A stretch of 64,000 bases of DNA from an uncultured candidatus Porisulfidus sp. (GTDB lineage: Bacteria; Pseudomonadota; Gammaproteobacteria; Poriferisulfidales; Oxydemutatoraceae), in assembly GCA_965215125.1 (NCBI GenBank), contig OZ244052.1:2112001-2176000 (forward strand), read 5' to 3'. Position numbers and translations under genes: made by a program. The notes under the pieces are model-generated. The model searched no databases and was not told where the DNA came from. It saw only the letters and a list, made by a program, of their open reading frames with translations. Positions 1-64,000 of this stretch are shown in pieces. The first letter of the stretch is position 1; each line of letters opens with the position of its first letter.

Positions 1-3000
1 CGTGGCGGCAGGGGCTTTGCCGACCTTAAAGCACCCACTGCGCCCGCTACGAATGCATCCGAAGTCTATTACCGATGGAGTACCGACGATTGGGATTTCG
101 GCACCAACACCGAATACCCGGTACTCGAGCCCTCTGTCCGTATAGAGACTATAGCTGTCAACGGCTACACATTGGTTCCCGCATTTAATCCGGATGCGAG
201 TAATTACTATGTAGTGGTAGGCGAGGATCCAAGCACGATTAGCATGAATGTTGCGGCAAGCGATGCCGATACCGAATTCACCGTTTCAAAAATCGACGAC
301 AATAGTTCGGTGACGATAACCGGTAGCAATGACGACATACCGATCAACCTCAACGCCGCCCCCGCCACGACCGTGCTGAGCGTTGCCAATACCTATACGG
401 TGAGAATCATTCGCAGTCTCAACGCGCAGATGACGATCAATGTGCCGAGTAAAGGAGTGGAAGAGGGTCAAAACATTCGCTTAAGTGTCGATAACAACAT
501 CGAAAATCTTGTTCCCTTAATTTATACATGGAAGCAAATCTCCCCGAACAGCCCGTTATTGATGGGAGGTATAGATACCGGCATCACCGTAGCGCAACCG
601 GAATTTAACATCGAGATACCCGGTAATTTCGTGCCGTCGGGACAAATCGCGCATGAACTACTACTGAGTGTAACGATAAGCGATGGATTCGGCAATACCG
701 CCGTAGCATCCGAAAAGCTGGCTGTTATTAAGCTAAACAACGGCACTGCCGACAGCTTACCCCGTTTAGGGTTTATAGCAGATACCTCGATATTGCAATC
801 ACCCGATGCCTTACAAATCATCGCCGCAGATCCGGACGGCGAAGCACTAAGCGATGCCGCTCAAAATCTTTTGTATCAATGGCAATTCAACGAAACGGGA
901 ATCAGCGACTGGACCGACATAGACGACGCAAACGGTGCTGTTTTAGATATCGGCAAGCACGATGCACCGCATGCCCGTTATCGCCTGCGTATAAATTACC
1001 GAGACGGGCAGGGCTACGGTGATAGGCTGATATCGGCACCGACGATACCGATCGTCGATAAAGACCGCGACGGCTTGATAGAGATTTACTATTTGGAAGA
1101 CTTGAACGCAATCCGCTTTCAGGTAAACGGTAGCGGTTATAGAGCGAGTGCCGAGGATAAAAAAATAACCGGCGGCTGCCCCGATGCCGGCTGTATCGGC
1201 TACGAATTGGCACTAGACTTGGATTTTGAAGACGACAACAGCTATCGCAACCTCGCAAACAAAGCCGGATGGACGGTGTCCGACTTCAGCAATATACTCG
1301 ATAGAGGCTGGACGAACATATATCAAGGTACCATCGGATTCCCAAGCATCTTTGAAGGCAACGGCCACACCCTCTACAATCTACAAATGAATGTTACCGG
1401 CGGAACTACCGGTGTAAGTTTATTTGCTAATAATTCAGGTGTGATACGCAATTTCGGCATAGAAGATCTAAAGATAGGAGGTTTGGGAACAGCTCCCAGT
1501 ATTGCCGGTTTATCGGGGGATAATACCGGGAAGATTATTAATTGCTATGTACGAGGCGAAATCAACACCGGAAATGTTAATGTATTGGGTGGTCTTTCCG
1601 GAGGTAACACGGGGGGCGGAGAGATTATTAACAGCCATGCATCGCTGAATATTGTCTCTTCCGGGAATCATCGTTCTATATTAGGACGCGGTATCTTGGT
1701 CGGATATGCAGAAAGAAGTCGTATTATTAACAGCTATGCGACCGGCAAGCTCACCATAACCCGTCATACGGGTACCGGCGGCCTGGTCGGGACGGCTTTT
1801 AATAATTCGGAGATTATCAACAGTTATGCGATTGTGGATATTGTTTCAACCGCCGAAGTAACCGATAGTATAGGAGCATTAGTCGGAAGATTAAGAGGCA
1901 ATAACAACAAAATTATCAATAGCTATGCGATGGGTTCCGTCACATATATCGGTAATCTTGCGACCAATATCGGCGGTCTCGTCGGTTTCGTGGAAGGTAA
2001 TGGCACTATTCGCAACAGCTATTCGGTTGCCGAGGTCGTAACGAATTCAAGGTCTGCCACTACCGGAGGATTGATCGGTAGAAATAATTCCAATATGCCG
2101 ATCGTATCGAGCTATTGGGACACCATGACGAGCGGGCAGGCCGGCGGGCAGCCGGTGAACCGATTCGGCAGAGGCAAACCAACGACCGAGATGCAGCGAG
2201 GTAGCGCACAAAGTACCGATGCCAACGGAGTCTACCACAACTGGAACAATGAGAATTGGGATTTCGGTACCGCCCGGCAATACCCGGTTCTCAAATATAT
2301 CCCGCACCCCGCCCTAAGTGGCGAACCAACTTGCGATGCACCGGGATTGCCCGACTGCGGCACGCTCATCTCGCCGGCACTTCGCTACGGTTTAGAAAAC
2401 TTAGAAGCGGATATCGGAACTTTGAATCCCCCGTTCATTGCCGGAGGCTATTATTTAGGTGATGTTGAGATAGCCGATTTATCTACTCGGAGGATCCGCT
2501 TGATTGCCACCACCGTTGAAGACGATGCCGTCGTCAATATCTATGCTGCAGACGGTCAAACGCTATTGCAATCCGGTTTGCTCGGCGGTGAGCCCAGCAT
2601 GGCGTTTACATTCGCCGATGCCGAACCGACACGCCGTTTCGTGTTGGAAGTCAAAGGTAGCCGAACGATACGCCAGTCCGTTGCACTCACCCGTGTTGTT
2701 GCTCCGACACCGCCCGAGGTTTCCGGAGTAAAGGGATGTTCGGAATTAGCCGATTTCGCACAAGTCAGCTATTTGGAAGAGCTCAATGAGGTAAGAAATA
2801 ACCTAAGAGGCAAATATTGCTTGACCAGAAATTTGGATTTTCAAGACGATGCGAGCTATCTCGATCTGGACAACCGACAGACATGGACGGTGGATAATTT
2901 CGGCAACTCCGGCGATATCGGCTGGCAACCGATAGGGGGTGCTTTCAATGGCGTCTTCGACGGCAACGGTTATACGATCCGCAATCTGCAAATCAACCGG

Positions 3001-6000
3001 GATAATATCAGTCGCGTCGGCTTATTCAACGCTATAGGTACCGGCGGCACGGTTAGAAATCTGATCCTCGGAAATATTAGGGTTGAAGCGCATAGAACCG
3101 CAGTGCTATGGGCCGGCGGTCTGGCAGGTGATAACAACGGTACGATATTGAATAGCGGCATCATCGGTGGCAAGGTCGAAGGGGACGGCAGTGCTTCGGG
3201 ACAACCTAATTTCATAGGTGGCTTGGTTGGTAGGAATAACGGTGCCGGCGTTAACATCGGAGACATCTATAATAGTTTCGTGGTAGATACCGTAGTCGGC
3301 GTGATAACCGGCACCAACCCCGACAGTCATAACGTGGGTGGCTTGGTCGGCAGAAATATAAACGGTGGGGAGGTTCACAACAGCTATGCCGAGGTGGTCG
3401 CAAGAGGTTATTGCCATGTAGGCGGTTTGGTCGGTAATCAATTTACCAGTAATCGTGGTAATGCGGATACGATCAGTACGATTAGAAACAGCTATGCGGA
3501 TGTCACTTTAACAGCATTGAGCGGAACCTGTAGAATTGGTGAGGCGCGTGCTAAGTTGGTTGGTTTTAATAATGCTTCGGACATAATCAATAGTTATGCG
3601 AGAGGCACACCGGTAGGTACCGGTCTAATCGGTGGCCGCGTGGGTACTTTTGACATAACCAGAAGCTATTGGGATAGCGGGCCTTCTAATCTAGGAAATC
3701 TGAGTAGGTCGTCCGCGCAACTACGCTCACCGATCGGCCCGAATGCGACGAGCCCCGAGCTGTACACAAACTGGAGTACCGCCGATTGGGATTTCGGCAC
3801 CGATACGCAATACCCGATCCTAAAACATGCCTCGGGCCGCAACAACAATGCGTGTGGCAGCACAGTTACACCGGCTTGCGGCACGCTGATCTCGCCGCAA
3901 CAACGCTACGGTTTGAGTAGTCTTGTGTTGGCGGGTGCCGACACCTTATCTCCGGCGTTCGATCCCAATCTTCTGAAATACTCCGCTACCGTGACCAACG
4001 ACGACGACGGTATCATAAGATTGACTCCGACTATCAAAGGCACCGATGCCGTGTTCAGAGTTTACATCGACGACGACAAAGAACGGCCGAGATTCGATTT
4101 GAAAAATGGCGATTCTTCCAATGATATAACTTTAGTCCACGGCAACAACCGCATTATCGTGGAAGTGGACCCGCGAGTCTCCGGGGTTGAGGCATTCAGA
4201 TACACACTGGATTTGTATTCCCTAAGATACGGCGTGGAGGATTTGTACTCGTCGCGTATAAAGGACTCTCGCTCGTCTTTTATAGAGATAGATTCGCTGG
4301 AAGATCTCCATGCGATACGCGATAACCTCGGCGGTTCCTACAGATTGACCAGAGATTTGGATTTTCGCAACGACGCAAGCTACGACAACCCGACAATGAA
4401 TAAAGCCGCATGGACGGTAGACGATTTTGCCGACTCCGCCGATACCGGTTGGCAGCCGATAGGTGATACTTTCACCGGTACCTTTGACGGCAACGGTTAT
4501 ACGATATCCAACTTGCAGATGAATAGAGCTGCCGATAATCAAGGTTTATTTGCAAGTATCGGCAGTACCGGTGTCGTACGCAACCTAGGTCTCATCGGTG
4601 TAAATATAAATGGTGGTAGTTCCAACTCTATCGGTAGTTTGGTCGGCAACAATCGTGGTACTATCATCGCTAGCTATGCAGCCGGCAAAGTTTCCGGATC
4701 TCTTAGAGTCGGTGGCTTGGTCGGTAATCATATTGAAGGTTTGATTGCCAACAGCTACGCTGCCGTTAATGTTAGCGGTAGCCAATTTATCGGAGGATTG
4801 GTCGGTCGGAATACCGCACGTATCCTCAACAGTTATGCAATCGGCAAAGTTTCAGGATCCTCTAATTTCCATGGCTTGGTCGGTGTAAGATCCGTAGGCA
4901 GCAGCATTATCAATAGTGCAAGTGGTGCGGGTTCCATCGGCGCAACCTTTTCATATATCCAAAATTCCGTCGTCGGAAGCACGCTGACCTGCGGTGCTAT
5001 CGGTTTGCCGAACTGCGAAGATCCAATTGCACCGCAACTTCGCCACGGTCTACGAAATTTAACTCTAGAAACCGGTCGGATGTCGCCTGCGTTTAGAGTA
5101 AACCTTCCCCAATATGTAGGTGCCGTGAATGCCGAGGACAATGCGATTCGCCTGATACCGACCGCCCGCGACCCCGATGCCGACATCACTATCTATTTAA
5201 TAACCGATCAAGGCAGAACACAAATCGGCAATATAATCGGTAGCGGTGATACCGCTGCACCGATCCTGATAATGCACGACTCGGTCGCTCGTGTCGTCAT
5301 TGAAGTGGATCCGAGTACCGCCGATGCGCCGGTCGTACAATATCTGTTGCATCTACGACTCCTGCCGCCTACCGACATAGAGAATCTAGAAGACCTTTAC
5401 GCGATACGAGATAACCCCGACGGTATTTACAGATTGGCTAGACATCTAGATTTTCTGGATGCTGCCAGTTATCGCTCGGGGGTGGTCGGCACCGCATGGA
5501 CAGTGGACGATTTTGACAACTCCGCCGATACCGGTTGGCTTCCGATAGGCGATACTTTCAACGGTATCTTTGACGGCAACGGTTATACGATCCGCAATCT
5601 ACAAATCAACCGAGATAATACCGATCGCGTAGGCTTATTCGGAACTGTAGGAGCGGATGGCACGATTAAAAATCTAATCCTGAGAGATATTAGGGTTGAA
5701 GCACATAGAACCGGCGAGTTATATGCAGGTGGTTTGGTAGGTGATAACAACGGTATGATATTGAATAGCGGAGTTATCGGAGCCCAGGTTGAAGGAGCAG
5801 GCAGTGTTTCGGGAGAATCTAATTTGATAGGTGGCTTGGTCGGTAGAAATGACGGTAGTATTGCTAACATCGGAGATATCTATAACAGTTTTGTAGTAGA
5901 TGCCGAAGTCGGTGTTATAGAGGGAACCGCTCCCGACAGTCATAGCGTGGGTGGCTTGGTCGGTGGAAATATACACGGTGGAGAGATCCATAACAGCCAT

Positions 6001-9000
6001 ACCGAAGGAACCGTAAATGGTCATTGTCACTTAGGCGGTTTGGTCGGCAATCAATTTACCGCCGATCGTAGCGATGCGGACAGAATTAGTACGATTGAAA
6101 ACAGCTATGCGAATGTTACCTTAACACAACCGAGCGGAACCTGTAGAATTACCTTTGCGAGAGGTAAGTTAATTGGTTTGAATGATCGTTCGGACATAGC
6201 CAATAGTTATGCTAGGGGCTTACCGGGGAACGTAGGGCTAATTGGTTTGAGCATGAACGGTGGCACTTTATCCGACAGCTACTGGGATGCCGGGACTTCT
6301 AGTCAAGGAGGTATAAGCAGGACATCCACGCAACTCCAATCGCCGACCGATGCCCGTGGTATTTATGGGAATTGGAGTGCCGACAACTGGTATTTCGGCA
6401 CCGCAACCGAATATCCGACCCTCAAATATACACAAAATCCCGACGACCGCGGTTCACCGGCTTGCGACGGTGCCGGTTTGCCCGCTTGCGGTGATCGAAT
6501 CGTGCCACGGCTTCGTTATGTTTCGCTACGGGATTTAACCGTAGTAGACGGTGAATTGTTCCCCGTCTTCGATGCCGCCGACTACAGTTATTCGGGTATC
6601 GTAGCCTCCTCTGACGCTGTAATTCGCTTAAGCCCGGTTGCAAACGATCTCGCCGCCGAGATCAAGATCTATCTGGTAGACCGCACAGACAGAATGCAAC
6701 TCGGCAGGGTGATCGGTAGCGGCGACACCAGCGACCCGATTCGCTTAAACCGGTACAACAGCAATCATATCATCGTCGAAATAAGACCGAGTGCTTCCGG
6801 CGTGCCGGCTGTGGAATATCCGCTGTATTTGCAATACCGTCGTGCAAGTGAGATAGAATCACTGGAAGATCTCTATGCGATACGCAACAACCTCAACGGT
6901 GCCTACAGACTAAGCAAAAATCTAGATTTTGATGACGATGCGAGTTATCGCTTCCCGGAGTTCAAAGCCAACTGGACGGTGGACAATTATAACGATGCCG
7001 CCGATCTCGGCTGGATACCGATAGGCGATGAAACAAAGCCGTTTACCGGTAGTTTTGACGGCAACGGCTATACGATTTCCAATCTGCAAATCAATAACAA
7101 CGACGAAAGTATATACAAAGGCTTGTTTGGAGTCGTCGGCAGATCGGCGACGGTTCGCAATCTCGGCTTATTGGATGCCGAAATAGAAGTCATACAAGTT
7201 CGCGAGGGAGAAGATCTCTTTGTAAATCCCGGTGTCGGTGTCGGCACTTTGACGGGTAAGAATGACGGCACCGTCATCGACAGTTATGCGCACGGTGTAA
7301 TTCGCGGTGATGTAGGCCTGGGCGGGTTGGTTGGTTTCAACAGCCGCAGCGGCGAAATTCTCAATAGCTACGCGGTGTGTACTATTACGGCACGAGGTGT
7401 CGATATCGGTGGTTTAGTCGGCTATAGCGAAGGTCGTATAGGTAATAGCTATGCGGCGGGCATAATCACCGGCAGTTCCTTTAGGGTCGGTGGCTTGCTT
7501 GGTGTAGGACTCTCGGCTTCGGTTCTCTACAACAGTTATGCGGATAGTTTTATTTCAAGTATAGGTTCGGTCGGCGGCTTGATCGGCTTCGATGAAGAAG
7601 GAGGTGCCAGAGATGTTTATGCCTCCGGTATAGTTTCCGGAATTAGGGACGATACCGGTGGATTAGTGGGGGTTAGTGAAGCCGGTCGCTATATCAATAG
7701 TTACAGTATCAGCGAGGTTGCAGGCGGTGTCGAAGATGGCACAAACATCTCTCTCGAAGGTGGCTTGTTTTCTCGTACTAATCGTGCCACGATAGAAAAT
7801 AGCTACTTCGCTGATTCGTCTTTACCTATCGTAGTAGATTCACCTGAAGTTAACTTACGAAACATCAATTCCTCGGTATTCACCCCGGCCGAGTTGCGAG
7901 CCGCTACGGCTCAATCCACAAATGCAAGCGATGTTTATTACCGATGGAGCGATGATAACTGGGATTTCGGCGATACCACCCAATACCCGGTCCTCAGATA
8001 TGCTCCGAATGTCGGCGGTCGCACCACAGCGTGCGACGGCGACGGTTTGCCGAATTGCGGCGATGTGATACCGCGCCGTGCGTTAAGTGCATTGCGCATA
8101 GTGGACGGTAAAGGTCGCTTTGATTCATTTGTTTTTGACCCTCGCTATCGGTTCCATAGCGGTGTGATAGAAAGCAGTACCGATATGACACAACTGGTTG
8201 CGGTTGCCGCAAGCACCGATGCCCGAATTACCTTCGTCTCCTTTGACACATCGGGCAACGAGACCGGGCGTAGTACACCGATGCGTAGCGGTCGCGAAGG
8301 CGTGCTTAGCGCAGATATTAGCTTGAGTGAAACCGAGGCGACTCACGTTGCGATAGAAGTGATCACTCCCGGCAGCGTCGATCGGTATCATTTATCGCTA
8401 CGCTATCGGCATATTCCGGTGGATCAAGACGATAATTTTTATACCAAAATCGATACGCTGGATGATCTCAATGCGATACGCAATAACCTTGACGGTTCTT
8501 ACCTATTGACCAGACATTTGGATTTCAACGACGATGCGAGCTATCGCAACCCCTCGTTCAAAAACTCTTGGACGGTGGCGGACTTTGCCGACAATGCCGA
8601 TTTCGGCTGGATACCGATAGGCAGTACCAACAACGGGTTTACCGGTACCTTTGACGGCAACGGTTATACGATCTCGGGCTTGCAAATCAACCGAGACAAC
8701 TCAAGTAATCAAGGTTTATTCGCTTTTATCGGCGACAACGGTATTGTGCGCGACCTCGGTCTGCTTGATGTGAAAATAGATGCCGGCAACACGGTCGGCG
8801 CACTGGCGGCTAACAGCCGAGGCACAATCATCGGCAGTTTTGTAGTCGGCGAGATAACTGCTAGGGGAATTTATGCAGGCGGTTTGGTCGGCTTGGCACA
8901 GTCTGCAACCGACTATATTATAAATAGTTATGCGGTGGTTAATATAGAAGCGGTCGGTAGCGGAGCCAAATCCGGTTATGGTGGCTTGGTAGGCGTTTCT

Positions 9001-12000
9001 CTGGGCGACACGAGGATTATTAACAGCTTTGCGCATGGCACAATCGTCGGCAGCATTGACGATGCGGGCGGTCTATTTGGGAGTACTTTTTTAAGTTCTA
9101 GAGTAAAAACAATCCAAAATAGCTATGCAACCGTTGATATTAGAGCGAATAACAAAGCCGGGGGACTCGTAGGATTATCCGCTGCGAATGACTCAATCGT
9201 CAATAGCTATGCGACCGGTTCGGTGCATGCCGATACGAATGTGGGAGGTGGTTTAGTCGGTTCCATAGAAGGGGACACATTCTTTAACAATGTGGTTGAT
9301 AAGAGCTATGCGATATCCGGAGTGACGGGTGGCAGCAACCTCGGTGGTTTGATCGGTGCCACTAGCGGCACCCGTGTCACCGTTGACAACAGCTATTGGG
9401 ATATCCAAACCAACAGACTGGATACGAGTGCCGGCGGCACCGGCAGAACTACGACGGAACTGCAATCGCCGATCACCAATAGCGGTATTTATTCCAGCTG
9501 GAGTACCGCCGACTGGGATTTCGGCAATGCTAGGCAATACCCGATCCTCAAATACACCCAAAATTCCGAGACCGGCGATGCTAGAGCTTGCGATGGCGAC
9601 GGTCTGCCGAACTGTGGCAATCCGATCTCACCACAAATTCGCAATGGTCTGAAAGATTTAACTCTAGCGGGTGGTGTCGAGTTATCCCCACCTTTCGGTA
9701 TTAAACATAGTAGTCTAATCGGTGGTTATTCGGGTAGCGTCAATGCCAACCCTATCCGCATAATCCCGACGGCGATGCAAGACAATGCGAACATCAACAT
9801 CTATATAGACACCGTCAACGACAAGCGTAGGCCAGACCAAAGAATTATCAAGGATGTTTTCGGTTTCAGCGATGCGATTAGTGCGCCGATCACCTTGCGC
9901 GAAGACGGCATCAACCGCATCGTCTTGGAAATCGTCGGCACCGAGACGGTGTACTATCCGCTCTATATACGCTACATAGGCGACAGTATGTCGGCGACGG
10001 ACCGCAACGGAGACGGTTTCATCGATATCTATTATTTGGAGCATCTCGCTGAGATAAGAAATAATTTAGGCGGTACATATAAGTTAATGCGCGATCTAGA
10101 TTTTGAGGATCCGGACAGCTACCTTGCCGGTGCAATCAATCGCCAATGGGTTGTGCGAGACTTCGGTAATACAACCGATACCGGTTGGACACCGATAGGC
10201 AGTCATACCGGACGATTTAACGGCACCTTTGACGGCAACGGTTTTGTAATATCCAATTTGCAGATCAATAGGGACGATACGAATGATCAGGGTCTGTTCG
10301 GCAATATAGATAGCAACGCTGTCGTAAGCGACCTCGGTTTGAGCGACCTAACTATAGAGGGTGATCAGTACCTCGGTGCCTTCGGCGGTACAAACCGAGG
10401 CATCATCATCGGGAGCCATGCGACCGGCAGTGTCAAAGGAAACCAATATGTCGGCGGTTTGGTAGGCGATAATCTTGAGGCAGCTCGGATTATCAACAGC
10501 TATGCTGCCGTTAATGTCGGGGGCGAATCGACTGTCGGAGGATTGGTTGCTCGTAGTGATGCTCTCATCATCAACAGTTATGCGACCGGCACCGTCTCGG
10601 GTGAGCGATCGCTCGGTGGCTTGGTCGGCTTACAACGAAATGGTCAAATCGGAAATAGTTATGCAACCGGTGATGTGAGTACCGGCGTAGTCAACGAAGG
10701 CAATAATACATTTGAATTCGTAGGCGGTTTGGTAGGTCTAAAGGATGTCAACGGCGAAATTAGAGACAGTTATGCCACCGGGTCGGTCGGCGGTGTAAAT
10801 ACAGCTAGAGTGGGCGGCCTCGCCGGTAGATCAGCCGGCAACACAGCAAGAATTAGCAATAGTTATGCGACCGGTAGCGTGGTTGGCAGCGGAGGATCAC
10901 AAGGTGGTTTAGTCGGAGAAGGGGCGTCAATAACTGTCCGCGACGGCTATTGGAATAACCAAACCAGTGGGTTGGATGCCAGTGCCGCCGGCACCGGAAA
11001 AACTACGATGGAACTGCAATTGCCGACCATGGCTACCGGTATTTATGCGAATTGGAGCATCGATAACTGGGATTTCGGTAGCAGTATAGAATACCCGATA
11101 CTCAAATACATCCGAAATCCCGACAGCAACGGTCGGCGGATTTGCAACGGCAACGGTCTGCCGAACTGCGGTGATCTAATCGGAGGACAAATCCGCGACG
11201 GCCGATTACCGATAGATCGCGACGCAAACGGGTTCACCGAAATCTATTATCTGGATAACCTTCATGCCATCGGTACTAGCACCTCCACTTTAGCGGGTCG
11301 ATACGAATTGATGCGCGACCTCAATTTTGACGATCCGAGCAGCTACTTTGCAGGTGAAATAAACCGCGACTGGGTCGTAGTAGACTTCGCTAATACGACC
11401 GATACCGGTTGGCTGCCGATAGGCGGCATAACAACCCCGTTCACCGGCGAGTTTAACGGCAACGGCTACACAATCGAGCGTCTACAGATCAACCGAAGCG
11501 GTCAAAATAATCAAGGCTTATTCGGTGTGATCGACAGTAGCGGTGTCGTACGCAATCTGGGTCTGTCGAATTTGAGGGTAGCAGCCGGTTCGCGGATCGG
11601 TGGTATAGCCGGCACTCTTCGCGGTAAAATTGTCAACAGTTATGCGACCGGAGCGGTGTCCGGTGTCGGTGATGTCGGTGGTATCGTCGGGGTCGCTGCC
11701 GGCACCGGCGTTATCGTCAATAGCCGTAGCGGTATTCGGTTGTCGGCAACCGGAATAAATGCCGGTGGCATGCTCGGTAGATGCAACAACGGTTGCACGA
11801 TATTGAACAGTTTTGCGGTCGGTTCGGTTGCGGGGATCGGTACGAACGAGGACAACATCGGAGGCTTTGTCGGTAGGGCGGAAGCTACATCTAACATCGG
11901 CAACAACTATGCGTGGGTCGATGTGAGTGGTGGGCCGTTTCAAACTTTATTAAAAGTTAATGCCAACGGCGGATTTTTTGGTGCGTTATCCATTAACAAC

Positions 12001-15000
12001 AATAATGTATCGGTAAATGCCAATTATTCAATCGGGCCGTCGAGCCTCGCTTATGCCGGTCGTCAAAGGAGTATAGTAGCAACTATTAATATTGCCAGAG
12101 CGAATTATTATAATTCAGATACTGTTGAACCAAATTCAGCACCTTCGCCGCAAGTATTCGCAGGCAGAACGATGCGACAACTGCGTACACCGACCGAAGC
12201 CGGTAGAAACTCGGGTCAGATTTATTACCGTTGGAGTCCTGCCGATTGGGATTTCGGCACTGAGATGCAATACCCGCTTCTCAAATATACCGCAGCGACC
12301 GATGTGCTGGGTCGCTCGGCGTGTCGCAGTGCCGGAGATGCCCCATCGCGCCTGCCGATGTGCGGCACCCTGATTGCCCCCAAAACACGTTACGGCTTAA
12401 GCGCACTCACCGCTCGCTATGCACAACTCACCACACCCTTCGACGACGCATTATCGGATATCGGCGGTGCTTATTACACCACGGTGCTCAACGATGTGCC
12501 GCGCATGCGACTGGTTGCCACGACACGCGAAGCAACCGCCACCTATAGCGTCTATATCGGCGGTGTCCGAACACCCGAGAATATGGATATTGAAAACGGT
12601 GCTATCAGTGGCGAGATTGTGCTGGCCGCCGACGGCACCACCGAAGTCGTCATTGTGGTTCACGGCACTCGCACGGTGCGCTATACGCTCTATTTGGATT
12701 ACCGGTTTGAGACATCGATAGATGCCGACAACGATGGCTTGGTAGACCTTCATTATCTGGAAGATGTGGCAATGGTACATCTCAATTACCAAAGAGAGAT
12801 AGGTTATAGAAGAGGAGGTGAACTCAACACTTTAGGCTGTCCGAATGGTGTATGCCGTGGCTACGAGTTGATGCGAGACTTGGATTTCAACGACCCTGCC
12901 AGCTACCGAGACCCGGCCCGAAACGGTGTTATGCGTCGCTGGACCGGGCAAGGCTGGGATTCGCCTAACTTATCTAATGCCGTATTCAAAGGCAACGGCT
13001 ATGAGATATCCAATCTGAAAGTGACCGCCAATATAAGCAGAAACGATGCATTTTTCCATCTAGCCTTCGGCACCGATATAGACGGCTTGGGTTTAGTGAA
13101 TGTGGATATCAGTGCCGATAATGCCGCCGACCCACATAGCGTAGAGCTGGCGGGACTAGTTGGCACATTCGTCAACCAAATAGACAACCGCGGCACAATC
13201 CGCAATAGTTATGTGATCGGCGATATAAGAGGAGCAGGGTCGGCAAATATATCCGGTCTTACATATCGAGCAGTGGGGTATTCGGTAAGTAACAGCTACT
13301 TTATCGGCACGCTGAGATTACTGGGAAATAACAGGCGAGATAATGTTATCGTTAGTGCAAATGGACTGGTAACTTCTAGTGCAGGTTTCTCTTCCGATTC
13401 ACTCGGAAACAGCCGTGCGATCGGAAGAATCGAAACCGCGATCGAAAATGAACTTATAGATACGGCGATGTTAGGAGTGGACTCTACACGAAGTTTGAAC
13501 ATCGGCAATAGCTATGCCTCTATGCTGATGACTAGAGCGGGCGTGGCGCAAGGAAACCTGAGTAATAGCCTAGCGCGTATAACGAACAGCTATTTTGATC
13601 GCGACATTGCGAGGGTTGATGTGCCGGCAAGTCGAGCGAGCAGCGGTGCCGAGTTGCGGGCGACGACGATGACCGGTATTTTTGCCGATTGGGATGCCGA
13701 CGATTGGGATTTCGGTGGTGCCGGTCAATCTCCGGTGATCAAGTACAATTCCGATGAATGTCAACGCGCACGACACGACAACCCGTTGTGCGGCAAGATA
13801 CTCCCGCATCAGGGGAGCTTGATGGAGCGTTTTGAGCTACTCGGCAATGCCGGTCTCAGCCGACCTTTTGATTTTGCGATATTCAACGATTATGAGATTG
13901 TGGTCGGTGCCGACCAACAAGGTCTACGCTTTGTTGCCGAGGCTTTTGCTCCGAATGCCGATATTGTGGTCTATAAAACGACCACCGATGCCGAGGTGGT
14001 CAGAGTAAAGAGCGGTGCTGATACACCGCCGATTGCATTGAACACCGTCGGTGATACGCTATTGGATGTGGTCGTAGAAGAGGGCGAGGATCGCAAATCG
14101 TTCCGCTACCGCTTCAATGTTTCGCGCCTGAATGAGCGGATAGACCTCGCCGCAGTAGACGGCGACGACGGTTTCATAGATATTGCCACCCCCGAACAGT
14201 TGAATGCGATGCGTCATAGTTTGAACGGTAGTTTTTATAGGGCAAGCAGAAATGGTTCCCGAGTTTATTGCCGTATCGGCTGCCGCGGTTATGAGTTGAC
14301 AGCCGATATAGACTTGGCAGGAATAGACTGGCAACCTATCGGTCGCAATGGCGCGCGCTTCAATACGCATTTCAAAGGCAACGGCTATGTGATATCCAAC
14401 CTGACTATACACGACCCCGCTTTTGACGAGATAGGCATGTTTGCTTATTTGGGTGTGGATGCGAGGCTAGAAGATATCCACCTCAGAGATGCCTCTATCC
14501 GTAGTAGTAGATTTAGAAATACAATCGCTACTTTAGCAGTACGCAACTACGGTACTATATTCAATGGTCGTACCGAAAATGCCGATATTCTTGTCGGAGG
14601 TAATTTTGGTGGTGGTGCTTTGGTTTATGAAAACTTCGGTCGCATTATCAACAGCGGTGCAGTAGGCGGTATGATAAATCATCGATCCGGTGCTGCCGGC
14701 TTGGTACGTCTCAATCGCGGTACTATTAAAGATAGTTTTGCAACAATCGCCATTAACAATTTGTCGAACCGAGTTGGTTCCGGTTTAGTCTCAAGAAATT
14801 TTTCCGGCGGAGAAATAGACAATAGTTATGCACAGAGTATCATTTCCGGTAACAACGTCACTATAGCAGGTTTAGTAGATAATAACGAAGGCCTAATTAA
14901 TAATAGCTACGCAATCAATGGCCCTTTAGTGCGCACCGCATCGGGTAGCCTCGAAGTCGAAAACAGTTATTGGGATCGAGATACCGCCGCACCCGGAGCC

Positions 15001-18000
15001 ACCAGTGCCGGGGGTGCCGCTAGAACGACGATAGAACTGCAACTCGCCGACCGAGAAAAGAATAGTACCGATAATGTCTATAACACATGGGATACCGAAC
15101 AATGGCATTTCGGCAATGCCGATCAATATCCGACGGTACTGTATCACGGTACCGGTTTGTGCACCCAGCCGACTGAGGCACAACTACAAAGCTGCGATAC
15201 GCTGGTTTCAGCAGGGTTGTCGCAAGCCGACCGTGCGCTCGTCTGCCGTGACCGTTTGCTTAGAAATAGAGCAGACCCACCGTATTGCGGTGCATTGGTG
15301 CCGTATCAGAACCGCCGTGGTTTGATCGGACTGGAATTACCCACCGATACCCGTTTGGTGCCGGAATTCAGCCCCGAAGTGGAATCCTACAACTTGATGA
15401 CTAGCGGCACAATCACCGTATTCCATACCACACCGACTGCCTATTACCATACCGACACCGTAACCTTTAAGGTCGGCAACACCGAGCAGATCGTCGCTGA
15501 TAACACCCGCACCGAGGAGATAACCGTGAACAGAGCCGATGTCGATGCCGTGACCTTGTCGGTGCGCTCCGCCGCAGACACAACCCGCACATACACAATC
15601 AATTTAAGGTCTCCCGACTATCAAGACGATATAGACATACGGCTATCGGCATTGGATAACTTGAAGCTGTTTCCGGACTTTAATAAAAATACTGCCGACT
15701 ATCATTTGATCGCATATTCCGACACCGACCGAGTGCGCTTGACTACGACCGCGACCGATCCTTTGGGTTTCGTACCGAGTATTGAGATTACTGCCGATAA
15801 CGGTTTATCGCCGGTAGTACTGGAAGGTGTCGGCGTCGCAGAGGTGGTATTGAACCCCGACGCTGTGACCGAGATCACGGTCGTTGTAAGTGGTCAGCAG
15901 CGTTACCGTTTTGAATATCGCATCGTCGTAGAACGCCTCCCCTTCAGGAGCCGTTTGGACGGTAGCAACCTTATAGACAAAGACGGCAACGGTTTGATAG
16001 AGATCGACTATTTGGAACAGTTGGATGCGATGCGATACGGTTTGGACGGTCGCGGATATAGTTATGCGGTAGAGACAACCACGACCCTGATTAAGATAAA
16101 CAGCGGTTGTCCTGCCGGGGGTTGTCGCGGCTATGAATTAACCAAAGATTTAAGTTTTCTTGATGACGCAAGCTATATAGATGCACAGCGTGCGATGCCG
16201 TTGTGGACCGAAGGCACAGGTTGGCAGCCGATAGGCGATTTTAGCAATCCGTTCACCGCCGAGTTCATCGCCGACGGATACACGATATCGGGTCTGAGAA
16301 TCAATCGGCGCAATACCGACAATATCGGTCTATTCGGAGTAGTCTCAAATGCGAAGATTAGGGGTATCGGTGTATTGAATGCGGAACTTAGAGGAGCGAG
16401 TAATGTCGGTATTCTGGCCGGTAGTAGCCGAGAAAGTAGTAATATCATCAATAGTTATGCAACCGGTACGGTGCGCGCCGTGAATAACGGTGGTGGTTTG
16501 ATCGGGGTTTATCAAGGCAACATCGTTCACAGCCATGCCAATGTCTCGGTTGAAGTCAATGCCACCGCCGGTGGTTTGGTCGGTGAATTATTGCCCGGGA
16601 ATATCCGTAAGAGTCATGTGTCCGGTGCAGTATATTCGTTTTCCGGTATTGCCGGCGGTTTGGTGGGTGAGGTTGAAAACGCCACGATTTCGGATAGTTA
16701 TGCGACTGCTACGATCAACGCGAGTAGAAGTGGCGGCTTGGTGGGTTCGGTGACCTCGCACAGTCCGGAGGCGGTAGGTGTACGGATTAACAACAGCTAC
16801 GCGATCGGGGTAAATCGCTCCGCTCAAAGTGCCGGTTTGGTTCTCAATGTGTTAAATGTGCCGATCGAAGTCAACTACAGCTATTGGGATGTAGATACCA
16901 GCGGAGTTCGCAACGGTCTCGGTGGCACGAGCAGAACCACCGTTGAACTGCAATCTACGACAACCGAGATCTACAATAACTGGCGTTCCGAGATATGGGA
17001 TTTCGGCAATAATATGCAGTACCCGAGGCTCAAATACACGACTGCCACCGATACACTCGGTAGTCCTCCGATATGCCGTTCCGCTTCGGATATATCGTCG
17101 CGGTTACCGGTGTGCGATGAATTGCTACCCGATCAGTATATCGGTTTGACCGATTTGGTATTCTCGAGCGAGGTTTTGCAGCTGATCCCGGCGTTTAACT
17201 CGAACATATACGACTACACACTGGTGCTAAAAGCCGACGAGACCGGATTCCACACTACGCCGACTTATGTCGGGACTGTGTATCGCCTATCGGTGGATAA
17301 TAATGATTTGGGCAACCTTGCCAGCGGCACGGCATCGTCGCGTATCCCGGTTACTGCTTCGGGCAGTACGAGGATCGAGCTCGGAAAAGGTGGTGTAGTC
17401 TACACCTTCACCGCGTTGCGTCATCCGTATTTGAGGATAAACGATATGGATGTAGACGACGACGGTTTGATAGAAATACGCAACCGCACGGAGTTGGATG
17501 CGATGCGCTATCAACCGGATGGTAGCGGCTACAGATCACCTACGGTAAACGAAAAAATTAGCGTAGGATGTCCGCCTGTTACCGGTTGTGTCGGGTACGA
17601 ACTGGCGGCGAGCATCGACCTTTCCGGTGCCGATTGGGATCCGGTAGGAAGAATTAACCCTGCAACACTAGATTGTAGCGATGGGAACAGTCGATGCTTT
17701 GCGGCGATCTTTGACGGCAATCGGGCATTGGGCTACGAGATTTCCGGTTTAAGCATTGCCACCCCGAACAGAGATAATGTCGGGCTATTCGCACATTTGA
17801 GTGCCGATGCCGAGATCCTAAACCTCACTTTGTCCGATGTGTCGGTCGCCGGTTGGGGCGGTGTCGGTGCTTTGGCGGGTTATAACGCCGGTATCGTTCG
17901 CAATGTACAGGTCGCCGGCGAGGTTGACGGAGAAAGCGATGTCGGTGGCGTTATCGGTTATAACGTCGGTCGTTTATCGAGTGTTCGTGCCGACCCGATT

Positions 18001-21000
18001 AGAGTTGTCGGTAATAATATCGAAGGCGGCTACGGCGAGCTGATCGGCGGTTTGGTCGGTCGCAGTTTAGGTGGTTCTATCGTGGACAGTGGTGCTACGG
18101 GCGAAGTGATAGGCAGGGCTTTTGTCGGCGGTTTAGTCGGTGAGAGCGACGGTTTGATTGAGGGGAGTTTTGCCGATGCTGTGGTGATCGACACCGGTGC
18201 GAGCGATGGCGAAAGCTACGCCATTGGTGGCTTGGTCGGCTATAACACCGATAAGATATACAATAGTTATGCGGGTGGGTCGGTGTCGGGCAGTAGCAGT
18301 GTCGGAGGCTTGGTCGGAATCAATTATCAAAGTTTCAACAACGAAGGGCGCATAGTTAACAGCTATGCGATCGGGTCGGTATTGGGCATCAATGCGATCG
18401 GCGGCTTGGTCGGTCGCAACGAGCATAACGGCAAAGTATCGGCAAGCTATGCGCTGGGTGAAGTATCGGGCGATGTCCGCGTCGGTGGCTTGGTCGGCTT
18501 GAATTTCGGTACACTGGTGAATACGTATGCAACCGGTGCCACCAACTCAAAACAGAAAGTCGGTGGCTTGGTCGGCGACAATTTGAATACAAGCGACAGG
18601 AGCATCGTCAATAGTTATGCTATCGGACGAGTGAGCGATGTAAGCGAGTCCGGCGGCTTGGTCGGTTTTAATCTTCGTTACTCGGATATACGTAGCATTA
18701 GACATAGCTACTGGAATCTAGAGACCGCCGGCGTGATAGATAGCCGCCTCGGCATCGGTCAAACGACGGTAGCACTGCTAACACCGACCGCTGCGACCGG
18801 CATCTATGCGAATTGGGATACAAACCTATGGGATTTCGGCACCTCCGAACACTATCCACAACTGCGGTATGGACGAGGAGACGATAGCGACAACCCGGCG
18901 TGCGGCGGTGGCGGGCAGCCGACTTGCGGTAGCGTACGGAGCTACGGATTGAGCGACCTACAAGTTCTCGGAAGCGTGCTGTTCTCGCCGCGATTTACAA
19001 CCCCTAGACTGCGCTATCGTATCGCTGCGTATGTTGAGTTGTCCGGTTCGCTGCGTCTGATACCACACGCAACGGATCCTGACTCGATGATTACGATCGC
19101 TTATAACGGAAACGAGATAAATGTTGCCGACGGTGCCGTCAGCGATCCGATCGTACTCAACCCCGGCGTTGACGATGCGATTATCGTGTCGGTTAGAAAT
19201 ACCGGAGGTACCATTGAATATATTTTAGAGATAGATTATTCCGGCTTTGATAGCGATAGAATTTTAGCCGATTCCGACGGCGACGGTCTGATAGAAATTA
19301 CGACATTGGATGACCTGTATGCGGTACGCTATGGTCTAGACGGCAGTGCATACATCCATATACTACCCGATGGTGAGTTATTGCCTATCGCTGAAGGATG
19401 TCCGACCACTCCGACCGTCGGTTGCAAAGGCTACGAACTGACGCGAGACTTGGACTTTCGCGATGCCGCAAGCTATCGCTCGGGTGTGGTCAATACCAAG
19501 TGGGCGGATAATTGGAATCCTATAGGAGACGACGATAATCAATTCAATGCCGTGTTCGATGGTAATGGATATTACCTTCGCAATTTGAGTTTGCGCGGTA
19601 CTAGAACTAAAGACGCAATCGGATTGTTCCACACCTTAGGTCGGAATGCTGAAGTTAAGAATCTACGCTTGCGAGGCGTTAATATCTACGATGTAATCGG
19701 GCGTGCCTTTAATAGCAGGAGAGCGGAGAAGCAAGGGAGTTTGGCGGGCGAGAACCGTGGTCGCATATACGATGTCGGTGTAAGTGATATCACCGCACTG
19801 GTAGGCTCCAGCTATAATCGGCGTGCGCTTAAGCAAAGTCGCTTCGGTGGTCTGGTCGGTGTCAATAGAGGTGGTGAGATTAGTCATAGCTTTGCACAGG
19901 TCTATATCTATTCGTTTTCTCCTCACAGTGGTATTTTTGGGGACATCGTAGGTGGCTTGGTCGGCAGGAATGATAGAGGTGCGAAGATTAAAAATAGCTA
20001 TGCGACCGGCGCGATAAGCGGGCATTGTCGGCTCGGTGGCTTGGTCGGGGAGCATGTCTCGGCAAACCGCAACACCGCAGAGAATATCAGCACGATCGAG
20101 AACAGCTATGCAAGGGTCAACACGAATAAGGTATTGAATGTAAAATGCATTGATGAAGTTTTCAATGTTGAAGGATTTGTCCAAGGGTTCGGTGGTTTGG
20201 TCGGCTTTATGGATCAAGCCGATATCGTCAACAGCTATGCGGCAGCGCGCCAGTCGGGAGGTGTTTTAGGTTTGATCGGGCGGGTGCGTGGCACCGCCTC
20301 CGCTGCAAACAGCTATTGGGATAATATCCTTAACGATAAACAATCTGCTTCTACAGGTGTCGGTGAAACCACCGCATTCGGTGGTCAAACCACCGCCGTG
20401 CTACAAGGGACGACGACGACAATCGGTATTTATGCAAGTTGGAACAGTGACGATTGGGATTTCGGCACCGACGAGCAATATCCGACACTGAAGGCTGCCG
20501 ACGGTAGTATCGCAATGCAAATACTGGATGATTCGTTGGTGCGTAATGTAGAAGTGAGAAATGCCGTAATAGCCAAAATAAACGATATAACCAGAGATTT
20601 TAATCATAGTAGAAATAGTAACAGATACGCGATTTATGTAGACAGTACTCGATTACCGTTAGCGATTACATTCATCACCACACCGACCGTTCCCGGTTTG
20701 GAGACTACACTTTATTGTGGCGATGTGCGATGTCCGCTTGTCGGCATCGGTGACACGCTGATGTTGGGTCATTCGGATATACAAGAAATCACACTGGCGG
20801 CCGGAGCGGGCAATCGGGTTATGAGATATTATTTTGATATAGTCCGCGAAGATCTAACATTGGATAATGTTACTACGATCAACCTGAAAGAAGGTGACAC
20901 CTTCACGGTCAGCGGGGACTACGCCGGCAATTCGGATATAAATTGGTCGCAAATCGCCGGCCCGACTATAGGCATTGCCGATGCAAATAGCTTGAACCTT

Positions 21001-24000
21001 AAATTGATACCGCAAGTCAATCTGATCGCTAATGATTCCGAACACAGCGATGTTCGGTTTAGGTTGGCAGTCTCGGTTGACGATAAAAACGGCAACCCTC
21101 AAGTTTATCTCGGCAGAGAGATATCGGCGCGTATCAACAAAGTGAATAACGGACCGATAACGGGAGATATTACACTGGCACTGAATAACGACAAAATTAC
21201 CGTAACCGAAAACCTGAGCGATATTGACGGTAGCCTTACTAATGCAGTGAGACAATTCCAACGACGTTCTATAGGCGGCAACTGGGCTGATACAAATTTA
21301 ACCGGGAGTGGTCTGGAGTATACGGCACCCCGCGAAGCCATAGACTATCAATATCGTTTAATCGGTACCTATATAGACGGGCAAGGTTACCGAGACCCTG
21401 TCGTATCCAATACGATTATCGTTCCTGCGATATCTATTTCTCTCCTCTCGGATACCGACAATGATTCGGTTGCAAATGACGACGACATAGACGACGACAA
21501 CGACGGTTTGATAGAGATTCGGTATTTGGAAGATCTAAATGCCATCCGCTATCAGTTGGACGGCAGCGGCTATAGGGCGAGTGCGAGTGCCGATCTGAAC
21601 ACTCGCGGTTGCCCGAACACCGGATGCTTCGGCTACGAGTTGACTAGGAATCTCAATTTCACCGCTGCGGGTGCCTATCGCTCGGGGGTGGTGAATGGCG
21701 CGTGGACGGTAAGCGACGGCCAATTCACTACTACCGCCGAGGGTTGGCAACCTATAGGTGGCGCGTTCAATGCGACATTCAACGGCAATGGTTATTTTAT
21801 TGCCCGCATGTCTATAAGCCGTAGCAGTGTCGGCACTAGATCGAATGTCGGTTTGTTTTCCGAGATTGGTGCAAACGGCAAGATTGAAAACTTAGTTATT
21901 GATTTTCCTGCTATCAAAGGTTTGGCGGGGGTTAAAAATGTCGGCAGTATCACCGGGTTGTTGCGGCGCGGCGGTGTGATCCGAAATAGTGATGTGTACG
22001 GTACTAGAGATGCCGGTTCATCGTTGCGTGTAATACGCACCGATCGAGGTTCGGTAGGCGGCTTGGTTGGTGTCAACGAAGGTTATATACTCAACAGTGG
22101 CGCACGAATTAATGTGAGTGTACAGGACTCCGACAGTACTATCTCGAATAACGGTAATGTGACCGTAGGCGGCTTGGTCGGTAGGAATCGCAACGGCGGG
22201 AGGATCCACAATAGCTTTTATGCAAGGGGCGAGATAGTCGGGCATTGCATCGCCGGTGGTTTAGTCGGCTCTCAGGAGACCGCCGGGGGTAGTGGTGATG
22301 CAATCAGTGAGATCAAAAATAGCTATGTGTTTCACGATAGCCGCGTGTTAATGAGGAATGCTTCATGTACGACACGATATCTCGGTGGTTTGGTCGGTAG
22401 ACACCTTAACGGAAAGTCAATCATTGCCGATAGCTATGCCGGTGGTAGAGCTTATGCGCTGTCATTAACGCCCGGAGGAGGATCTCAATGTAATGGACAA
22501 GGGAGTTTTGGTAGGATAGCCAACGTTCAAGCACAAACCGATATCCGTATAGCCGGCTTGCTAAACTATACCCCCGGAACAGATAGAGTACCCACGAATA
22601 GCTATTGGAGGCGCGAGCCTTACGCATGTGTCCAATCAGTACCTGTTTTCGGTGCTTTCGTTCCTATTGATACGCTTGCCGTGACGCAAGCAGATATCGG
22701 TAATAGAAGATCAGAGAATAATTTAAGGAATCCTACAGCCCCCTGCCTTTCCTCGAGTTGCACGACTTATGAAGATTGGAATGCCGATGACTGGGATTTC
22801 GGCACCGATGCCCAGTACGCACTGCTCAGATATACCGAAGGCACGAACAGCGCAGACCCCGCCTGCGACTTTAACGATCGCACACCGTTGCCGAGGTGTG
22901 GTGCGTTTTTGTCCGGGCAGCCGAACAGGAATTTGGTGTCTCCACGCTTACCTACACTTTCGGTAATCCCGCCGCAGGCGGTGATCGGGTATACGCTAAA
23001 CGGGGTTAGTTCGGTACTGAATACGCTAAACACCCTAACATTGAACGAAGGGGACACGCTGAGCTTAGATGCCGGAAACAGCTTTTCCTCGGACACTGCG
23101 GCATTGAATTATAGATGGAAACAAACGAGCGGTCCCGAACTATTATCGGGAACGAATGCGAAATCGATGATTCGTTTCAATGTACGCAATGATTTGTTGC
23201 CTATGGCTACGGATCGCGGGCGAGCGATTATCAGATTGGAAGTCTTAAAGAGAGATAATCCCGGTTTATCGGCGTTTGAGTATATAACGATAAACATAAT
23301 AAAAACCAACCGTATCGGCAGTGGCTCGGTCTACTGGGTGGATACCTCTCTTATTGCACCCACCGAAATTATTGATGCCGACGGCACTCCCATTACCGAT
23401 ATCGGATATCAATGGCAACGCAGGATGAGCGGTAGTTTGGTTGATATTGCCGAAGAAACCGAAGCAATTTATAGAGTACCCGACAATGCGGTGAACGGCG
23501 AATATCGGTTGAAGCTCAGCTATACCGACGGGCAAGGTTATGCCGACACTATATTCATTTCTGCACCAACGTATTCACCCACCAGGACGGTGGATACCGA
23601 TGCAGACGGTTTGATAGACATCTTCTATATCGAGCAGTTGAACGCGATCCGTTATCAGCTCGGCGGAACCTCTTATAAAGCGAGTATGAATGCCACGCCG
23701 AATACTAAAGGCTGTCCGAGCGGTAGCTGTAAGGGCTACGAATTGCTTAGAGACCTGGATTTTGACGAACCCGACAGTTATAGCAATACTGCAAGCAATG
23801 TTGTGGAACGGTGGAACGATTGGGATCCGATAGGGACTGTCGTAAACAGGCATCAAGGTTTTTGCTCGGGATCCAATCAATGTTTCACGGGTATTTTCGA
23901 AGGCAACGAATATACGATTTCCAATATAAGAATACGAGATGGCGCATTTAGTACTGGTGTAGGCTTTTTTGCCGCGGTAAGCGGAACTGCCGAGATCAGG

Positions 24001-27000
24001 CGAGTACGCATGGCAAAGGTTGATGTACTCGGTGGTTTTGCAGTCGGTACATTGGTCGGAGGTTTTGCCGGTGGTAAAATTATCGACAGCCACGTACTGA
24101 GCGGTCTTGTTAGAGCTAATCGTGAGGACGGAGGGTGTTTGGTAGGCGAGGTACGCGGGACGAATGTAGAGATCAGCAATAGTTCTGCGCGCTGTGACCT
24201 AATCGGTTCTGTTAGGTTAGGTGGCTTAGTCGGTATGGGAAATCCCACAATCAGCAATAGTTTTGCGACCGGTACTATGAAACTTGAATTTAATAACGAG
24301 CGCGGTGAAGAGATTGGCTACGGCGGATTGATCGGTGTTTTAACGCAATCCGGGAGCATTGAAAATAGTTCTTCTACGATGAGTATAACAACCGAAGCAG
24401 CAAGGCAGAATTCTTCGGGATTCGAACATGGGCTCGGTGGCTTGGCCGGTATCACTAAAACCAACACATCGATTAAAAATAGTTATGCAACCGGTGATAT
24501 GACCGCACGTCGACCTAATTTCAATAATATCAGAGTCGGTGGTTTGGTCGGCATCTCGGTAAGCGATATTAGCGGTAGTTATGCGACGGGTAATGTGAAC
24601 CGATTTGGAAATGATGTAATTAATATCATGGGTGGTTTGGTAGGTGAGAACAAAGGAGCGATTAGCGATAGCTATGCAACCGGAAATGTGCGCGGGAACG
24701 ATAAGATCGGCGGTTTGGTCGGCGTGAACGAAGGCACCGTCAATAATAGTTATGCCATCGGCGATGTTACGGGAGGACTAAGTATCGGTGGTTTGGCCGG
24801 CGAAATGAGCGGGAATATCTCTAATAGTCATGCGACCGGAAAAATATCTATAAATGCCGGTAATAACATCACACTAAGGGCAGGTGGCTTAATCGGAGAT
24901 ATCAGGACTGGTACTGTTAGTAATAGCTATGCATCGGGCATTTTGAGTACCTCAGCCTCGAATGGGGCTGGTTTGGGTGGCTTGGTCGGCTATAATAACG
25001 ATCCCGGTACCATCAATAACAGCTATGCAGCGGTTTCATTTCGTGCGGCCGGAGCAAATAGAGGTGGTTTAGTCGGTAGTAATGTGAGCGGAAATGGAAT
25101 TAGCAACAGCTATTCCATCTCCGAAGGTTTAAGCGACATACGCGGTAGAGGGCTCGTAAACTTTAATATCGGGAGATCACAACGAAGTTATTGGGATATT
25201 GACCGTAGCGGTCAATTTTCCGATGGTAGTGGCGGTACACTCGGCTTTAGTTCCGAAATCTTAAAATTGATGTCGGTACCGGGTGTAAATAGGCACCCGT
25301 ATATCAACTGGAGTACCGAGCATTGGGATTCCGGCACCACCGAACAATACCCTGCAATCAGATATCACGATAGCACTTGTAGCACCAACACGCCGTCTGC
25401 GAATTGTAGAAATATACTACCGCGGCAACGCTTAGGCTTACGAGATTTACGGTTCACGCAAATTGGCGGAAGGAGGCAGTTGCAAATTTCTCCTTCCTTC
25501 AACAATGCGGTAATCAAGAACGATTTCGATCGGGAGGCTATCGAGAACTATACCGTATTAGTAGACAGCAAAACTTCCGGAATTGAAATTTCCGCAACTG
25601 CGTCCGATCCCGCCGGCATGATTACGATAAACGGTTCGTCGATGTCGGTGGGTTCGGCGAACTATGTTTTGGTCCCCGATTTTCCCGATGCAATGACCCT
25701 AAACATATCGGTATCGCAACCCTACGAGATAACCGGCAAAGAAAATCTGGATGTGGAATATCATTTGACTCTCGGTACTTTCCCCGAGATAAATACTATC
25801 ACTCGCAACGCTGCGGAGAATGAACACGCGCAATCGTTAAGTGATTCGGTGCCGATAAGAGAAGGCCATTTCATAACCTTGACCGGCAGATTTATAGACC
25901 TGGACGGCGACGATTTACGCTATGAATGGACGGTCGATGAAACGCAAGTATCGCTTTTAGACCGCGCTGCGCTCAACGGAGTCGTGGCCGGCGGTTCGGG
26001 CAACGCCGCACTTTCGTTCTATCTGCGCGAAGATTTCATCGCCGCCGATCGATCCTCCGAGACGGTGCGTGCATCGCTGACAGTGAGCGATTCCGACGGA
26101 TCAACTGTGGTTAGGGAACAATCATTCGTCGTCGTCAAGTACGATAACGGTACGATAGACGGCATTAGCACCCCGACGCGGATAGGCTTAATTTATACCG
26201 CACCGGCACTCGATCGCGTGCAGTTGGCGGAGGACCCCGACGGTGCCGGCAACCCGAATGACATTCGCTACCGATGGCAGCAGCAATTGGATGGTAGCTG
26301 GTCCGATGTCGTCAATGGGAGTCTCGGAAGCTATACTATCGGTGGTGCGATTGCCGATTATTACAGAGTAGTACTGAACTACAGCGACGGACAAGGTTAC
26401 CGCAAGGATATCGTGTCCGCGCCGGTGCCGGCATCGCCCGAGTTTGTACGGGAAGTGATACCTACTTCCGAAGGCGGCAGCCTTGAGGTATTTCTGGACG
26501 CGGCCGGTTTAACACCCGAATTTCAAAGAACACGAGAGGAATACGATGTACCCTCCGACACCGATAGCGTTGATATCGTGGTGATTTCGCGTAGCGATGC
26601 GGTCTATGTCAACAATATGCGTATTCAAGGAAGGGTAACAACGGCAGATTTAGATTATGGCGATAATAAGATTATTGTTGAGTTGCGAGGTGAGGATAGT
26701 AGCACCCGAAGCTATACGATTTACCGAGCGTACGATGTTTCGCTACATCGCTGGGGTGTTGCATGGCAAGGGGTTTCCCCTCAAACTTTAGATTTTCTCG
26801 GCACCGATCTAGAACCGGATCCGCCGGTACGAATTTCCAATGATGTAGATTCGATCACGGTGACCGCAAGAGTGAACGAGTTGATAGATATAACCATTCG
26901 CTCGGCAGGGAGTACGGTCGGTTCTATCACGACCTCAACTCAAGCGGATGAACTGGTCGCACAAGCGAAGATTAGCGATTTAGCCTTAGGCGAGCATAGT

Positions 27001-30000
27001 ATCGAGTTTTTGCTGACCTCTCCCGACCGACGAAGCACCGCCTCACATATCGTAAAAGTATGGCGTAGATATAGCAGTCGGTTGAAGAATTTATCCGTAG
27101 TTGGCATGCAGCCGTCGATATTTAATCCCGAAAGATTGGAATATTTTGTGTCTATACCCAATCATTGGGAGGCTTTAAATTTGAACTTTGAAACGAACGA
27201 AAGGGCAACGCTTTTCGTACAAGGTGCGAGCATATCGGGAGGATCAACCGTTGCCACTAATCTTAGAATCGGTAGAAATACCGTTCCGATCAGGGTGACG
27301 GCACCGCGTGAACAGGATACTATTTACACGATTATCGTCATGCGTCGATACAATTTGGATTTGCGCAGTTTGAGTCTGACCGATTTGCAGATGACCCCGG
27401 TCGCGTTGTCGCCGGCATTTGCTTCTACAAGACACACTTATACCGCAGTAGTCGCCGCTGAAACATCGCGGGTTACGGTGACATTCGCAACCGACTTGGA
27501 GCTAAGATCCTCGGTCAAGGCACCCGGCCCGGTAACCGTCAACGAAAAAACGATACAAAATAATGATCCCGACGATCGGATAGAGAAAACTACATCGATA
27601 CCGCTGAGCTTCGGTGAAAATACTATAGTAATCGAGACATCGGCATTAGGACAACGACAGGCTACCACACTTACGGTTACTCGTCTTAGAAGTAGTAATG
27701 CCGAATTACGGAGCTTGCAACTACGAGATACGGAAAACACCGACTTGCTTGCAGGAGTTTTTGCTACCGATACGCTAAGCTACGATATTGATGTTGCCAA
27801 CGATAACAATTTCATCGCCTTGATACTGGGGCCGCAGGACGATAATGTTTCCGGTATTACTTGGAACGGTGTGCCGTTGAGTTTAAGTGGGCTAAAAACC
27901 ACAGGCCTTGTTACCAGTCCGTCGCGTCGCTTGGCGATAGGCGAGAATGAAATAAAATTGAAAATAATCGCACACAACGAGATGAGCTCGCAGACTTATA
28001 CACTTAGAATCGATCGTGCGCCGAGTTCCAATGCCAGATTAGATAGTTTTCAAATCACGCCGTTTTCCGAGGGCGTTCCCAACCCTCCGGTGTCTCCGCA
28101 GAATTTTAATGCCGAAACACTATCGTACACCTTGCCCAAGCAGGAAAACGAGATAAATTGCATTACGGTGACCCCGGTGGCGGTGGATGACGAAGCAACC
28201 CTTGAAATTACTAAAAACGGAGATATCCCCGAAACGGATTACTTTGCCGGCAAGAACAATCGCGAGTCGAGCGGCTGTATAGATTTGAACATAGGGGAAA
28301 ATACGATCGTAATCCAAGTGACCGCATCCGATAAAACAACGGTTCGCCCCTATACGATAAGCATAGCCCGCAAGGCGAGTTCCAATACCGATTTGAGCGC
28401 ACCCCCGACGGTTTCGGGGACTACGGCAACCAGAGTTATCGGAACCGATAACTATACTGCGATGCTCGACAGAAATACAACGAGTTTTTCGGTATCGGTG
28501 GCAACCGCTCATCCGAACGCAACGGTGTTGATTAGAACCACCGACAACGACGAGGCGGGTCCCAGCCGAACTGCGTCCATAGATAGCATTCCTATAAGCG
28601 TTGCCGAACCGGTGCAAGAGATTACTATTATTGTGACGGCACAGGACGGCACACCCAAAGAATACACACTGACCGTTAGGCTGATACTGAACATGGATGC
28701 GAGTTTGGAGCGTATAACCGTAGCCGGTACTCCTGCAGTTAGGCAAGCCGATGGAACTTATACCGCGACTGTAGGCGATAATGTGGCGAATGTTTCGGTG
28801 ACCGCAGTTGCGAGAGATTCACTTGCAACGGTAGAGATTAAAGAAGTTGGCACTACGCCCACGAGCGGAACGAGGTCGGCGACGAAGCGTGTTAGCCTAG
28901 CCGAGACCGGAGACAGTAAAACCATAGAAATTGAAGTGACTGCGCAAGATGTCAGGATCGTTGAAAATTATCCTTTGACTATCACTCGCGCAGAAAGTAG
29001 CAATGATTGTTTGGAGGCTTTGGCGATTCTAAACAGCGCAGATAATAGTCGTGCGGCGGGTAGAACCCTCGGCAGCTGCAACGATACAAAGCAATCTTTT
29101 AATATAGCCAATTCGGTGGCACGGATACTGATCCAAGCGACTGCGGAAAACAATAGGGCGAATATCACGGTACGTGTGCCGGGCGACACCGCCGGTGAAC
29201 AGGTTTCAAGCGGTGAGAACAGTACTAAAGCTGTAGCCGTACCCGAAGGCGGCACGACGACGATTACGGCTGTGGTGACTGCCCAAAACGGTGCAACCAG
29301 CCGAACCTATACCGTGGCGGTGAAACGCGCCGCAAGTTCCGATACCGATTTGAAAAATTTGCAGGTGTTGGCAAACAATGTAAACCAGCTAACAACTTTC
29401 AGTAGTGAAAAAGAGACCCACGATGTAGATGTTTCTAATGCAATTACTCGTGCGACGGTAATTATTGAGACTCACTCACAGGCGAAGATTAAACTGAATA
29501 TAGACGGTGCGGAAGATATTGCTACCGGCACCGGTATGATTAGTACCGAATTTGAGTTGAAAGGCACCGGGACGACAAATCGTATTCGGGTTCGTATCGT
29601 GATAACCCCTCAAGATGAAAGTACTACCCGAGGCTACACCGTGTTCGTGACACGCGCCGACCCGGATAGCACGAATGCAGACTTAGGAACGATCGGGTTT
29701 GAGGTAGATAGAGACCAAGATGGCACTTATACGCCGCTGCCGGTGACAGTGACTGCCCCCGAAGAGGAGGGCAGCACAACCTATTCTGCACTTATCAGAG
29801 GAATAGCGGGGCTCGAAGTTCAGAATATAATTCGCATTAGGGTATCGCCGCGAGCTTTCGACGGTGCCGCAACGGTCAGTATAAACGGGGGGACGGCAGT
29901 GTCTGCGCCGAGCCTGAATTTGATGCTTGACGCGGCGTTGGATCAGGAGGAAGAGGCTATATCTATCAAAGTCATTGCCGAGAACCCCACGACATCTAGA

Positions 30001-32673
30001 ACCTATAGCCTGCTAATAACCCGAGAGAGTAGTTCGGATACCGGATTGCGTTCGTTGACAATCGGCGGTGGTGCATTGCAACTAGACGACGCAACAACCG
30101 AATATACTGCGACCATAGCCGAGAATGTGGAGAATACCATCATGAGTGCGAGTGCGAGACATTCATCGGCAACACTAATCCTCCGTGAGCAAGGGGATAC
30201 TACTCGGGTTGACAGTAGATCACGCAGTGTAAGCAGACTAATCAACATAGCCGATACCGGGGATCGTAGGACTTTTGAAATCATCGTGACTGCCCAAAAC
30301 CGACGCACGACCCGAGCATATACCGTGCGAGTGAACCGCAATCCGAGTACCGATGTGAGCTTGAATATTGCTGTGGGCGGTACTCCTGCGCTTAGGCGGA
30401 CCGACGGAACTTATACTGCGAGTATAGGTGAGCGTACGACGAATACTACTGTGGTCTTAACCGCCGGTAACAGATTTGCCATGGTCGAAGTTATGGGAGA
30501 CGGCATTAGCTCCGAGAGCGACATCGGGCGTTTAAGCAAGCAAGTTGCTATAGACAACCCCGGAGAAACGAGCGAATTACGGATTACCGTGACTCCACAA
30601 GCCGCCGGTATCGAAGCGCAGGATTATACTTTGACGGTGCGTCGCGACCGGAGTACCGATGCGAGTTTATCCCGATTGGAATTGCTCCCGCAACCGCCGA
30701 GTTCGGGTAATCCGGTAATTTTTGATTCGGTAACCGATATGCTCGAACACGAATTTTCCGGTACTGTGAGCGGTGTCAAAATAAAACCGATCACCCATCC
30801 TTTTGCAAATAAAGTAGAGATGTTTAGACCGGGGAGTTCCGCCGCCGAAGTCATAGCCGCAGGTGCGGAGAGTTCGGAAATCGCTTTAGCACAAGGCGAG
30901 ACGACGACGATTACCATCGTGGTGACCGCACAAAACGAAACGACAACTAGACCCTATATCGTGCTATTAAGCCGTGTAAATTCAAATACCGAATTAGACG
31001 GTATTAGCGTGCTTCCCGGCAGATTAGACCGACCTTTTAGATCCGATTTGAGGAGTTATAGTGTAGAGGGTCTTAGAAGAACGCTTACACTGACGGTCAG
31101 TGCTAAGACCGATCAAACGGTCGTAGCTAACGACACAGTTCTAACCAGTAACATAAGCCGAAACTTTAACTTGGATTACGGAGCAAACACGATTAGGATT
31201 GTAGTGACCGCAGCCGACGGAGTGACAACCGGGGGCTATACCGTGACCGCAATTCGTCCGGTCATCTTGGATCGTTTAGTACTGAGGGGGCTTAAGTCCG
31301 CCAATGGAACCCCCGTTGATTATACTTTTGACTCCTTTATAAGAAACTATACGGTGACGGTTGCGAACGATAGTTCGGAACTCACCGTGATACCCAACTC
31401 GGACGATGACGATATCGTGTACACAATTTCCGAAGCAGGCAGAGAACTGACACAAACTAACGGCAGGGTTTCAATTCCATTCAATGTGAGACAGACTAAA
31501 GTCATTAGTATAGTATTGACGGCACCGAACGGAACGACAAATACCTATGTGGTGCGTGCGACCCGTGAAATAAGTAACAATGCCAACTTGGATGTTTTGA
31601 GGATATTACCGGACGGCGGCACGGCGACGAGCTTCGACAATCTGGCAACAAGCACGAGTTATGTGTATCGCATTGCTAATCCGATAGTCGGCGACAAAAT
31701 AACCGAGCTTCGTTTGGAAGCGCAAGTGGAGCATAGTAGTGCGACGATTATAAGCTATACCATAGACGGTCTTGCGGTAGACGGCGTATCATTGGGTACG
31801 CGTAGCATAAACGATACTATTTCCGTAGACGAAGGCGAAACGAAGGAAGGCAAAATCAAAGTGCTTGCCCAAGACGCAATGACGAGCAAGACCTATACGG
31901 TGACGATTATGCGGCAACCGAGCCGAGATACGCGGTTGAGTATGCTGGAAGTGTTGTCCGAAGCGGTGGCGGGATTTAGTTTCGATCCTGCGGTGGCTAA
32001 TCAACCAACCCGCTATTCTGTAGAACTGCCTAATGATATAGCGAATACAACCCTAACTGCGGTTGCCGATAATGTGCATGCAACGCTGACAATTAGAGAG
32101 GGGAGCAATGCCCCGAGTCCCGCTAATCGTCGGGCGGATATACCGATTACGATTGGCGAAGGAATGAATAAAGTATTCACTATCGTGGTGACCGCACAGG
32201 ATACCGAAGTGCCGATGGCAACTTATACCGTGACCGTATCGCGTGCCTCGGCAATGGATAGAACGACCTTAGGGTTTGCTCTCGCAATGAGCAATATTAC
32301 CCTTGAGACAGACCCCGACGACGACTCCGGAACCGTCTATATCGGCACATTGACGAATATTAATATTGAAAGCATCATAGCATCTGCATCGTCAACTGCT
32401 ACCGGTGTCGGTATTCAAAGTATCTGGTTAGGCGATGATCGTACAAATAACTATGTCAAAGACGATAATCCGGTGACCCTAGTCGCCGGTGCAGATCGTA
32501 TTGCTATTTCCGACGGTATCCCGTTGGAGCGGGGAGGTGTTCAAATTGTCATCGTAGTGAGACGTGCCGATAATACTGCCGACGGCTATACCGAGGCAAA
32601 TTATATTGCCAATGTACGAGGATCCGCATTACGCGTCCGCGTCAGAGTATTTCTGGAAGGCCCCCTGCAGTAG
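1..32673 (+). CDS. Giant repetitive surface/adhesin-like protein (>10,890 aa, 5'-truncated by the window): GLUG-motif beta-helix modules plus cadherin-like beta-sandwich and Ig-like domains
   Basis: Frame 1 is open from base 1 (RGGRGFADLKAPTAPATNASEVYYRWSTDDWDFGTNTEYPVL...), so the TTG at 172 is not the true start. It contains very many GGLVG / I.NSYA.G.V repeats, repeated FDGNGYTI.NL and WDFG..QYP.L motifs, and C-terminal L..L....F....Y...I.VTA.DG..YT..V.R repeats. Confidence 0.9.
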   Translation, partial: RGGRGFADLKAPTAPATNASEVYYRWSTDDWDFGTNTEYPVLEPSVRIETIAVNGYTLVPAFNPDASNYYVVVGEDPSTISMNVAASDADTEFTVSKIDDNSSVTITGSNDDIPINLNAAPATTVLSVANTYTVRIIRSLNAQMTINVPSKGVEEGQNIRLSVDNNIENLVPLIYTWKQISPNSPLLMGGIDTGITVAQPEFNIEIPGNFVPSGQIAHELLLSVTISDGFGNTAVASEKLAVIKLNNGTADSLPRLGFIADTSILQSPDALQIIAADPDGEALSDAAQNLLYQWQFNETGISDWTDIDDANGAVLDIGKHDAPHARYRLRINYRDGQGYGDRLISAPTIPIVDKDRDGLIEIYYLEDLNAIRFQVNGSGYRASAEDKKITGGCPDAGCIGYELALDLDFEDDNSYRNLANKAGWTVSDFSNILDRGWTNIYQGTIGFPSIFEGNGHTLYNLQMNVTGGTTGVSLFANNSGVIRNFGIEDLKIGGLGTAPSIAGLSGDNTGKIINCYVRGEINTGNVNVLGGLSGGNTGGGEIINSHASLNIVSSGNHRSILGRGILVGYAERSRIINSYATGKLTITRHTGTGGLVGTAFNNSEIINSYAIVDIVSTAEVTDSIGALVGRLRGNNNKIINSYAMGSVTYIGNLATNIGGLVGFVEGNGTIRNSYSVAEVVTNSRSATTGGLIGRNNSNMPIVSSYWDTMTSGQAGGQPVNRFGRGKPTTEMQRGSAQSTDANGVYHNWNNENWDFGTARQYPVLKYIPHPALSGEPTCDAPGLPDCGTLISPALRYGLENLEADIGTLNPPFIAGGYYLGDVEIADLSTRRIRLIATTVEDDAVVNIYAADGQTLLQSGLLGGEPSMAFTFADAEPTRRFVLEVKGSRTIRQSVALTRVVAPTPPEVSGVKGCSELADFAQVSYLEELNEVRNNLRGKYCLTRNLDFQDDASYLDLDNRQTWTVDNFGNSGDIGWQPIGGAFNGVFDGNGYTIRNLQINRDNISRVGLFNAIGTGGTVRNLILGNIRVEAHRTAVLWAGGLAGDNNGTILNSGIIGGKVEGDGSASGQPNFIGGLVGRNNGAGVNIGDIYNSFVVDTVVGVITGTNPDSHNVGGLVGRNINGGEVHNSYAEVVARGYCHVGGLVGNQFTSNRGNADTISTIRNSYADVTLTALSGTCRIGEARAKLVGFNNASDIINSYARGTPVGTGLIGGRVGTFDITRSYWDSGPSNLGNLSRSSAQLRSPIGPNATSPELYTNWSTADWDFGTDTQYPILKHASGRNNNACGSTVTPACGTLISPQQRYGLSSLVLAGADTLSPAFDPNLLKYSATVTNDDDGIIRLTPTIKGTDAVFRVYIDDDKERPRFDLKNGDSSNDITLVHGNNRIIVEVDPRVSGVEAFRYTLDLYSLRYGVEDLYSSRIKDSRSSFIEIDSLEDLHAIRDNLGGSYRLTRDLDFRNDASYDNPTMNKAAWTVDDFADSADTGWQPIGDTFTGTFDGNGYTISNLQMNRAADNQGLFASIGSTGVVRNLGLIGVNINGGSSNSIGSLVGNNRGTIIASYAAGKVSGSLRVGGLVGNHIEGLIANSYAAVNVSGSQFIGGLVGRNTARILNSYAIGKVSGSSNFHGLVGVRSVGSSIINSASGAGSIGATFSYIQNSVVGSTLTCGAIGLPNCEDPIAPQLRHGLRNLTLETGRMSPAFRVNLPQYVGAVNAEDNAIRLIPTARDPDADITIYLITDQGRTQIGNIIGSGDTAAPILIMHDSVARVVIEVDPSTADAPVVQYLLHLRLLPPTDIENLEDLYAIRDNPDGIYRLARHLDFLDAASYRSGVVGTAWTVDDFDNSADTGWLPIGDTFNGIFDGNGYTIRNLQINRDNTDRVGLFGTVGADGTIKNLILRDIRVEAHRTGELYAGGLVGDNNGMILNSGVIGAQVEGAGSVSGESNLIGGLVGRNDGSIANIGDIYNSFVVDAEVGVIEGTAPDSHSVGGLVGGNIHGGEIHNSHTEGTVNGHCHLGGLVGNQFTADRSDADRISTIENSYANVTLTQPSGTCRITFARGKLIGLNDRSDIANSYARGLPGNVGLIGLSMNGGTLSDSYWDAGTSSQGGISRTSTQLQSPTDARGIYGNWSADNWYFGTATEYPTLKYTQNPDDRGSPACDGAGLPACGDRIVPRLRYVSLRDLTVVDGELFPVFDAADYSYSGIVASSDAVIRLSPVANDLAAEIKIYLVDRTDRMQLGRVIGSGDTSDPIRLNRYNSNHIIVEIRPSASGVPAVEYPLYLQYRRASEIESLEDLYAIRNNLNGAYRLSKNLDFDDDASYRFPEFKANWTVDNYNDAADLGWIPIGDETKPFTGSFDGNGYTISNLQINNNDESIYKGLFGVVGRSATVRNLGLLDAEIEVIQVREGEDLFVNPGVGVGTLTGKNDGTVIDSYAHGVIRGDVGLGGLVGFNSRSGEILNSYAVCTITARGVDIGGLVGYSEGRIGNSYAAGIITGSSFRVGGLLGVGLSASVLYNSYADSFISSIGSVGGLIGFDEEGGARDVYASGIVSGIRDDTGGLVGVSEAGRYINSYSISEVAGGVEDGTNISLEGGLFSRTNRATIENSYFADSSLPIVVDSPEVNLRNINSSVFTPAELRAATAQSTNASDVYYRWSDDNWDFGDTTQYPVLRYAPNVGGRTTACDGDGLPNCGDVIPRRALSALRIVDGKGRFDSFVFDPRYRFHSGVIESSTDMTQLVAVAASTDARITFVSFDTSGNETGRSTPMRSGREGVLSADISLSETEATHVAIEVITPGSVDRYHLSLRYRHIPVDQDDNFYTKIDTLDDLNAIRNNLDGSYLLTRHLDFNDDASYRNPSFKNSWTVADFADNADFGWIPIGSTNNGFTGTFDGNGYTISGLQINRDNSSNQGLFAFIGDNGIVRDLGLLDVKIDAGNTVGALAANSRGTIIGSFVVGEITARGIYAGGLVGLAQSATDYIINSYAVVNIEAVGSGAKSGYGGLVGVSLGDTRIINSFAHGTIVGSIDDAGGLFGSTFLSSRVKTIQNSYATVDIRANNKAGGLVGLSAANDSIVNSYATGSVHADTNVGGGLVGSIEGDTFFNNVVDKSYAISGVTGGSNLGGLIGATSGTRVTVDNSYWDIQTNRLDTSAGGTGRTTTELQSPITNSGIYSSWSTADWDFGNARQYPILKYTQNSETGDARACDGDGLPNCGNPISPQIRNGLKDLTLAGGVELSPPFGIKHSSLIGGYSGSVNANPIRIIPTAMQDNANINIYIDTVNDKRRPDQRIIKDVFGFSDAISAPITLREDGINRIVLEIVGTETVYYPLYIRYIGDSMSATDRNGDGFIDIYYLEHLAEIRNNLGGTYKLMRDLDFEDPDSYLAGAINRQWVVRDFGNTTDTGWTPIGSHTGRFNGTFDGNGFVISNLQINRDDTNDQGLFGNIDSNAVVSDLGLSDLTIEGDQYLGAFGGTNRGIIIGSHATGSVKGNQYVGGLVGDNLEAARIINSYAAVNVGGESTVGGLVARSDALIINSYATGTVSGERSLGGLVGLQRNGQIGNSYATGDVSTGVVNEGNNTFEFVGGLVGLKDVNGEIRDSYATGSVGGVNTARVGGLAGRSAGNTARISNSYATGSVVGSGGSQGGLVGEGASITVRDGYWNNQTSGLDASAAGTGKTTMELQLPTMATGIYANWSIDNWDFGSSIEYPILKYIRNPDSNGRRICNGNGLPNCGDLIGGQIRDGRLPIDRDANGFTEIYYLDNLHAIGTSTSTLAGRYELMRDLNFDDPSSYFAGEINRDWVVVDFANTTDTGWLPIGGITTPFTGEFNGNGYTIERLQINRSGQNNQGLFGVIDSSGVVRNLGLSNLRVAAGSRIGGIAGTLRGKIVNSYATGAVSGVGDVGGIVGVAAGTGVIVNSRSGIRLSATGINAGGMLGRCNNGCTILNSFAVGSVAGIGTNEDNIGGFVGRAEATSNIGNNYAWVDVSGGPFQTLLKVNANGGFFGALSINNNNVSVNANYSIGPSSLAYAGRQRSIVATINIARANYYNSDTVEPNSAPSPQVFAGRTMRQLRTPTEAGRNSGQIYYRWSPADWDFGTEMQYPLLKYTAATDVLGRSACRSAGDAPSRLPMCGTLIAPKTRYGLSALTARYAQLTTPFDDALSDIGGAYYTTVLNDVPRMRLVATTREATATYSVYIGGVRTPENMDIENGAISGEIVLAADGTTEVVIVVHGTRTVRYTLYLDYRFETSIDADNDGLVDLHYLEDVAMVHLNYQREIGYRRGGELNTLGCPNGVCRGYELMRDLDFNDPASYRDPARNGVMRRWTGQGWDSPNLSNAVFKGNGYEISNLKVTANISRNDAFFHLAFGTDIDGLGLVNVDISADNAADPHSVELAGLVGTFVNQIDNRGTIRNSYVIGDIRGAGSANISGLTYRAVGYSVSNSYFIGTLRLLGNNRRDNVIVSANGLVTSSAGFSSDSLGNSRAIGRIETAIENELIDTAMLGVDSTRSLNIGNSYASMLMTRAGVAQGNLSNSLARITNSYFDRDIARVDVPASRASSGAELRATTMTGIFADWDADDWDFGGAGQSPVIKYNSDECQRARHDNPLCGKILPHQGSLMERFELLGNAGLSRPFDFAIFNDYEIVVGADQQGLRFVAEAFAPNADIVVYKTTTDAEVVRVKSGADTPPIALNTVGDTLLDVVVEEGEDRKSFRYRFNVSRLNERIDLAAVDGDDGFIDIATPEQLNAMRHSLNGSFYRASRNGSRVYCRIGCRGYELTADIDLAGIDWQPIGRNGARFNTHFKGNGYVISNLTIHDPAFDEIGMFAYLGVDARLEDIHLRDASIRSSRFRNTIATLAVRNYGTIFNGRTENADILVGGNFGGGALVYENFGRIINSGAVGGMINHRSGAAGLVRLNRGTIKDSFATIAINNLSNRVGSGLVSRNFSGGEIDNSYAQSIISGNNVTIAGLVDNNEGLINNSYAINGPLVRTASGSLEVENSYWDRDTAAPGATSAGGAARTTIELQLADREKNSTDNVYNTWDTEQWHFGNADQYPTVLYHGTGLCTQPTEAQLQSCDTLVSAGLSQADRALVCRDRLLRNRADPPYCGALVPYQNRRGLIGLELPTDTRLVPEFSPEVESYNLMTSGTITVFHTTPTAYYHTDTVTFKVGNTEQIVADNTRTEEITVNRADVDAVTLSVRSAADTTRTYTINLRSPDYQDDIDIRLSALDNLKLFPDFNKNTADYHLIAYSDTDRVRLTTTATDPLGFVPSIEITADNGLSPVVLEGVGVAEVVLNPDAVTEITVVVSGQQRYRFEYRIVVERLPFRSRLDGSNLIDKDGNGLIEIDYLEQLDAMRYGLDGRGYSYAVETTTTLIKINSGCPAGGCRGYELTKDLSFLDDASYIDAQRAMPLWTEGTGWQPIGDFSNPFTAEFIADGYTISGLRINRRNTDNIGLFGVVSNAKIRGIGVLNAELRGASNVGILAGSSRESSNIINSYATGTVRAVNNGGGLIGVYQGNIVHSHANVSVEVNATAGGLVGELLPGNIRKSHVSGAVYSFSGIAGGLVGEVENATISDSYATATINASRSGGLVGSVTSHSPEAVGVRINNSYAIGVNRSAQSAGLVLNVLNVPIEVNYSYWDVDTSGVRNGLGGTSRTTVELQSTTTEIYNNWRSEIWDFGNNMQYPRLKYTTATDTLGSPPICRSASDISSRLPVCDELLPDQYIGLTDLVFSSEVLQLIPAFNSNIYDYTLVLKADETGFHTTPTYVGTVYRLSVDNNDLGNLASGTASSRIPVTASGSTRIELGKGGVVYTFTALRHPYLRINDMDVDDDGLIEIRNRTELDAMRYQPDGSGYRSPTVNEKISVGCPPVTGCVGYELAASIDLSGADWDPVGRINPATLDCSDGNSRCFAAIFDGNRALGYEISGLSIATPNRDNVGLFAHLSADAEILNLTLSDVSVAGWGGVGALAGYNAGIVRNVQVAGEVDGESDVGGVIGYNVGRLSSVRADPIRVVGNNIEGGYGELIGGLVGRSLGGSIVDSGATGEVIGRAFVGGLVGESDGLIEGSFADAVVIDTGASDGESYAIGGLVGYNTDKIYNSYAGGSVSGSSSVGGLVGINYQSFNNEGRIVNSYAIGSVLGINAIGGLVGRNEHNGKVSASYALGEVSGDVRVGGLVGLNFGTLVNTYATGATNSKQKVGGLVGDNLNTSDRSIVNSYAIGRVSDVSESGGLVGFNLRYSDIRSIRHSYWNLETAGVIDSRLGIGQTTVALLTPTAATGIYANWDTNLWDFGTSEHYPQLRYGRGDDSDNPACGGGGQPTCGSVRSYGLSDLQVLGSVLFSPRFTTPRLRYRIAAYVELSGSLRLIPHATDPDSMITIAYNGNEINVADGAVSDPIVLNPGVDDAIIVSVRNTGGTIEYILEIDYSGFDSDRILADSDGDGLIEITTLDDLYAVRYGLDGSAYIHILPDGELLPIAEGCPTTPTVGCKGYELTRDLDFRDAASYRSGVVNTKWADNWNPIGDDDNQFNAVFDGNGYYLRNLSLRGTRTKDAIGLFHTLGRNAEVKNLRLRGVNIYDVIGRAFNSRRAEKQGSLAGENRGRIYDVGVSDITALVGSSYNRRALKQSRFGGLVGVNRGGEISHSFAQVYIYSFSPHSGIFGDIVGGLVGRNDRGAKIKNSYATGAISGHCRLGGLVGEHVSANRNTAENISTIENSYARVNTNKVLNVKCIDEVFNVEGFVQGFGGLVGFMDQADIVNSYAAARQSGGVLGLIGRVRGTASAANSYWDNILNDKQSASTGVGETTAFGGQTTAVLQGTTTTIGIYASWNSDDWDFGTDEQYPTLKAADGSIAMQILDDSLVRNVEVRNAVIAKINDITRDFNHSRNSNRYAIYVDSTRLPLAITFITTPTVPGLETTLYCGDVRCPLVGIGDTLMLGHSDIQEITLAAGAGNRVMRYYFDIVREDLTLDNVTTINLKEGDTFTVSGDYAGNSDINWSQIAGPTIGIADANSLNLKLIPQVNLIANDSEHSDVRFRLAVSVDDKNGNPQVYLGREISARINKVNNGPITGDITLALNNDKITVTENLSDIDGSLTNAVRQFQRRSIGGNWADTNLTGSGLEYTAPREAIDYQYRLIGTYIDGQGYRDPVVSNTIIVPAISISLLSDTDNDSVANDDDIDDDNDGLIEIRYLEDLNAIRYQLDGSGYRASASADLNTRGCPNTGCFGYELTRNLNFTAAGAYRSGVVNGAWTVSDGQFTTTAEGWQPIGGAFNATFNGNGYFIARMSISRSSVGTRSNVGLFSEIGANGKIENLVIDFPAIKGLAGVKNVGSITGLLRRGGVIRNSDVYGTRDAGSSLRVIRTDRGSVGGLVGVNEGYILNSGARINVSVQDSDSTISNNGNVTVGGLVGRNRNGGRIHNSFYARGEIVGHCIAGGLVGSQETAGGSGDAISEIKNSYVFHDSRVLMRNASCTTRYLGGLVGRHLNGKSIIADSYAGGRAYALSLTPGGGSQCNGQGSFGRIANVQAQTDIRIAGLLNYTPGTDRVPTNSYWRREPYACVQSVPVFGAFVPIDTLAVTQADIGNRRSENNLRNPTAPCLSSSCTTYEDWNADDWDFGTDAQYALLRYTEGTNSADPACDFNDRTPLPRCGAFLSGQPNRNLVSPRLPTLSVIPPQAVIGYTLNGVSSVLNTLNTLTLNEGDTLSLDAGNSFSSDTAALNYRWKQTSGPELLSGTNAKSMIRFNVRNDLLPMATDRGRAIIRLEVLKRDNPGLSAFEYITINIIKTNRIGSGSVYWVDTSLIAPTEIIDADGTPITDIGYQWQRRMSGSLVDIAEETEAIYRVPDNAVNGEYRLKLSYTDGQGYADTIFISAPTYSPTRTVDTDADGLIDIFYIEQLNAIRYQLGGTSYKASMNATPNTKGCPSGSCKGYELLRDLDFDEPDSYSNTASNVVERWNDWDPIGTVVNRHQGFCSGSNQCFTGIFEGNEYTISNIRIRDGAFSTGVGFFAAVSGTAEIRRVRMAKVDVLGGFAVGTLVGGFAGGKIIDSHVLSGLVRANREDGGCLVGEVRGTNVEISNSSARCDLIGSVRLGGLVGMGNPTISNSFATGTMKLEFNNERGEEIGYGGLIGVLTQSGSIENSSSTMSITTEAARQNSSGFEHGLGGLAGITKTNTSIKNSYATGDMTARRPNFNNIRVGGLVGISVSDISGSYATGNVNRFGNDVINIMGGLVGENKGAISDSYATGNVRGNDKIGGLVGVNEGTVNNSYAIGDVTGGLSIGGLAGEMSGNISNSHATGKISINAGNNITLRAGGLIGDIRTGTVSNSYASGILSTSASNGAGLGGLVGYNNDPGTINNSYAAVSFRAAGANRGGLVGSNVSGNGISNSYSISEGLSDIRGRGLVNFNIGRSQRSYWDIDRSGQFSDGSGGTLGFSSEILKLMSVPGVNRHPYINWSTEHWDSGTTEQYPAIRYHDSTCSTNTPSANCRNILPRQRLGLRDLRFTQIGGRRQLQISPSFNNAVIKNDFDREAIENYTVLVDSKTSGIEISATASDPAGMITINGSSMSVGSANYVLVPDFPDAMTLNISVSQPYEITGKENLDVEYHLTLGTFPEINTITRNAAENEHAQSLSDSVPIREGHFITLTGRFIDLDGDDLRYEWTVDETQVSLLDRAALNGVVAGGSGNAALSFYLREDFIAADRSSETVRASLTVSDSDGSTVVREQSFVVVKYDNGTIDGISTPTRIGLIYTAPALDRVQLAEDPDGAGNPNDIRYRWQQQLDGSWSDVVNGSLGSYTIGGAIADYYRVVLNYSDGQGYRKDIVSAPVPASPEFVREVIPTSEGGSLEVFLDAAGLTPEFQRTREEYDVPSDTDSVDIVVISRSDAVYVNNMRIQGRVTTADLDYGDNKIIVELRGEDSSTRSYTIYRAYDVSLHRWGVAWQGVSPQTLDFLGTDLEPDPPVRISNDVDSITVTARVNELIDITIRSAGSTVGSITTSTQADELVAQAKISDLALGEHSIEFLLTSPDRRSTASHIVKVWRRYSSRLKNLSVVGMQPSIFNPERLEYFVSIPNHWEALNLNFETNERATLFVQGASISGGSTVATNLRIGRNTVPIRVTAPREQDTIYTIIVMRRYNLDLRSLSLTDLQMTPVALSPAFASTRHTYTAVVAAETSRVTVTFATDLELRSSVKAPGPVTVNEKTIQNNDPDDRIEKTTSIPLSFGENTIVIETSALGQRQATTLTVTRLRSSNAELRSLQLRDTENTDLLAGVFATDTLSYDIDVANDNNFIALILGPQDDNVSGITWNGVPLSLSGLKTTGLVTSPSRRLAIGENEIKLKIIAHNEMSSQTYTLRIDRAPSSNARLDSFQITPFSEGVPNPPVSPQNFNAETLSYTLPKQENEINCITVTPVAVDDEATLEITKNGDIPETDYFAGKNNRESSGCIDLNIGENTIVIQVTASDKTTVRPYTISIARKASSNTDLSAPPTVSGTTATRVIGTDNYTAMLDRNTTSFSVSVATAHPNATVLIRTTDNDEAGPSRTASIDSIPISVAEPVQEITIIVTAQDGTPKEYTLTVRLILNMDASLERITVAGTPAVRQADGTYTATVGDNVANVSVTAVARDSLATVEIKEVGTTPTSGTRSATKRVSLAETGDSKTIEIEVTAQDVRIVENYPLTITRAESSNDCLEALAILNSADNSRAAGRTLGSCNDTKQSFNIANSVARILIQATAENNRANITVRVPGDTAGEQVSSGENSTKAVAVPEGGTTTITAVVTAQNGATSRTYTVAVKRAASSDTDLKNLQVLANNVNQLTTFSSEKETHDVDVSNAITRATVIIETHSQAKIKLNIDGAEDIATGTGMISTEFELKGTGTTNRIRVRIVITPQDESTTRGYTVFVTRADPDSTNADLGTIGFEVDRDQDGTYTPLPVTVTAPEEEGSTTYSALIRGIAGLEVQNIIRIRVSPRAFDGAATVSINGGTAVSAPSLNLMLDAALDQEEEAISIKVIAENPTTSRTYSLLITRESSSDTGLRSLTIGGGALQLDDATTEYTATIAENVENTIMSASARHSSATLILREQGDTTRVDSRSRSVSRLINIADTGDRRTFEIIVTAQNRRTTRAYTVRVNRNPSTDVSLNIAVGGTPALRRTDGTYTASIGERTTNTTVVLTAGNRFAMVEVMGDGISSESDIGRLSKQVAIDNPGETSELRITVTPQAAGIEAQDYTLTVRRDRSTDASLSRLELLPQPPSSGNPVIFDSVTDMLEHEFSGTVSGVKIKPITHPFANKVEMFRPGSSAAEVIAAGAESSEIALAQGETTTITIVVTAQNETTTRPYIVLLSRVNSNTELDGISVLPGRLDRPFRSDLRSYSVEGLRRTLTLTVSAKTDQTVVANDTVLTSNISRNFNLDYGANTIRIVVTAADGVTTGGYTVTAIRPVILDRLVLRGLKSANGTPVDYTFDSFIRNYTVTVANDSSELTVIPNSDDDDIVYTISEAGRELTQTNGRVSIPFNVRQTKVISIVLTAPNGTTNTYVVRATREISNNANLDVLRILPDGGTATSFDNLATSTSYVYRIANPIVGDKITELRLEAQVEHSSATIISYTIDGLAVDGVSLGTRSINDTISVDEGETKEGKIKVLAQDAMTSKTYTVTIMRQPSRDTRLSMLEVLSEAVAGFSFDPAVANQPTRYSVELPNDIANTTLTAVADNVHATLTIREGSNAPSPANRRADIPITIGEGMNKVFTIVVTAQDTEVPMATYTVTVSRASAMDRTTLGFALAMSNITLETDPDDDSGTVYIGTLTNINIESIIASASSTATGVGIQSIWLGDDRTNNYVKDDNPVTLVAGADRIAISDGIPLERGGVQIVIVVRRADNTADGYTEANYIANVRGSALRVRVRVFLEGPLQ
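1057..25400 (+). repeat. About 15 dispersed GLUG beta-helix modules of ~350-600 aa inside the giant ORF
   Basis: Module heads (I..LE.L.A.R...Y.L..DLDF) begin near 1057, 2760, 4285, 5375, 6850, 8420, 10000, 11215, 12720, 14160, 15975, 17450, 19270, 21490 and 23590. W[DYH][FS]G..[QE]YP-like caps lie near 91, 2257, 3787, 6388, 7960, 9514, 11068, 12247, 13705, 15103, 16996, 18829, 20455, 22792 and 25324. Confidence 0.85.
26470..32628 (+). repeat. About 19 tandem ~100-aa cadherin-like beta-sandwich repeats (stalk region of the giant ORF)
   Basis: A terminal motif I.VTA.[DN]...YT..V.R..S.[ND] recurs about every 300 bp from ~26700 to ~32610 (19 counted by eye). The pattern resembles the Pfam Cadherin-like beta-sandwich family. 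Confidence 0.75.
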
Positions 32674-32697
32674 CACGAGTATAGTGCCGGTTAATTC

Positions 32698-32880
32698 CTC
32701 TCCTTGTAGGGGCAGAATAGAGCCGCCGATTGAGCCAGTAGGTCAATCGGCAATTTTGATGTCCGCCCTTAGGGTGGCAGGCGCATAGAACCACCACTTG
32801 TTGCAGTAGCATAAGTGGTGTCCCGTTGTGCAGAACCTTGATACATATATACAAAATGTAAAGCCTTTCCACAGGGTGGT
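32698..32880 (+). repeat. Composite palindromic intergenic repeat, copy 1 (REP/BIME- or MITE-like)
   Basis: Block A is CTCCTTGTAGGGGCAGAATAG (32700-32720). Block B is the hairpin GCCGATTGA-N9-TCAATCGGC (32725-32751). Block C (32789-32880) contains the hairpin CACCACTT..AAGTGGTG. All three blocks recur reverse-complemented at 41798-41946. Confidence 0.8.
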
Positions 32881-32887
32881 TGTAGCG

Positions 32888-32896
32888 TGATATAAT
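32888..32896 (+). promoter_or_regulatory. Extended -10 promoter element (TGnTATAAT) upstream of the SnoaL-like gene
   Basis: TGATATAAT at 32888-32896, followed by a GGAGGA Shine-Dalgarno at 32945-32950 and ATG at 32956. Confidence 0.5.
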
Positions 32897-32955
32897 TCGC
32901 AACATTGCGTCGTTTATAACGCACCGATTAATAGTAGATAATACGGAGGAGATTA

Positions 32956-33363
32956 ATGACAACCGAAAATGATATAGTCAAAAGATATTTTGACGCTTGG
33001 GATCGGCGCGATGTAGATGCCATTCTAGAAACTTTTGCCGAAGGCGGCACTTACTGCGATCCGGCAACCGAGAAAGAGATAACAGGGCAAGAAATCGGCG
33101 AATACGCAAAATCTTTATTCGATGCTTTTCCCGACATGTCGGTAGAATTGATTAGCAGTGTTGAAGCGAGCAACGGTGTGATTGCAGCCCCGTGGCTGAT
33201 ATTCGGTACCAACGACGGTCCTATAATGGCTAATCCACCCACCGGCAAGCGTGTGGTAATTCAAGGTTGCGATTTTATAAAAGCCGAAGGCGGTTTGTTG
33301 ACCACCATAGTCGGCGTTTGGGATGTCAAAGACCTTTCTGCACAACTGGGTTTATCCGGCTGA
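32956..33363 (+). CDS. SnoaL-like / NTF2-fold ester cyclase family protein
   Basis: 135 aa with the pattern IVKRYFDAWDRRDVDAI...AFPD...W..GT..GP...PPTGKRV...G.DF typical of SnoaL-like proteins; strong SD. Confidence 0.85.
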   Translation: MTTENDIVKRYFDAWDRRDVDAILETFAEGGTYCDPATEKEITGQEIGEYAKSLFDAFPDMSVELISSVEASNGVIAAPWLIFGTNDGPIMANPPTGKRVVIQGCDFIKAEGGLLTTIVGVWDVKDLSAQLGLSG

Positions 33364-33399
33364 TTAAATAGCACCGAACTAGGCGGCTTCGCTGTCGTA

Positions 33400-34746
33400 T
33401 TAGTTTGATTTTTTATCGACTTCGGCTACCATTTTGCCGTCGCCGACTTGGATATTGATTTTTTGATTTATACTCACTTGCTCAACCGAGCGCACCAAGC
33501 GGTCGGAGTTGTCGGTGACGATTGCATAGCCTCTTTTTAATGTGGTAGTCGGTCCTAATGTTTCCAGCTTACCGGCCGAATATGCGACATTTTGCTTGGC
33601 GTGCCGAAGTTTATCGCACAGATTATCGTGCAGTGTTTTGGCGTGCGATGCAAGTTTGTTTTTGTATATTTCCATATATTTGATCGGCGTGTTGCTTAAC
33701 AGCAGACTACGTTGATGTTCCAGTTGCTTGCCGTTTATGTATAAATAATTTTTTATCGTCGGCGTTAGGCGGCGGCTGAGTTCGTCGAGTTGCTGTGCGT
33801 AATTCTGTAGTTGATGTTTGGGGTGAGATTTGGCAAGTTTGGCTTCCATCAGCTTAATGAATTCCAATTTTTGGTTTAGCGTGCGTGTCATTTCCGTATA
33901 CAGATTTTTATTTATGATATTCAATTCTTGCATAAGCTCGTTTTGGTCGGGACTGATATATTCGGCTGCCGCAGACGGTGTCGGTGCACGGCGATCGCAT
34001 ACGAAATCGGCTATCGTAAAATCTATTTCGTGTCCGATGCCGGTGACGACGGGTAGTTTGCATCCGGCGATAGTGCGCGCAACCGCCTCGTCGTTGAATG
34101 CCCACAAATCTTCTATGGAACCGCCACCGCGTACCAGCAATAAAACCTCAACTTCGCATCTATGTTCGGCAATCTCTAATGCTCGGCAAATTTCTTCGGG
34201 TGCTTTGTCGCCTTGCACAAGTGTCGGGTAGACGATGAGATGTACGATAGGAAAACGTTTCCGAAACACCGAGATGACATCTTTTAAGGCGGCACCTTTT
34301 TCCGAAGTGATCACCCCGACGGTGAGTGGGTATGCCGGTATCTCTTTTTTTAGGGCCACATCGAACAAGCCTTCCTTATAAAGTTTTTGTTTCAGGCGTT
34401 CAAACTCTAATTGAAGTTTGCCGCCGCCTGCCGCTTCTATGTGCTTTACGATGAGTTGTAGTTCGCCGCGTTTCTCGTACAATTCTATGCGCGCCTGCAA
34501 CTGTACCAGTAAACCGTTTTCAAGTTCAAACTTCAGTTCTCGGTTGTCGCCGCGAAACATCGCACAACGGATTTGACTGTCGTTGTCTTTGATGCTGAAA
34601 TAAAAATGCCCCGAAGTAGCACACACAAAATTGGATATTTCTCCTTCCACCCACACCGGCGCAAAATTGTGTAGTAAGGTTTCTCTGATTTCTTTGTTTA
34701 GTTTGCTTACCGTATAAATATGTTTTTCTTCGATTGAAAACTGCAT
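33400..34746 (-). CDS. xseA: Exodeoxyribonuclease VII large subunit
   Basis: Motifs VWVEGEISNF, SGHFYFSIKD, RGGGSIEDLWAFN, GIGHEIDFTIADFV.D.RAPTPSAAAE; divergent from guaB as in many gammaproteobacteria. Confidence 0.97.
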   Translation of the reverse strand: MQFSIEEKHIYTVSKLNKEIRETLLHNFAPVWVEGEISNFVCATSGHFYFSIKDNDSQIRCAMFRGDNRELKFELENGLLVQLQARIELYEKRGELQLIVKHIEAAGGGKLQLEFERLKQKLYKEGLFDVALKKEIPAYPLTVGVITSEKGAALKDVISVFRKRFPIVHLIVYPTLVQGDKAPEEICRALEIAEHRCEVEVLLLVRGGGSIEDLWAFNDEAVARTIAGCKLPVVTGIGHEIDFTIADFVCDRRAPTPSAAAEYISPDQNELMQELNIINKNLYTEMTRTLNQKLEFIKLMEAKLAKSHPKHQLQNYAQQLDELSRRLTPTIKNYLYINGKQLEHQRSLLLSNTPIKYMEIYKNKLASHAKTLHDNLCDKLRHAKQNVAYSAGKLETLGPTTTLKRGYAIVTDNSDRLVRSVEQVSINQKINIQVGDGKMVAEVDKKSN

Positions 34747-34812
34747 GATGACTACTATATATCTATGTTTATGCTACACTAGCCGTTTAGTATATACAAG
34801 TCCGAGACTTAT

Positions 34813-36273
34813 ATGGAAATGGAACAAATAAAACAAGCGATGACCTTCGATGATGTATTGTTGGTACCTGCGTATTCAAAGATTTTACCTGCGGAAGTGG
34901 ACTTGACGGCGAAATTGAGCCGTGGAATTTCTCTGAACATCCCTTTGGTGTCGGCGGCGATGGATACCGTCACCGAATACGATACTGCGATTTCACTTGC
35001 TCAACTCGGTGGCATAGGTTTTATACACAAAAATATGTCTATAGAGTTGCAGGCCGAACAAGTGCGGATGGTCAAGAAGTTTGAGAGCGGTGTTGTCAGA
35101 GACCCGATTACGGTGTCTCCCGATACTTCGATCAAGGCGGTTATAGATTTAACACAGAATTACCGGATTTCGGGGGTGCCGGTCGTAAAAGGCAAACAAC
35201 TGGTAGGCATCGTCACCCATCGCGATCTGCGCTTTGAAACTCGTCGAGACGACAGTATTTCCGAAATAATGACACCTAAGGAACGGTTGGTCACCGTCAA
35301 GGAAAATGCCGACGCCGAGGAAATCAGGCGGCGATTGCACGAGCATAAAATCGAAAAGATCTTGGTGATCAACGACGATTTTGAATTATGCGGACTGATA
35401 ACCGTTAAGGATATGCAAAGAGCGGAACTATTTCCCAATGCATCGAAGGATGCCGAAGGGCAATTACAAGTCGGTGCCTCGGTAGGTACCGGCGATTCGG
35501 CATTGGCGCGCGCAACCGCAATTGTAGAGGCGGGAGGTGATGTTATGGTGGTAGATACCGCCCACGGTCACTCGCAACAGGTACTTGACACCGTTGCTAA
35601 GATAAAAAAATCTTTTCCCGACAAGCAACTCGTTGCCGGAAATGTTGCAACCGCCGAAGCCGCCCGTGCGTTACTCCGTACCGGCGTCGATGCGATCAAA
35701 ATCGGAGTGGGTCCGGGTTCTATATGCACCACGCGTGTTATCGCCGGGATCGGCATGCCGCAATTCAGCGCGATTTACGAAGTTGCCCGAGCGATCAAAG
35801 GCGAAGTGCCGCTGATTGCCGACGGTGGAATACGATTTTCCGGAGATTTGAGCAAAGCGATCGCAGCGGGTGCCGACACGGTGATGATCGGTAGCCTTTT
35901 TGCCGGCACCCGCGAAGCACCCGGTGAGATAGAACTTTATCAGGGACGCTCGTACAAGGTCTATCGCGGTATGGGTTCTTTGGCTGCAATGCAACGCGGA
36001 TCAAGGGACCGGTATGCGCAATTTGATGTGGAAAACGAGAAATTGGTGCCCGAAGGTATAGAGGGGCGAGTACCTTATCGCGGTGGGTTGTATCATGTGG
36101 TCTATCAGCTACTCGGTGGATTGCGTTCGGGTATGGGTTATATAGGATGTGCTACGATAGCCGAGATGCATAAGAAAGCGAAGTTCGTCGGAATTACCGA
36201 AGCCGGTATGCGAGAGAGCCATGTCCACGATGTTAGTATCACCAAAGAAGCACCTAATTACCATGTTGAATAA
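34813..36273 (+). CDS. guaB: IMP dehydrogenase
   Basis: [18 protein letters not shown], a CBS pair, catalytic [23 protein letters not shown]. Confidence 0.98.
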
Positions 36274-36290
36274 GCCGCTTGACCGAGTGT

Positions 36291-37898
36291 ATGGCTAAGG
36301 CTACACAATCCGAGAAACGCTATAGGCTACACGACTTTCTATACGATTATGCCGGTTGCGATAAAATTGCAATCATTGATTTCGGTTCCCAATACACGCG
36401 GCTGATCGCCCGTAAGATTAGAGAACTGGGCGTTTATAGCGAAGTATTTTCGGCACGAACCACGACCTTAAAGCTAACCGATTTTGCACCGCGCGCAATC
36501 ATTTTATCCGGAGGCCCCGAATCGGTACATTCCGACTCGGCACCCGATGTCGGTTTTGATCTACACGCTTTGAGACTGCCGGTTTTGGGTATCTGTTACG
36601 GGATGCAGTGGCTCGCCGTGGAATGTGACGGAAAGATAGAAAGTTCCGACGACCGAGAATTCGGTTCCGCAACGATTACGATTGAAAGTTCCTCTCCGTT
36701 GTTCGATGGGATACAGACGCATGCCTGTTCGGCACATTCGGTATGGATGTCGCACGGAGACCGGGTCGTCGGACTGCCGGAAGGCTTTACAGTCATTGCA
36801 TCGAGCGAACATTCTCCGATTGCTGCGATGGCAGACGAAGAGCGGGCATGGTACGGTCTACAATTCCACCCCGAAGTAACGCACACCACCGACGGCAAGG
36901 CCTTACTAGAAAACTTCGTATATAACATTGCCGGTTGCAAATCAAGCTGGCGAGCTGCCGATATTGCCGATAAAAGTATAGAGCATATCCGCAACATAGT
37001 CGGCAACGAGCAGGTCTTGTTGGCACTATCCGGCGGTGTAGACTCTGCGGTCGCCGCACTTTTATTGCAGCGTGCAATAGCCGAGCGGTTGCACTGTATC
37101 TTCGTAGATAACGGTTTGCTCAGGCAAGGAGAATGCGCACAAGTCGTCGAGACTTTTGAAAAGCATTTCGGCATAGACTTGCATGTAGTCGACGCGAGAG
37201 ACATGTTCCTAAAAGCACTCGAGGGAATAGCCGACCCCGAACAGAAAAGACAAATCATCGGCAAACTATTCATAGAAACCTTTGAACACCGTGCGCAAGC
37301 GATCGGTAAAGTGGATTGGCTTGCACAGGGCACGATCTATCCCGATATCATAGAATCGGCAGGCGCGGAAGGTTCCCATTTGATCAAATCACATCATAAT
37401 GTCGGCGGTTTGCCCGAGCGGATGAAGCTGAAAATCTTGGAACCGCTGGCTTATCTGTTCAAGGACGAAGTGCGCGCTTTGGGCAGAGTACTCGGTCTGG
37501 ATAAAACGATAGTCCAACGACACCCGTTTCCGGGTCCCGGGCTTGCGGTGCGTGTGTTGGGTGCTATAGACGAAGAGTCTTTGCGTATATTGCGGCAAGC
37601 CGATGCCTTATTCATTAAAGCACTGTGGGATAACGATTTATACGATAAGATCGCCCAAGCGTTTGCGGTTATTCTACCGGTCAGGTCGGTCGGTGTGATG
37701 GGAGACGGCAGGCAGTACGGCAGGGTGATTGTGCTCAGAGCGGTAGGCAGCGAAGATTTTATGACCGCAAACAGTGCCTGTTTGCCGGCATCGTTTTTAT
37801 CCGAAGTCGCTTCGCGCATCGTCAACGAAGTGTCGGGCATTACACGCGTCTGCTACGATCTGAGTAGCAAACCTCCGGCAACCATTGAGTGGGAATAG
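36291..37898 (+). CDS. guaA: GMP synthase (glutamine-hydrolysing)
   Basis: DFGSQY, GICYGMQ, QFHPEV, LSGGVDS, IKSHHNVGG, C-terminal KPPATIEWE. Start placed at ATG 36291 (alternative TTG 36279). Confidence 0.97.
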   Translation: MAKATQSEKRYRLHDFLYDYAGCDKIAIIDFGSQYTRLIARKIRELGVYSEVFSARTTTLKLTDFAPRAIILSGGPESVHSDSAPDVGFDLHALRLPVLGICYGMQWLAVECDGKIESSDDREFGSATITIESSSPLFDGIQTHACSAHSVWMSHGDRVVGLPEGFTVIASSEHSPIAAMADEERAWYGLQFHPEVTHTTDGKALLENFVYNIAGCKSSWRAADIADKSIEHIRNIVGNEQVLLALSGGVDSAVAALLLQRAIAERLHCIFVDNGLLRQGECAQVVETFEKHFGIDLHVVDARDMFLKALEGIADPEQKRQIIGKLFIETFEHRAQAIGKVDWLAQGTIYPDIIESAGAEGSHLIKSHHNVGGLPERMKLKILEPLAYLFKDEVRALGRVLGLDKTIVQRHPFPGPGLAVRVLGAIDEESLRILRQADALFIKALWDNDLYDKIAQAFAVILPVRSVGVMGDGRQYGRVIVLRAVGSEDFMTANSACLPASFLSEVASRIVNEVSGITRVCYDLSSKPPATIEWE

Positions 37899-37947
37899 CA
37901 CGTACATATCTGCAACCGCTTGCGCCATATAATGACACAAACCGATC

Positions 37948-37983
37948 CCCGTAGGGGAGGGGTATGTCGGCCTGCTCTATGGG
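37948..37983. repeat. Imperfect GTAG-containing hairpin after guaA (REP-like relic or terminator)
   Basis: CCCGTAGGGG-AGG...CCT-GCTCTATGGG forms an imperfect inverted repeat; GTAGGGG is shared with block A of the composite repeat. Confidence 0.3.
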
Positions 37984-38004
37984 TATTGCTTAGACGGTAG
38001 CACC

Positions 38005-38039
38005 TTGATTAAACTAGAAAAATAATTATAATAATTATT
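38005..38039 (+). promoter_or_regulatory. Sigma70 promoter overlapped by a Fur box
   Basis: TTGATT (38005-38010), 16-nt spacer, TATAAT (38027-38032). AATAATTATAATAATTATT (38021-38039) matches GATAATGATAATCATTATC at 15/19 positions and lies directly upstream of an iron ABC transporter. Confidence 0.7.
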
Positions 38040-38094
38040 ATTTAGGATAGAGAGAATTTACCATAGAAATTACAAAAAGATAGGAGTTTTATAA

Positions 38095-39093
38095 ATGACA
38101 GTTTTATTGTCTTTTTTGATATTTTTCAATATCGCGCATGCCGATGTCAATGTTTATTCAGCTAGAGAAGAAACTTTGATCAAACCCATATTAGATGTAT
38201 TCAGCGAGCAGACCGACATCAAGGTCAATTTGGTAACTGCGAAAGCCGATGCGCTGATAGAGCGGCTCCAACGCGAAGGTCGAGACAGTCTTGCCGATGT
38301 GTTGCTCACGACCGATGTGGCGCGTCTGCATAGAGCGAAACAAGCCGGTCTATTGCAACCGATAAAGTCGGAGATATTGACCGAGGTAGTTCCTCCCGTT
38401 TATAGAGACTCGGATAATCAATGGTTCGGGTTGTCGGTGCGGGCAAGGATTATCGCTACGGTTAAAACTAAGCTGCCGTCGGATGAGGGGTTGATGCGCT
38501 ACGAATCTTTAGCGGACGAGCGATGGCGCAAACGCATTTGCATACGCTCTTCCACCAATGTCTACAATCAATCTTTAGTGGCATCTATATTATATGCAAA
38601 CGGTAGCAAGGCAACTTATGATTGGGCGAAAGCACTGGTTGCCAACTTTGCCAGACCACCGGTCGGCGGTGATCGCGATCAGGTGTTGGCAGCAGCGGGG
38701 GGGTTGTGCGACATTGCGGTAATTAACACATACTATTTGGCATATATGTCGGCTAACCCCGACCCGGTACAAAAAAACGCTGCCGAGCAAATGCAAGTCA
38801 TATGGCCTAATCAACAAGACCGTGGCACGCATGTGAACATCAGTGGTGCCGGCATCACCCACGTTGCCAAAAATAAAGAGGATGCGATAAGTTTACTTGA
38901 GTTTTTAGTCGGTGAAGAGGCACAGTATTGGTATAGTCATACGAACTATGAGTACCCTATACGCGATGATGTAAAAATCGGTGACATCTTGAATTCGTGG
39001 GGGGAGTTCAAAGCCGATACCATCGAACTCGATAAACTCGGCGAATTAAATGTCGAAGCGGTCAAGTTGATGGATAAAGCCGGTTGGCAATAG
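38095..39093 (+). CDS. Fe(3+) ABC transporter substrate-binding protein (FbpA/FutA family)
   Basis: Signal peptide ending AHA-D; motifs VNVYSAR, ADVLLTTD, WFGLSVRAR, ICIRSS.NVYNQSL, GGDRDQ, NTYYL, GTHVNISG. Confidence 0.92.
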   Translation: MTVLLSFLIFFNIAHADVNVYSAREETLIKPILDVFSEQTDIKVNLVTAKADALIERLQREGRDSLADVLLTTDVARLHRAKQAGLLQPIKSEILTEVVPPVYRDSDNQWFGLSVRARIIATVKTKLPSDEGLMRYESLADERWRKRICIRSSTNVYNQSLVASILYANGSKATYDWAKALVANFARPPVGGDRDQVLAAAGGLCDIAVINTYYLAYMSANPDPVQKNAAEQMQVIWPNQQDRGTHVNISGAGITHVAKNKEDAISLLEFLVGEEAQYWYSHTNYEYPIRDDVKIGDILNSWGEFKADTIELDKLGELNVEAVKLMDKAGWQ

Positions 39094-39113
39094 CATATTC
39101 TGCACATCCAAAT

Positions 39114-40709
39114 ATGTTTTTAATAAGCCAGAGGTTGCTTACCTTAGTGGTAGTATTGCCCGCCACCGCATTGATTGTCTCGTTTGTAGTGCCGGATATA
39201 GAGGTATGGCAACATTTAATCGAGACGCATCTGCTTAACTATATCGCGAACTCATTACTACTTTGCATCGGTGTTGCGATAGTCTGCTTTGCCGTCGGTA
39301 CCGCAGGGGCTTGCTTATGCGTGATGTTTCGCTTTCCCGGGCAACGTTTTTTATCGTGGGCAATGATATTGCCACTGGCTTTCCCGCCCTATATCGTAGC
39401 CTATACTTATACCGGTATATTGGACTACGGTGGCTGGTTTAATACTTGGTGGCATCTAGAGTTGGGTTTTCCCGCACCGCCGATACGCTCCTTAACCGGG
39501 GCTATTCTGGTAATCGGTTTTGTGTTGTATCCTTATGTTTATCTGCTTGTCTACACGATCCTCGTCTCACAATCTAGAAACCTGATTGATGCGGCGCGTC
39601 TATGCGGCTTGAATGCAAAACAAATTTTTGTGCGCTTGATATTGCCGATGGTACGCCCGGCGGCGATCGCCGGCATTGCCATCGTAGTGATGGAGTCTTT
39701 AGCGAATTATGCAACGGTGGAGTATTTCGGCGTGCAAACATTGAGCGTGGGCATATTCAAGGTGTGGCTGGGATTGGGTAGCCTTACCGGTGCCGCACAG
39801 TTGTCGCTAATTATACTGGTGTTCACCGTCTTGATAGTCTCTATAGAAAAGAATGCGAGAAAGCGTATTTCTTACTACAACCAAGGATGCCATCCGCCGC
39901 TGCGTGCGATTTATCCTCTACGCGGCATCAAAGTCGTCGTTGCATGGCTGATTTGCGGATTACCCGTTGCGTTGGGTTTCTTAATTCCGCTGCTACAACT
40001 GATTGTATGGGCTTATCGTTACGGTACGGAGAGATTTGACATCGGTTATTTGCAACTGATATTCAATTCGGTGACTTTGGCTTTGAGTGCGGCTTTGATA
40101 GTGGTGTTCATCGCAACGATCATGGCATACGGTCAGCGTCTACATTCGGTGTCCAGGTGGCAGTGGCTCGATAAGCTGGCGACATCGGGTTATGCGATAC
40201 CCGGCATCGTGATTGCTATCGGAGTGTTGATCGTAAATAGCACGATAGAAGGTTGGGTCAACGAAACTTTACTCTCTTTTGACTTTGCGTCTTGGGGTTT
40301 ATTCTTGAGCGGCACGCTTGCCGCATTATTGTTCGCCTATACCGTGCGTTTTATGACTTTAGGTTATAACACGATTGCAAGTAGCTTAACAAAAATATCG
40401 CCCAATATAGACTATGCGGCGAGTTCGTGCGGAGCGAGCAAACTGAAAGCATTGCGCCTGATTCATGTTCCTTTGATACGCTCGGGACTATTGAGCGCAG
40501 CGTTGTTGATATTTGCCGATGTGGTTAAGGAGTTGCCTGCGACATTGGTACTGAGGCCTTTCGAGTTCAATACTTTGGCGATACGCACCTACGAGTTGGC
40601 ATCAACCGAGCGTATCAACGATATTGCGATTCCTTCTCTTAGTATCGTTGCCGTCAGCTTGCTTTCGATTATATTGGTGGCACAACGTATCGCACCGTAT
40701 AGCAAATGA
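39114..40709 (+). CDS. Fe(3+) ABC transporter permease (FbpB family)
   Basis: Two hydrophobic halves each with an EAA-like loop (DAARLCG, YAASSCG), plus PYVY and KELPATLVLRPF motifs. Start uncertain (39084 or 39114). Confidence 0.92.
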   Translation: MFLISQRLLTLVVVLPATALIVSFVVPDIEVWQHLIETHLLNYIANSLLLCIGVAIVCFAVGTAGACLCVMFRFPGQRFLSWAMILPLAFPPYIVAYTYTGILDYGGWFNTWWHLELGFPAPPIRSLTGAILVIGFVLYPYVYLLVYTILVSQSRNLIDAARLCGLNAKQIFVRLILPMVRPAAIAGIAIVVMESLANYATVEYFGVQTLSVGIFKVWLGLGSLTGAAQLSLIILVFTVLIVSIEKNARKRISYYNQGCHPPLRAIYPLRGIKVVVAWLICGLPVALGFLIPLLQLIVWAYRYGTERFDIGYLQLIFNSVTLALSAALIVVFIATIMAYGQRLHSVSRWQWLDKLATSGYAIPGIVIAIGVLIVNSTIEGWVNETLLSFDFASWGLFLSGTLAALLFAYTVRFMTLGYNTIASSLTKISPNIDYAASSCGASKLKALRLIHVPLIRSGLLSAALLIFADVVKELPATLVLRPFEFNTLAIRTYELASTERINDIAIPSLSIVAVSLLSIILVAQRIAPYSK

Positions 40710-40719
40710 GGTTATAGGG

Positions 40720-41763
40720 ATGCTGGAGCTACAAAACCTAAGCGTTGCAATCGATAAGCAAACGATAGTCAAGAATGCTTCTTTGAATATTGAAACCGGG
40801 AAAATAGGGTGTTTGCTGGGGCCTAGCGGTAGCGGTAAAAGCACTCTGCTCAGATGTATCGCAGGTTTTCATCGTGCGTTGTCGGGTTGTGTTTATTTAG
40901 AAAATAATCTGATAGAAAGCCCGCAACGGCGGGTTGCCGTGGAAGCACGACGTATCGGTGTTATGTTCCAAGACTATGCACTGTTTCCGCATCTAACGGT
41001 TGAGGAAAATATCGGCTTCGGTATTCATTCTATGGGACAACGCGAGTATCAAGTGCGCCTCAAGCGTATGCTCAAACTAACCGAGCTCGGTGTTTATTCG
41101 GATTGTTACCCCAACGAATTATCGGGCGGACAGCAACAACGCGTCGCATTGGCACGGGCACTTGCACCACTACCCAAACTCCTATTGTTGGATGAGCCTT
41201 TTTCTAATGTAGACAGCCAACTCAAGCTACAGATGGTACAAGAAATGAGAGAGTTATTGATCGACATGAATATCACCACACTGATGGTAAGCCACGACCA
41301 AAGCGAGTCGCTGGCAATGTCGGATAGTTTGGGTTTGATGCTCGAAGGACGGATACTGCAGTGGAGCAACACTTATGATTTTTATCATCGTCCTATATCT
41401 CGCCAAGTTGCAACCTTTATAGGAATGGGTACTATGCTGCGCGGTACACTTACCGAAAATAACACTATCAAAACCGCACTGGGTGAATTGCTTCCTACGC
41501 CGGATACCATGCTTCCGCAAAGCAATGAAGTCGATGTGCTGATTCGTCCCGACGATATAATCCACGACGACGACAGCGACTTTCAAGCGACGATAAAGAA
41601 AAAAGAATTCAGAGGTGCACAGTTTCTTTATTTGTTGCACCTAAAGAACGGTGATCAAGTCCAATGCTTTGCCCCTAGCCATCACGACCATAGCGTCGGC
41701 GAACAAATCGGCATCCGTGTAGATATGGAACATGTAGTATGTTTTCCGGCAGATCATTCGTAG
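40720..41763 (+). CDS. Fe(3+) ABC transporter ATP-binding protein (FbpC family)
   Basis: Walker A GPSGSGKS, FQDYALFPHL, LSGGQQQR, LLLDEPFSN and a C-terminal TOBE region; GAGG SD before ATG 40720. Confidence 0.93.
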   Translation: MLELQNLSVAIDKQTIVKNASLNIETGKIGCLLGPSGSGKSTLLRCIAGFHRALSGCVYLENNLIESPQRRVAVEARRIGVMFQDYALFPHLTVEENIGFGIHSMGQREYQVRLKRMLKLTELGVYSDCYPNELSGGQQQRVALARALAPLPKLLLLDEPFSNVDSQLKLQMVQEMRELLIDMNITTLMVSHDQSESLAMSDSLGLMLEGRILQWSNTYDFYHRPISRQVATFIGMGTMLRGTLTENNTIKTALGELLPTPDTMLPQSNEVDVLIRPDDIIHDDDSDFQATIKKKEFRGAQFLYLLHLKNGDQVQCFAPSHHDHSVGEQIGIRVDMEHVVCFPADHS

Positions 41764-41797
41764 AATCGTGCCGGTCTGTTTCGCAAGGACGCACAGG

Positions 41798-41946
41798 CTA
41801 GTCTGCCCCTCCGAAGGAGGGGAATAGACCACCCCAGCGAAAGGTCTTACATTTTGTATATATGTTGGGGTTCTGCACAATGTGACACCACTTGTGCTAC
41901 TGCAACAAGTGGTGGTTTTTTTTTGACCTACCGGCTCAATCGGCGG
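41798..41946 (-). repeat. Composite palindromic intergenic repeat, copy 2 (inverted relative to copy 1)
   Basis: The reverse complement of 41828-41917 (AACCACCACTTGTTGCAGTAGCACAAGTGGTGTCACATTGTGCAGAACC..ACATATATACAAAATGTAA..CCTTTC...GGGTGGT) aligns with 32789-32880. 41923-41946 matches 32723-32746 at 23/24. 41798-41819 resembles 32700-32720. Confidence 0.85.
41887..41924 (+). terminator. Intrinsic terminator-like hairpin plus T9 between the convergent fbpC-like gene and fabI
   Basis: Stem ACCACTTGT-(GCTACTGCA)-ACAAGTGGT followed by GG and nine Ts (41916-41924). Confidence 0.6.
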
Positions 41947-42724
41947 TATTGCTCATGCCCAGCAAATGATAGCCCGAATCTACATGTATAATTTCACCGG
42001 TGATAGCCCGCGCCAGATCGGAACATAGAAAAGCACCTACATTTCCGACTTCTTCTATAGTAACATTCCTGCCTAGCGGAGCGTTCTTTTCTACATGATT
42101 TAGCATGTCGCGAAAACCGGATATACCCGAGGCTGCCAAAGTTTTTATAGGACCTGCCGAGATCGCATTGACGCGTATCCCGTCACTGCCGAGTCCCGCT
42201 GCCAGATAGCGCACCGCAGCTTCCAGGCTGGCTTTTGCCAGACCCATTACGTTATAGTTCGGCACAACTTTTTCTGCACCTAAGTAACTCAGTGTCAGCA
42301 TCGCCGCTTCGCCGCCTTGCATCATCGTCCTCGCCCGTTGTGCCAGCGCGACCAAACTGTAGCAACTGACTTCGTGGGCGATATTAAAGCCTTGTCTGGT
42401 ACTTTGCGCTATGAATTCGCCGGTTAATTCTTCACGCGGGGCATAAGCGATGGAATGTATCAATATATCCAAACGCTGCCATTTTTGTTTCAAGTGTTTG
42501 AATAACGAGTCTATTTCGGCATCGTTTTGAGCGTCGCACGGTAGTATCGTATCGGCGTTGCATGCGTCGGCAAGTTTCTCTACTCTGCTTTTTAGTTTTT
42601 CGTTCTGATAGCTCAATGCGATATGCGCACCTTCGCGTGCCAGACTTTGGGTAATTCCCCAGGCGATAGAATGTTTGGTGGCAACTCCCGTGACCAATGC
42701 GTATTTATTTGCTAAGATACCCAC
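41936..42724 (-). CDS. fabI: Enoyl-ACP reductase (NADH)
   Basis: SIAWGI, HSIAYAP, YLGAEKVVPNYNVMGLAKASLE, RVNAISAGPIKTLAA. The likely start is GTG 42724 (MGILANKYALVTG), which matches the usual FabI N-terminus. Confidence 0.97.
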   Translation of the reverse strand: MGILANKYALVTGVATKHSIAWGITQSLAREGAHIALSYQNEKLKSRVEKLADACNADTILPCDAQNDAEIDSLFKHLKQKWQRLDILIHSIAYAPREELTGEFIAQSTRQGFNIAHEVSCYSLVALAQRARTMMQGGEAAMLTLSYLGAEKVVPNYNVMGLAKASLEAAVRYLAAGLGSDGIRVNAISAGPIKTLAASGISGFRDMLNHVEKNAPLGRNVTIEEVGNVGAFLCSDLARAITGEIIHVDSGYHLLGMSNTAD

Positions 42725-42732
42725 TGATATAT

Positions 42733-42963
42733 CTAAGGCCCGGGATTGTAGACCGAATGGTCGTGAAACCACATTCTGGCCACTTCGCGTGCGGCCGGCA
42801 GGGTTTTGATCTCTTTATAAAATTCGTCGAGCAAATCATAATCGCCGTCGAATTTTCCGGCATAAACTCTAAAATCTATACGCCCGTCCCAGGCAATCAA
42901 TATATCGGTTTCCTTATCCAGAAAAATAATTGCACCTTTTTCTAAGATTTCGCTGATGTGCAT
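42733..42963 (-). CDS. Small hypothetical protein (76 aa)
   Basis: Exactly fills the gap between the symporter stop (42976) and the fabI start (42724) on the same strand; globular-protein-like composition. Confidence 0.65.
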   Translation of the reverse strand: MHISEILEKGAIIFLDKETDILIAWDGRIDFRVYAGKFDGDYDLLDEFYKEIKTLPAAREVARMWFHDHSVYNPGP

Positions 42964-42975
42964 TGCTTGTGTGCC

Positions 42976-44256
42976 TCAAACGCGAACCCCGGCTAGGGCT
43001 TCTCCTTCGCTCCTTGCAATGATACCGACTGCGGTAGAGTCGCTATAGACATTAACGCTAGTACGGCACATATCCAGTATTCGATCTACCGCAAGAATTA
43101 ATGCAATACCCTCTGCGGGCAAACCGACCACTCCCATGATTAGAACAATTGCGACTAGGCTTGCAGCGGGTACCCCGGCAACACCTATAGAAGTCAATAA
43201 TGCCAGCAGTACGATCGTGAATTGCGTTGCGATACTCAAATCCACTCCGTATAGCTGAGCGATGAAAATAACTGCAACACATTCGTAGAGTGCGGTTCCG
43301 TCCATGTTGATGGTGGCACCTAAAGGCATCACAAAACTTGTGACTTTTTTGGAAGCACCTACTCGATTTTGCGCACAATTCATGGTGAGCGGCAATGTCG
43401 ACGACGACGATGCCGTTGAAAAAGCCATCAGCACGGCGGGCATCATAGCCTTCAAATATAAGAACGGATTGACACGTGCGACAAGATAAAGCATCAGCGG
43501 CAAAATTATAAGAAAATGTATTGCCAGCCCGCCCAATACCGTTAGGAAAAATTGTAGTAATACCAAAAAGACTTCAAGGCCCGAGGTCATGATGACTTTG
43601 CCGACCAGAGCAAAAACCCCGTAAGGAGAGAATTTGATAACCCACAGGGTAATTTTCATCATTGTTTCATTAAAAGCACTCCAAAAATTCATCATAGAAC
43701 GTTTCAACGGTTTATTTATTCTAGTTATAAAAAAGCCGAATATCGCAGCAAAAAAGATTATGCCCAAGAGTTGTCCTTCGGAGGCAGCCATGATGATATT
43801 ACTCGGTATCATGCGCAAAAAGACACCGAATAAGCTCGATGTATCGTGCCCTTGCAATTTGCTCATTACATCCGAATGGTCGGCGGATAGGGCACCGAGT
43901 TTGTTCAAGCCGTCTTCTATGATGCCGGGTTGGAACAGGTTGACTAGAATCAATCCTACCAGTATCGATAGGGTACTGGTGACCAAGTAATAGATTATCG
44001 TTTTGGCTCCCATGCGTGCAAAGCCGTGTTCGGCTGCAATACTTGAAACTCCGACTATGATAGATGAGAAGACCAGTGGTACGACAATCATTTTTAAGGC
44101 GTTCAGGAATAGTTTTCCGAAAAAATCCAATACATCGTATATTACGATACCGAATAATTCGGTTTGTGGGGTAGTCCAAGCACCGAGTGCGGCGGCAAGA
44201 AATAAAGCTATGAATATCTGTGTATGCAGTGGTATTCTACCCGTGCTACTATTCAT
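42976..44256 (-). CDS. Dicarboxylate/amino acid:cation symporter (DAACS, GltP/GltT-like)
   Basis: FLNALKMIVVPLVFSSI, AFSTASSSSTLP, PLGATINMDGTALY, SIGVAGVP, VDRILDMCRTSVNV. Confidence 0.95.
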   Translation of the reverse strand: MNSSTGRIPLHTQIFIALFLAAALGAWTTPQTELFGIVIYDVLDFFGKLFLNALKMIVVPLVFSSIIVGVSSIAAEHGFARMGAKTIIYYLVTSTLSILVGLILVNLFQPGIIEDGLNKLGALSADHSDVMSKLQGHDTSSLFGVFLRMIPSNIIMAASEGQLLGIIFFAAIFGFFITRINKPLKRSMMNFWSAFNETMMKITLWVIKFSPYGVFALVGKVIMTSGLEVFLVLLQFFLTVLGGLAIHFLIILPLMLYLVARVNPFLYLKAMMPAVLMAFSTASSSSTLPLTMNCAQNRVGASKKVTSFVMPLGATINMDGTALYECVAVIFIAQLYGVDLSIATQFTIVLLALLTSIGVAGVPAASLVAIVLIMGVVGLPAEGIALILAVDRILDMCRTSVNVYSDSTAVGIIARSEGEALAGVRV

Positions 44257-46138
44257 CCTCTTTATCTAAATCTAGGTTAATTTTTATTTCGTAGAAATCT
44301 CTTAGACTATCCAACACGGCTACCGATTCACGGTTTTCTAAGGAATACACGACAAAAGTCTTCGAGGTTTCTACACCTGCATCAATATCGAGTAATTCTA
44401 TGATAGCATTCGCGTTGTTATAGTTTTCGTCCAGCTGTAGTATTTGATAGATCGGTGGTTCATTAAGTGGTGGAATTTTATAGACTAACTCTACGATAGG
44501 GCGAGGGATGGAGGTCTCGGTTCGCGCGATATAACCGGGGTCTTCAATCGGCCATCGGTTCTGCGCTGCGATATCATCTAGACTTGTGCCGCCGGCTTTT
44601 ATCTCTTCCAGCCACGCTTCGTTGGTTGCTTGGACTTTCTGGTATGCTTGTCGGAGTATCAGATCGGTGACGATGTCTTGCATAGCTTCTTCAAACGATA
44701 ATTGACGCGACGGTTCGGAACCGGTGATACCTACGAAAAAAAATCTCTTTCCGGTTTCTACTTCGATTAAGCCGGTATTCGTTTTCCCGCCTTGTATTAT
44801 TTCTGAAATTACTGCATTCTTGACTCTGGGATCTGCCAAAATGCTTTCTTGTTTATCGAGGTCTAAAAATCCGGTACTTTGCTTGGTATATCCGTAATTA
44901 TCCCTGACTGCATCAAAAAACCCGATTTCATCTTCGAATAAGAGCAGGTCGAGGTTTTCAATTAATCCGGCATAACGAATTTCCGCCATACGGCGTTTCA
45001 TATCGCCGATTAACTCCTCACGGACTACTTCAAAGGGTTTTTGTTCGGCTTCGGTGAGATCTATTAGCTGAAAAATTTGTATACCGTATTGGGTGCGTAT
45101 CGGGCGGGTGTATTCTCCTTGTGCTAGTTGCAATACCGCACTTCTAACATCTTCGTTTTCTAGTTCTTCGGCAGTGAGCTCGGGGAGTTCACCTCCGCTT
45201 TCCGAAGTCAAGTCGTCGTCCGAGTGGTTGCGGGCGAGTTCGGAAAAGTCCGCACCTTCTTGAAGTTGTAGATAGATATCTTCGGCTTCTTCCAGTGCCT
45301 CGGTCGTACTGCGATCTTCGGTTGATATTAAAATGTGACGCAAATTGAATTTTTCGGGATACAGATAATCGTCGGAACGTTGCTCGTAATATTTTCTCGC
45401 TTCTTCATCTCCGACTGTTTGCCGTGCTTCTATTTTCGCTACATCAATTTCCAAATAATCAAATCTTGCTTTGTACGGCGATTGGTATAAGGTTTTGTTC
45501 TCTTCGTAATAAGCCTGCGCTTGTTCGGTGCTGATGCTATCGGGTTCTATAAAATAACTATAGCTAACCGGCAGATAGCGTATTTTTCTTTTTTGATCCG
45601 AGAGATGGACATAGCGTTTGCGTTCGCTCGGTAAAATGAAACTTGAGTTTTGTATTGCCGATATAAACTGCTCTTCTTTTAATACTTCTTTTTGTGCTTG
45701 CTCGAAAAGAACGGGTGTAAATCCGCTTCTAGTAAGTAGATCTCTGTAGGTTTCTGCGTCAAAGCGTTGGTTTTTCTTAAATTCCGGTCTGTTTCTAATA
45801 AATTCCGCAAGTTTCAAGTCGGTTGTCTGCAGACCATATTTATCGATCGCTATATTGAGAAGCTGTTCGCTGACTAATTCGCCTATCACCTCGGTTTTAA
45901 TTTCTTTCTCGGTGAATTGATGGTTGATTTGAGCCTGTTCCAACATTCTTTTTTTGTTGATTAAGGCTTGTTCTACTTGGAACTCGGTAATCTCTCGATT
46001 GTCAATCTCAATGGCAACAGGGGAGCTATCCAGCCCGAAGTATTGTTGTATGCCCCACAAAGCGAAGGGGATAGATATCACTATGACGATTGCATAAGCT
46101 ATCCAGCCCGTTGCTTTATCTCTAATCTTTATAAGCAT
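44249..46138 (-). CDS. ppiD: Periplasmic chaperone / parvulin PPIase D
   Basis: N-terminal anchor (KATGWIAYAIVIVISIPFALWGI), SurA-N-like region, parvulin motif RHILI...GADFSELARNHSDD..SGGEL; canonical position downstream of hupB. Confidence 0.9.
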   Translation of the reverse strand: MLIKIRDKATGWIAYAIVIVISIPFALWGIQQYFGLDSSPVAIEIDNREITEFQVEQALINKKRMLEQAQINHQFTEKEIKTEVIGELVSEQLLNIAIDKYGLQTTDLKLAEFIRNRPEFKKNQRFDAETYRDLLTRSGFTPVLFEQAQKEVLKEEQFISAIQNSSFILPSERKRYVHLSDQKRKIRYLPVSYSYFIEPDSISTEQAQAYYEENKTLYQSPYKARFDYLEIDVAKIEARQTVGDEEARKYYEQRSDDYLYPEKFNLRHILISTEDRSTTEALEEAEDIYLQLQEGADFSELARNHSDDDLTSESGGELPELTAEELENEDVRSAVLQLAQGEYTRPIRTQYGIQIFQLIDLTEAEQKPFEVVREELIGDMKRRMAEIRYAGLIENLDLLLFEDEIGFFDAVRDNYGYTKQSTGFLDLDKQESILADPRVKNAVISEIIQGGKTNTGLIEVETGKRFFFVGITGSEPSRQLSFEEAMQDIVTDLILRQAYQKVQATNEAWLEEIKAGGTSLDDIAAQNRWPIEDPGYIARTETSIPRPIVELVYKIPPLNEPPIYQILQLDENYNNANAIIELLDIDAGVETSKTFVVYSLENRESVAVLDSLRDFYEIKINLDLDKEDE

Positions 46139-46174
46139 TATTCTCTAACAATGATCTGATTTTTTGTTCAAAGG

Positions 46175-46251
46175 TGGCGGAGTGGACGGGATTCGAACCC
46201 GCGACCCCCGGCGTGACAGGCCGGTATTCTAACCAGCTGAACTACCACTCC
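46175..46251 (-). tRNA. tRNA-Asp(GTC)
   Basis: The reverse complement GGAGTGGTAGTTCAGCTGGTTAGAATACCGGCCTGTCACGCCGGGGGTCGCGGGTTCGAATCCCGTCCACTCCGCCA folds as a cloverleaf with anticodon GTC and a CCA end. Confidence 0.97.
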
Positions 46252-46363
46252 TACAAATGCTAACCGTTGTTTCCGTATGCTTATGATAATGAATATCAAA
46301 GCAAATACCTTGTACCTCAATATCCATATCATAGCGCGTCCCTAGCTTCCCGTTCCGCTCGTT

Positions 46364-46438
<75 letters not shown>

Positions 46439-46451
46439 TTTAGTCGGATAA

Positions 46452-46721
46452 TTAGTTCAAGGCGTCTTTTAGTGCTTTACCTGCCTTAAACGAGGGTCTT
46501 TTGCTTGCGCTAATCTGAATACTCTCACCGGTTCTGGGGTTGCGTCCCATGCGAGCTTTGCTTTCGCGAACCATAAAAGTTCCAAATCCTACGATGGTTA
46601 CAGATTGACCATTTTTTAGACTTCCAGTTATTGCAGATATTGTTGCATCTAGGGCTTTAGTTGCATCGGATTTTGATAGTCCGGCACCGGCGATTGCTTC
46701 AACAAGTTCAGATTTATTCAT
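46452..46721 (-). CDS. hupB: DNA-binding protein HU
   Basis: [11 protein letters not shown]...GFGTF.VR...[14 protein letters not shown]...[11 protein letters not shown]; located downstream of lon. Confidence 0.96.
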
Positions 46722-46882
46722 TTTTGCTTAATCTCCTTATGTGATGGTTTAAATATAGTTAAAAAACGAACCCTAATTTACTTGAAGCAAAAGAGGGTTC
46801 TACGAATTATTAAGTAGCAATTTTAACAACAAAAACTTAAAAAAGTAAGGGAAATATCACAAAATTTTATAAATTTACTTGC

Positions 46883-49324
46883 TTAGTGGCTTTGAATTCC
46901 GCTCGTTTTGCCCGTTTTATTGGATATTTCTTTATCAGCGGGGATTTTTCCCGTTATTTTGTCTTTGTATTCTATCGGTATCGGGGTGTCGGTCAATGCT
47001 ATTTTTAATACCTCGTCAATCCATTGCACGGGTCGTATATCGAGTTTGCCGATGATATTTTCAGGTATTTCTTTTAAGTCTTTGCCATTTTCTTTAGGGA
47101 TAAGGACGGTCTTGATGTGTGCCCTTTGAGCAGCCAGAAGTTTTTCTTTTAAGCCTCCGATTGCCAGCACTTCGCCGCGCAATGTAATCTCGCCGGTCAT
47201 CGCTACATTTGCACGCACCGGTATTTTTGTAATTGCCGATATAATTGCAGTACAGACCGTGATACCTGCGCTGGGCCCGTCTTTGGGGGTGGCACCTTCG
47301 GGTATGTGGACATGTACATCGTGGTTTTCATGAAAGTCGGCTGCGATACCCAAAATCTCGCCGCGGCTTCGAACGATAGCCATCGCAGCTTGTACCGATT
47401 CTTTCATAACATCGCCGAGTTGACCGGTATGTGATAAGTGTCCTTTGCCCGACATAGTCGTACTTTCTACGGTCAGCAATTCACCTCCGGATTCTGTCCA
47501 CGCCAGCCCGTTGACTTGCCCGATACGATTTTCCTCATCGGCAACCCCGTAGCGGAACTTTCTCACACCTAAATAACGTTCAAGAGAACTCGGACTTACT
47601 TTTATCGGTTTTTTGGCTTTGTCTTTGCTCAAAACCAGATTTTTGACAACTTTGCGAGAGACTTTCATGATCTCTCGCTCGAGGTTGCGTACCCCGGCCT
47701 CGCGTGTGTAATAGCGTATGGTATCCAATACGGCATTTTGAGAGATTTGTATTTCTTTTGTGACCAGCCCGTTTGCTTTCATTGCCTTGGGCATTAGATA
47801 TTGCATCGCAATATTAAGCTTTTCGTCTTCGGTATAACCGGGGATTCTAATGACTTCCATACGATCTAATAACGCCGGCGGTATGTGCAGGCTATTCGCA
47901 GTGCAAACGAACATTACATCGGATAGGTCAAACTCAACTTCTAGATAATGATCCGTGAATGTAGAGTTTTGCTCGCTATCCAATACTTCGAGCAGAGCCG
48001 ATGCCGGGTCGCCTCTAAAGTCGGTTGACATTTTATCTATCTCATCTAATAAAAATAGCGGATTGCGTACGCCGATTTTCGATAGATTTTGGACGAACTT
48101 TCCGGGTTGGGCACCGATATAGGTTCTACGATGCCCGCGTATTTCGGCTTCGTCTCGGACACCGCCGAGTGCCATACGCGTAAATTTACGTCCGGTTGCG
48201 TTTGCAATCGATTTACCCAGTGAAGTTTTACCGACACCCGGCGGACCGACTAAACAAAGTATCGTGCCCTTGATTTTTTTGGTTCTCAGTTGAACCGCAA
48301 GATATTCTATAATGCGTTCTTTAACTTTCTCTAGACCGTAATGATCCTCCTCTAGGATCTTCGAAGCATCCTCCAGGCTTCTTTTGGTTCTCGATTTTTT
48401 GGTCCAAGGCATGCTTATTAACCAATCCAGATAATTACGCACTACTGCAGCTTCCGAAGACATCGGTGCCATCATATTCAGCCTACTGAGTTCTACGAGT
48501 GCCTTCTTTTCGGTATCGGCAGGCATCTGCGCTTTGGTAATTTTTTCCCGATAATTTTGTGCCTCGCTTGCAACTTCGTCTATGTCGCCGAGTTCTTTTT
48601 GTATCGCTTTCATCTGCTCGTTTAGATAGTACTCTCGTTGGCTTTTTTCCATTTGTTGTTGTACTCGACCGCGAATCCGTTTCTCCACCTTAAGGATATC
48701 GAGCTCTTCTTCTAGTAAAGCCATCAAACATTCCAGACGCTCGTATATATCGTTGATTTCCAGAATCTTTTGTTTGCTCTCTATACTCAAAGTGGTATGG
48801 GCGGCGATTGTATATGCCAACTTGTTCAAGGTTTCGGTGGTCGTGAGTGTCTGCAATACTTCGTCGGGTATTTTTTTATTAAACTTGACATATTGACTGA
48901 ATTGATTTAGAACCAGACGAGCGAGTGTTTCAATTTTTTTTGAATCATATTTGGATGTGGTTTCCAAAATATCCATTTCGGCACCTATAAACTTTTTGTC
49001 TTTGGTGTATTTAACAACGCGAGCGCGCTCGGTTCCTTCCACCAACAATTTGATCGTATCGTCGGGCAGTTTGAGTAGTTGTAAAATATTTGCCATCGTT
49101 CCGACCGTGTAGATGTCTTTGGATGAAGGCTTGTCGGTGTCGGCGTCTTTCTGGGCTATTAGCATAATCTGCTTGTTGCATTGCATCGAGAATTCAATCG
49201 CACTGATTGATTTCTTCCTCCCTATGAATAGGGGAATAACCATGTGTGGATAAACAACCACGTCGCGCAACGGCAGAACGGGTAATATCAAATCGCTATC
49301 TTTATGTTTTGTATGAGTTGCCAT
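46883..49324 (-). CDS. lon: ATP-dependent protease La
   Basis: [30 protein letters not shown], catalytic [19 protein letters not shown]. Confidence 0.98.
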
Positions 49325-49381
49325 AATATACTCCGGTGTTCTCTTCTACTATTAGGGTGTAATCGTCATATTTCAAGTGAT

Positions 49382-50659
49382 TTATCCGGCCTTCTCGTAT
49401 TTTTGCCGTGATGAATCTTTATATATCAGTATCGGCGGGCTATTCCCTGCTACAACTTTCTCGTCAATGATAACTTTTGCTACATTATCCATAGAAGGTA
49501 AATCGTACATAGTATCCAATAATAGCGACTCTATGATATTGCGCAAACCGCGTGCGCCGGTGTGTTTCGCTATTGCCTTTTCGGCGATTGCACGCAATGC
49601 CTGAGGTTGAAATTCCAACTTGATATCCTCCATATTGAATAAGTATTGATATTGCTTGGTTAGCGCATTGCGAGGTTCGGTTAATATGCGAACCAGGGTC
49701 TCTTTATCCAATTCGTCCAATACCGAAAACACTGCGAGCCGACCGACGAATTCGGGTATCAAACCATAAGAGATTAAATCCTTAGATTCAACTTGGGCTA
49801 AGAGATGCGCAAGTGTTTCGGTGTCTTGAGGTTTACGAATGTCTGCCGAGAAACCGATGCTACTTTTGTCGGTACGTTGCTGTATCACTCGATCCAATCC
49901 GGCAAATGCGCCGCCACAGATAAACAATATATTCTGTGTATTGATTTGTATAAGCTCTTGTTGAGGGTGTTTGCGCCCGCCGTGTGGTGGTATTCCGGCG
50001 ATAGTGCCTTCTATTAGTTTGAGTAAGGCTTGCTGCACGCCTTCGCCCGAGACATCCCGAGTAATCGAGGGATTATCGGACTTGCGAGAGATTTTATCTA
50101 TTTCGTCTATATAAATGATTCCTTGCTGTGCTCTCCCGATATCGTGATCGCACGATTGCAACAGCCTGTAGATGATGTTTTCTACATCTTCTCCGACATA
50201 ACCCGCCTCGGTCAGAGTCGTTGCATCGGTAATAGCGAAGGGCACATTCAATATCCGCGCAAGCGTTTGGGCAAGTAGAGTTTTGCCACAACCGGTAGGA
50301 CCGATTAGCAGAATGTTACTTTTGGAAATTTCTACATCGTTATCGGTGTTTTTCTGTCGTAGACGTTTGTAGTGGTTATAAACCGCAACCGATAAAACTT
50401 TTTTTGCATAGTCTTGACCGATGACATATTGATCCAGGGTGTTCTTAATTTCTTGGGGTTTAGGAATTTTTTCGGTGTCACGAAAAGGAATGTTTTTTTC
50501 CTCCGTCAATAAGTCGTTGCATAACTCTATGCATTCGTTGCAGATATAAATTGATGGACCGGCTATGAGCCGATCTACCTCTCGCTGACTTTTGCCACAG
50601 AAAGAACAATGTATAGACTTGCTTCGGGAGTTACTACTTTTTTTAACATGTCTAGCCAT
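49382..50659 (-). CDS. clpX: ATP-dependent Clp protease ATP-binding subunit ClpX
   Basis: Zn-finger CSFCGK...[25 protein letters not shown] and the IGF loop. Likely start ATG 50659 (the ORF extends to 50725). Confidence 0.97.
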
Positions 50660-50810
50660 AACAAGGTTTATTATATTCATCGGTTGTGATATGGCAATAT
50701 GTATTCGCACACGCCGTAATTTCATTATAATGCGGAAATATGTTATACTTCATCACTCATTAACTTATTAGGAGATTATATATGCATAGTATTGCTAAAC
50801 GGGTTTTTGT

Positions 50811-51593
50811 ATGCCCGAACTAACCATCAAGCAGCTCTTTGATGCGGGCGCACACTTGGGGCATCGGCCGCGTTTTTGGAATCCGAAATTCGCCCCATAT
50901 CTATACGGAAAACACAACGGTATTCACATCATCAATTTAGATAAAACTTTGCCGATGTTCAAAGAGGCACTGAAATTTATCTCCGAAATGGTATCCAAAG
51001 GCGGCAAAATACTTTTTGTAGGTACCAAAAGGGCGGCATCCGATTCTGTAGAGCAAGAAGCAAACCGATGCGGTATGCCTTATGTACACGTACATTGGTT
51101 GGGTGGATTTTTAACCAATTACAAGACCGTTCAAAATTCAATCAAGGAATTTAATAAACTCAAAGTACAAATAGAAAACAACGCCTTCAGTGGTTTGAAT
51201 AAAAAAGAAAGCCGACAAATCCAGCGCAAATTTGAAAAATCAAGCCGTGATTTTGAAGGCATCTGCAATTTGACTTCACCCCCCGATGCCTTGTTCGTTA
51301 TCGACATCGCTTATGAGGAAATTGCCATAAAAGAAGCGAGAAAATTAAATATCCCGATTGTCGCAATCGTCGATACCAACAATACGACCGAAGGCATAGA
51401 TTATCCCATTCCGGCCAACGACGATGCAATGAGTTCGATCAGACTGTATACTCGGCTGGTTGCCGATACCGTATTGGAAGGCATTGCAAAAGCCGAGGAG
51501 GCGGCTGCGGAAGAGGCTGCATCACCGTTATTCATAAAAGGCGATGCCGTCGTCGTAGAGGAAGAAAGCGTAGCAATTGCGCAAACCGAATAA
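50811..51593 (+). CDS. rpsB: 30S ribosomal protein S2
   Basis: AGAHLGH..RFWNPK, ILFVGTK, WLGG.LTN, PDALFVID, IVDTN, IPANDDA. Confidence 0.97.
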   Translation: MPELTIKQLFDAGAHLGHRPRFWNPKFAPYLYGKHNGIHIINLDKTLPMFKEALKFISEMVSKGGKILFVGTKRAASDSVEQEANRCGMPYVHVHWLGGFLTNYKTVQNSIKEFNKLKVQIENNAFSGLNKKESRQIQRKFEKSSRDFEGICNLTSPPDALFVIDIAYEEIAIKEARKLNIPIVAIVDTNNTTEGIDYPIPANDDAMSSIRLYTRLVADTVLEGIAKAEEAAAEEAASPLFIKGDAVVVEEESVAIAQTE

Positions 51594-51609
51594 GGCGGTA
51601 TAAAGTCTT

Positions 51610-52488
51610 ATGAATGTTACAGCTGTGATGATCAAGCAACTGCGAGAAGCGACCGGTGCCGGTATGATGGAATGTAAAAGGGCTCTGGTGGAAGCCGAAG
51701 GCGATAGCGATGTTGCAATCGAGATACTGCGTAAATCGGGTCAGGCTAAAGCAGCCAAAAAATCGTCTAGGGTTGCAGCAGAAGGCTTGATCGTTATTCG
51801 CACTTCTCCCGACCACGAAACGGCAACATTGTTGGAAGTTAACTGCGAGACCGATTTTGTTGCCAAAGATAAACAGTTTAGTGAATTTTGTGGCATTGTT
51901 GCAGATGCCACCCTGAATACTTCGGTCAACACGATAGCGGACTTGGAGGATTTCACCGACGCAACGGCGAAGATAAAAGATTTGTGCTTATCGCTGACTG
52001 CGAAACTCGGTGAGAATATAAAAATCAGACGTTTTGATAAGCTAAACCGGCAAGGTGATATACTGGCGAGTTATAATCACGGCAATCGCATCGGCGTGCT
52101 GGTTGATATGGAGGGCGGTGATGCCGAAGTTGCTAAAGATATTGCAATGCATATTGCAGCCGGCAAACCACTTTGCATAAACGAGCAACAAGTGCCGTCC
52201 GAACTGCTTGCTAAGGAGCGGGAGATTTTAACCGAACAAACCAAACAAAGCGGTAAACCCGACCATCTAATAGATAAAATCGTAGCAGGAAAATTACAGA
52301 AATATCTAAACGAGATAACACTTTTAGGACAAGCTTTTGTTAAAGATGTGGATCAAACGGTTGCGCAAAAACTTAAAGCCCATTCGGCTTCTATTCAAGG
52401 TTTTTTGCGTTATGAGATTGGTGAAGGCATAGAACGTCAACAGGAAAATTTTGCCGAAGAAGTAATGGCACAAGTTAATCAAGGTTAA
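51610..52488 (+). CDS. tsf: Elongation factor Ts
   Basis: LREATGAGMMECKRAL, EVNCETDFVA, GENIKIRR, IAMHIAA, FAEEV. Confidence 0.98.
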   Translation: MNVTAVMIKQLREATGAGMMECKRALVEAEGDSDVAIEILRKSGQAKAAKKSSRVAAEGLIVIRTSPDHETATLLEVNCETDFVAKDKQFSEFCGIVADATLNTSVNTIADLEDFTDATAKIKDLCLSLTAKLGENIKIRRFDKLNRQGDILASYNHGNRIGVLVDMEGGDAEVAKDIAMHIAAGKPLCINEQQVPSELLAKEREILTEQTKQSGKPDHLIDKIVAGKLQKYLNEITLLGQAFVKDVDQTVAQKLKAHSASIQGFLRYEIGEGIERQQENFAEEVMAQVNQG

Positions 52489-52518
52489 GATTCGCTATAC
52501 ACATAGTGATAAACCATC

Positions 52519-53250
52519 ATGGAAACGGAAGCGCAATCGAACAAAGTAAACTTGCGCATCGTATTAAAGCTTAGCGGCGAGATACTTTCGAACACCGACG
52601 GTTATGGAATAGGGATAGCGGCATTAAATCAACTCGTTGACGAGATTAAATTACTACACGAAGAGAAAGTTGAATTAGCTTTGGTGATAGGTGGAGGCAA
52701 TATTATCCGCGGCGAGGCTTTTGCTGCCGGCGGCACCGCTCGGACTACCGCAGACTATATGGGGATGTTGGTGACTGTCGTTAATGCGTTGGCACTGCAA
52801 GACGCCCTGGAGAAAAAGCGTATCAACACGCGTGTGGTTTCGGCGATTAAGATGGATGAAGTATGCGAAAGTTATATACGCCGCCGCGCGATACGCCATT
52901 TAGAGAAAGGTCGGATTGTTATATTTGCAGCCGGAACCGGAAACCCTTTTTTTACTACCGATACGGCGGCAAGTCTCAGAGCGGTTGAAATAGATGCGGA
53001 TATCTTATGCAAAGCAACCAAGGTAGACGGCGTATACGATACCGACCCGAAGCAAAACCCCGACGCTAAATTGTATAAAAAGCTGAGCTACGACGAAGCG
53101 TTATCTAGAAATTTAGCGATTATGGATGCAACTGCGATCGTTTTATGCAAAGAAAATAAAATACCGATACGTGTATTTAATATGAAAGCACGCGGTATGT
53201 GTAGAAAAATTATCGAAGACGAGAGTGTCGGAACTCTGATTAGTGGATGA
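52519..53250 (+). CDS. pyrH: UMP kinase
   Basis: LKLSGE, VIGGGNI.RG, ADYMGML, AGTGNPFFTTDTAASLRA, KVDGVYD.DP. Confidence 0.98.
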   Translation: METEAQSNKVNLRIVLKLSGEILSNTDGYGIGIAALNQLVDEIKLLHEEKVELALVIGGGNIIRGEAFAAGGTARTTADYMGMLVTVVNALALQDALEKKRINTRVVSAIKMDEVCESYIRRRAIRHLEKGRIVIFAAGTGNPFFTTDTAASLRAVEIDADILCKATKVDGVYDTDPKQNPDAKLYKKLSYDEALSRNLAIMDATAIVLCKENKIPIRVFNMKARGMCRKIIEDESVGTLISG

Positions 53251-53254
53251 AACG

Positions 53255-53806
53255 ATGGATATTATAGACGACACCAAAGCCAAAATGGAGAAAAGTATCG
53301 ATTCGTTAAGGACTGACTTGACAAAAATCAGGACCGGGCGAGCACACCCGAGCCTGCTGGATCATATTACGGTGGAATACTACGGTTCTAAAACACCGAT
53401 CAACCAAATCTCCAGCATTACTACCGAAGATGCAAGGACATTAACCCTTAAGATTTGGGAAAAAGAGAATATCGGTGCCGTCGAAAAAGCAATCTCAAGC
53501 GCAAATCTAGGACTCAATCCGGTTGTCAAAGGAAATGTGATACGCGTACCGATGCCGCAACTTAACGAAGAACGACGCAAAGAACTGAATAAAATCGTTA
53601 GACAATACGGCGAAACCGCCAAGATCGCAATACGCAATATCCGCCGTGATATCAACCAACAATTAAAACAGCAGACCAAAGATAAGGAAATCAGTCAAGA
53701 CGAAGAACAAGCGTTTCATGCACGCATCGAGAAATTAACCGCCGATTATGTCAAACAAATAGACCATTTATTGGGGCAGAAAGAAAAAGAATTAATGGAG
53801 ATTTAG
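53255..53806 (+). CDS. frr: Ribosome recycling factor
   Basis: KIRTGRAHPSLLD, YYGSKTP, P.LNEERRKEL, IRNIRRD, KEKELMEI. Start at ATG 53255 or GTG 53243. Confidence 0.97.
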   Translation: MDIIDDTKAKMEKSIDSLRTDLTKIRTGRAHPSLLDHITVEYYGSKTPINQISSITTEDARTLTLKIWEKENIGAVEKAISSANLGLNPVVKGNVIRVPMPQLNEERRKELNKIVRQYGETAKIAIRNIRRDINQQLKQQTKDKEISQDEEQAFHARIEKLTADYVKQIDHLLGQKEKELMEI

Positions 53807-53813
53807 ACCTAAA

Positions 53814-54518
53814 ATGGATAAGCCTGTGCCTCGGCATGTCGCGATTATCATGGACGGTAACGGGCGATGGGCAAAATTTCTCGGCAAAAGCAGAATTTAC
53901 GGACACCGAATGGGGGTTAAAAGTACGAGGGAAGCCGTAGAACTCGCAGTTGAATATAAAATTCCCGAACTTACACTCTATACCTTTAGTAGCGAAAACT
54001 GGTCTAGGCCCTCTATGGAGGTCAACGCTTTATTAAAGTTATTCAAAGAAACCTTGGCAGCCGAATTGGAAGACTTGATAAAAAACCATGTTCGGGTGCG
54101 TTTTATAGGAGATATCTCGGCTTTCGACGAAATCATTAAAAGAGAGATAGTCAATGCCGAAAAAACGACCGCAAAACTCGATAAGCTACGCTTGAATATC
54201 GCATTGAACTACGGTGGGCGATGGGATATTGCAAATGCAGTGAGACATCTGCATGGTCAAAACCGAAAATTATCGGATCATTCAACGATACAAACAAAAA
54301 TATCCGAATATCTGAAATGCAATAGCGTGGGCGATGTGGATCTCATGATTCGTACCGGTGGAGAGTTTCGGATCAGTAATTTTTTGTTATGGCAGAGTGC
54401 CTATGCCGAATTATATTTTAGCGAAATTTTATGGCCGGATTTTCGCCGTACGGAGTTCCTCGAAGCATTGGATTGGTTTAGCCTCAGGCAAAGACGTTTC
54501 GGAGGTGTGCCGGATTGA
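53814..54518 (+). CDS. uppS: Undecaprenyl diphosphate synthase
   Basis: HVAIIMDGNGRWA, FSSENWSRP, ALNYGGR, DLMIRTGGEFRISNFLLWQSAYAE. Confidence 0.97.
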   Translation: MDKPVPRHVAIIMDGNGRWAKFLGKSRIYGHRMGVKSTREAVELAVEYKIPELTLYTFSSENWSRPSMEVNALLKLFKETLAAELEDLIKNHVRVRFIGDISAFDEIIKREIVNAEKTTAKLDKLRLNIALNYGGRWDIANAVRHLHGQNRKLSDHSTIQTKISEYLKCNSVGDVDLMIRTGGEFRISNFLLWQSAYAELYFSEILWPDFRRTEFLEALDWFSLRQRRFGGVPD

Positions 54519-55336
54519 TGAGTCGGCATACACAAAGATTAACGGTCGGTGTCGTATTATCGGTTGTTATAACGCTTTGCATCGTAGGCTTGTCGAGTTT
54601 GACAATTGTAGGTATTTTTGCATTGCTCGGTGTATTAGCCGTTTATGAATGGGGTCGATTGATTGCCGCTAGTCGCAACAAAAATAAACAACTCATCTAT
54701 GTATTTATAGGCGTGCTCGGCACTTTGTTTCTGGCATCGCCGTCTATTTATTACGATAATAAAATAATCTTGTATGTCGCTGTCTTGTGGTGGTTCATAG
54801 CACTTTTAATCGGCATTTTCTACAATGTTCGATTGTGTGCAAATGTAATTTTCAGGTGGTTTTTGTCGGTTCATATCATCATTGCCTTAGCGGCTTGCGG
54901 TGTTGCGGTTTATCTACTGCATGAAATGGCTTGGTCTTTACTACTCTATGCGGTGATATTGGTTATTGTCAGCGATACTTCGGCATACTATGTAGGTCGC
55001 CGGATGGGCAGAAATAAACTAGCTCCGACAATTAGCCCGGGGAAAACCAGAGAAGGATTCTGGGGTGCGTTGTTTGCGACGCTGATTTTGAGTTTATCAA
55101 CCGCAATTCTATTTTTGGAAAATAACACGCCGTTGAATGTGGTATCATGGATACTTTTGAGCTTGATCGCTTGTATCGCCGGTGTCATCGGAGATTTAAC
55201 CGAAAGTATGGCTAAACGGTGTGCCGGTGTGAAAGACAGTGGTAATGTATTACCGGGACACGGCGGTCTACTCGATAGAATCGATGCATTCATCGCCACA
55301 ACACCGGTTATCGCATTGGGCGTTTTGTATCTTTGA
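54515..55336 (+). CDS. cdsA: Phosphatidate cytidylyltransferase
   Basis: Hydrophobic protein with SDTSAYYVG, ISPGKT.EG and GDLTES..KR.AGVKDSG.VLPGHGGLLDRID. Confidence 0.96.
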   Translation: MMSRHTQRLTVGVVLSVVITLCIVGLSSLTIVGIFALLGVLAVYEWGRLIAASRNKNKQLIYVFIGVLGTLFLASPSIYYDNKIILYVAVLWWFIALLIGIFYNVRLCANVIFRWFLSVHIIIALAACGVAVYLLHEMAWSLLLYAVILVIVSDTSAYYVGRRMGRNKLAPTISPGKTREGFWGALFATLILSLSTAILFLENNTPLNVVSWILLSLIACIAGVIGDLTESMAKRCAGVKDSGNVLPGHGGLLDRIDAFIATTPVIALGVLYL

Positions 55337-55347
55337 AGGTTTAGTAG

Positions 55348-56580
55348 ATGGTGAGTTCGGGTAGCAGAAAAATTATCGTATTAGGTTCTACCGGTAGTAT
55401 CGGAATACAGACCTTGGATGTGATACGATCACACGCTAAGCATTATGAAGTATTTGCTTTAACCGCTTATAATTCCGTAGAAAAAATTGCCGAACAATGC
55501 TTGGAATTTAAGCCGCGCCACGCAATACTTTCCGATAAAAATCAGCTCGTTGAGTTACAAGCGTTATTACAAAAATATAAATTACACACCGAAGTGCTTC
55601 CGCAAACTATGCTCAACGATTTGATCGTTGACGGAGATTACGACACCATAGTTACGGGTATTTCCGGTATAGCCGGCTTGCAACCCATTTTAAGCGCAGC
55701 GCAGGCGGCTAAAAGAATTTTATTTGCTAACAAAGAAGCCTTGGTTGTCGCCGGTGCCTTGCTGATGCAAACGGTGAAAAAATATTCGGCAAAGCTATTA
55801 CCCATAGACAGCGAACACAATGCAATTTTTCAATGTTTGGGTAATAATTCAAAAACCGGCATAGAAGTCAAACATATTACGCTAACCGCTTCGGGTGGTC
55901 CGTTGTTGAATTGGCCGTTGGGTAAATTACATCAAGCGACACCCGAGCAAGCCTGCGCGCATCCCAACTGGGAGATGGGGCCTAAAATCTCGGTAGATTC
56001 GGCAACCTTGATGAATAAAGGATTGGAAGTTATAGAGGCGCGTTGGTTATTTGATACGGAATTATCGCGAATCAAAGTATTAATACACCCACAAAGCATT
56101 GTTCACGGCTTGGTCGAGATGAAAGACGGTTCGGTTATTGCACAATTATCAAAACCGGATATGCGTATTCCTATCGCGTATTCTTTAGCGTGGCCGGAGC
56201 GTTCTCCCGGTCAAGAGCATACGCGCTTGGATCTCGAGCAATGTGGGAAATTGGAATTTTATGCGGTTGATCACGAGCGTTTTCCTTGCTTATCTTTGGC
56301 TTACGATGCGATGCAAATAGGAGCCGGCGCGCCTATAGTCTTGAATGCGGTAAACGAGGAGGCGGTACGCGCCTTTTTGGGCGGTCGCATTACTTTTGAC
56401 CGTATTGCTACGATATGCTCCGAGATTATGGAAGAGAGTACTTTTGAAAATGCCGATCATTTAGGGCATATTCTAGAGATAGACCGGCGCACTCGTCATC
56501 TCGCTAAAACCTTTATAAACAGAGATAGGAGCAATGTCGTGCCTTTTCCCGATAGCCGCCCTAAACGATATATAATTTAG
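55348..56580 (+). CDS. dxr: 1-deoxy-D-xylulose 5-phosphate reductoisomerase
   Basis: LGSTGSIG, ANKEALV, PIDSEHNAIFQ, HPNWEMGPKISVDSATLMNKGLEVIEA. Confidence 0.98.
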   Translation: MVSSGSRKIIVLGSTGSIGIQTLDVIRSHAKHYEVFALTAYNSVEKIAEQCLEFKPRHAILSDKNQLVELQALLQKYKLHTEVLPQTMLNDLIVDGDYDTIVTGISGIAGLQPILSAAQAAKRILFANKEALVVAGALLMQTVKKYSAKLLPIDSEHNAIFQCLGNNSKTGIEVKHITLTASGGPLLNWPLGKLHQATPEQACAHPNWEMGPKISVDSATLMNKGLEVIEARWLFDTELSRIKVLIHPQSIVHGLVEMKDGSVIAQLSKPDMRIPIAYSLAWPERSPGQEHTRLDLEQCGKLEFYAVDHERFPCLSLAYDAMQIGAGAPIVLNAVNEEAVRAFLGGRITFDRIATICSEIMEESTFENADHLGHILEIDRRTRHLAKTFINRDRSNVVPFPDSRPKRYII

Positions 56581-56639
56581 CGATTTTGAAACGATTTACT
56601 GAAATATCGCTATAATATAAAGCCAACTAGGAAACTATT

Positions 56640-58007
56640 ATGGATTACATCATCGGTGCCGTCGGATTTCTAATAGCAATTACCGTGCTGATTGCATTTC
56701 ATGAATTCGGACATTATTGGGTTGCCCGCCGAGCAAATATTAAGATTCTACGCTTTGCGATAGGCTTCGGCAGGGCGATATACAGCAGAAAATTCGGTCC
56801 TGATAAAAGCGAGTTTATTATCGGTAGTATTCCTTTGGGAGGCTATGTGAAAATGCTCGATGAGCGAGAAGGTGCTGTGCCTACCGAGGCAGTGCATAGA
56901 GCATTCAACCGTCAATCGTTGGGTGTGCGTACTTTGGTCGTCGCCGCAGGACCGGTTGCAAATTTCATACTGGCATTCTTACTCTACATTGTGGTGTTTA
57001 TGGTAGGTTCCTTTGAGCGTAGGGTTATTGTAGGGGAGATGGAACCTCAAGGTGCGGCGATGACGGCCGGTTTGCAGAAAGGCGACGAAATTTACGCCGT
57101 TGAAGGTCGCACGGTGCAAGGAACCAGACAGACAATGCTCGCTATTATAGAAGGTGCCTTGGATAGCTCTCGTATTGCGATAGAGGTCGTCGGCGAGGAC
57201 GGTAATCGCAGGCAGCACACATTGGAAATAGATAGTGATACATTTATCAACGACGAAAGTCGCTCGGCATTCGAGAAATTGGGTATGACTTTGATGCGTC
57301 CCGAATTGGAAGCAATTGTCGGCGAAGTATTGCCCGATAGTGCGGCGCAACGATACGGTCTAATAAAAAATGATCGCATTCTTCGCTTTGACGGATTGCC
57401 GATAGAAAATTGGAGTCGGCTGACCGAGCAAATACGAGCCCATCCCGACACATCGGTGGAATTAACGATTCTTCGCAACGAACGGGAAGTGACGATAGAT
57501 TTTAGACCCGATGCGCAAGCACAAGGTAAGAATATCGTAGGTAAGGCCGGGATCATAGCACTCAGTTCACCGTCGCTGTTTGAACCCTATCGGGTTCATA
57601 TACGCTACGGTTTGTTCGATTCAATCACAAAGGCGGCGCAACAAACTTGGACGATGACGATACTGACTTTTAAGTTTATCATTCACATGATTACCGGCTC
57701 GGTATCGCTTTCCAATATTAGTGGTCCGGTAACCATAGCCGAGGTCGCCGGTGTTTCTTTTCTGCTGGGTATCGTGAGTTATTTGAGCGTGCTGGCGATA
57801 ATCAGCATCAGCATAGGCGTACTCAATTTACTTCCGGTGCCGGTATTGGACGGCGGTCACCTGTTGCATTACTTATGGGAATTTATCGCCGGCAAACCGT
57901 TATCTATGGCGGCGCAAGCTAAAGCCCAGTTGGTCGGTATGATAATGATCGGTTCCTTGATAGTACTGGCTTTGTACAACGATCTACAACGTCTGTTGGG
58001 TCCTTGA
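56640..58007 (+). CDS. rseP: RIP metalloprotease RseP
   Basis: HEFGH, IPLGGYVKM, AGPVANF, two PDZ-like regions, NLLPVPVLDGGH. Confidence 0.96.
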   Translation: MDYIIGAVGFLIAITVLIAFHEFGHYWVARRANIKILRFAIGFGRAIYSRKFGPDKSEFIIGSIPLGGYVKMLDEREGAVPTEAVHRAFNRQSLGVRTLVVAAGPVANFILAFLLYIVVFMVGSFERRVIVGEMEPQGAAMTAGLQKGDEIYAVEGRTVQGTRQTMLAIIEGALDSSRIAIEVVGEDGNRRQHTLEIDSDTFINDESRSAFEKLGMTLMRPELEAIVGEVLPDSAAQRYGLIKNDRILRFDGLPIENWSRLTEQIRAHPDTSVELTILRNEREVTIDFRPDAQAQGKNIVGKAGIIALSSPSLFEPYRVHIRYGLFDSITKAAQQTWTMTILTFKFIIHMITGSVSLSNISGPVTIAEVAGVSFLLGIVSYLSVLAIISISIGVLNLLPVPVLDGGHLLHYLWEFIAGKPLSMAAQAKAQLVGMIMIGSLIVLALYNDLQRLLGP

Positions 58008-58024
58008 TTAAAGGTAGGTAATAT

Positions 58025-60352
58025 TTGAAGCACATTTACCGATTCTTAACGATTACTCTAGTCGCTTTATGCGGCATTGCCAATGCCGATGGCTTCATTA
58101 TCAAAGATATAGAAATAAAAGGCCTCAAGCGTGTCGATGCAAGTAATATCTTTCTGGTACTGCCGTTTCGCATTAACGATTATTTTGATTTTTCAAATTC
58201 GCCGGAACTAATTGAATTGTTATATGCAGAAGGTTATTTCGAAGAAGTAGAACTGCGCTACGATAACGACCGTTTGTATATTATCGTCACCGAAAGACCG
58301 GGCATCGCTGCGATCTATGTAGAAGGAAGCGACGAAGTGCCCGAAGAAGCGGTATTGGAAGCCCTGGAGTTTAACGATATCGCCCCCGGGCGCATCTACA
58401 AATATGCAACTTTCGATAAAATCAAACAGGAACTTCGCAAGCAATATCATGCACTGGGAAAGTACGCCGTCAATATCAATATAGACACCGTAGCACTACC
58501 CGATAATCAAATCAATCTTGTTGTCCGAATCAACGAAAACGAAACAACTCGCATCAAAGATATTCAAATCATAGGAAATCGCCAACTGTCGGATAAATTA
58601 TTGAAGGACAATTTCCAATCGGGAGGCAAAAAATGGTATGAATTTTGGAAAGATCAAGATAAGTATTCTAGGTTCAAGTTGGCGGCGGATATAGAATCAT
58701 TGCAGGCTTTTTATCAGGATAGAGGTTATCTGGATTTTGCCGTCGAAGAAATCAAAGTGACATTGACACCGGACCGACGTTTTATCGATGTTTTGATCAA
58801 AATAAGAGAAGGACAACCGTATCGTATTAAAAAAGCCAATCTTGCTTCTGTGTCCGTACCCGAACGAGCAAAGATTATTGAGGTAATAAACGAGCATATT
58901 AAAGAGGATAAAATTTTTTCGCGTCAGGAAGCATTGAAGGCGAGTGCGAAAATAGGTCATATTCTTAAAGATCAAGGCTACGCATCTGCTAAGGTAGATG
59001 CTATTCCGCAACCCGATACCGAAAATGGTACGGTCGATGTTACTTTTTTCCCGAATCCCGGTCCGTTGACTTATGTGCGGCGTATTAATATACACGGTAA
59101 TATAGCGACCGACGGCGAGGTGTTCAGACATGAATTGAGACAGCTCGAGAGTGCGCCTTATTCGGCTAGGAAAATAGACCTTTCTAAAAGGAGATTGCAA
59201 CGATTACCTTTTGTGAGTGCGGTGAAGATAGAGGAAAACCCGGTTGAAAAATCAAGCAATCAACTGGATCTGAATTTTGAGGTAGAGGAGCGTAAATCGG
59301 GGAGTTTTAATATAGGCGCAGGGTTTTCGGATAGCGACGGTGCGGTGCTGAGTTTGCAACTGAGCCAGTCTAATTTTTTAGGCACCGGTAATCGAGTCAG
59401 TACGGTCTTTAATAATAGCAGGTCAAACACGCGTTATGCATTGCGATTTACCGACCCGAACTATACCATAGACGGCGTAAGCCGTACTTTGTCGGCTAGT
59501 TATAGTGCAACCGACTACGGGGAAAGAGATGTCTCTTATATAGATACCGATGAAATTAATTTGGGGGTGCATTACGGTATTCCTATCTCGGAAGTGGATA
59601 CCCTAGGCCTGGGTATACGGTGGGAAGAAGTTCGCTATGAGGATAGTCTGGATAGACGGTCCGTACGGAATCGTCTTGGCAGTTTGAGAGAATGTCTGGG
59701 CCGCCCGGAAGGCGAAGATTTCGAGTATTATGTGTTTAGGAATTATGCCGTCACCGCAGGCGTCGCTTACGATACTCGGAATAGTTCGCTATTCCCCACA
59801 GAGGGTGCGAGGATATCGACCAATTTAGAAGTCTACGGACCGGGCAGTGGTTTGAAGTATTATAAGGCGAATTATTCGCACCGCCATTTTTTTCCTTTAG
59901 ACGAAGACAAAAATTTTGTTTTTTCGCCTAGGCTGTTATTATCGTATGCCGATAAATACGGCAGCACACCGGAAGTGCCTTGCACCGACCGCTTTTTTGC
60001 CGGAGGAACCAAAACGGTTCGCGGTTACTTAAATAATTCATTAGGTCCTAGAGACTCGGCCGATCGCGCCGAGGGTGGTAATTTCAGGGCAGTGGGAAAC
60101 TTTGATTTGTATTTTCCCACCGGCTTTTTATACGACCCCAAGCGGCTACGCGCAAGTGTTTTTAGCGATATCGGGAATGTTTTCGAGGATTTTAGCGACT
60201 TTGACTTCTCCGAAATCAGAGGATCCATAGGGATTAATATGAGTTGGATAACTGCAATCGGTGCGGTTACTTTTAACTTCGCAACGCAGTATAATGACAA
60301 ACCAGAGGATAGAACCGAGAGTTTTCAATTCGATTTAGGAACTAATTTTTAA
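58025..60352 (+). CDS. bamA: Outer membrane protein assembly factor BamA
   Basis: Signal peptide, POTRA repeats, NFLGTGN, VRGY motif, C-terminal FQFDLGTNF; TTG start preceded by AGGTAGG. Confidence 0.96.
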   Translation: MKHIYRFLTITLVALCGIANADGFIIKDIEIKGLKRVDASNIFLVLPFRINDYFDFSNSPELIELLYAEGYFEEVELRYDNDRLYIIVTERPGIAAIYVEGSDEVPEEAVLEALEFNDIAPGRIYKYATFDKIKQELRKQYHALGKYAVNINIDTVALPDNQINLVVRINENETTRIKDIQIIGNRQLSDKLLKDNFQSGGKKWYEFWKDQDKYSRFKLAADIESLQAFYQDRGYLDFAVEEIKVTLTPDRRFIDVLIKIREGQPYRIKKANLASVSVPERAKIIEVINEHIKEDKIFSRQEALKASAKIGHILKDQGYASAKVDAIPQPDTENGTVDVTFFPNPGPLTYVRRINIHGNIATDGEVFRHELRQLESAPYSARKIDLSKRRLQRLPFVSAVKIEENPVEKSSNQLDLNFEVEERKSGSFNIGAGFSDSDGAVLSLQLSQSNFLGTGNRVSTVFNNSRSNTRYALRFTDPNYTIDGVSRTLSASYSATDYGERDVSYIDTDEINLGVHYGIPISEVDTLGLGIRWEEVRYEDSLDRRSVRNRLGSLRECLGRPEGEDFEYYVFRNYAVTAGVAYDTRNSSLFPTEGARISTNLEVYGPGSGLKYYKANYSHRHFFPLDEDKNFVFSPRLLLSYADKYGSTPEVPCTDRFFAGGTKTVRGYLNNSLGPRDSADRAEGGNFRAVGNFDLYFPTGFLYDPKRLRASVFSDIGNVFEDFSDFDFSEIRGSIGINMSWITAIGAVTFNFATQYNDKPEDRTESFQFDLGTNF

Positions 60353-60355
60353 GCA

Positions 60356-60880
60356 ATGAATATGACTATAAAAAACAACGATATACCTTTGAAAAGGTTT
60401 ATTTTAATCATAGCTTTACTGATCAACACGAGTAGTTATGCGGCGGGCGTAGGCTTCGTCAATATCTCTATCGTGATGCAGAAAGCCCCTCAATCTATCG
60501 CTGCGGTTGAACGCTTGGAAGCGGAGTTTGACAAAAAAGATGCCCAATTATTGGAGCTGGAAGACGATATCAGAAAAGGTGAAATTTTACTCCGACGCTC
60601 GTCGCGTACTATGGACGAGGAAAAAAGGGAACGTTTGCAAGCAAGGATTATTTCGATGAAACGAGAATTCAAGGAAAGACGCGAAGAGTTTAAGGAAGAA
60701 TTCAATAAGCGGCGAACCGAAGAGCAGGCTAAGATACAAGAAGAGGTTTTGGAAATTATCAAAGAGCTAGCCAAGAGAAAAAATTTTGATATGGTCGTAT
60801 CCGAGCCTATACTCTATGCCGACGATCAAGTTAATCTAACCGATCAAGTGCTGGATATATTAGAAAAACGAGCGCAGTGA
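60356..60880 (+). CDS. skp: OmpH/Skp periplasmic chaperone
   Basis: Signal peptide, VGFVN, charged coiled coil, C-terminal YAD..VNLTDQVL; located between bamA and lpxD. Confidence 0.9.
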   Translation: MNMTIKNNDIPLKRFILIIALLINTSSYAAGVGFVNISIVMQKAPQSIAAVERLEAEFDKKDAQLLELEDDIRKGEILLRRSSRTMDEEKRERLQARIISMKREFKERREEFKEEFNKRRTEEQAKIQEEVLEIIKELAKRKNFDMVVSEPILYADDQVNLTDQVLDILEKRAQ

Positions 60881-60893
60881 CGGTATCCCTACT

Positions 60894-61910
60894 ATGCCCA
60901 AGCGGTCTTATACTTTAACCGAGCTGGCAGAGCATATTAACATTCAAAAAGCACCGGAAGATATTAAAATTAACGGTATTGCAAGTTTGCGAGATGCGCA
61001 ACCGGATCAAGTTTCGTTTTATGCCAATCCCAAGCAACGAGATTTTTTGACTACAACGCGAGCAGGCGCGGTTTTGATCAAACCCGAGGATCAACACCTA
61101 TGCAAACAGCCGACACTGCTTTGCGATAACCCATATCTGGCTTTTGCACGACTTAGCCACTTATTTAGTACCGGTAATCGCTCGTCAACCAATGCGATCC
61201 ATCGAACTGCCGATGTTGCGACCGACGTGTGTATAGGAGCAGGTGTTTCTATAGGGGCAGGTGTGGCAATCGGAAGGCATTGTATCTTAGGCGACGGTGT
61301 TACAATCGGAACAAATTGCACGATAGGAGATTATTGTAGTATAGGAGAGAATACTTTGCTTAAGGCACACGTTGTGCTTGCCGATAAAACTAAGCTCGGT
61401 CGGCGAGTTATCATACAACCGGGGGCGGTAATCGGTGGAGATGGTTTCGGTTTCGTGCCGGACGGCAACGACTGGATCAAGATAGAGCATTTAGGTAATG
61501 TGGAAATAGGCGACGATGTAGAGATCGGTGCGAATACGGCGATAGACAAAGCAACTCTGGGTAGTACCGTTATAGGAAACGGAGTCAAAATAGATAATTT
61601 AGTGCATATCAGTCATAACGATGTCATAGGAGACAGAACGGTGATCGCTGCTTGCACCGGCATCGCCGGCAGTACTACGATAGGCAAAGATTGTAAAATC
61701 GGAGGTGCGGCAATGATCAACGGACAAATTAGCATTTGTGACGGCACGACGATAACACCGGCAACACGCATCCATAAATCTATTACAAAAAAAGGACACT
61801 ATAGTTCGGGTTTACTCTCTGTTGAACACGGTCAATGGTTAAAAAATAGTGTTTATTTCAAAAATTTATATAAATTACTTGATAATTTGAATAAACTAAA
61901 TAAAAGATAG
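60894..61910 (+). CDS. lpxD: UDP-3-O-acyl-glucosamine N-acyltransferase
   Basis: NPYLAFA, hexapeptide repeats, IGGDGFGF, VEIGANTAIDK, KIDNLVHISHN. Confidence 0.96.
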   Translation: MPKRSYTLTELAEHINIQKAPEDIKINGIASLRDAQPDQVSFYANPKQRDFLTTTRAGAVLIKPEDQHLCKQPTLLCDNPYLAFARLSHLFSTGNRSSTNAIHRTADVATDVCIGAGVSIGAGVAIGRHCILGDGVTIGTNCTIGDYCSIGENTLLKAHVVLADKTKLGRRVIIQPGAVIGGDGFGFVPDGNDWIKIEHLGNVEIGDDVEIGANTAIDKATLGSTVIGNGVKIDNLVHISHNDVIGDRTVIAACTGIAGSTTIGKDCKIGGAAMINGQISICDGTTITPATRIHKSITKKGHYSSGLLSVEHGQWLKNSVYFKNLYKLLDNLNKLNKR

Positions 61911-61920
61911 GAAGATTATT

Positions 61921-62376
61921 ATGCATTCATTTGATTTTGAAAAAGAAATTAAACATATATTGCCGCATCGATTCCCGATGTTGCTGGTTGACCGAGTCAT
62001 TGAATACAATAAAGGAAAGCGTCTGAAGGCAATTAAAAATGTGACCATTAACGAAGATTTTTTCAACGGCCACTTTCCGCAAAAAGCCGTTATGCCGGGA
62101 GTACTGATTATCGAAGCGATGGCACAAGCATCGTGTTTGTTGCTTCTGAAAGAAGCGTATATCAGAGAACAATCGATCGGCGAGAGTGGCGAACAGCTTA
62201 TTTTACTCGCCGGTATCGAGCGAGCAAGATTCAAAGCACCCGTGGTACCCGGTGATCAATTGATATTGGATGTAGTCTTAGAAAAATTTAAGAAAAATTA
62301 TGCCGTGTTTCACTGCTTGGCTTTGGTGGACGAGCAAACAGTTGCTGTTGCAACCTTGAAGTGTATGATGAAATAA
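61921..62376 (+). CDS. fabZ: 3-hydroxyacyl-ACP dehydratase
   Basis: LPHRFPMLLVDRV, KNVTINE.FF.GHFP...MPGVLIIEAMAQ, RFKAPVVPGDQL. Confidence 0.97.
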   Translation: MHSFDFEKEIKHILPHRFPMLLVDRVIEYNKGKRLKAIKNVTINEDFFNGHFPQKAVMPGVLIIEAMAQASCLLLLKEAYIREQSIGESGEQLILLAGIERARFKAPVVPGDQLILDVVLEKFKKNYAVFHCLALVDEQTVAVATLKCMMK

Positions 62377-62400
62377 ACTCGGATTTGGGTAGTTTCAGCT

Positions 62401-63210
62401 ATGATACATCCGACCGCAATCATCGCCGACGATGCAAGCCTTGCCGAGAATGTGTCTATAGGTGCTTATAGCATGGTTGATTCCGGAGTTTCTATAGGGG
62501 CGGGAACACAGATTGGTCCGCATACGGTCATTAAAGGACCTACGCAAATCGGGTGTAATAATCGAATTTTTCAATTTTGTTCAATAGGAGAATTACCTCA
62601 AGATAGACAATGCCGCAATCCGACTCCTGAAAACAATGGTGGCTGTTTGACGATAGGAGATAACAATACGATTCGTGAGTATTGCACGATCAATCGTGGA
62701 ACGATAGAGGGAGGAGGGCAAACGACGATAGCCGACGATAATTTCTTTATGGCTTATGTGCATATAGCCCATGATTGTAAAATTGCCAGCCATACTATTT
62801 TTGCCAATGCAGCGAGTTTAGCAGGGCATGTAGAGGTCGGCGATTATGCGACGCTGAGCGGCTTTGTGATGGTACATCAATTTTGCCGCATAGGACGATA
62901 CGCATACAGCGGTATGGGTAGCGGCTTGAATAAGGATTTGCCGCCTTATCTGCTCGCTGCCGGACTTCCGGCACAAACACACGGACTTAACAAAGTAGGG
63001 CTGAAAAGAGTCGGTTTTTCCGAAGATGTTATACAAAAATTACACCAAGCCTATATGAAATTACTGCGTTCGCTCTCGGATTATAAAATTAATATAGACG
63101 AGCAGTATAAAGTTGCCGCACAATATCCCGATGTGAAACATCTGATTGAATTTATAGAAACGAGTATGGACGGCAAGCATCGCGGCATCTTGCCGAGTGA
63201 AAAGGGATAA
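62401..63210 (+). CDS. lpxA: Acyl-ACP--UDP-N-acetylglucosamine O-acyltransferase
   Basis: MIHPTAII, hexapeptide repeats, IRE..TINRGT, HIAHDC, LAGHV, VHQFCRIG, GLNKVGLKR. Confidence 0.97.
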   Translation: MIHPTAIIADDASLAENVSIGAYSMVDSGVSIGAGTQIGPHTVIKGPTQIGCNNRIFQFCSIGELPQDRQCRNPTPENNGGCLTIGDNNTIREYCTINRGTIEGGGQTTIADDNFFMAYVHIAHDCKIASHTIFANAASLAGHVEVGDYATLSGFVMVHQFCRIGRYAYSGMGSGLNKDLPPYLLAAGLPAQTHGLNKVGLKRVGFSEDVIQKLHQAYMKLLRSLSDYKINIDEQYKVAAQYPDVKHLIEFIETSMDGKHRGILPSEKG

Positions 63211-63241
63211 TTATATCGTTGAGTTATCGCTCAAACACACA

Positions 63242-63250
63242 TGATATAAT
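63242..63250 (+). promoter_or_regulatory. Extended -10 element for tRNA-Ala
   Basis: TGATATAAT ends 11 nt before the tRNA 5' end. Confidence 0.45.
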
Positions 63251-63261
63251 ACACTCCGATT

Positions 63262-63337
63262 GGGGCTATAGCTCAGCTGGGAGAGCACTTGCATGGCATG
63301 CAAGGGGTCGGCGGTTCGATCCCGCCTAGCTCCACCA
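63262..63337 (+). tRNA. tRNA-Ala(GGC)
   Basis: GGGGCTATAGCTCAGCTGGGAGAGCACTTGCATGGCATGCAAGGGGTCGGCGGTTCGATCCCGCCTAGCTCCACCA; anticodon GGC, G3:U70 identity pair, CCA end. Confidence 0.97.
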
Positions 63338-63371
63338 ATTAACGCAAGCCTTCACCCTATGAGCCGGTTCT

Positions 63372-64000
63372 TTAGGTAGGGTCTTGCGGTGAAGATTTAG
63401 CATCTTTGGTATCGCGCACGATAGGCAGATAAAGTCCTTGTCCGTCTTTATAGACTTGGATATTTAGCGTGTCGTCTTTTTCCACACTGCCGAGCAGATA
63501 AGCCATACCCTGATACACACCATCTAATTCATGGCAAGAATTGAGCAGTAGCTTCACGCGATACGCATTGTAATCGGGTGCAACGACGTTGATCTCGCCT
63601 TCATAACCACAGCCGTTGGTATCGGCACCGTTGATGTATCCGTTCTCACCAATCGTAAATTTCGTAATCGTAAAGCCGTGGTAATAAATCCATTCATCGT
63701 TTACTTTGCTTATTTGCGCATCCTTCTCGTACAAAGATTTATCTCGCTCTAGCTTGAGCGTGCCTGTGTCTTTGGCATCGTGTGTTAGAAAACGAGCTTC
63801 TATTTTGTCGGGTGCCACTACTTTGCCTTCGAGCGTCACCGAGTCGAAATAACCTCCGTTGGTTAACAAATACATTTCCATGTCGGAGTGATAAATATCG
63901 TTTTTGATATCAACCGTTCCTTTGTATGAAACTCTGGCATCGGGACTATAAGCGATCAGTTCCCCGCCTACATAAAGTGCATTGAATTTGAAATTTCCGC
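63372..64000 (-). CDS. Hypothetical beta-rich protein, 5'-truncated by the window
   Basis: The frame of ORF 63372-63881 has no stop up to the window edge (..GNFKFNALYVGGELIAYSPDARVSYKGTVDIKNDIYHSDMEMYL..). It has a Cys pair (GADTNGCGYEG..LNSC) of the kind seen in exported proteins. Confidence 0.7.
   Translation of the reverse strand, partial: GNFKFNALYVGGELIAYSPDARVSYKGTVDIKNDIYHSDMEMYLLTNGGYFDSVTLEGKVVAPDKIEARFLTHDAKDTGTLKLERDKSLYEKDAQISKVNDEWIYYHGFTITKFTIGENGYINGADTNGCGYEGEINVVAPDYNAYRVKLLLNSCHELDGVYQGMAYLLGSVEKDDTLNIQVYKDGQGLYLPIVRDTKDAKSSPQDPT

Follow-up and report, generated by a model that had tools for sequence, protein, structure and literature searches.

How a bacterium might export a protein of this size, and how it might keep hold of it afterwards, are the questions raised by the 64,000-nucleotide stretch of genome analysed here (the window). 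Frame 1 of the forward strand is free of stop codons over positions 1–32673 (10,890 codons) and is unclosed at base 1. A sequence-only reading of the window took this to be the visible part of a longer protein, and the whole genome bears this out: the open frame starts 2,247 nt upstream of the window, the first ATG of the gene precedes base 1 of the window by 2,219 nt and the gene ends at 32673, so that an extension of approximately 2.2 kb gives a protein of 11,630 amino acids and about 1.23 MDa. The first 57 codons of the window contain WSTDDWDFGTNTEYP, as had been reported. Giant adhesins are already known and size alone is not the point. The same reading had found no recognisable export or anchoring domain, a claim that did not survive; there is a signal-like N-terminus outside the window, 2.2 kb further up, a conserved C-terminal tag and a candidate receptor gene elsewhere in the genome. 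We think it reasonably probable that the giant is a Sec-exported, fibre-like adhesin with a strand tag that would complete a separate adaptor domain in trans. Among the titles listed by a literature search with the organism names, the protein type and the motif strings, none was on these proteins.

In a genome with many paralogs, a 35-kb frame could be an assembly concatenation of several paralogous genes, and this had been named at the outset as something that would refute the reading. However, the genome assembly is one closed contig of 2,220,706 bp (99% complete) and exact internal repeats are nearly absent. The internal repeats of the giant are diverged, with at most 73% identity over 71 aa and a median of 37% in a tile-versus-tile comparison, and only 14 of 32,648 25-mers recur, leaving little substrate for a mis-join. 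A phmmer self-search with one cadherin-like domain as the query returned only itself at 1e-4, and whole-protein blastp of the giant against itself gave no off-diagonal rows, the tile comparison being used in its place. Open frames of 12,827 to 18,986 aa, with ends 51–64% identical to that of the giant, occur in three further genomes of the genus, and one of these (13,383 aa) terminates 2.3 kb from xseA, the same arrangement as here (whole-genome search); at eight loci from relatives there was no xseA within 1.5 kb of the tails. Contigs assembled from public runs of two studies include pieces identical to the giant of up to 9,327 nt, with no single record covering the full 20 kb of the giant that was used as query, and no RNA sequencing runs are listed with its sequence. 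Besides the paralogs, concatenation can draw on an approximately threefold rise in the depth of the public-run contigs over the final 1.3 kb (window 31377–32700) and on four odd joints in single contigs, the short side of each being just 22–26 letters. Against this, one end of the frame is a signal peptide and the other a family tag. We consider concatenation extremely improbable; the open frame is real.

The protein was divided into 93 overlapping 250-aa tiles and compared with Pfam. Glug was matched by 37 tiles and Cadherin-like by 26; three tiles matched other families alone, and 28 matched none. With the protein taken in thirds, Glug (PF07581) scored 143.4, 130.2 and 74 bits, where the cut-off is 20.5, and Cadherin-like (PF12733) scored 437.3 bits over 18 stretches in the last third. 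All features that follow are on the forward strand. By Pfam tiles, the GLUG-rich part (1–24900) incorporates 13 GLUG clusters, at approximately 1770–2400, 3325–3510, 4790–4860, 5940–6130, 7405–7470, 8975–9230, 10440–11000, 11590–11660 (weak), 16650–16720, 17860–18540, 19950–20020, 22150–22220 and 24320–24850, with beta-sandwich spacers between them; one further cluster upstream of the window brings the total to about 14, close to the 15 or so modules with beta-sandwich spacers counted from the translation. Many of the clusters are preceded by a calcium-type motif, DxDxDG-LIEI. A GLUG-free middle stretch (11700–16600) has weak Cadherin-like matches at approximately 12440–12700, 13870–14130 and 15360–15900. 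A continuous run of Cadherin-like beta-sandwich domains follows at 25500–32250, its 18 Pfam stretches corresponding to some 19–20 domains, in agreement with the 19-domain stalk described previously. The last folded domain (32281–32625) belongs to no Pfam family and shares 78% identity with the corresponding end of a paralog located at genome positions 132358–177312. It is followed by the C-terminal strand tag ALRVRVRVFLEGPLQ (32626–32670) and the stop codon (32671–32673).

With its GLUG modules and cadherin-like stalk recognised by Pfam, the giant is of the very long, multi-module adhesin or surface-fibre type, as had been thought. GLUG modules are also found in the N-terminal region of the streptococcal zinc metalloproteases ZmpA/IgA1 protease (PF05342, NCBIfam NF046017), and Cadherin-like repeats (PF12733) are common to the giant and to bacterial giant adhesins; like these proteins it is long, repetitive, acidic, rich in calcium motifs and provided with a signal peptide. 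Peptidase_M26_N, too, is above its cut-off in the first third (37.8 bits vs 27.7). The giant differs from them in its 11,630 aa, in that no protease domain was found and in ending with a strand tag of 15 residues in place of a cell-wall, membrane, RTX or T9SS anchor.

The true N-terminus of the giant, outside the window, is signal-peptide-like and of the Sec type, MKLSDNFLHIIIVSFMLFTGEAFS/QV, on inspection by eye and under a crude rule, and a crude hydrophobicity rule finds a signal-like N-terminus in 21 of the 24 giant paralogs that have the tail. Export had been ascribed to a route not evident in the DNA; the Sec-type signal amends this view in part. Several of the absences noted with it are confirmed: the 11,630 aa contain no GGxGxD match and no LPxTG motif, the last 60 aa contain no stretch with a TM-helix composition (at most 12 of 18 residues per window are hydrophobic or small), and neither a T1SS nor a TpsB gene is present among the 25 ORFs downstream of the giant. 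An NCBIfam scan of the whole giant and of its last 400 aa, with E up to 0.1, gave no T9SS (TIGR04183 / TIGR04131) or other sorting model, and a layout of the sortase, exosortase or rhombosortase type (motif, TM helix, basic cluster) was not found at the C-terminus.

The giant could instead be a classical adhesin, secreted by type I in the RTX or LapA-like manner or by type V as one of two partners, with its machinery elsewhere in the genome, and a gene of the TolC family is indeed present at approximately 751 kb. However, this would sit badly with the N-terminal Sec-type signal and with the missing GGxGxD motif. Moreover, the best match to an HlyB-type transporter in the genome (TIGR01846) is 367 bits, where the cut-off is 725.55; the first two tiles (residues 1–375) match no Pfam family, and thus no TPS domain is seen there; ShlB (PF03865) has no match in the genome, although the control for this search also matched nothing in any control genome; and a search with PF01103 identifies BamA as the only Omp85-family gene. 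We therefore regard a type I or type V adhesin as exceedingly improbable. An usher (PF00577) likewise has no match in the 99%-complete genome, with the control finding it in E. coli. The genome does have a canonical type II secretion system (GspC, D, A, B and E), which is the only candidate seen for an outer-membrane route. In addition, two secretin operons resembling those of type IV pili or T2SS adjoin giant genes at genome 179–184 kb and 441–449 kb. They were considered as tag-specific machines and rejected; one secretin is present in 19 of 19 genomes of the family, the other in 14 of 19, being missing where there are 220 copies of the tag.

The tail itself is shared widely within the genome. 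Including the giant, 24 giant paralogs in this 2.2-Mb genome end in it, these being the frames of at least 1000 aa that terminate in [RK][VL]F[LP]EG..[QR]. Frames that run for 1000 codons or more without a stop account for 22.6% of the genome, about half of them being tagged giants, and with more than a fifth of the DNA in such frames surface display must be central to the bacterium's way of life. Two other giants end instead in a TM-plus-basic tail; one of them, with a TM-plus-RRRK tail, has the Gsp system just upstream and a next gene that is rhombosortase-like (by eye only). Pfam detects no cohesin in either of these two, one having no family at all and the other Glug only.

In the giant, the tag comprises 15 residues, three of them arginines, and closes with VFLEGPLQ. 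A six-frame translation yields 24,613 segments of 40 aa or longer, and these contain 22 copies of the strict motif, 21 exactly at the C-terminus and one four residues from the end. Its copies use differing codons among the paralogs, which indicates selection on the protein, and it comes after unrelated last domains in different giants. The exact VFLEGPLQ-stop pattern was found in five of 61 related genomes and a looser pattern in nine of 61, including all five genomes of the genus, with reversed control patterns giving 0 in each case. By the looser pattern, one genome of a sister genus, G006, has 220 copies; in four stretches of it that were read, most tagged genes encode 300–900 aa and stand in arrays, and several have clear signal-like N-termini. 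The motif is thus kept across three genera. When one genome from each of 185,579 species was searched, 55 of 56 matches fell within four records of this group and the 56th was chance-like. In metagenome contigs the Q-type pattern had 0 matches. Six matches to the R-type pattern were discarded as chance-like, three having stops just upstream and three ending in TGG rather than a stop, without the RxR strand. The tag would therefore seem, so far, to be found only in this bacterial family, with the matches outside it being chance-like. The public genomes with the same tag are all titled ‘Ca. Porisulfidus sp.’ or ‘Ca. Oxydemutatoraceae bacterium’, which fits the earlier guess that the DNA came from a host-associated organism.

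What the tag may be is suggested by relatives in which the motif forms the first strand of a C-terminal domain of approximately 220 aa, made up of a beta-sandwich and a dockerin-like part. The domain family (‘FLEGP...DWVLVELR...RHRNH...QVP’) has 6,410 cluster representatives with E up to 0.001; of its Atlas relatives, the few with a record come most often from Bacteroidota. A relative that is negative for the tail, G005, has 47 matches to the domain, nearly all within open frames of 1,272 to 17,496 aa; one fused example of 9,047 aa reads ...GVFLEGAYRV...QPYN...VVDWVLLELR.... A K.FLEGPF-like strand opens the domain in six of six distant fused relatives read and is missing from four of four stand-alone forms read. 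The giant carries only the first strand of the domain, and the remainder is on separate genes: three paralogous small secreted proteins (276–329 aa), which we call adaptors, each directly upstream of a giant gene. The adaptor of 276 aa is encoded at genome positions 1544854–1545684. They have the motifs QDPYC, DWVL.ELR, ARKPA.LL.NG and RH.NH.D in common, lack the FLEG strand and carry signal peptides of their own. The adaptors of the genus are acidic (pI 4.05–4.35) and the tag has three arginines. The domain is split in this lineage, and both split and fused forms exist.

The dockerin-like end is borderline by profile, with Dockerin_1 above the Pfam cut-off in one of the three adaptors (23.2 vs 22.9 bits) and nothing beyond this in the adaptors from Pfam and NCBIfam. 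Cohesin (PF00963) has no match in the genome, and Pfam finds no cohesin on the fused C-terminus of G005 and no family covering the C-terminal domain in six fused relatives. When the fused domain was compared with the PDB, Foldseek had no match within E 0.001, and the best Z in a wide VIA-align search was 5.7, below the 7–8 typical of models without a clear match. With no confident solved relative, we claim no known fold for the domain. The top rows of the Foldseek search, and ranks 2 and 3 in VIA-align, came from the cellulosome of Clostridium thermocellum, namely its X-module-dockerin (XDoc) dyad (PDB 3kcp, 4fl4, 2b59, 5g5d), although the likeness is weak (E 5.8e-3; Z 5.3 and 5.1); both consist of a beta-sandwich and then a dockerin-like, calcium-binding end that closes large extracellular proteins. 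Unlike the domain in this lineage, however, XDoc is not split, and the cohesin search of this genome was without a match.

A complex was modelled from adaptor residues 34–276 and the last 130 aa of the giant. Three runs gave ipSAE values of 0.86, 0.87 and 0.88, the best of three controls being 0.00, and agreed in at least 65% of contacts, with a partner pLDDT of 68–72. On the giant, the interface consists of residues 116–130 of the end fragment only, that is, the last 15 residues. The modelled tag is placed between two strands of the adaptor sheet and contacts its DWVLLEL, NGYV and YTYDF strands. When the tool was calibrated, 116 of 157 solved complexes scored as high as this mark, as did 2 of 215 mismatched pairs, counts that apply only roughly here because our own alignments were used. 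As a predictor is expected to return a strand to its parent domain, passing the mark speaks for likeness to the fused fold and not for a meeting of the two chains in the cell. Binding of the tag to the adaptor is thus a prediction of the model.

Taken with the fused relatives, the model is consistent with the following scheme. The giant would be exported by Sec as a 1.23-MDa fibre-like adhesin, some 14 GLUG beta-helix modules and some 20 cadherin-like domains long, and its tag would be an amphipathic, arginine-studded beta-strand equal to strand 1 of the C-terminal domain of the relatives. The lineage would have split this domain such that the giant retains strand 1 and three acidic secreted adaptors hold the rest. 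After export the tag may enter the open sandwich of the adaptor, a strand complementation in trans, and the dockerin-like end of the adaptor may then tie the giant to a partner at the surface or to other giants, which would place the giant at the cell surface. Several observations sit awkwardly with strand complementation of the adaptors. The numbers are lopsided, with three adaptors for 24 tagged giants here and, in G006, a single adaptor match beside 220 tags; none of the adaptor genes is close to this giant; stand-alone adaptor-like genes occur in family genomes (G010, G013, G012 and G015) that are without the FLEG-type tail by the patterns used; and the search for a cohesin to pair with the dockerin-like end was negative, with Dockerin_1 passing in just one of three adaptors.

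The same lopsided numbers would suit a different arrangement, in which the tail directs secretion or sorting and the adaptors, instead of being surface anchors, are periplasmic chaperones or pilots. Each would bind the tags of many clients one after another and pass these clients to machinery of the outer membrane, for example the type II secretin. The docking model fits such a role as well as it does an anchor, and a canonical Gsp system is present, just upstream of the giant with the TM-plus-RRRK tail. However, relatives keep the whole domain fused to the cargo, which would not be expected of a recycling chaperone; the two secretins that adjoin giants do not track the tag; and nothing connects an adaptor to a secretin. 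A role as chaperone or pilot therefore seems unlikely. It could also be argued that the tail is a functionless leftover, produced when a stop arose after strand 1 in an ancestral giant and spread by recombination between paralogs, with the small proteins being independent. Fused ancestors do exist, but a leftover would hardly be retained over three genera with differing codons, follow unrelated last domains, sit exactly at the C-terminus in all but one of its strict copies (that one being four residues off), or mark 220 genes of G006, mostly small ones in the stretches read; nor would it account for adaptors that lack exactly that strand and have signal peptides of their own. We consider this quite improbable.

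Several known systems bear comparison with the proposed tag and adaptor. In chaperone-usher and type V pili, donor-strand complementation or exchange supplies a missing strand from another polypeptide, and the modelled complex resembles this in that an Ig-like sandwich lacking one strand would receive it from another chain. The differences are that no usher was found here, that the fold has no significant pilin match (Z about 4) and that the strand donor would be the giant cargo and the acceptor a small dockerin-like adaptor. To our knowledge pilins have no fused counterpart, unlike this split domain. SpyTag/SpyCatcher is an engineered split-domain pair whose pieces re-associate, and its logic is similar, a short strand peptide being cut from a domain of which the larger part is left; the tag and adaptor would instead be a natural system, possibly a non-covalent one. 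Gram-negative sorting tags are short or modular C-terminal elements common to dozens to hundreds of the secreted proteins of one lineage. Like the T9SS CTD, PEP-CTERM/exosortase and GlyGly-CTERM/rhombosortase tags, the strand tag is one element common to many unrelated secreted proteins; unlike them it has only 15 residues, no TM helix and no NCBIfam model, and its homologue is strand 1 of a domain, not a peptidase signal.

We propose more tentatively, and with slightly less than even confidence, that nature has evolved here a ‘tag and catcher’ system for sorting, based on a split domain and with the VFLEGPL[QR] tail as its tag half, in which a common surface-docking domain was cut after its first strand and one dockerin-ended, secreted catcher captures any of the 24 giants, or of the 220 smaller proteins of G006, after export. 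The analysis also delineates a large family of C-terminal domains, with thousands of cluster representatives, that is covered by no Pfam model. If the tag-and-catcher proposal is true, it would explain how the giants are anchored or coupled, by a natural, small and possibly non-covalent pair, and would add to the protein-sorting signals of diderm bacteria a class that is new. This sponge-associated lineage of Gammaproteobacteria would then possess a modular, exchangeable cell-surface coat.

The giant gene at window positions 1..32673 (+) ends in a 15-residue strand, hereafter the tag, that recurs across a family of giants in the same genome. Stop-free frames of 1000 codons or more number 51 in this genome and jointly take up 22.6% of its length. 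In 24 of these, which measure 1,493 to 15,111 aa counted from the first ATG, the C-terminus is ..[IL]R[IV]R.[KR]VFLEGPLQ or a near variant, whatever domain precedes it. Among 24,613 six-frame segments the strict motif occurs 22 times, 21 of these at the exact C-terminus and one four residues off. Since the codons of the tail vary among copies and the DNA beyond the stop is unrelated, the conservation lies at the protein level. Two giants (L105 and L106; genome 1505956-1519635 and 1831417-1837641) have a TM helix and an RRRK/RRIRKK end in place of the strand tag, and the former has the Gsp type II genes as well as one adaptor gene directly upstream of it. The 198-aa gene that follows it (genome 1520016-1520612) looks rhombosortase-like by eye. 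Elsewhere, a 1,279-codon frame at genome 225567-229406 (+), which starts MGIKYRLGLDVGANSLGWSV..., is presumably Cas9-like.

Within the window, the giant occupies frame 1 of the + strand without stop codons from base 1 to 32673, that is 10,890 codons with the 5′ end open, and WSTDDWDFGTNTEYP is found in the first 57 codons, as the sequence-only reading had reported. That reading also held the protein to be longer than its visible part, and extension into the whole genome, a single contig of 2,220,706 bp rated 99% complete in which the window covers 2,112,001-2,176,000, bears this out: the frame begins 2,247 nt before the window does, next to a tRNA-Leu gene directly upstream on the opposite strand, and encodes 11,630 aa from the first ATG (~1,234 kDa, pI 4.8). 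Pfam Glug scores 143, 130 and 74 bits in successive thirds of the giant, Cadherin-like scores 437 bits over 18 stretches of the last third, and Peptidase_M26_N reaches 37.8 bits, against a cut-off of 27.7, in the first. When the giant was cut into 93 overlapping 250-aa tiles, 37 matched Glug, 26 matched Cadherin-like, three matched nothing but M26_N or PKD-like families, and 28 gave no match. The tile scan puts 14 Glug clusters on the + strand, 13 of them within the window and the other upstream of it. GLUG is absent from about 11,700-16,600, where there are weak cadherin-like matches, and between about 25,500 and 32,250 the cadherin-like cover is uninterrupted. The architecture first proposed, some 15 heads followed by a stalk of 19 domains, was essentially right, with 14 Glug clusters and 18 Cadherin-like stretches, and a DxDxDG.I[ED] calcium-type motif opens eight modules. 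The giant is a fresh member of the known giant GLUG/cadherin-like adhesin class. Past its stop, palindromic repeats such as GAACCGCCGATTGA.CC.GTAG.TCAATCGGC lie at window 32674-32800 and recur immediately behind the stop of several giant genes, and a small ORF of ~138 aa at window 32955-33370 (+; MTTENDIVKRYFDAWDRR...), between the giant gene and xseA, resembles the SnoaL type by eye.

A frame of this length could be a product of mis-assembly, and the depth of contigs assembled from public runs is indeed ~3x higher at window 31377-32700 than elsewhere in the gene; in this interval, variant contigs with 10-19 differences map; the last 1.3 kb of the giant is common to paralogous giants. The internal repeats are old, at most 73% identical over 71 aa with a median of 37%, and recurring 25-mers make up 14 of 32,648 within the gene. 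Comparable open frames, 12,827 to 18,986 aa long, exist in three further genomes of the genus; their ends share 51-64% identity with that of the giant, and one of them (13,383 aa) converges on xseA as the giant does, with its end 2.3 kb away from that gene. At least 94% of the words sampled from window 20001-30000 are present in five public runs, which come from two studies. Contigs assembled from these runs include stretches as long as 9,327 nt that are identical to the gene, and no single contig record covers the whole of the queried 20 kb. Judged from repeats, related frames and assembled contigs, mis-assembly of the giant gene is very unlikely.

The giant was also said to be without a recognisable export domain, and here its true N-terminus changes the picture, as the residues upstream of the window, MKLSDNFLHIIIVSFMLFTGEAFS/QVG, read by eye as a probable Sec-type signal. 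By a crude rule, 21 of the 24 tailed paralogs have a signal-like N-terminus, most ending A-x-A/Q. The absence of GGxGxD, LPxTG and a hydrophobic C-terminal stretch from the giant was confirmed, and no NCBIfam sorting model matches it. Equally, there is no T1SS or TpsB gene downstream, where the 25 ORFs are housekeeping (xseA, guaBA, an ABC importer, fabI, ppiD, lon, clpX, and rpsB through bamA-skp-lpxD-fabZ-lpxA, the last in an order known from Gammaproteobacteria). Genome-wide, one TolC-family gene is present (two OEP matches in the same 466-aa frame), BamA is the sole Omp85-family gene, and neither an usher nor an HlyB-type transporter above cut-off was found. The four secretins belong to a canonical Gsp type II system, a type III system (L027, genome 1484422-1491054, with a CesT-type chaperone, SctC secretin and SctD with FHA domain) and two type-IV-pilus or T2SS-like operons that adjoin giant genes or have them on both sides (L025 and L026; genome 179153-184310 and 441093-449366), with secretin, T2SSE ATPase and PilN/PilP-like genes or pseudopilins. 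Both of these operons are flanked by Mu-F/PBECR2 phage-type genes. They were considered as machinery for the tag and rejected, as their occurrence does not follow its distribution, and the canonical type II system is the sole plausible outer-membrane candidate seen, with no tie to the giant. Among the public runs listed, no RNA run holds the giant's sequence.

The tag has a narrow distribution. In 61 related genomes, exact VFLEGPLQ-stop is found in five and a looser pattern in nine, with none for the controls (reversed, in the exact case). The looser pattern occurs in all five genomes of the source genus (15-45 copies each), 220 times in one genome of the sister genus (G006), six and two times in a third genus (two genomes), and as one single putative match in another family. 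Across one genome each of 185,579 species, 56 stretches were found. Four records, which bear the title 'Ca. Porisulfidus sp.' or 'Ca. Oxydemutatoraceae bacterium', account for 55; the 56th has stop codons upstream and looks like chance. Metagenome contigs gave no match to the Q-type pattern and six to the R-type, all chance-like. In the four G006 stretches read (L085, L086, L087 and L088; for example L085:5319-13776), most tagged genes form tandem arrays and encode 300-900 aa, several having clear signal-like N-termini, with ends LRLRLFLEGPLR or LRLRIFLEGPLR. A title-level literature search by taxon, protein type and motif found no published account of the giants or the tag.

Directly upstream of three giant genes lie small secreted paralogs, the proposed adaptors, of 276, 329 and 287 aa (L090:854-1684, L091:512-1501 and L092:593-1456), one overlapping the stop of the preceding giant. 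QDPYC, DWVL.ELR, ARKPA.LL.NG, NCP and RH.NH.D are invariant in all three, and the FLEG strand is absent from each. Pfam Dockerin_1 passes narrowly in one of the three, and no family in the Pfam and NCBIfam scans covers their core. A profile of the three matches 17 of 19 family genomes, and in the tail-negative relative G005 it gives 47 matches, nearly all within open frames of 1,272 to 17,496 aa. One such giant of 9,047 aa, which ends ...SAGVFLEGAYRVANDDMGTFLNQALPRMQPYN...VVDWVLLELRVV...YLLLQHRNHLSV...GDVNADG..., carries the FLEG strand, QPY loop and DWVLLELR core on a single polypeptide; the tag would then be the first strand of a domain whose remainder, in the source genome, the adaptors carry. 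A search of 1.84 billion representatives with the profile retrieved 6,410 proteins at E up to 0.001, and most of the best 150 have the domain C-terminal, in proteins of all sizes. All six fused examples read open the domain with an [LI]K[AIV]FLEGPF-like strand, and all four stand-alone examples start, after the signal peptide, at the loop before DPYC. No Pfam model matches the domain in the six fused relatives, and its nearest ESM Atlas clusters are labelled hypothetical, mostly Bacteroidota. In the adaptors and in fused relatives P0046-P0074 the docking domain itself closes on ..[ST].Q[VLI]P with no more than one further residue, which makes a second conserved terminus.

We modelled adaptor residues 34-276 (11-row alignment) with the last 130 aa of the giant (8-row alignment). 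Three runs gave ipSAE of 0.86, 0.87 and 0.88, with 0.00 for the best of three controls, and shared at least 65% of contacts (partner pLDDT 68-72). Of 157 solved complexes in the tool's calibration 116 attain this mark, and of 215 mismatched pairs 2 do so, figures that are rough here as our alignments were self-made. The modelled interface on the giant fragment comprises residues 116-130 only (ALRVRVRVFLEGPLQ, window 32626-32670), contacting the adaptor strands DWVLLEL, NGYV, VVVRH and YTYDF. Because a predictor is apt to reassemble a domain whose parts it is given, the model shows a predicted fitting strand 1 of the adaptor domain rather than a cellular meeting of the two proteins. The adaptors of the genus are acidic (pI 4.05-4.35), and the tag has three arginines at alternate positions, with no counterpart in the fused forms read.

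The fused domain of a distant relative, modelled from a 27-row alignment (mean pLDDT 77.4, pTM 0.71), consists of strand 1, a well-defined sandwich (pLDDT >90) and a poorly defined dockerin-like end. With Foldseek nothing matched at E up to 0.001; the highest-ranked entries, at E 5.8e-3, were the X-module-dockerin dyad of the C. thermocellum cellulosome, which VIA-align placed at Z 5.3/5.1 beside a best Z of 5.7, below the level that tool calls common. This resemblance is a lead rather than membership, and no cohesin was found in the genome. According to the model, the C-terminal end of the giant would work like donor-strand complementation, in a system that is not chaperone-usher; its tail is distributed like known sorting tags, without any of their defining features. 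Stand-alone adaptors also occur in family genomes lacking a FLEG-type tail by the patterns used, and these may use a different strand motif. Finally, there are three adaptors for 24 giants here and one adaptor match for 220 tags in G006, lopsided numbers that fit a pilot or chaperone role as well as an anchor role.
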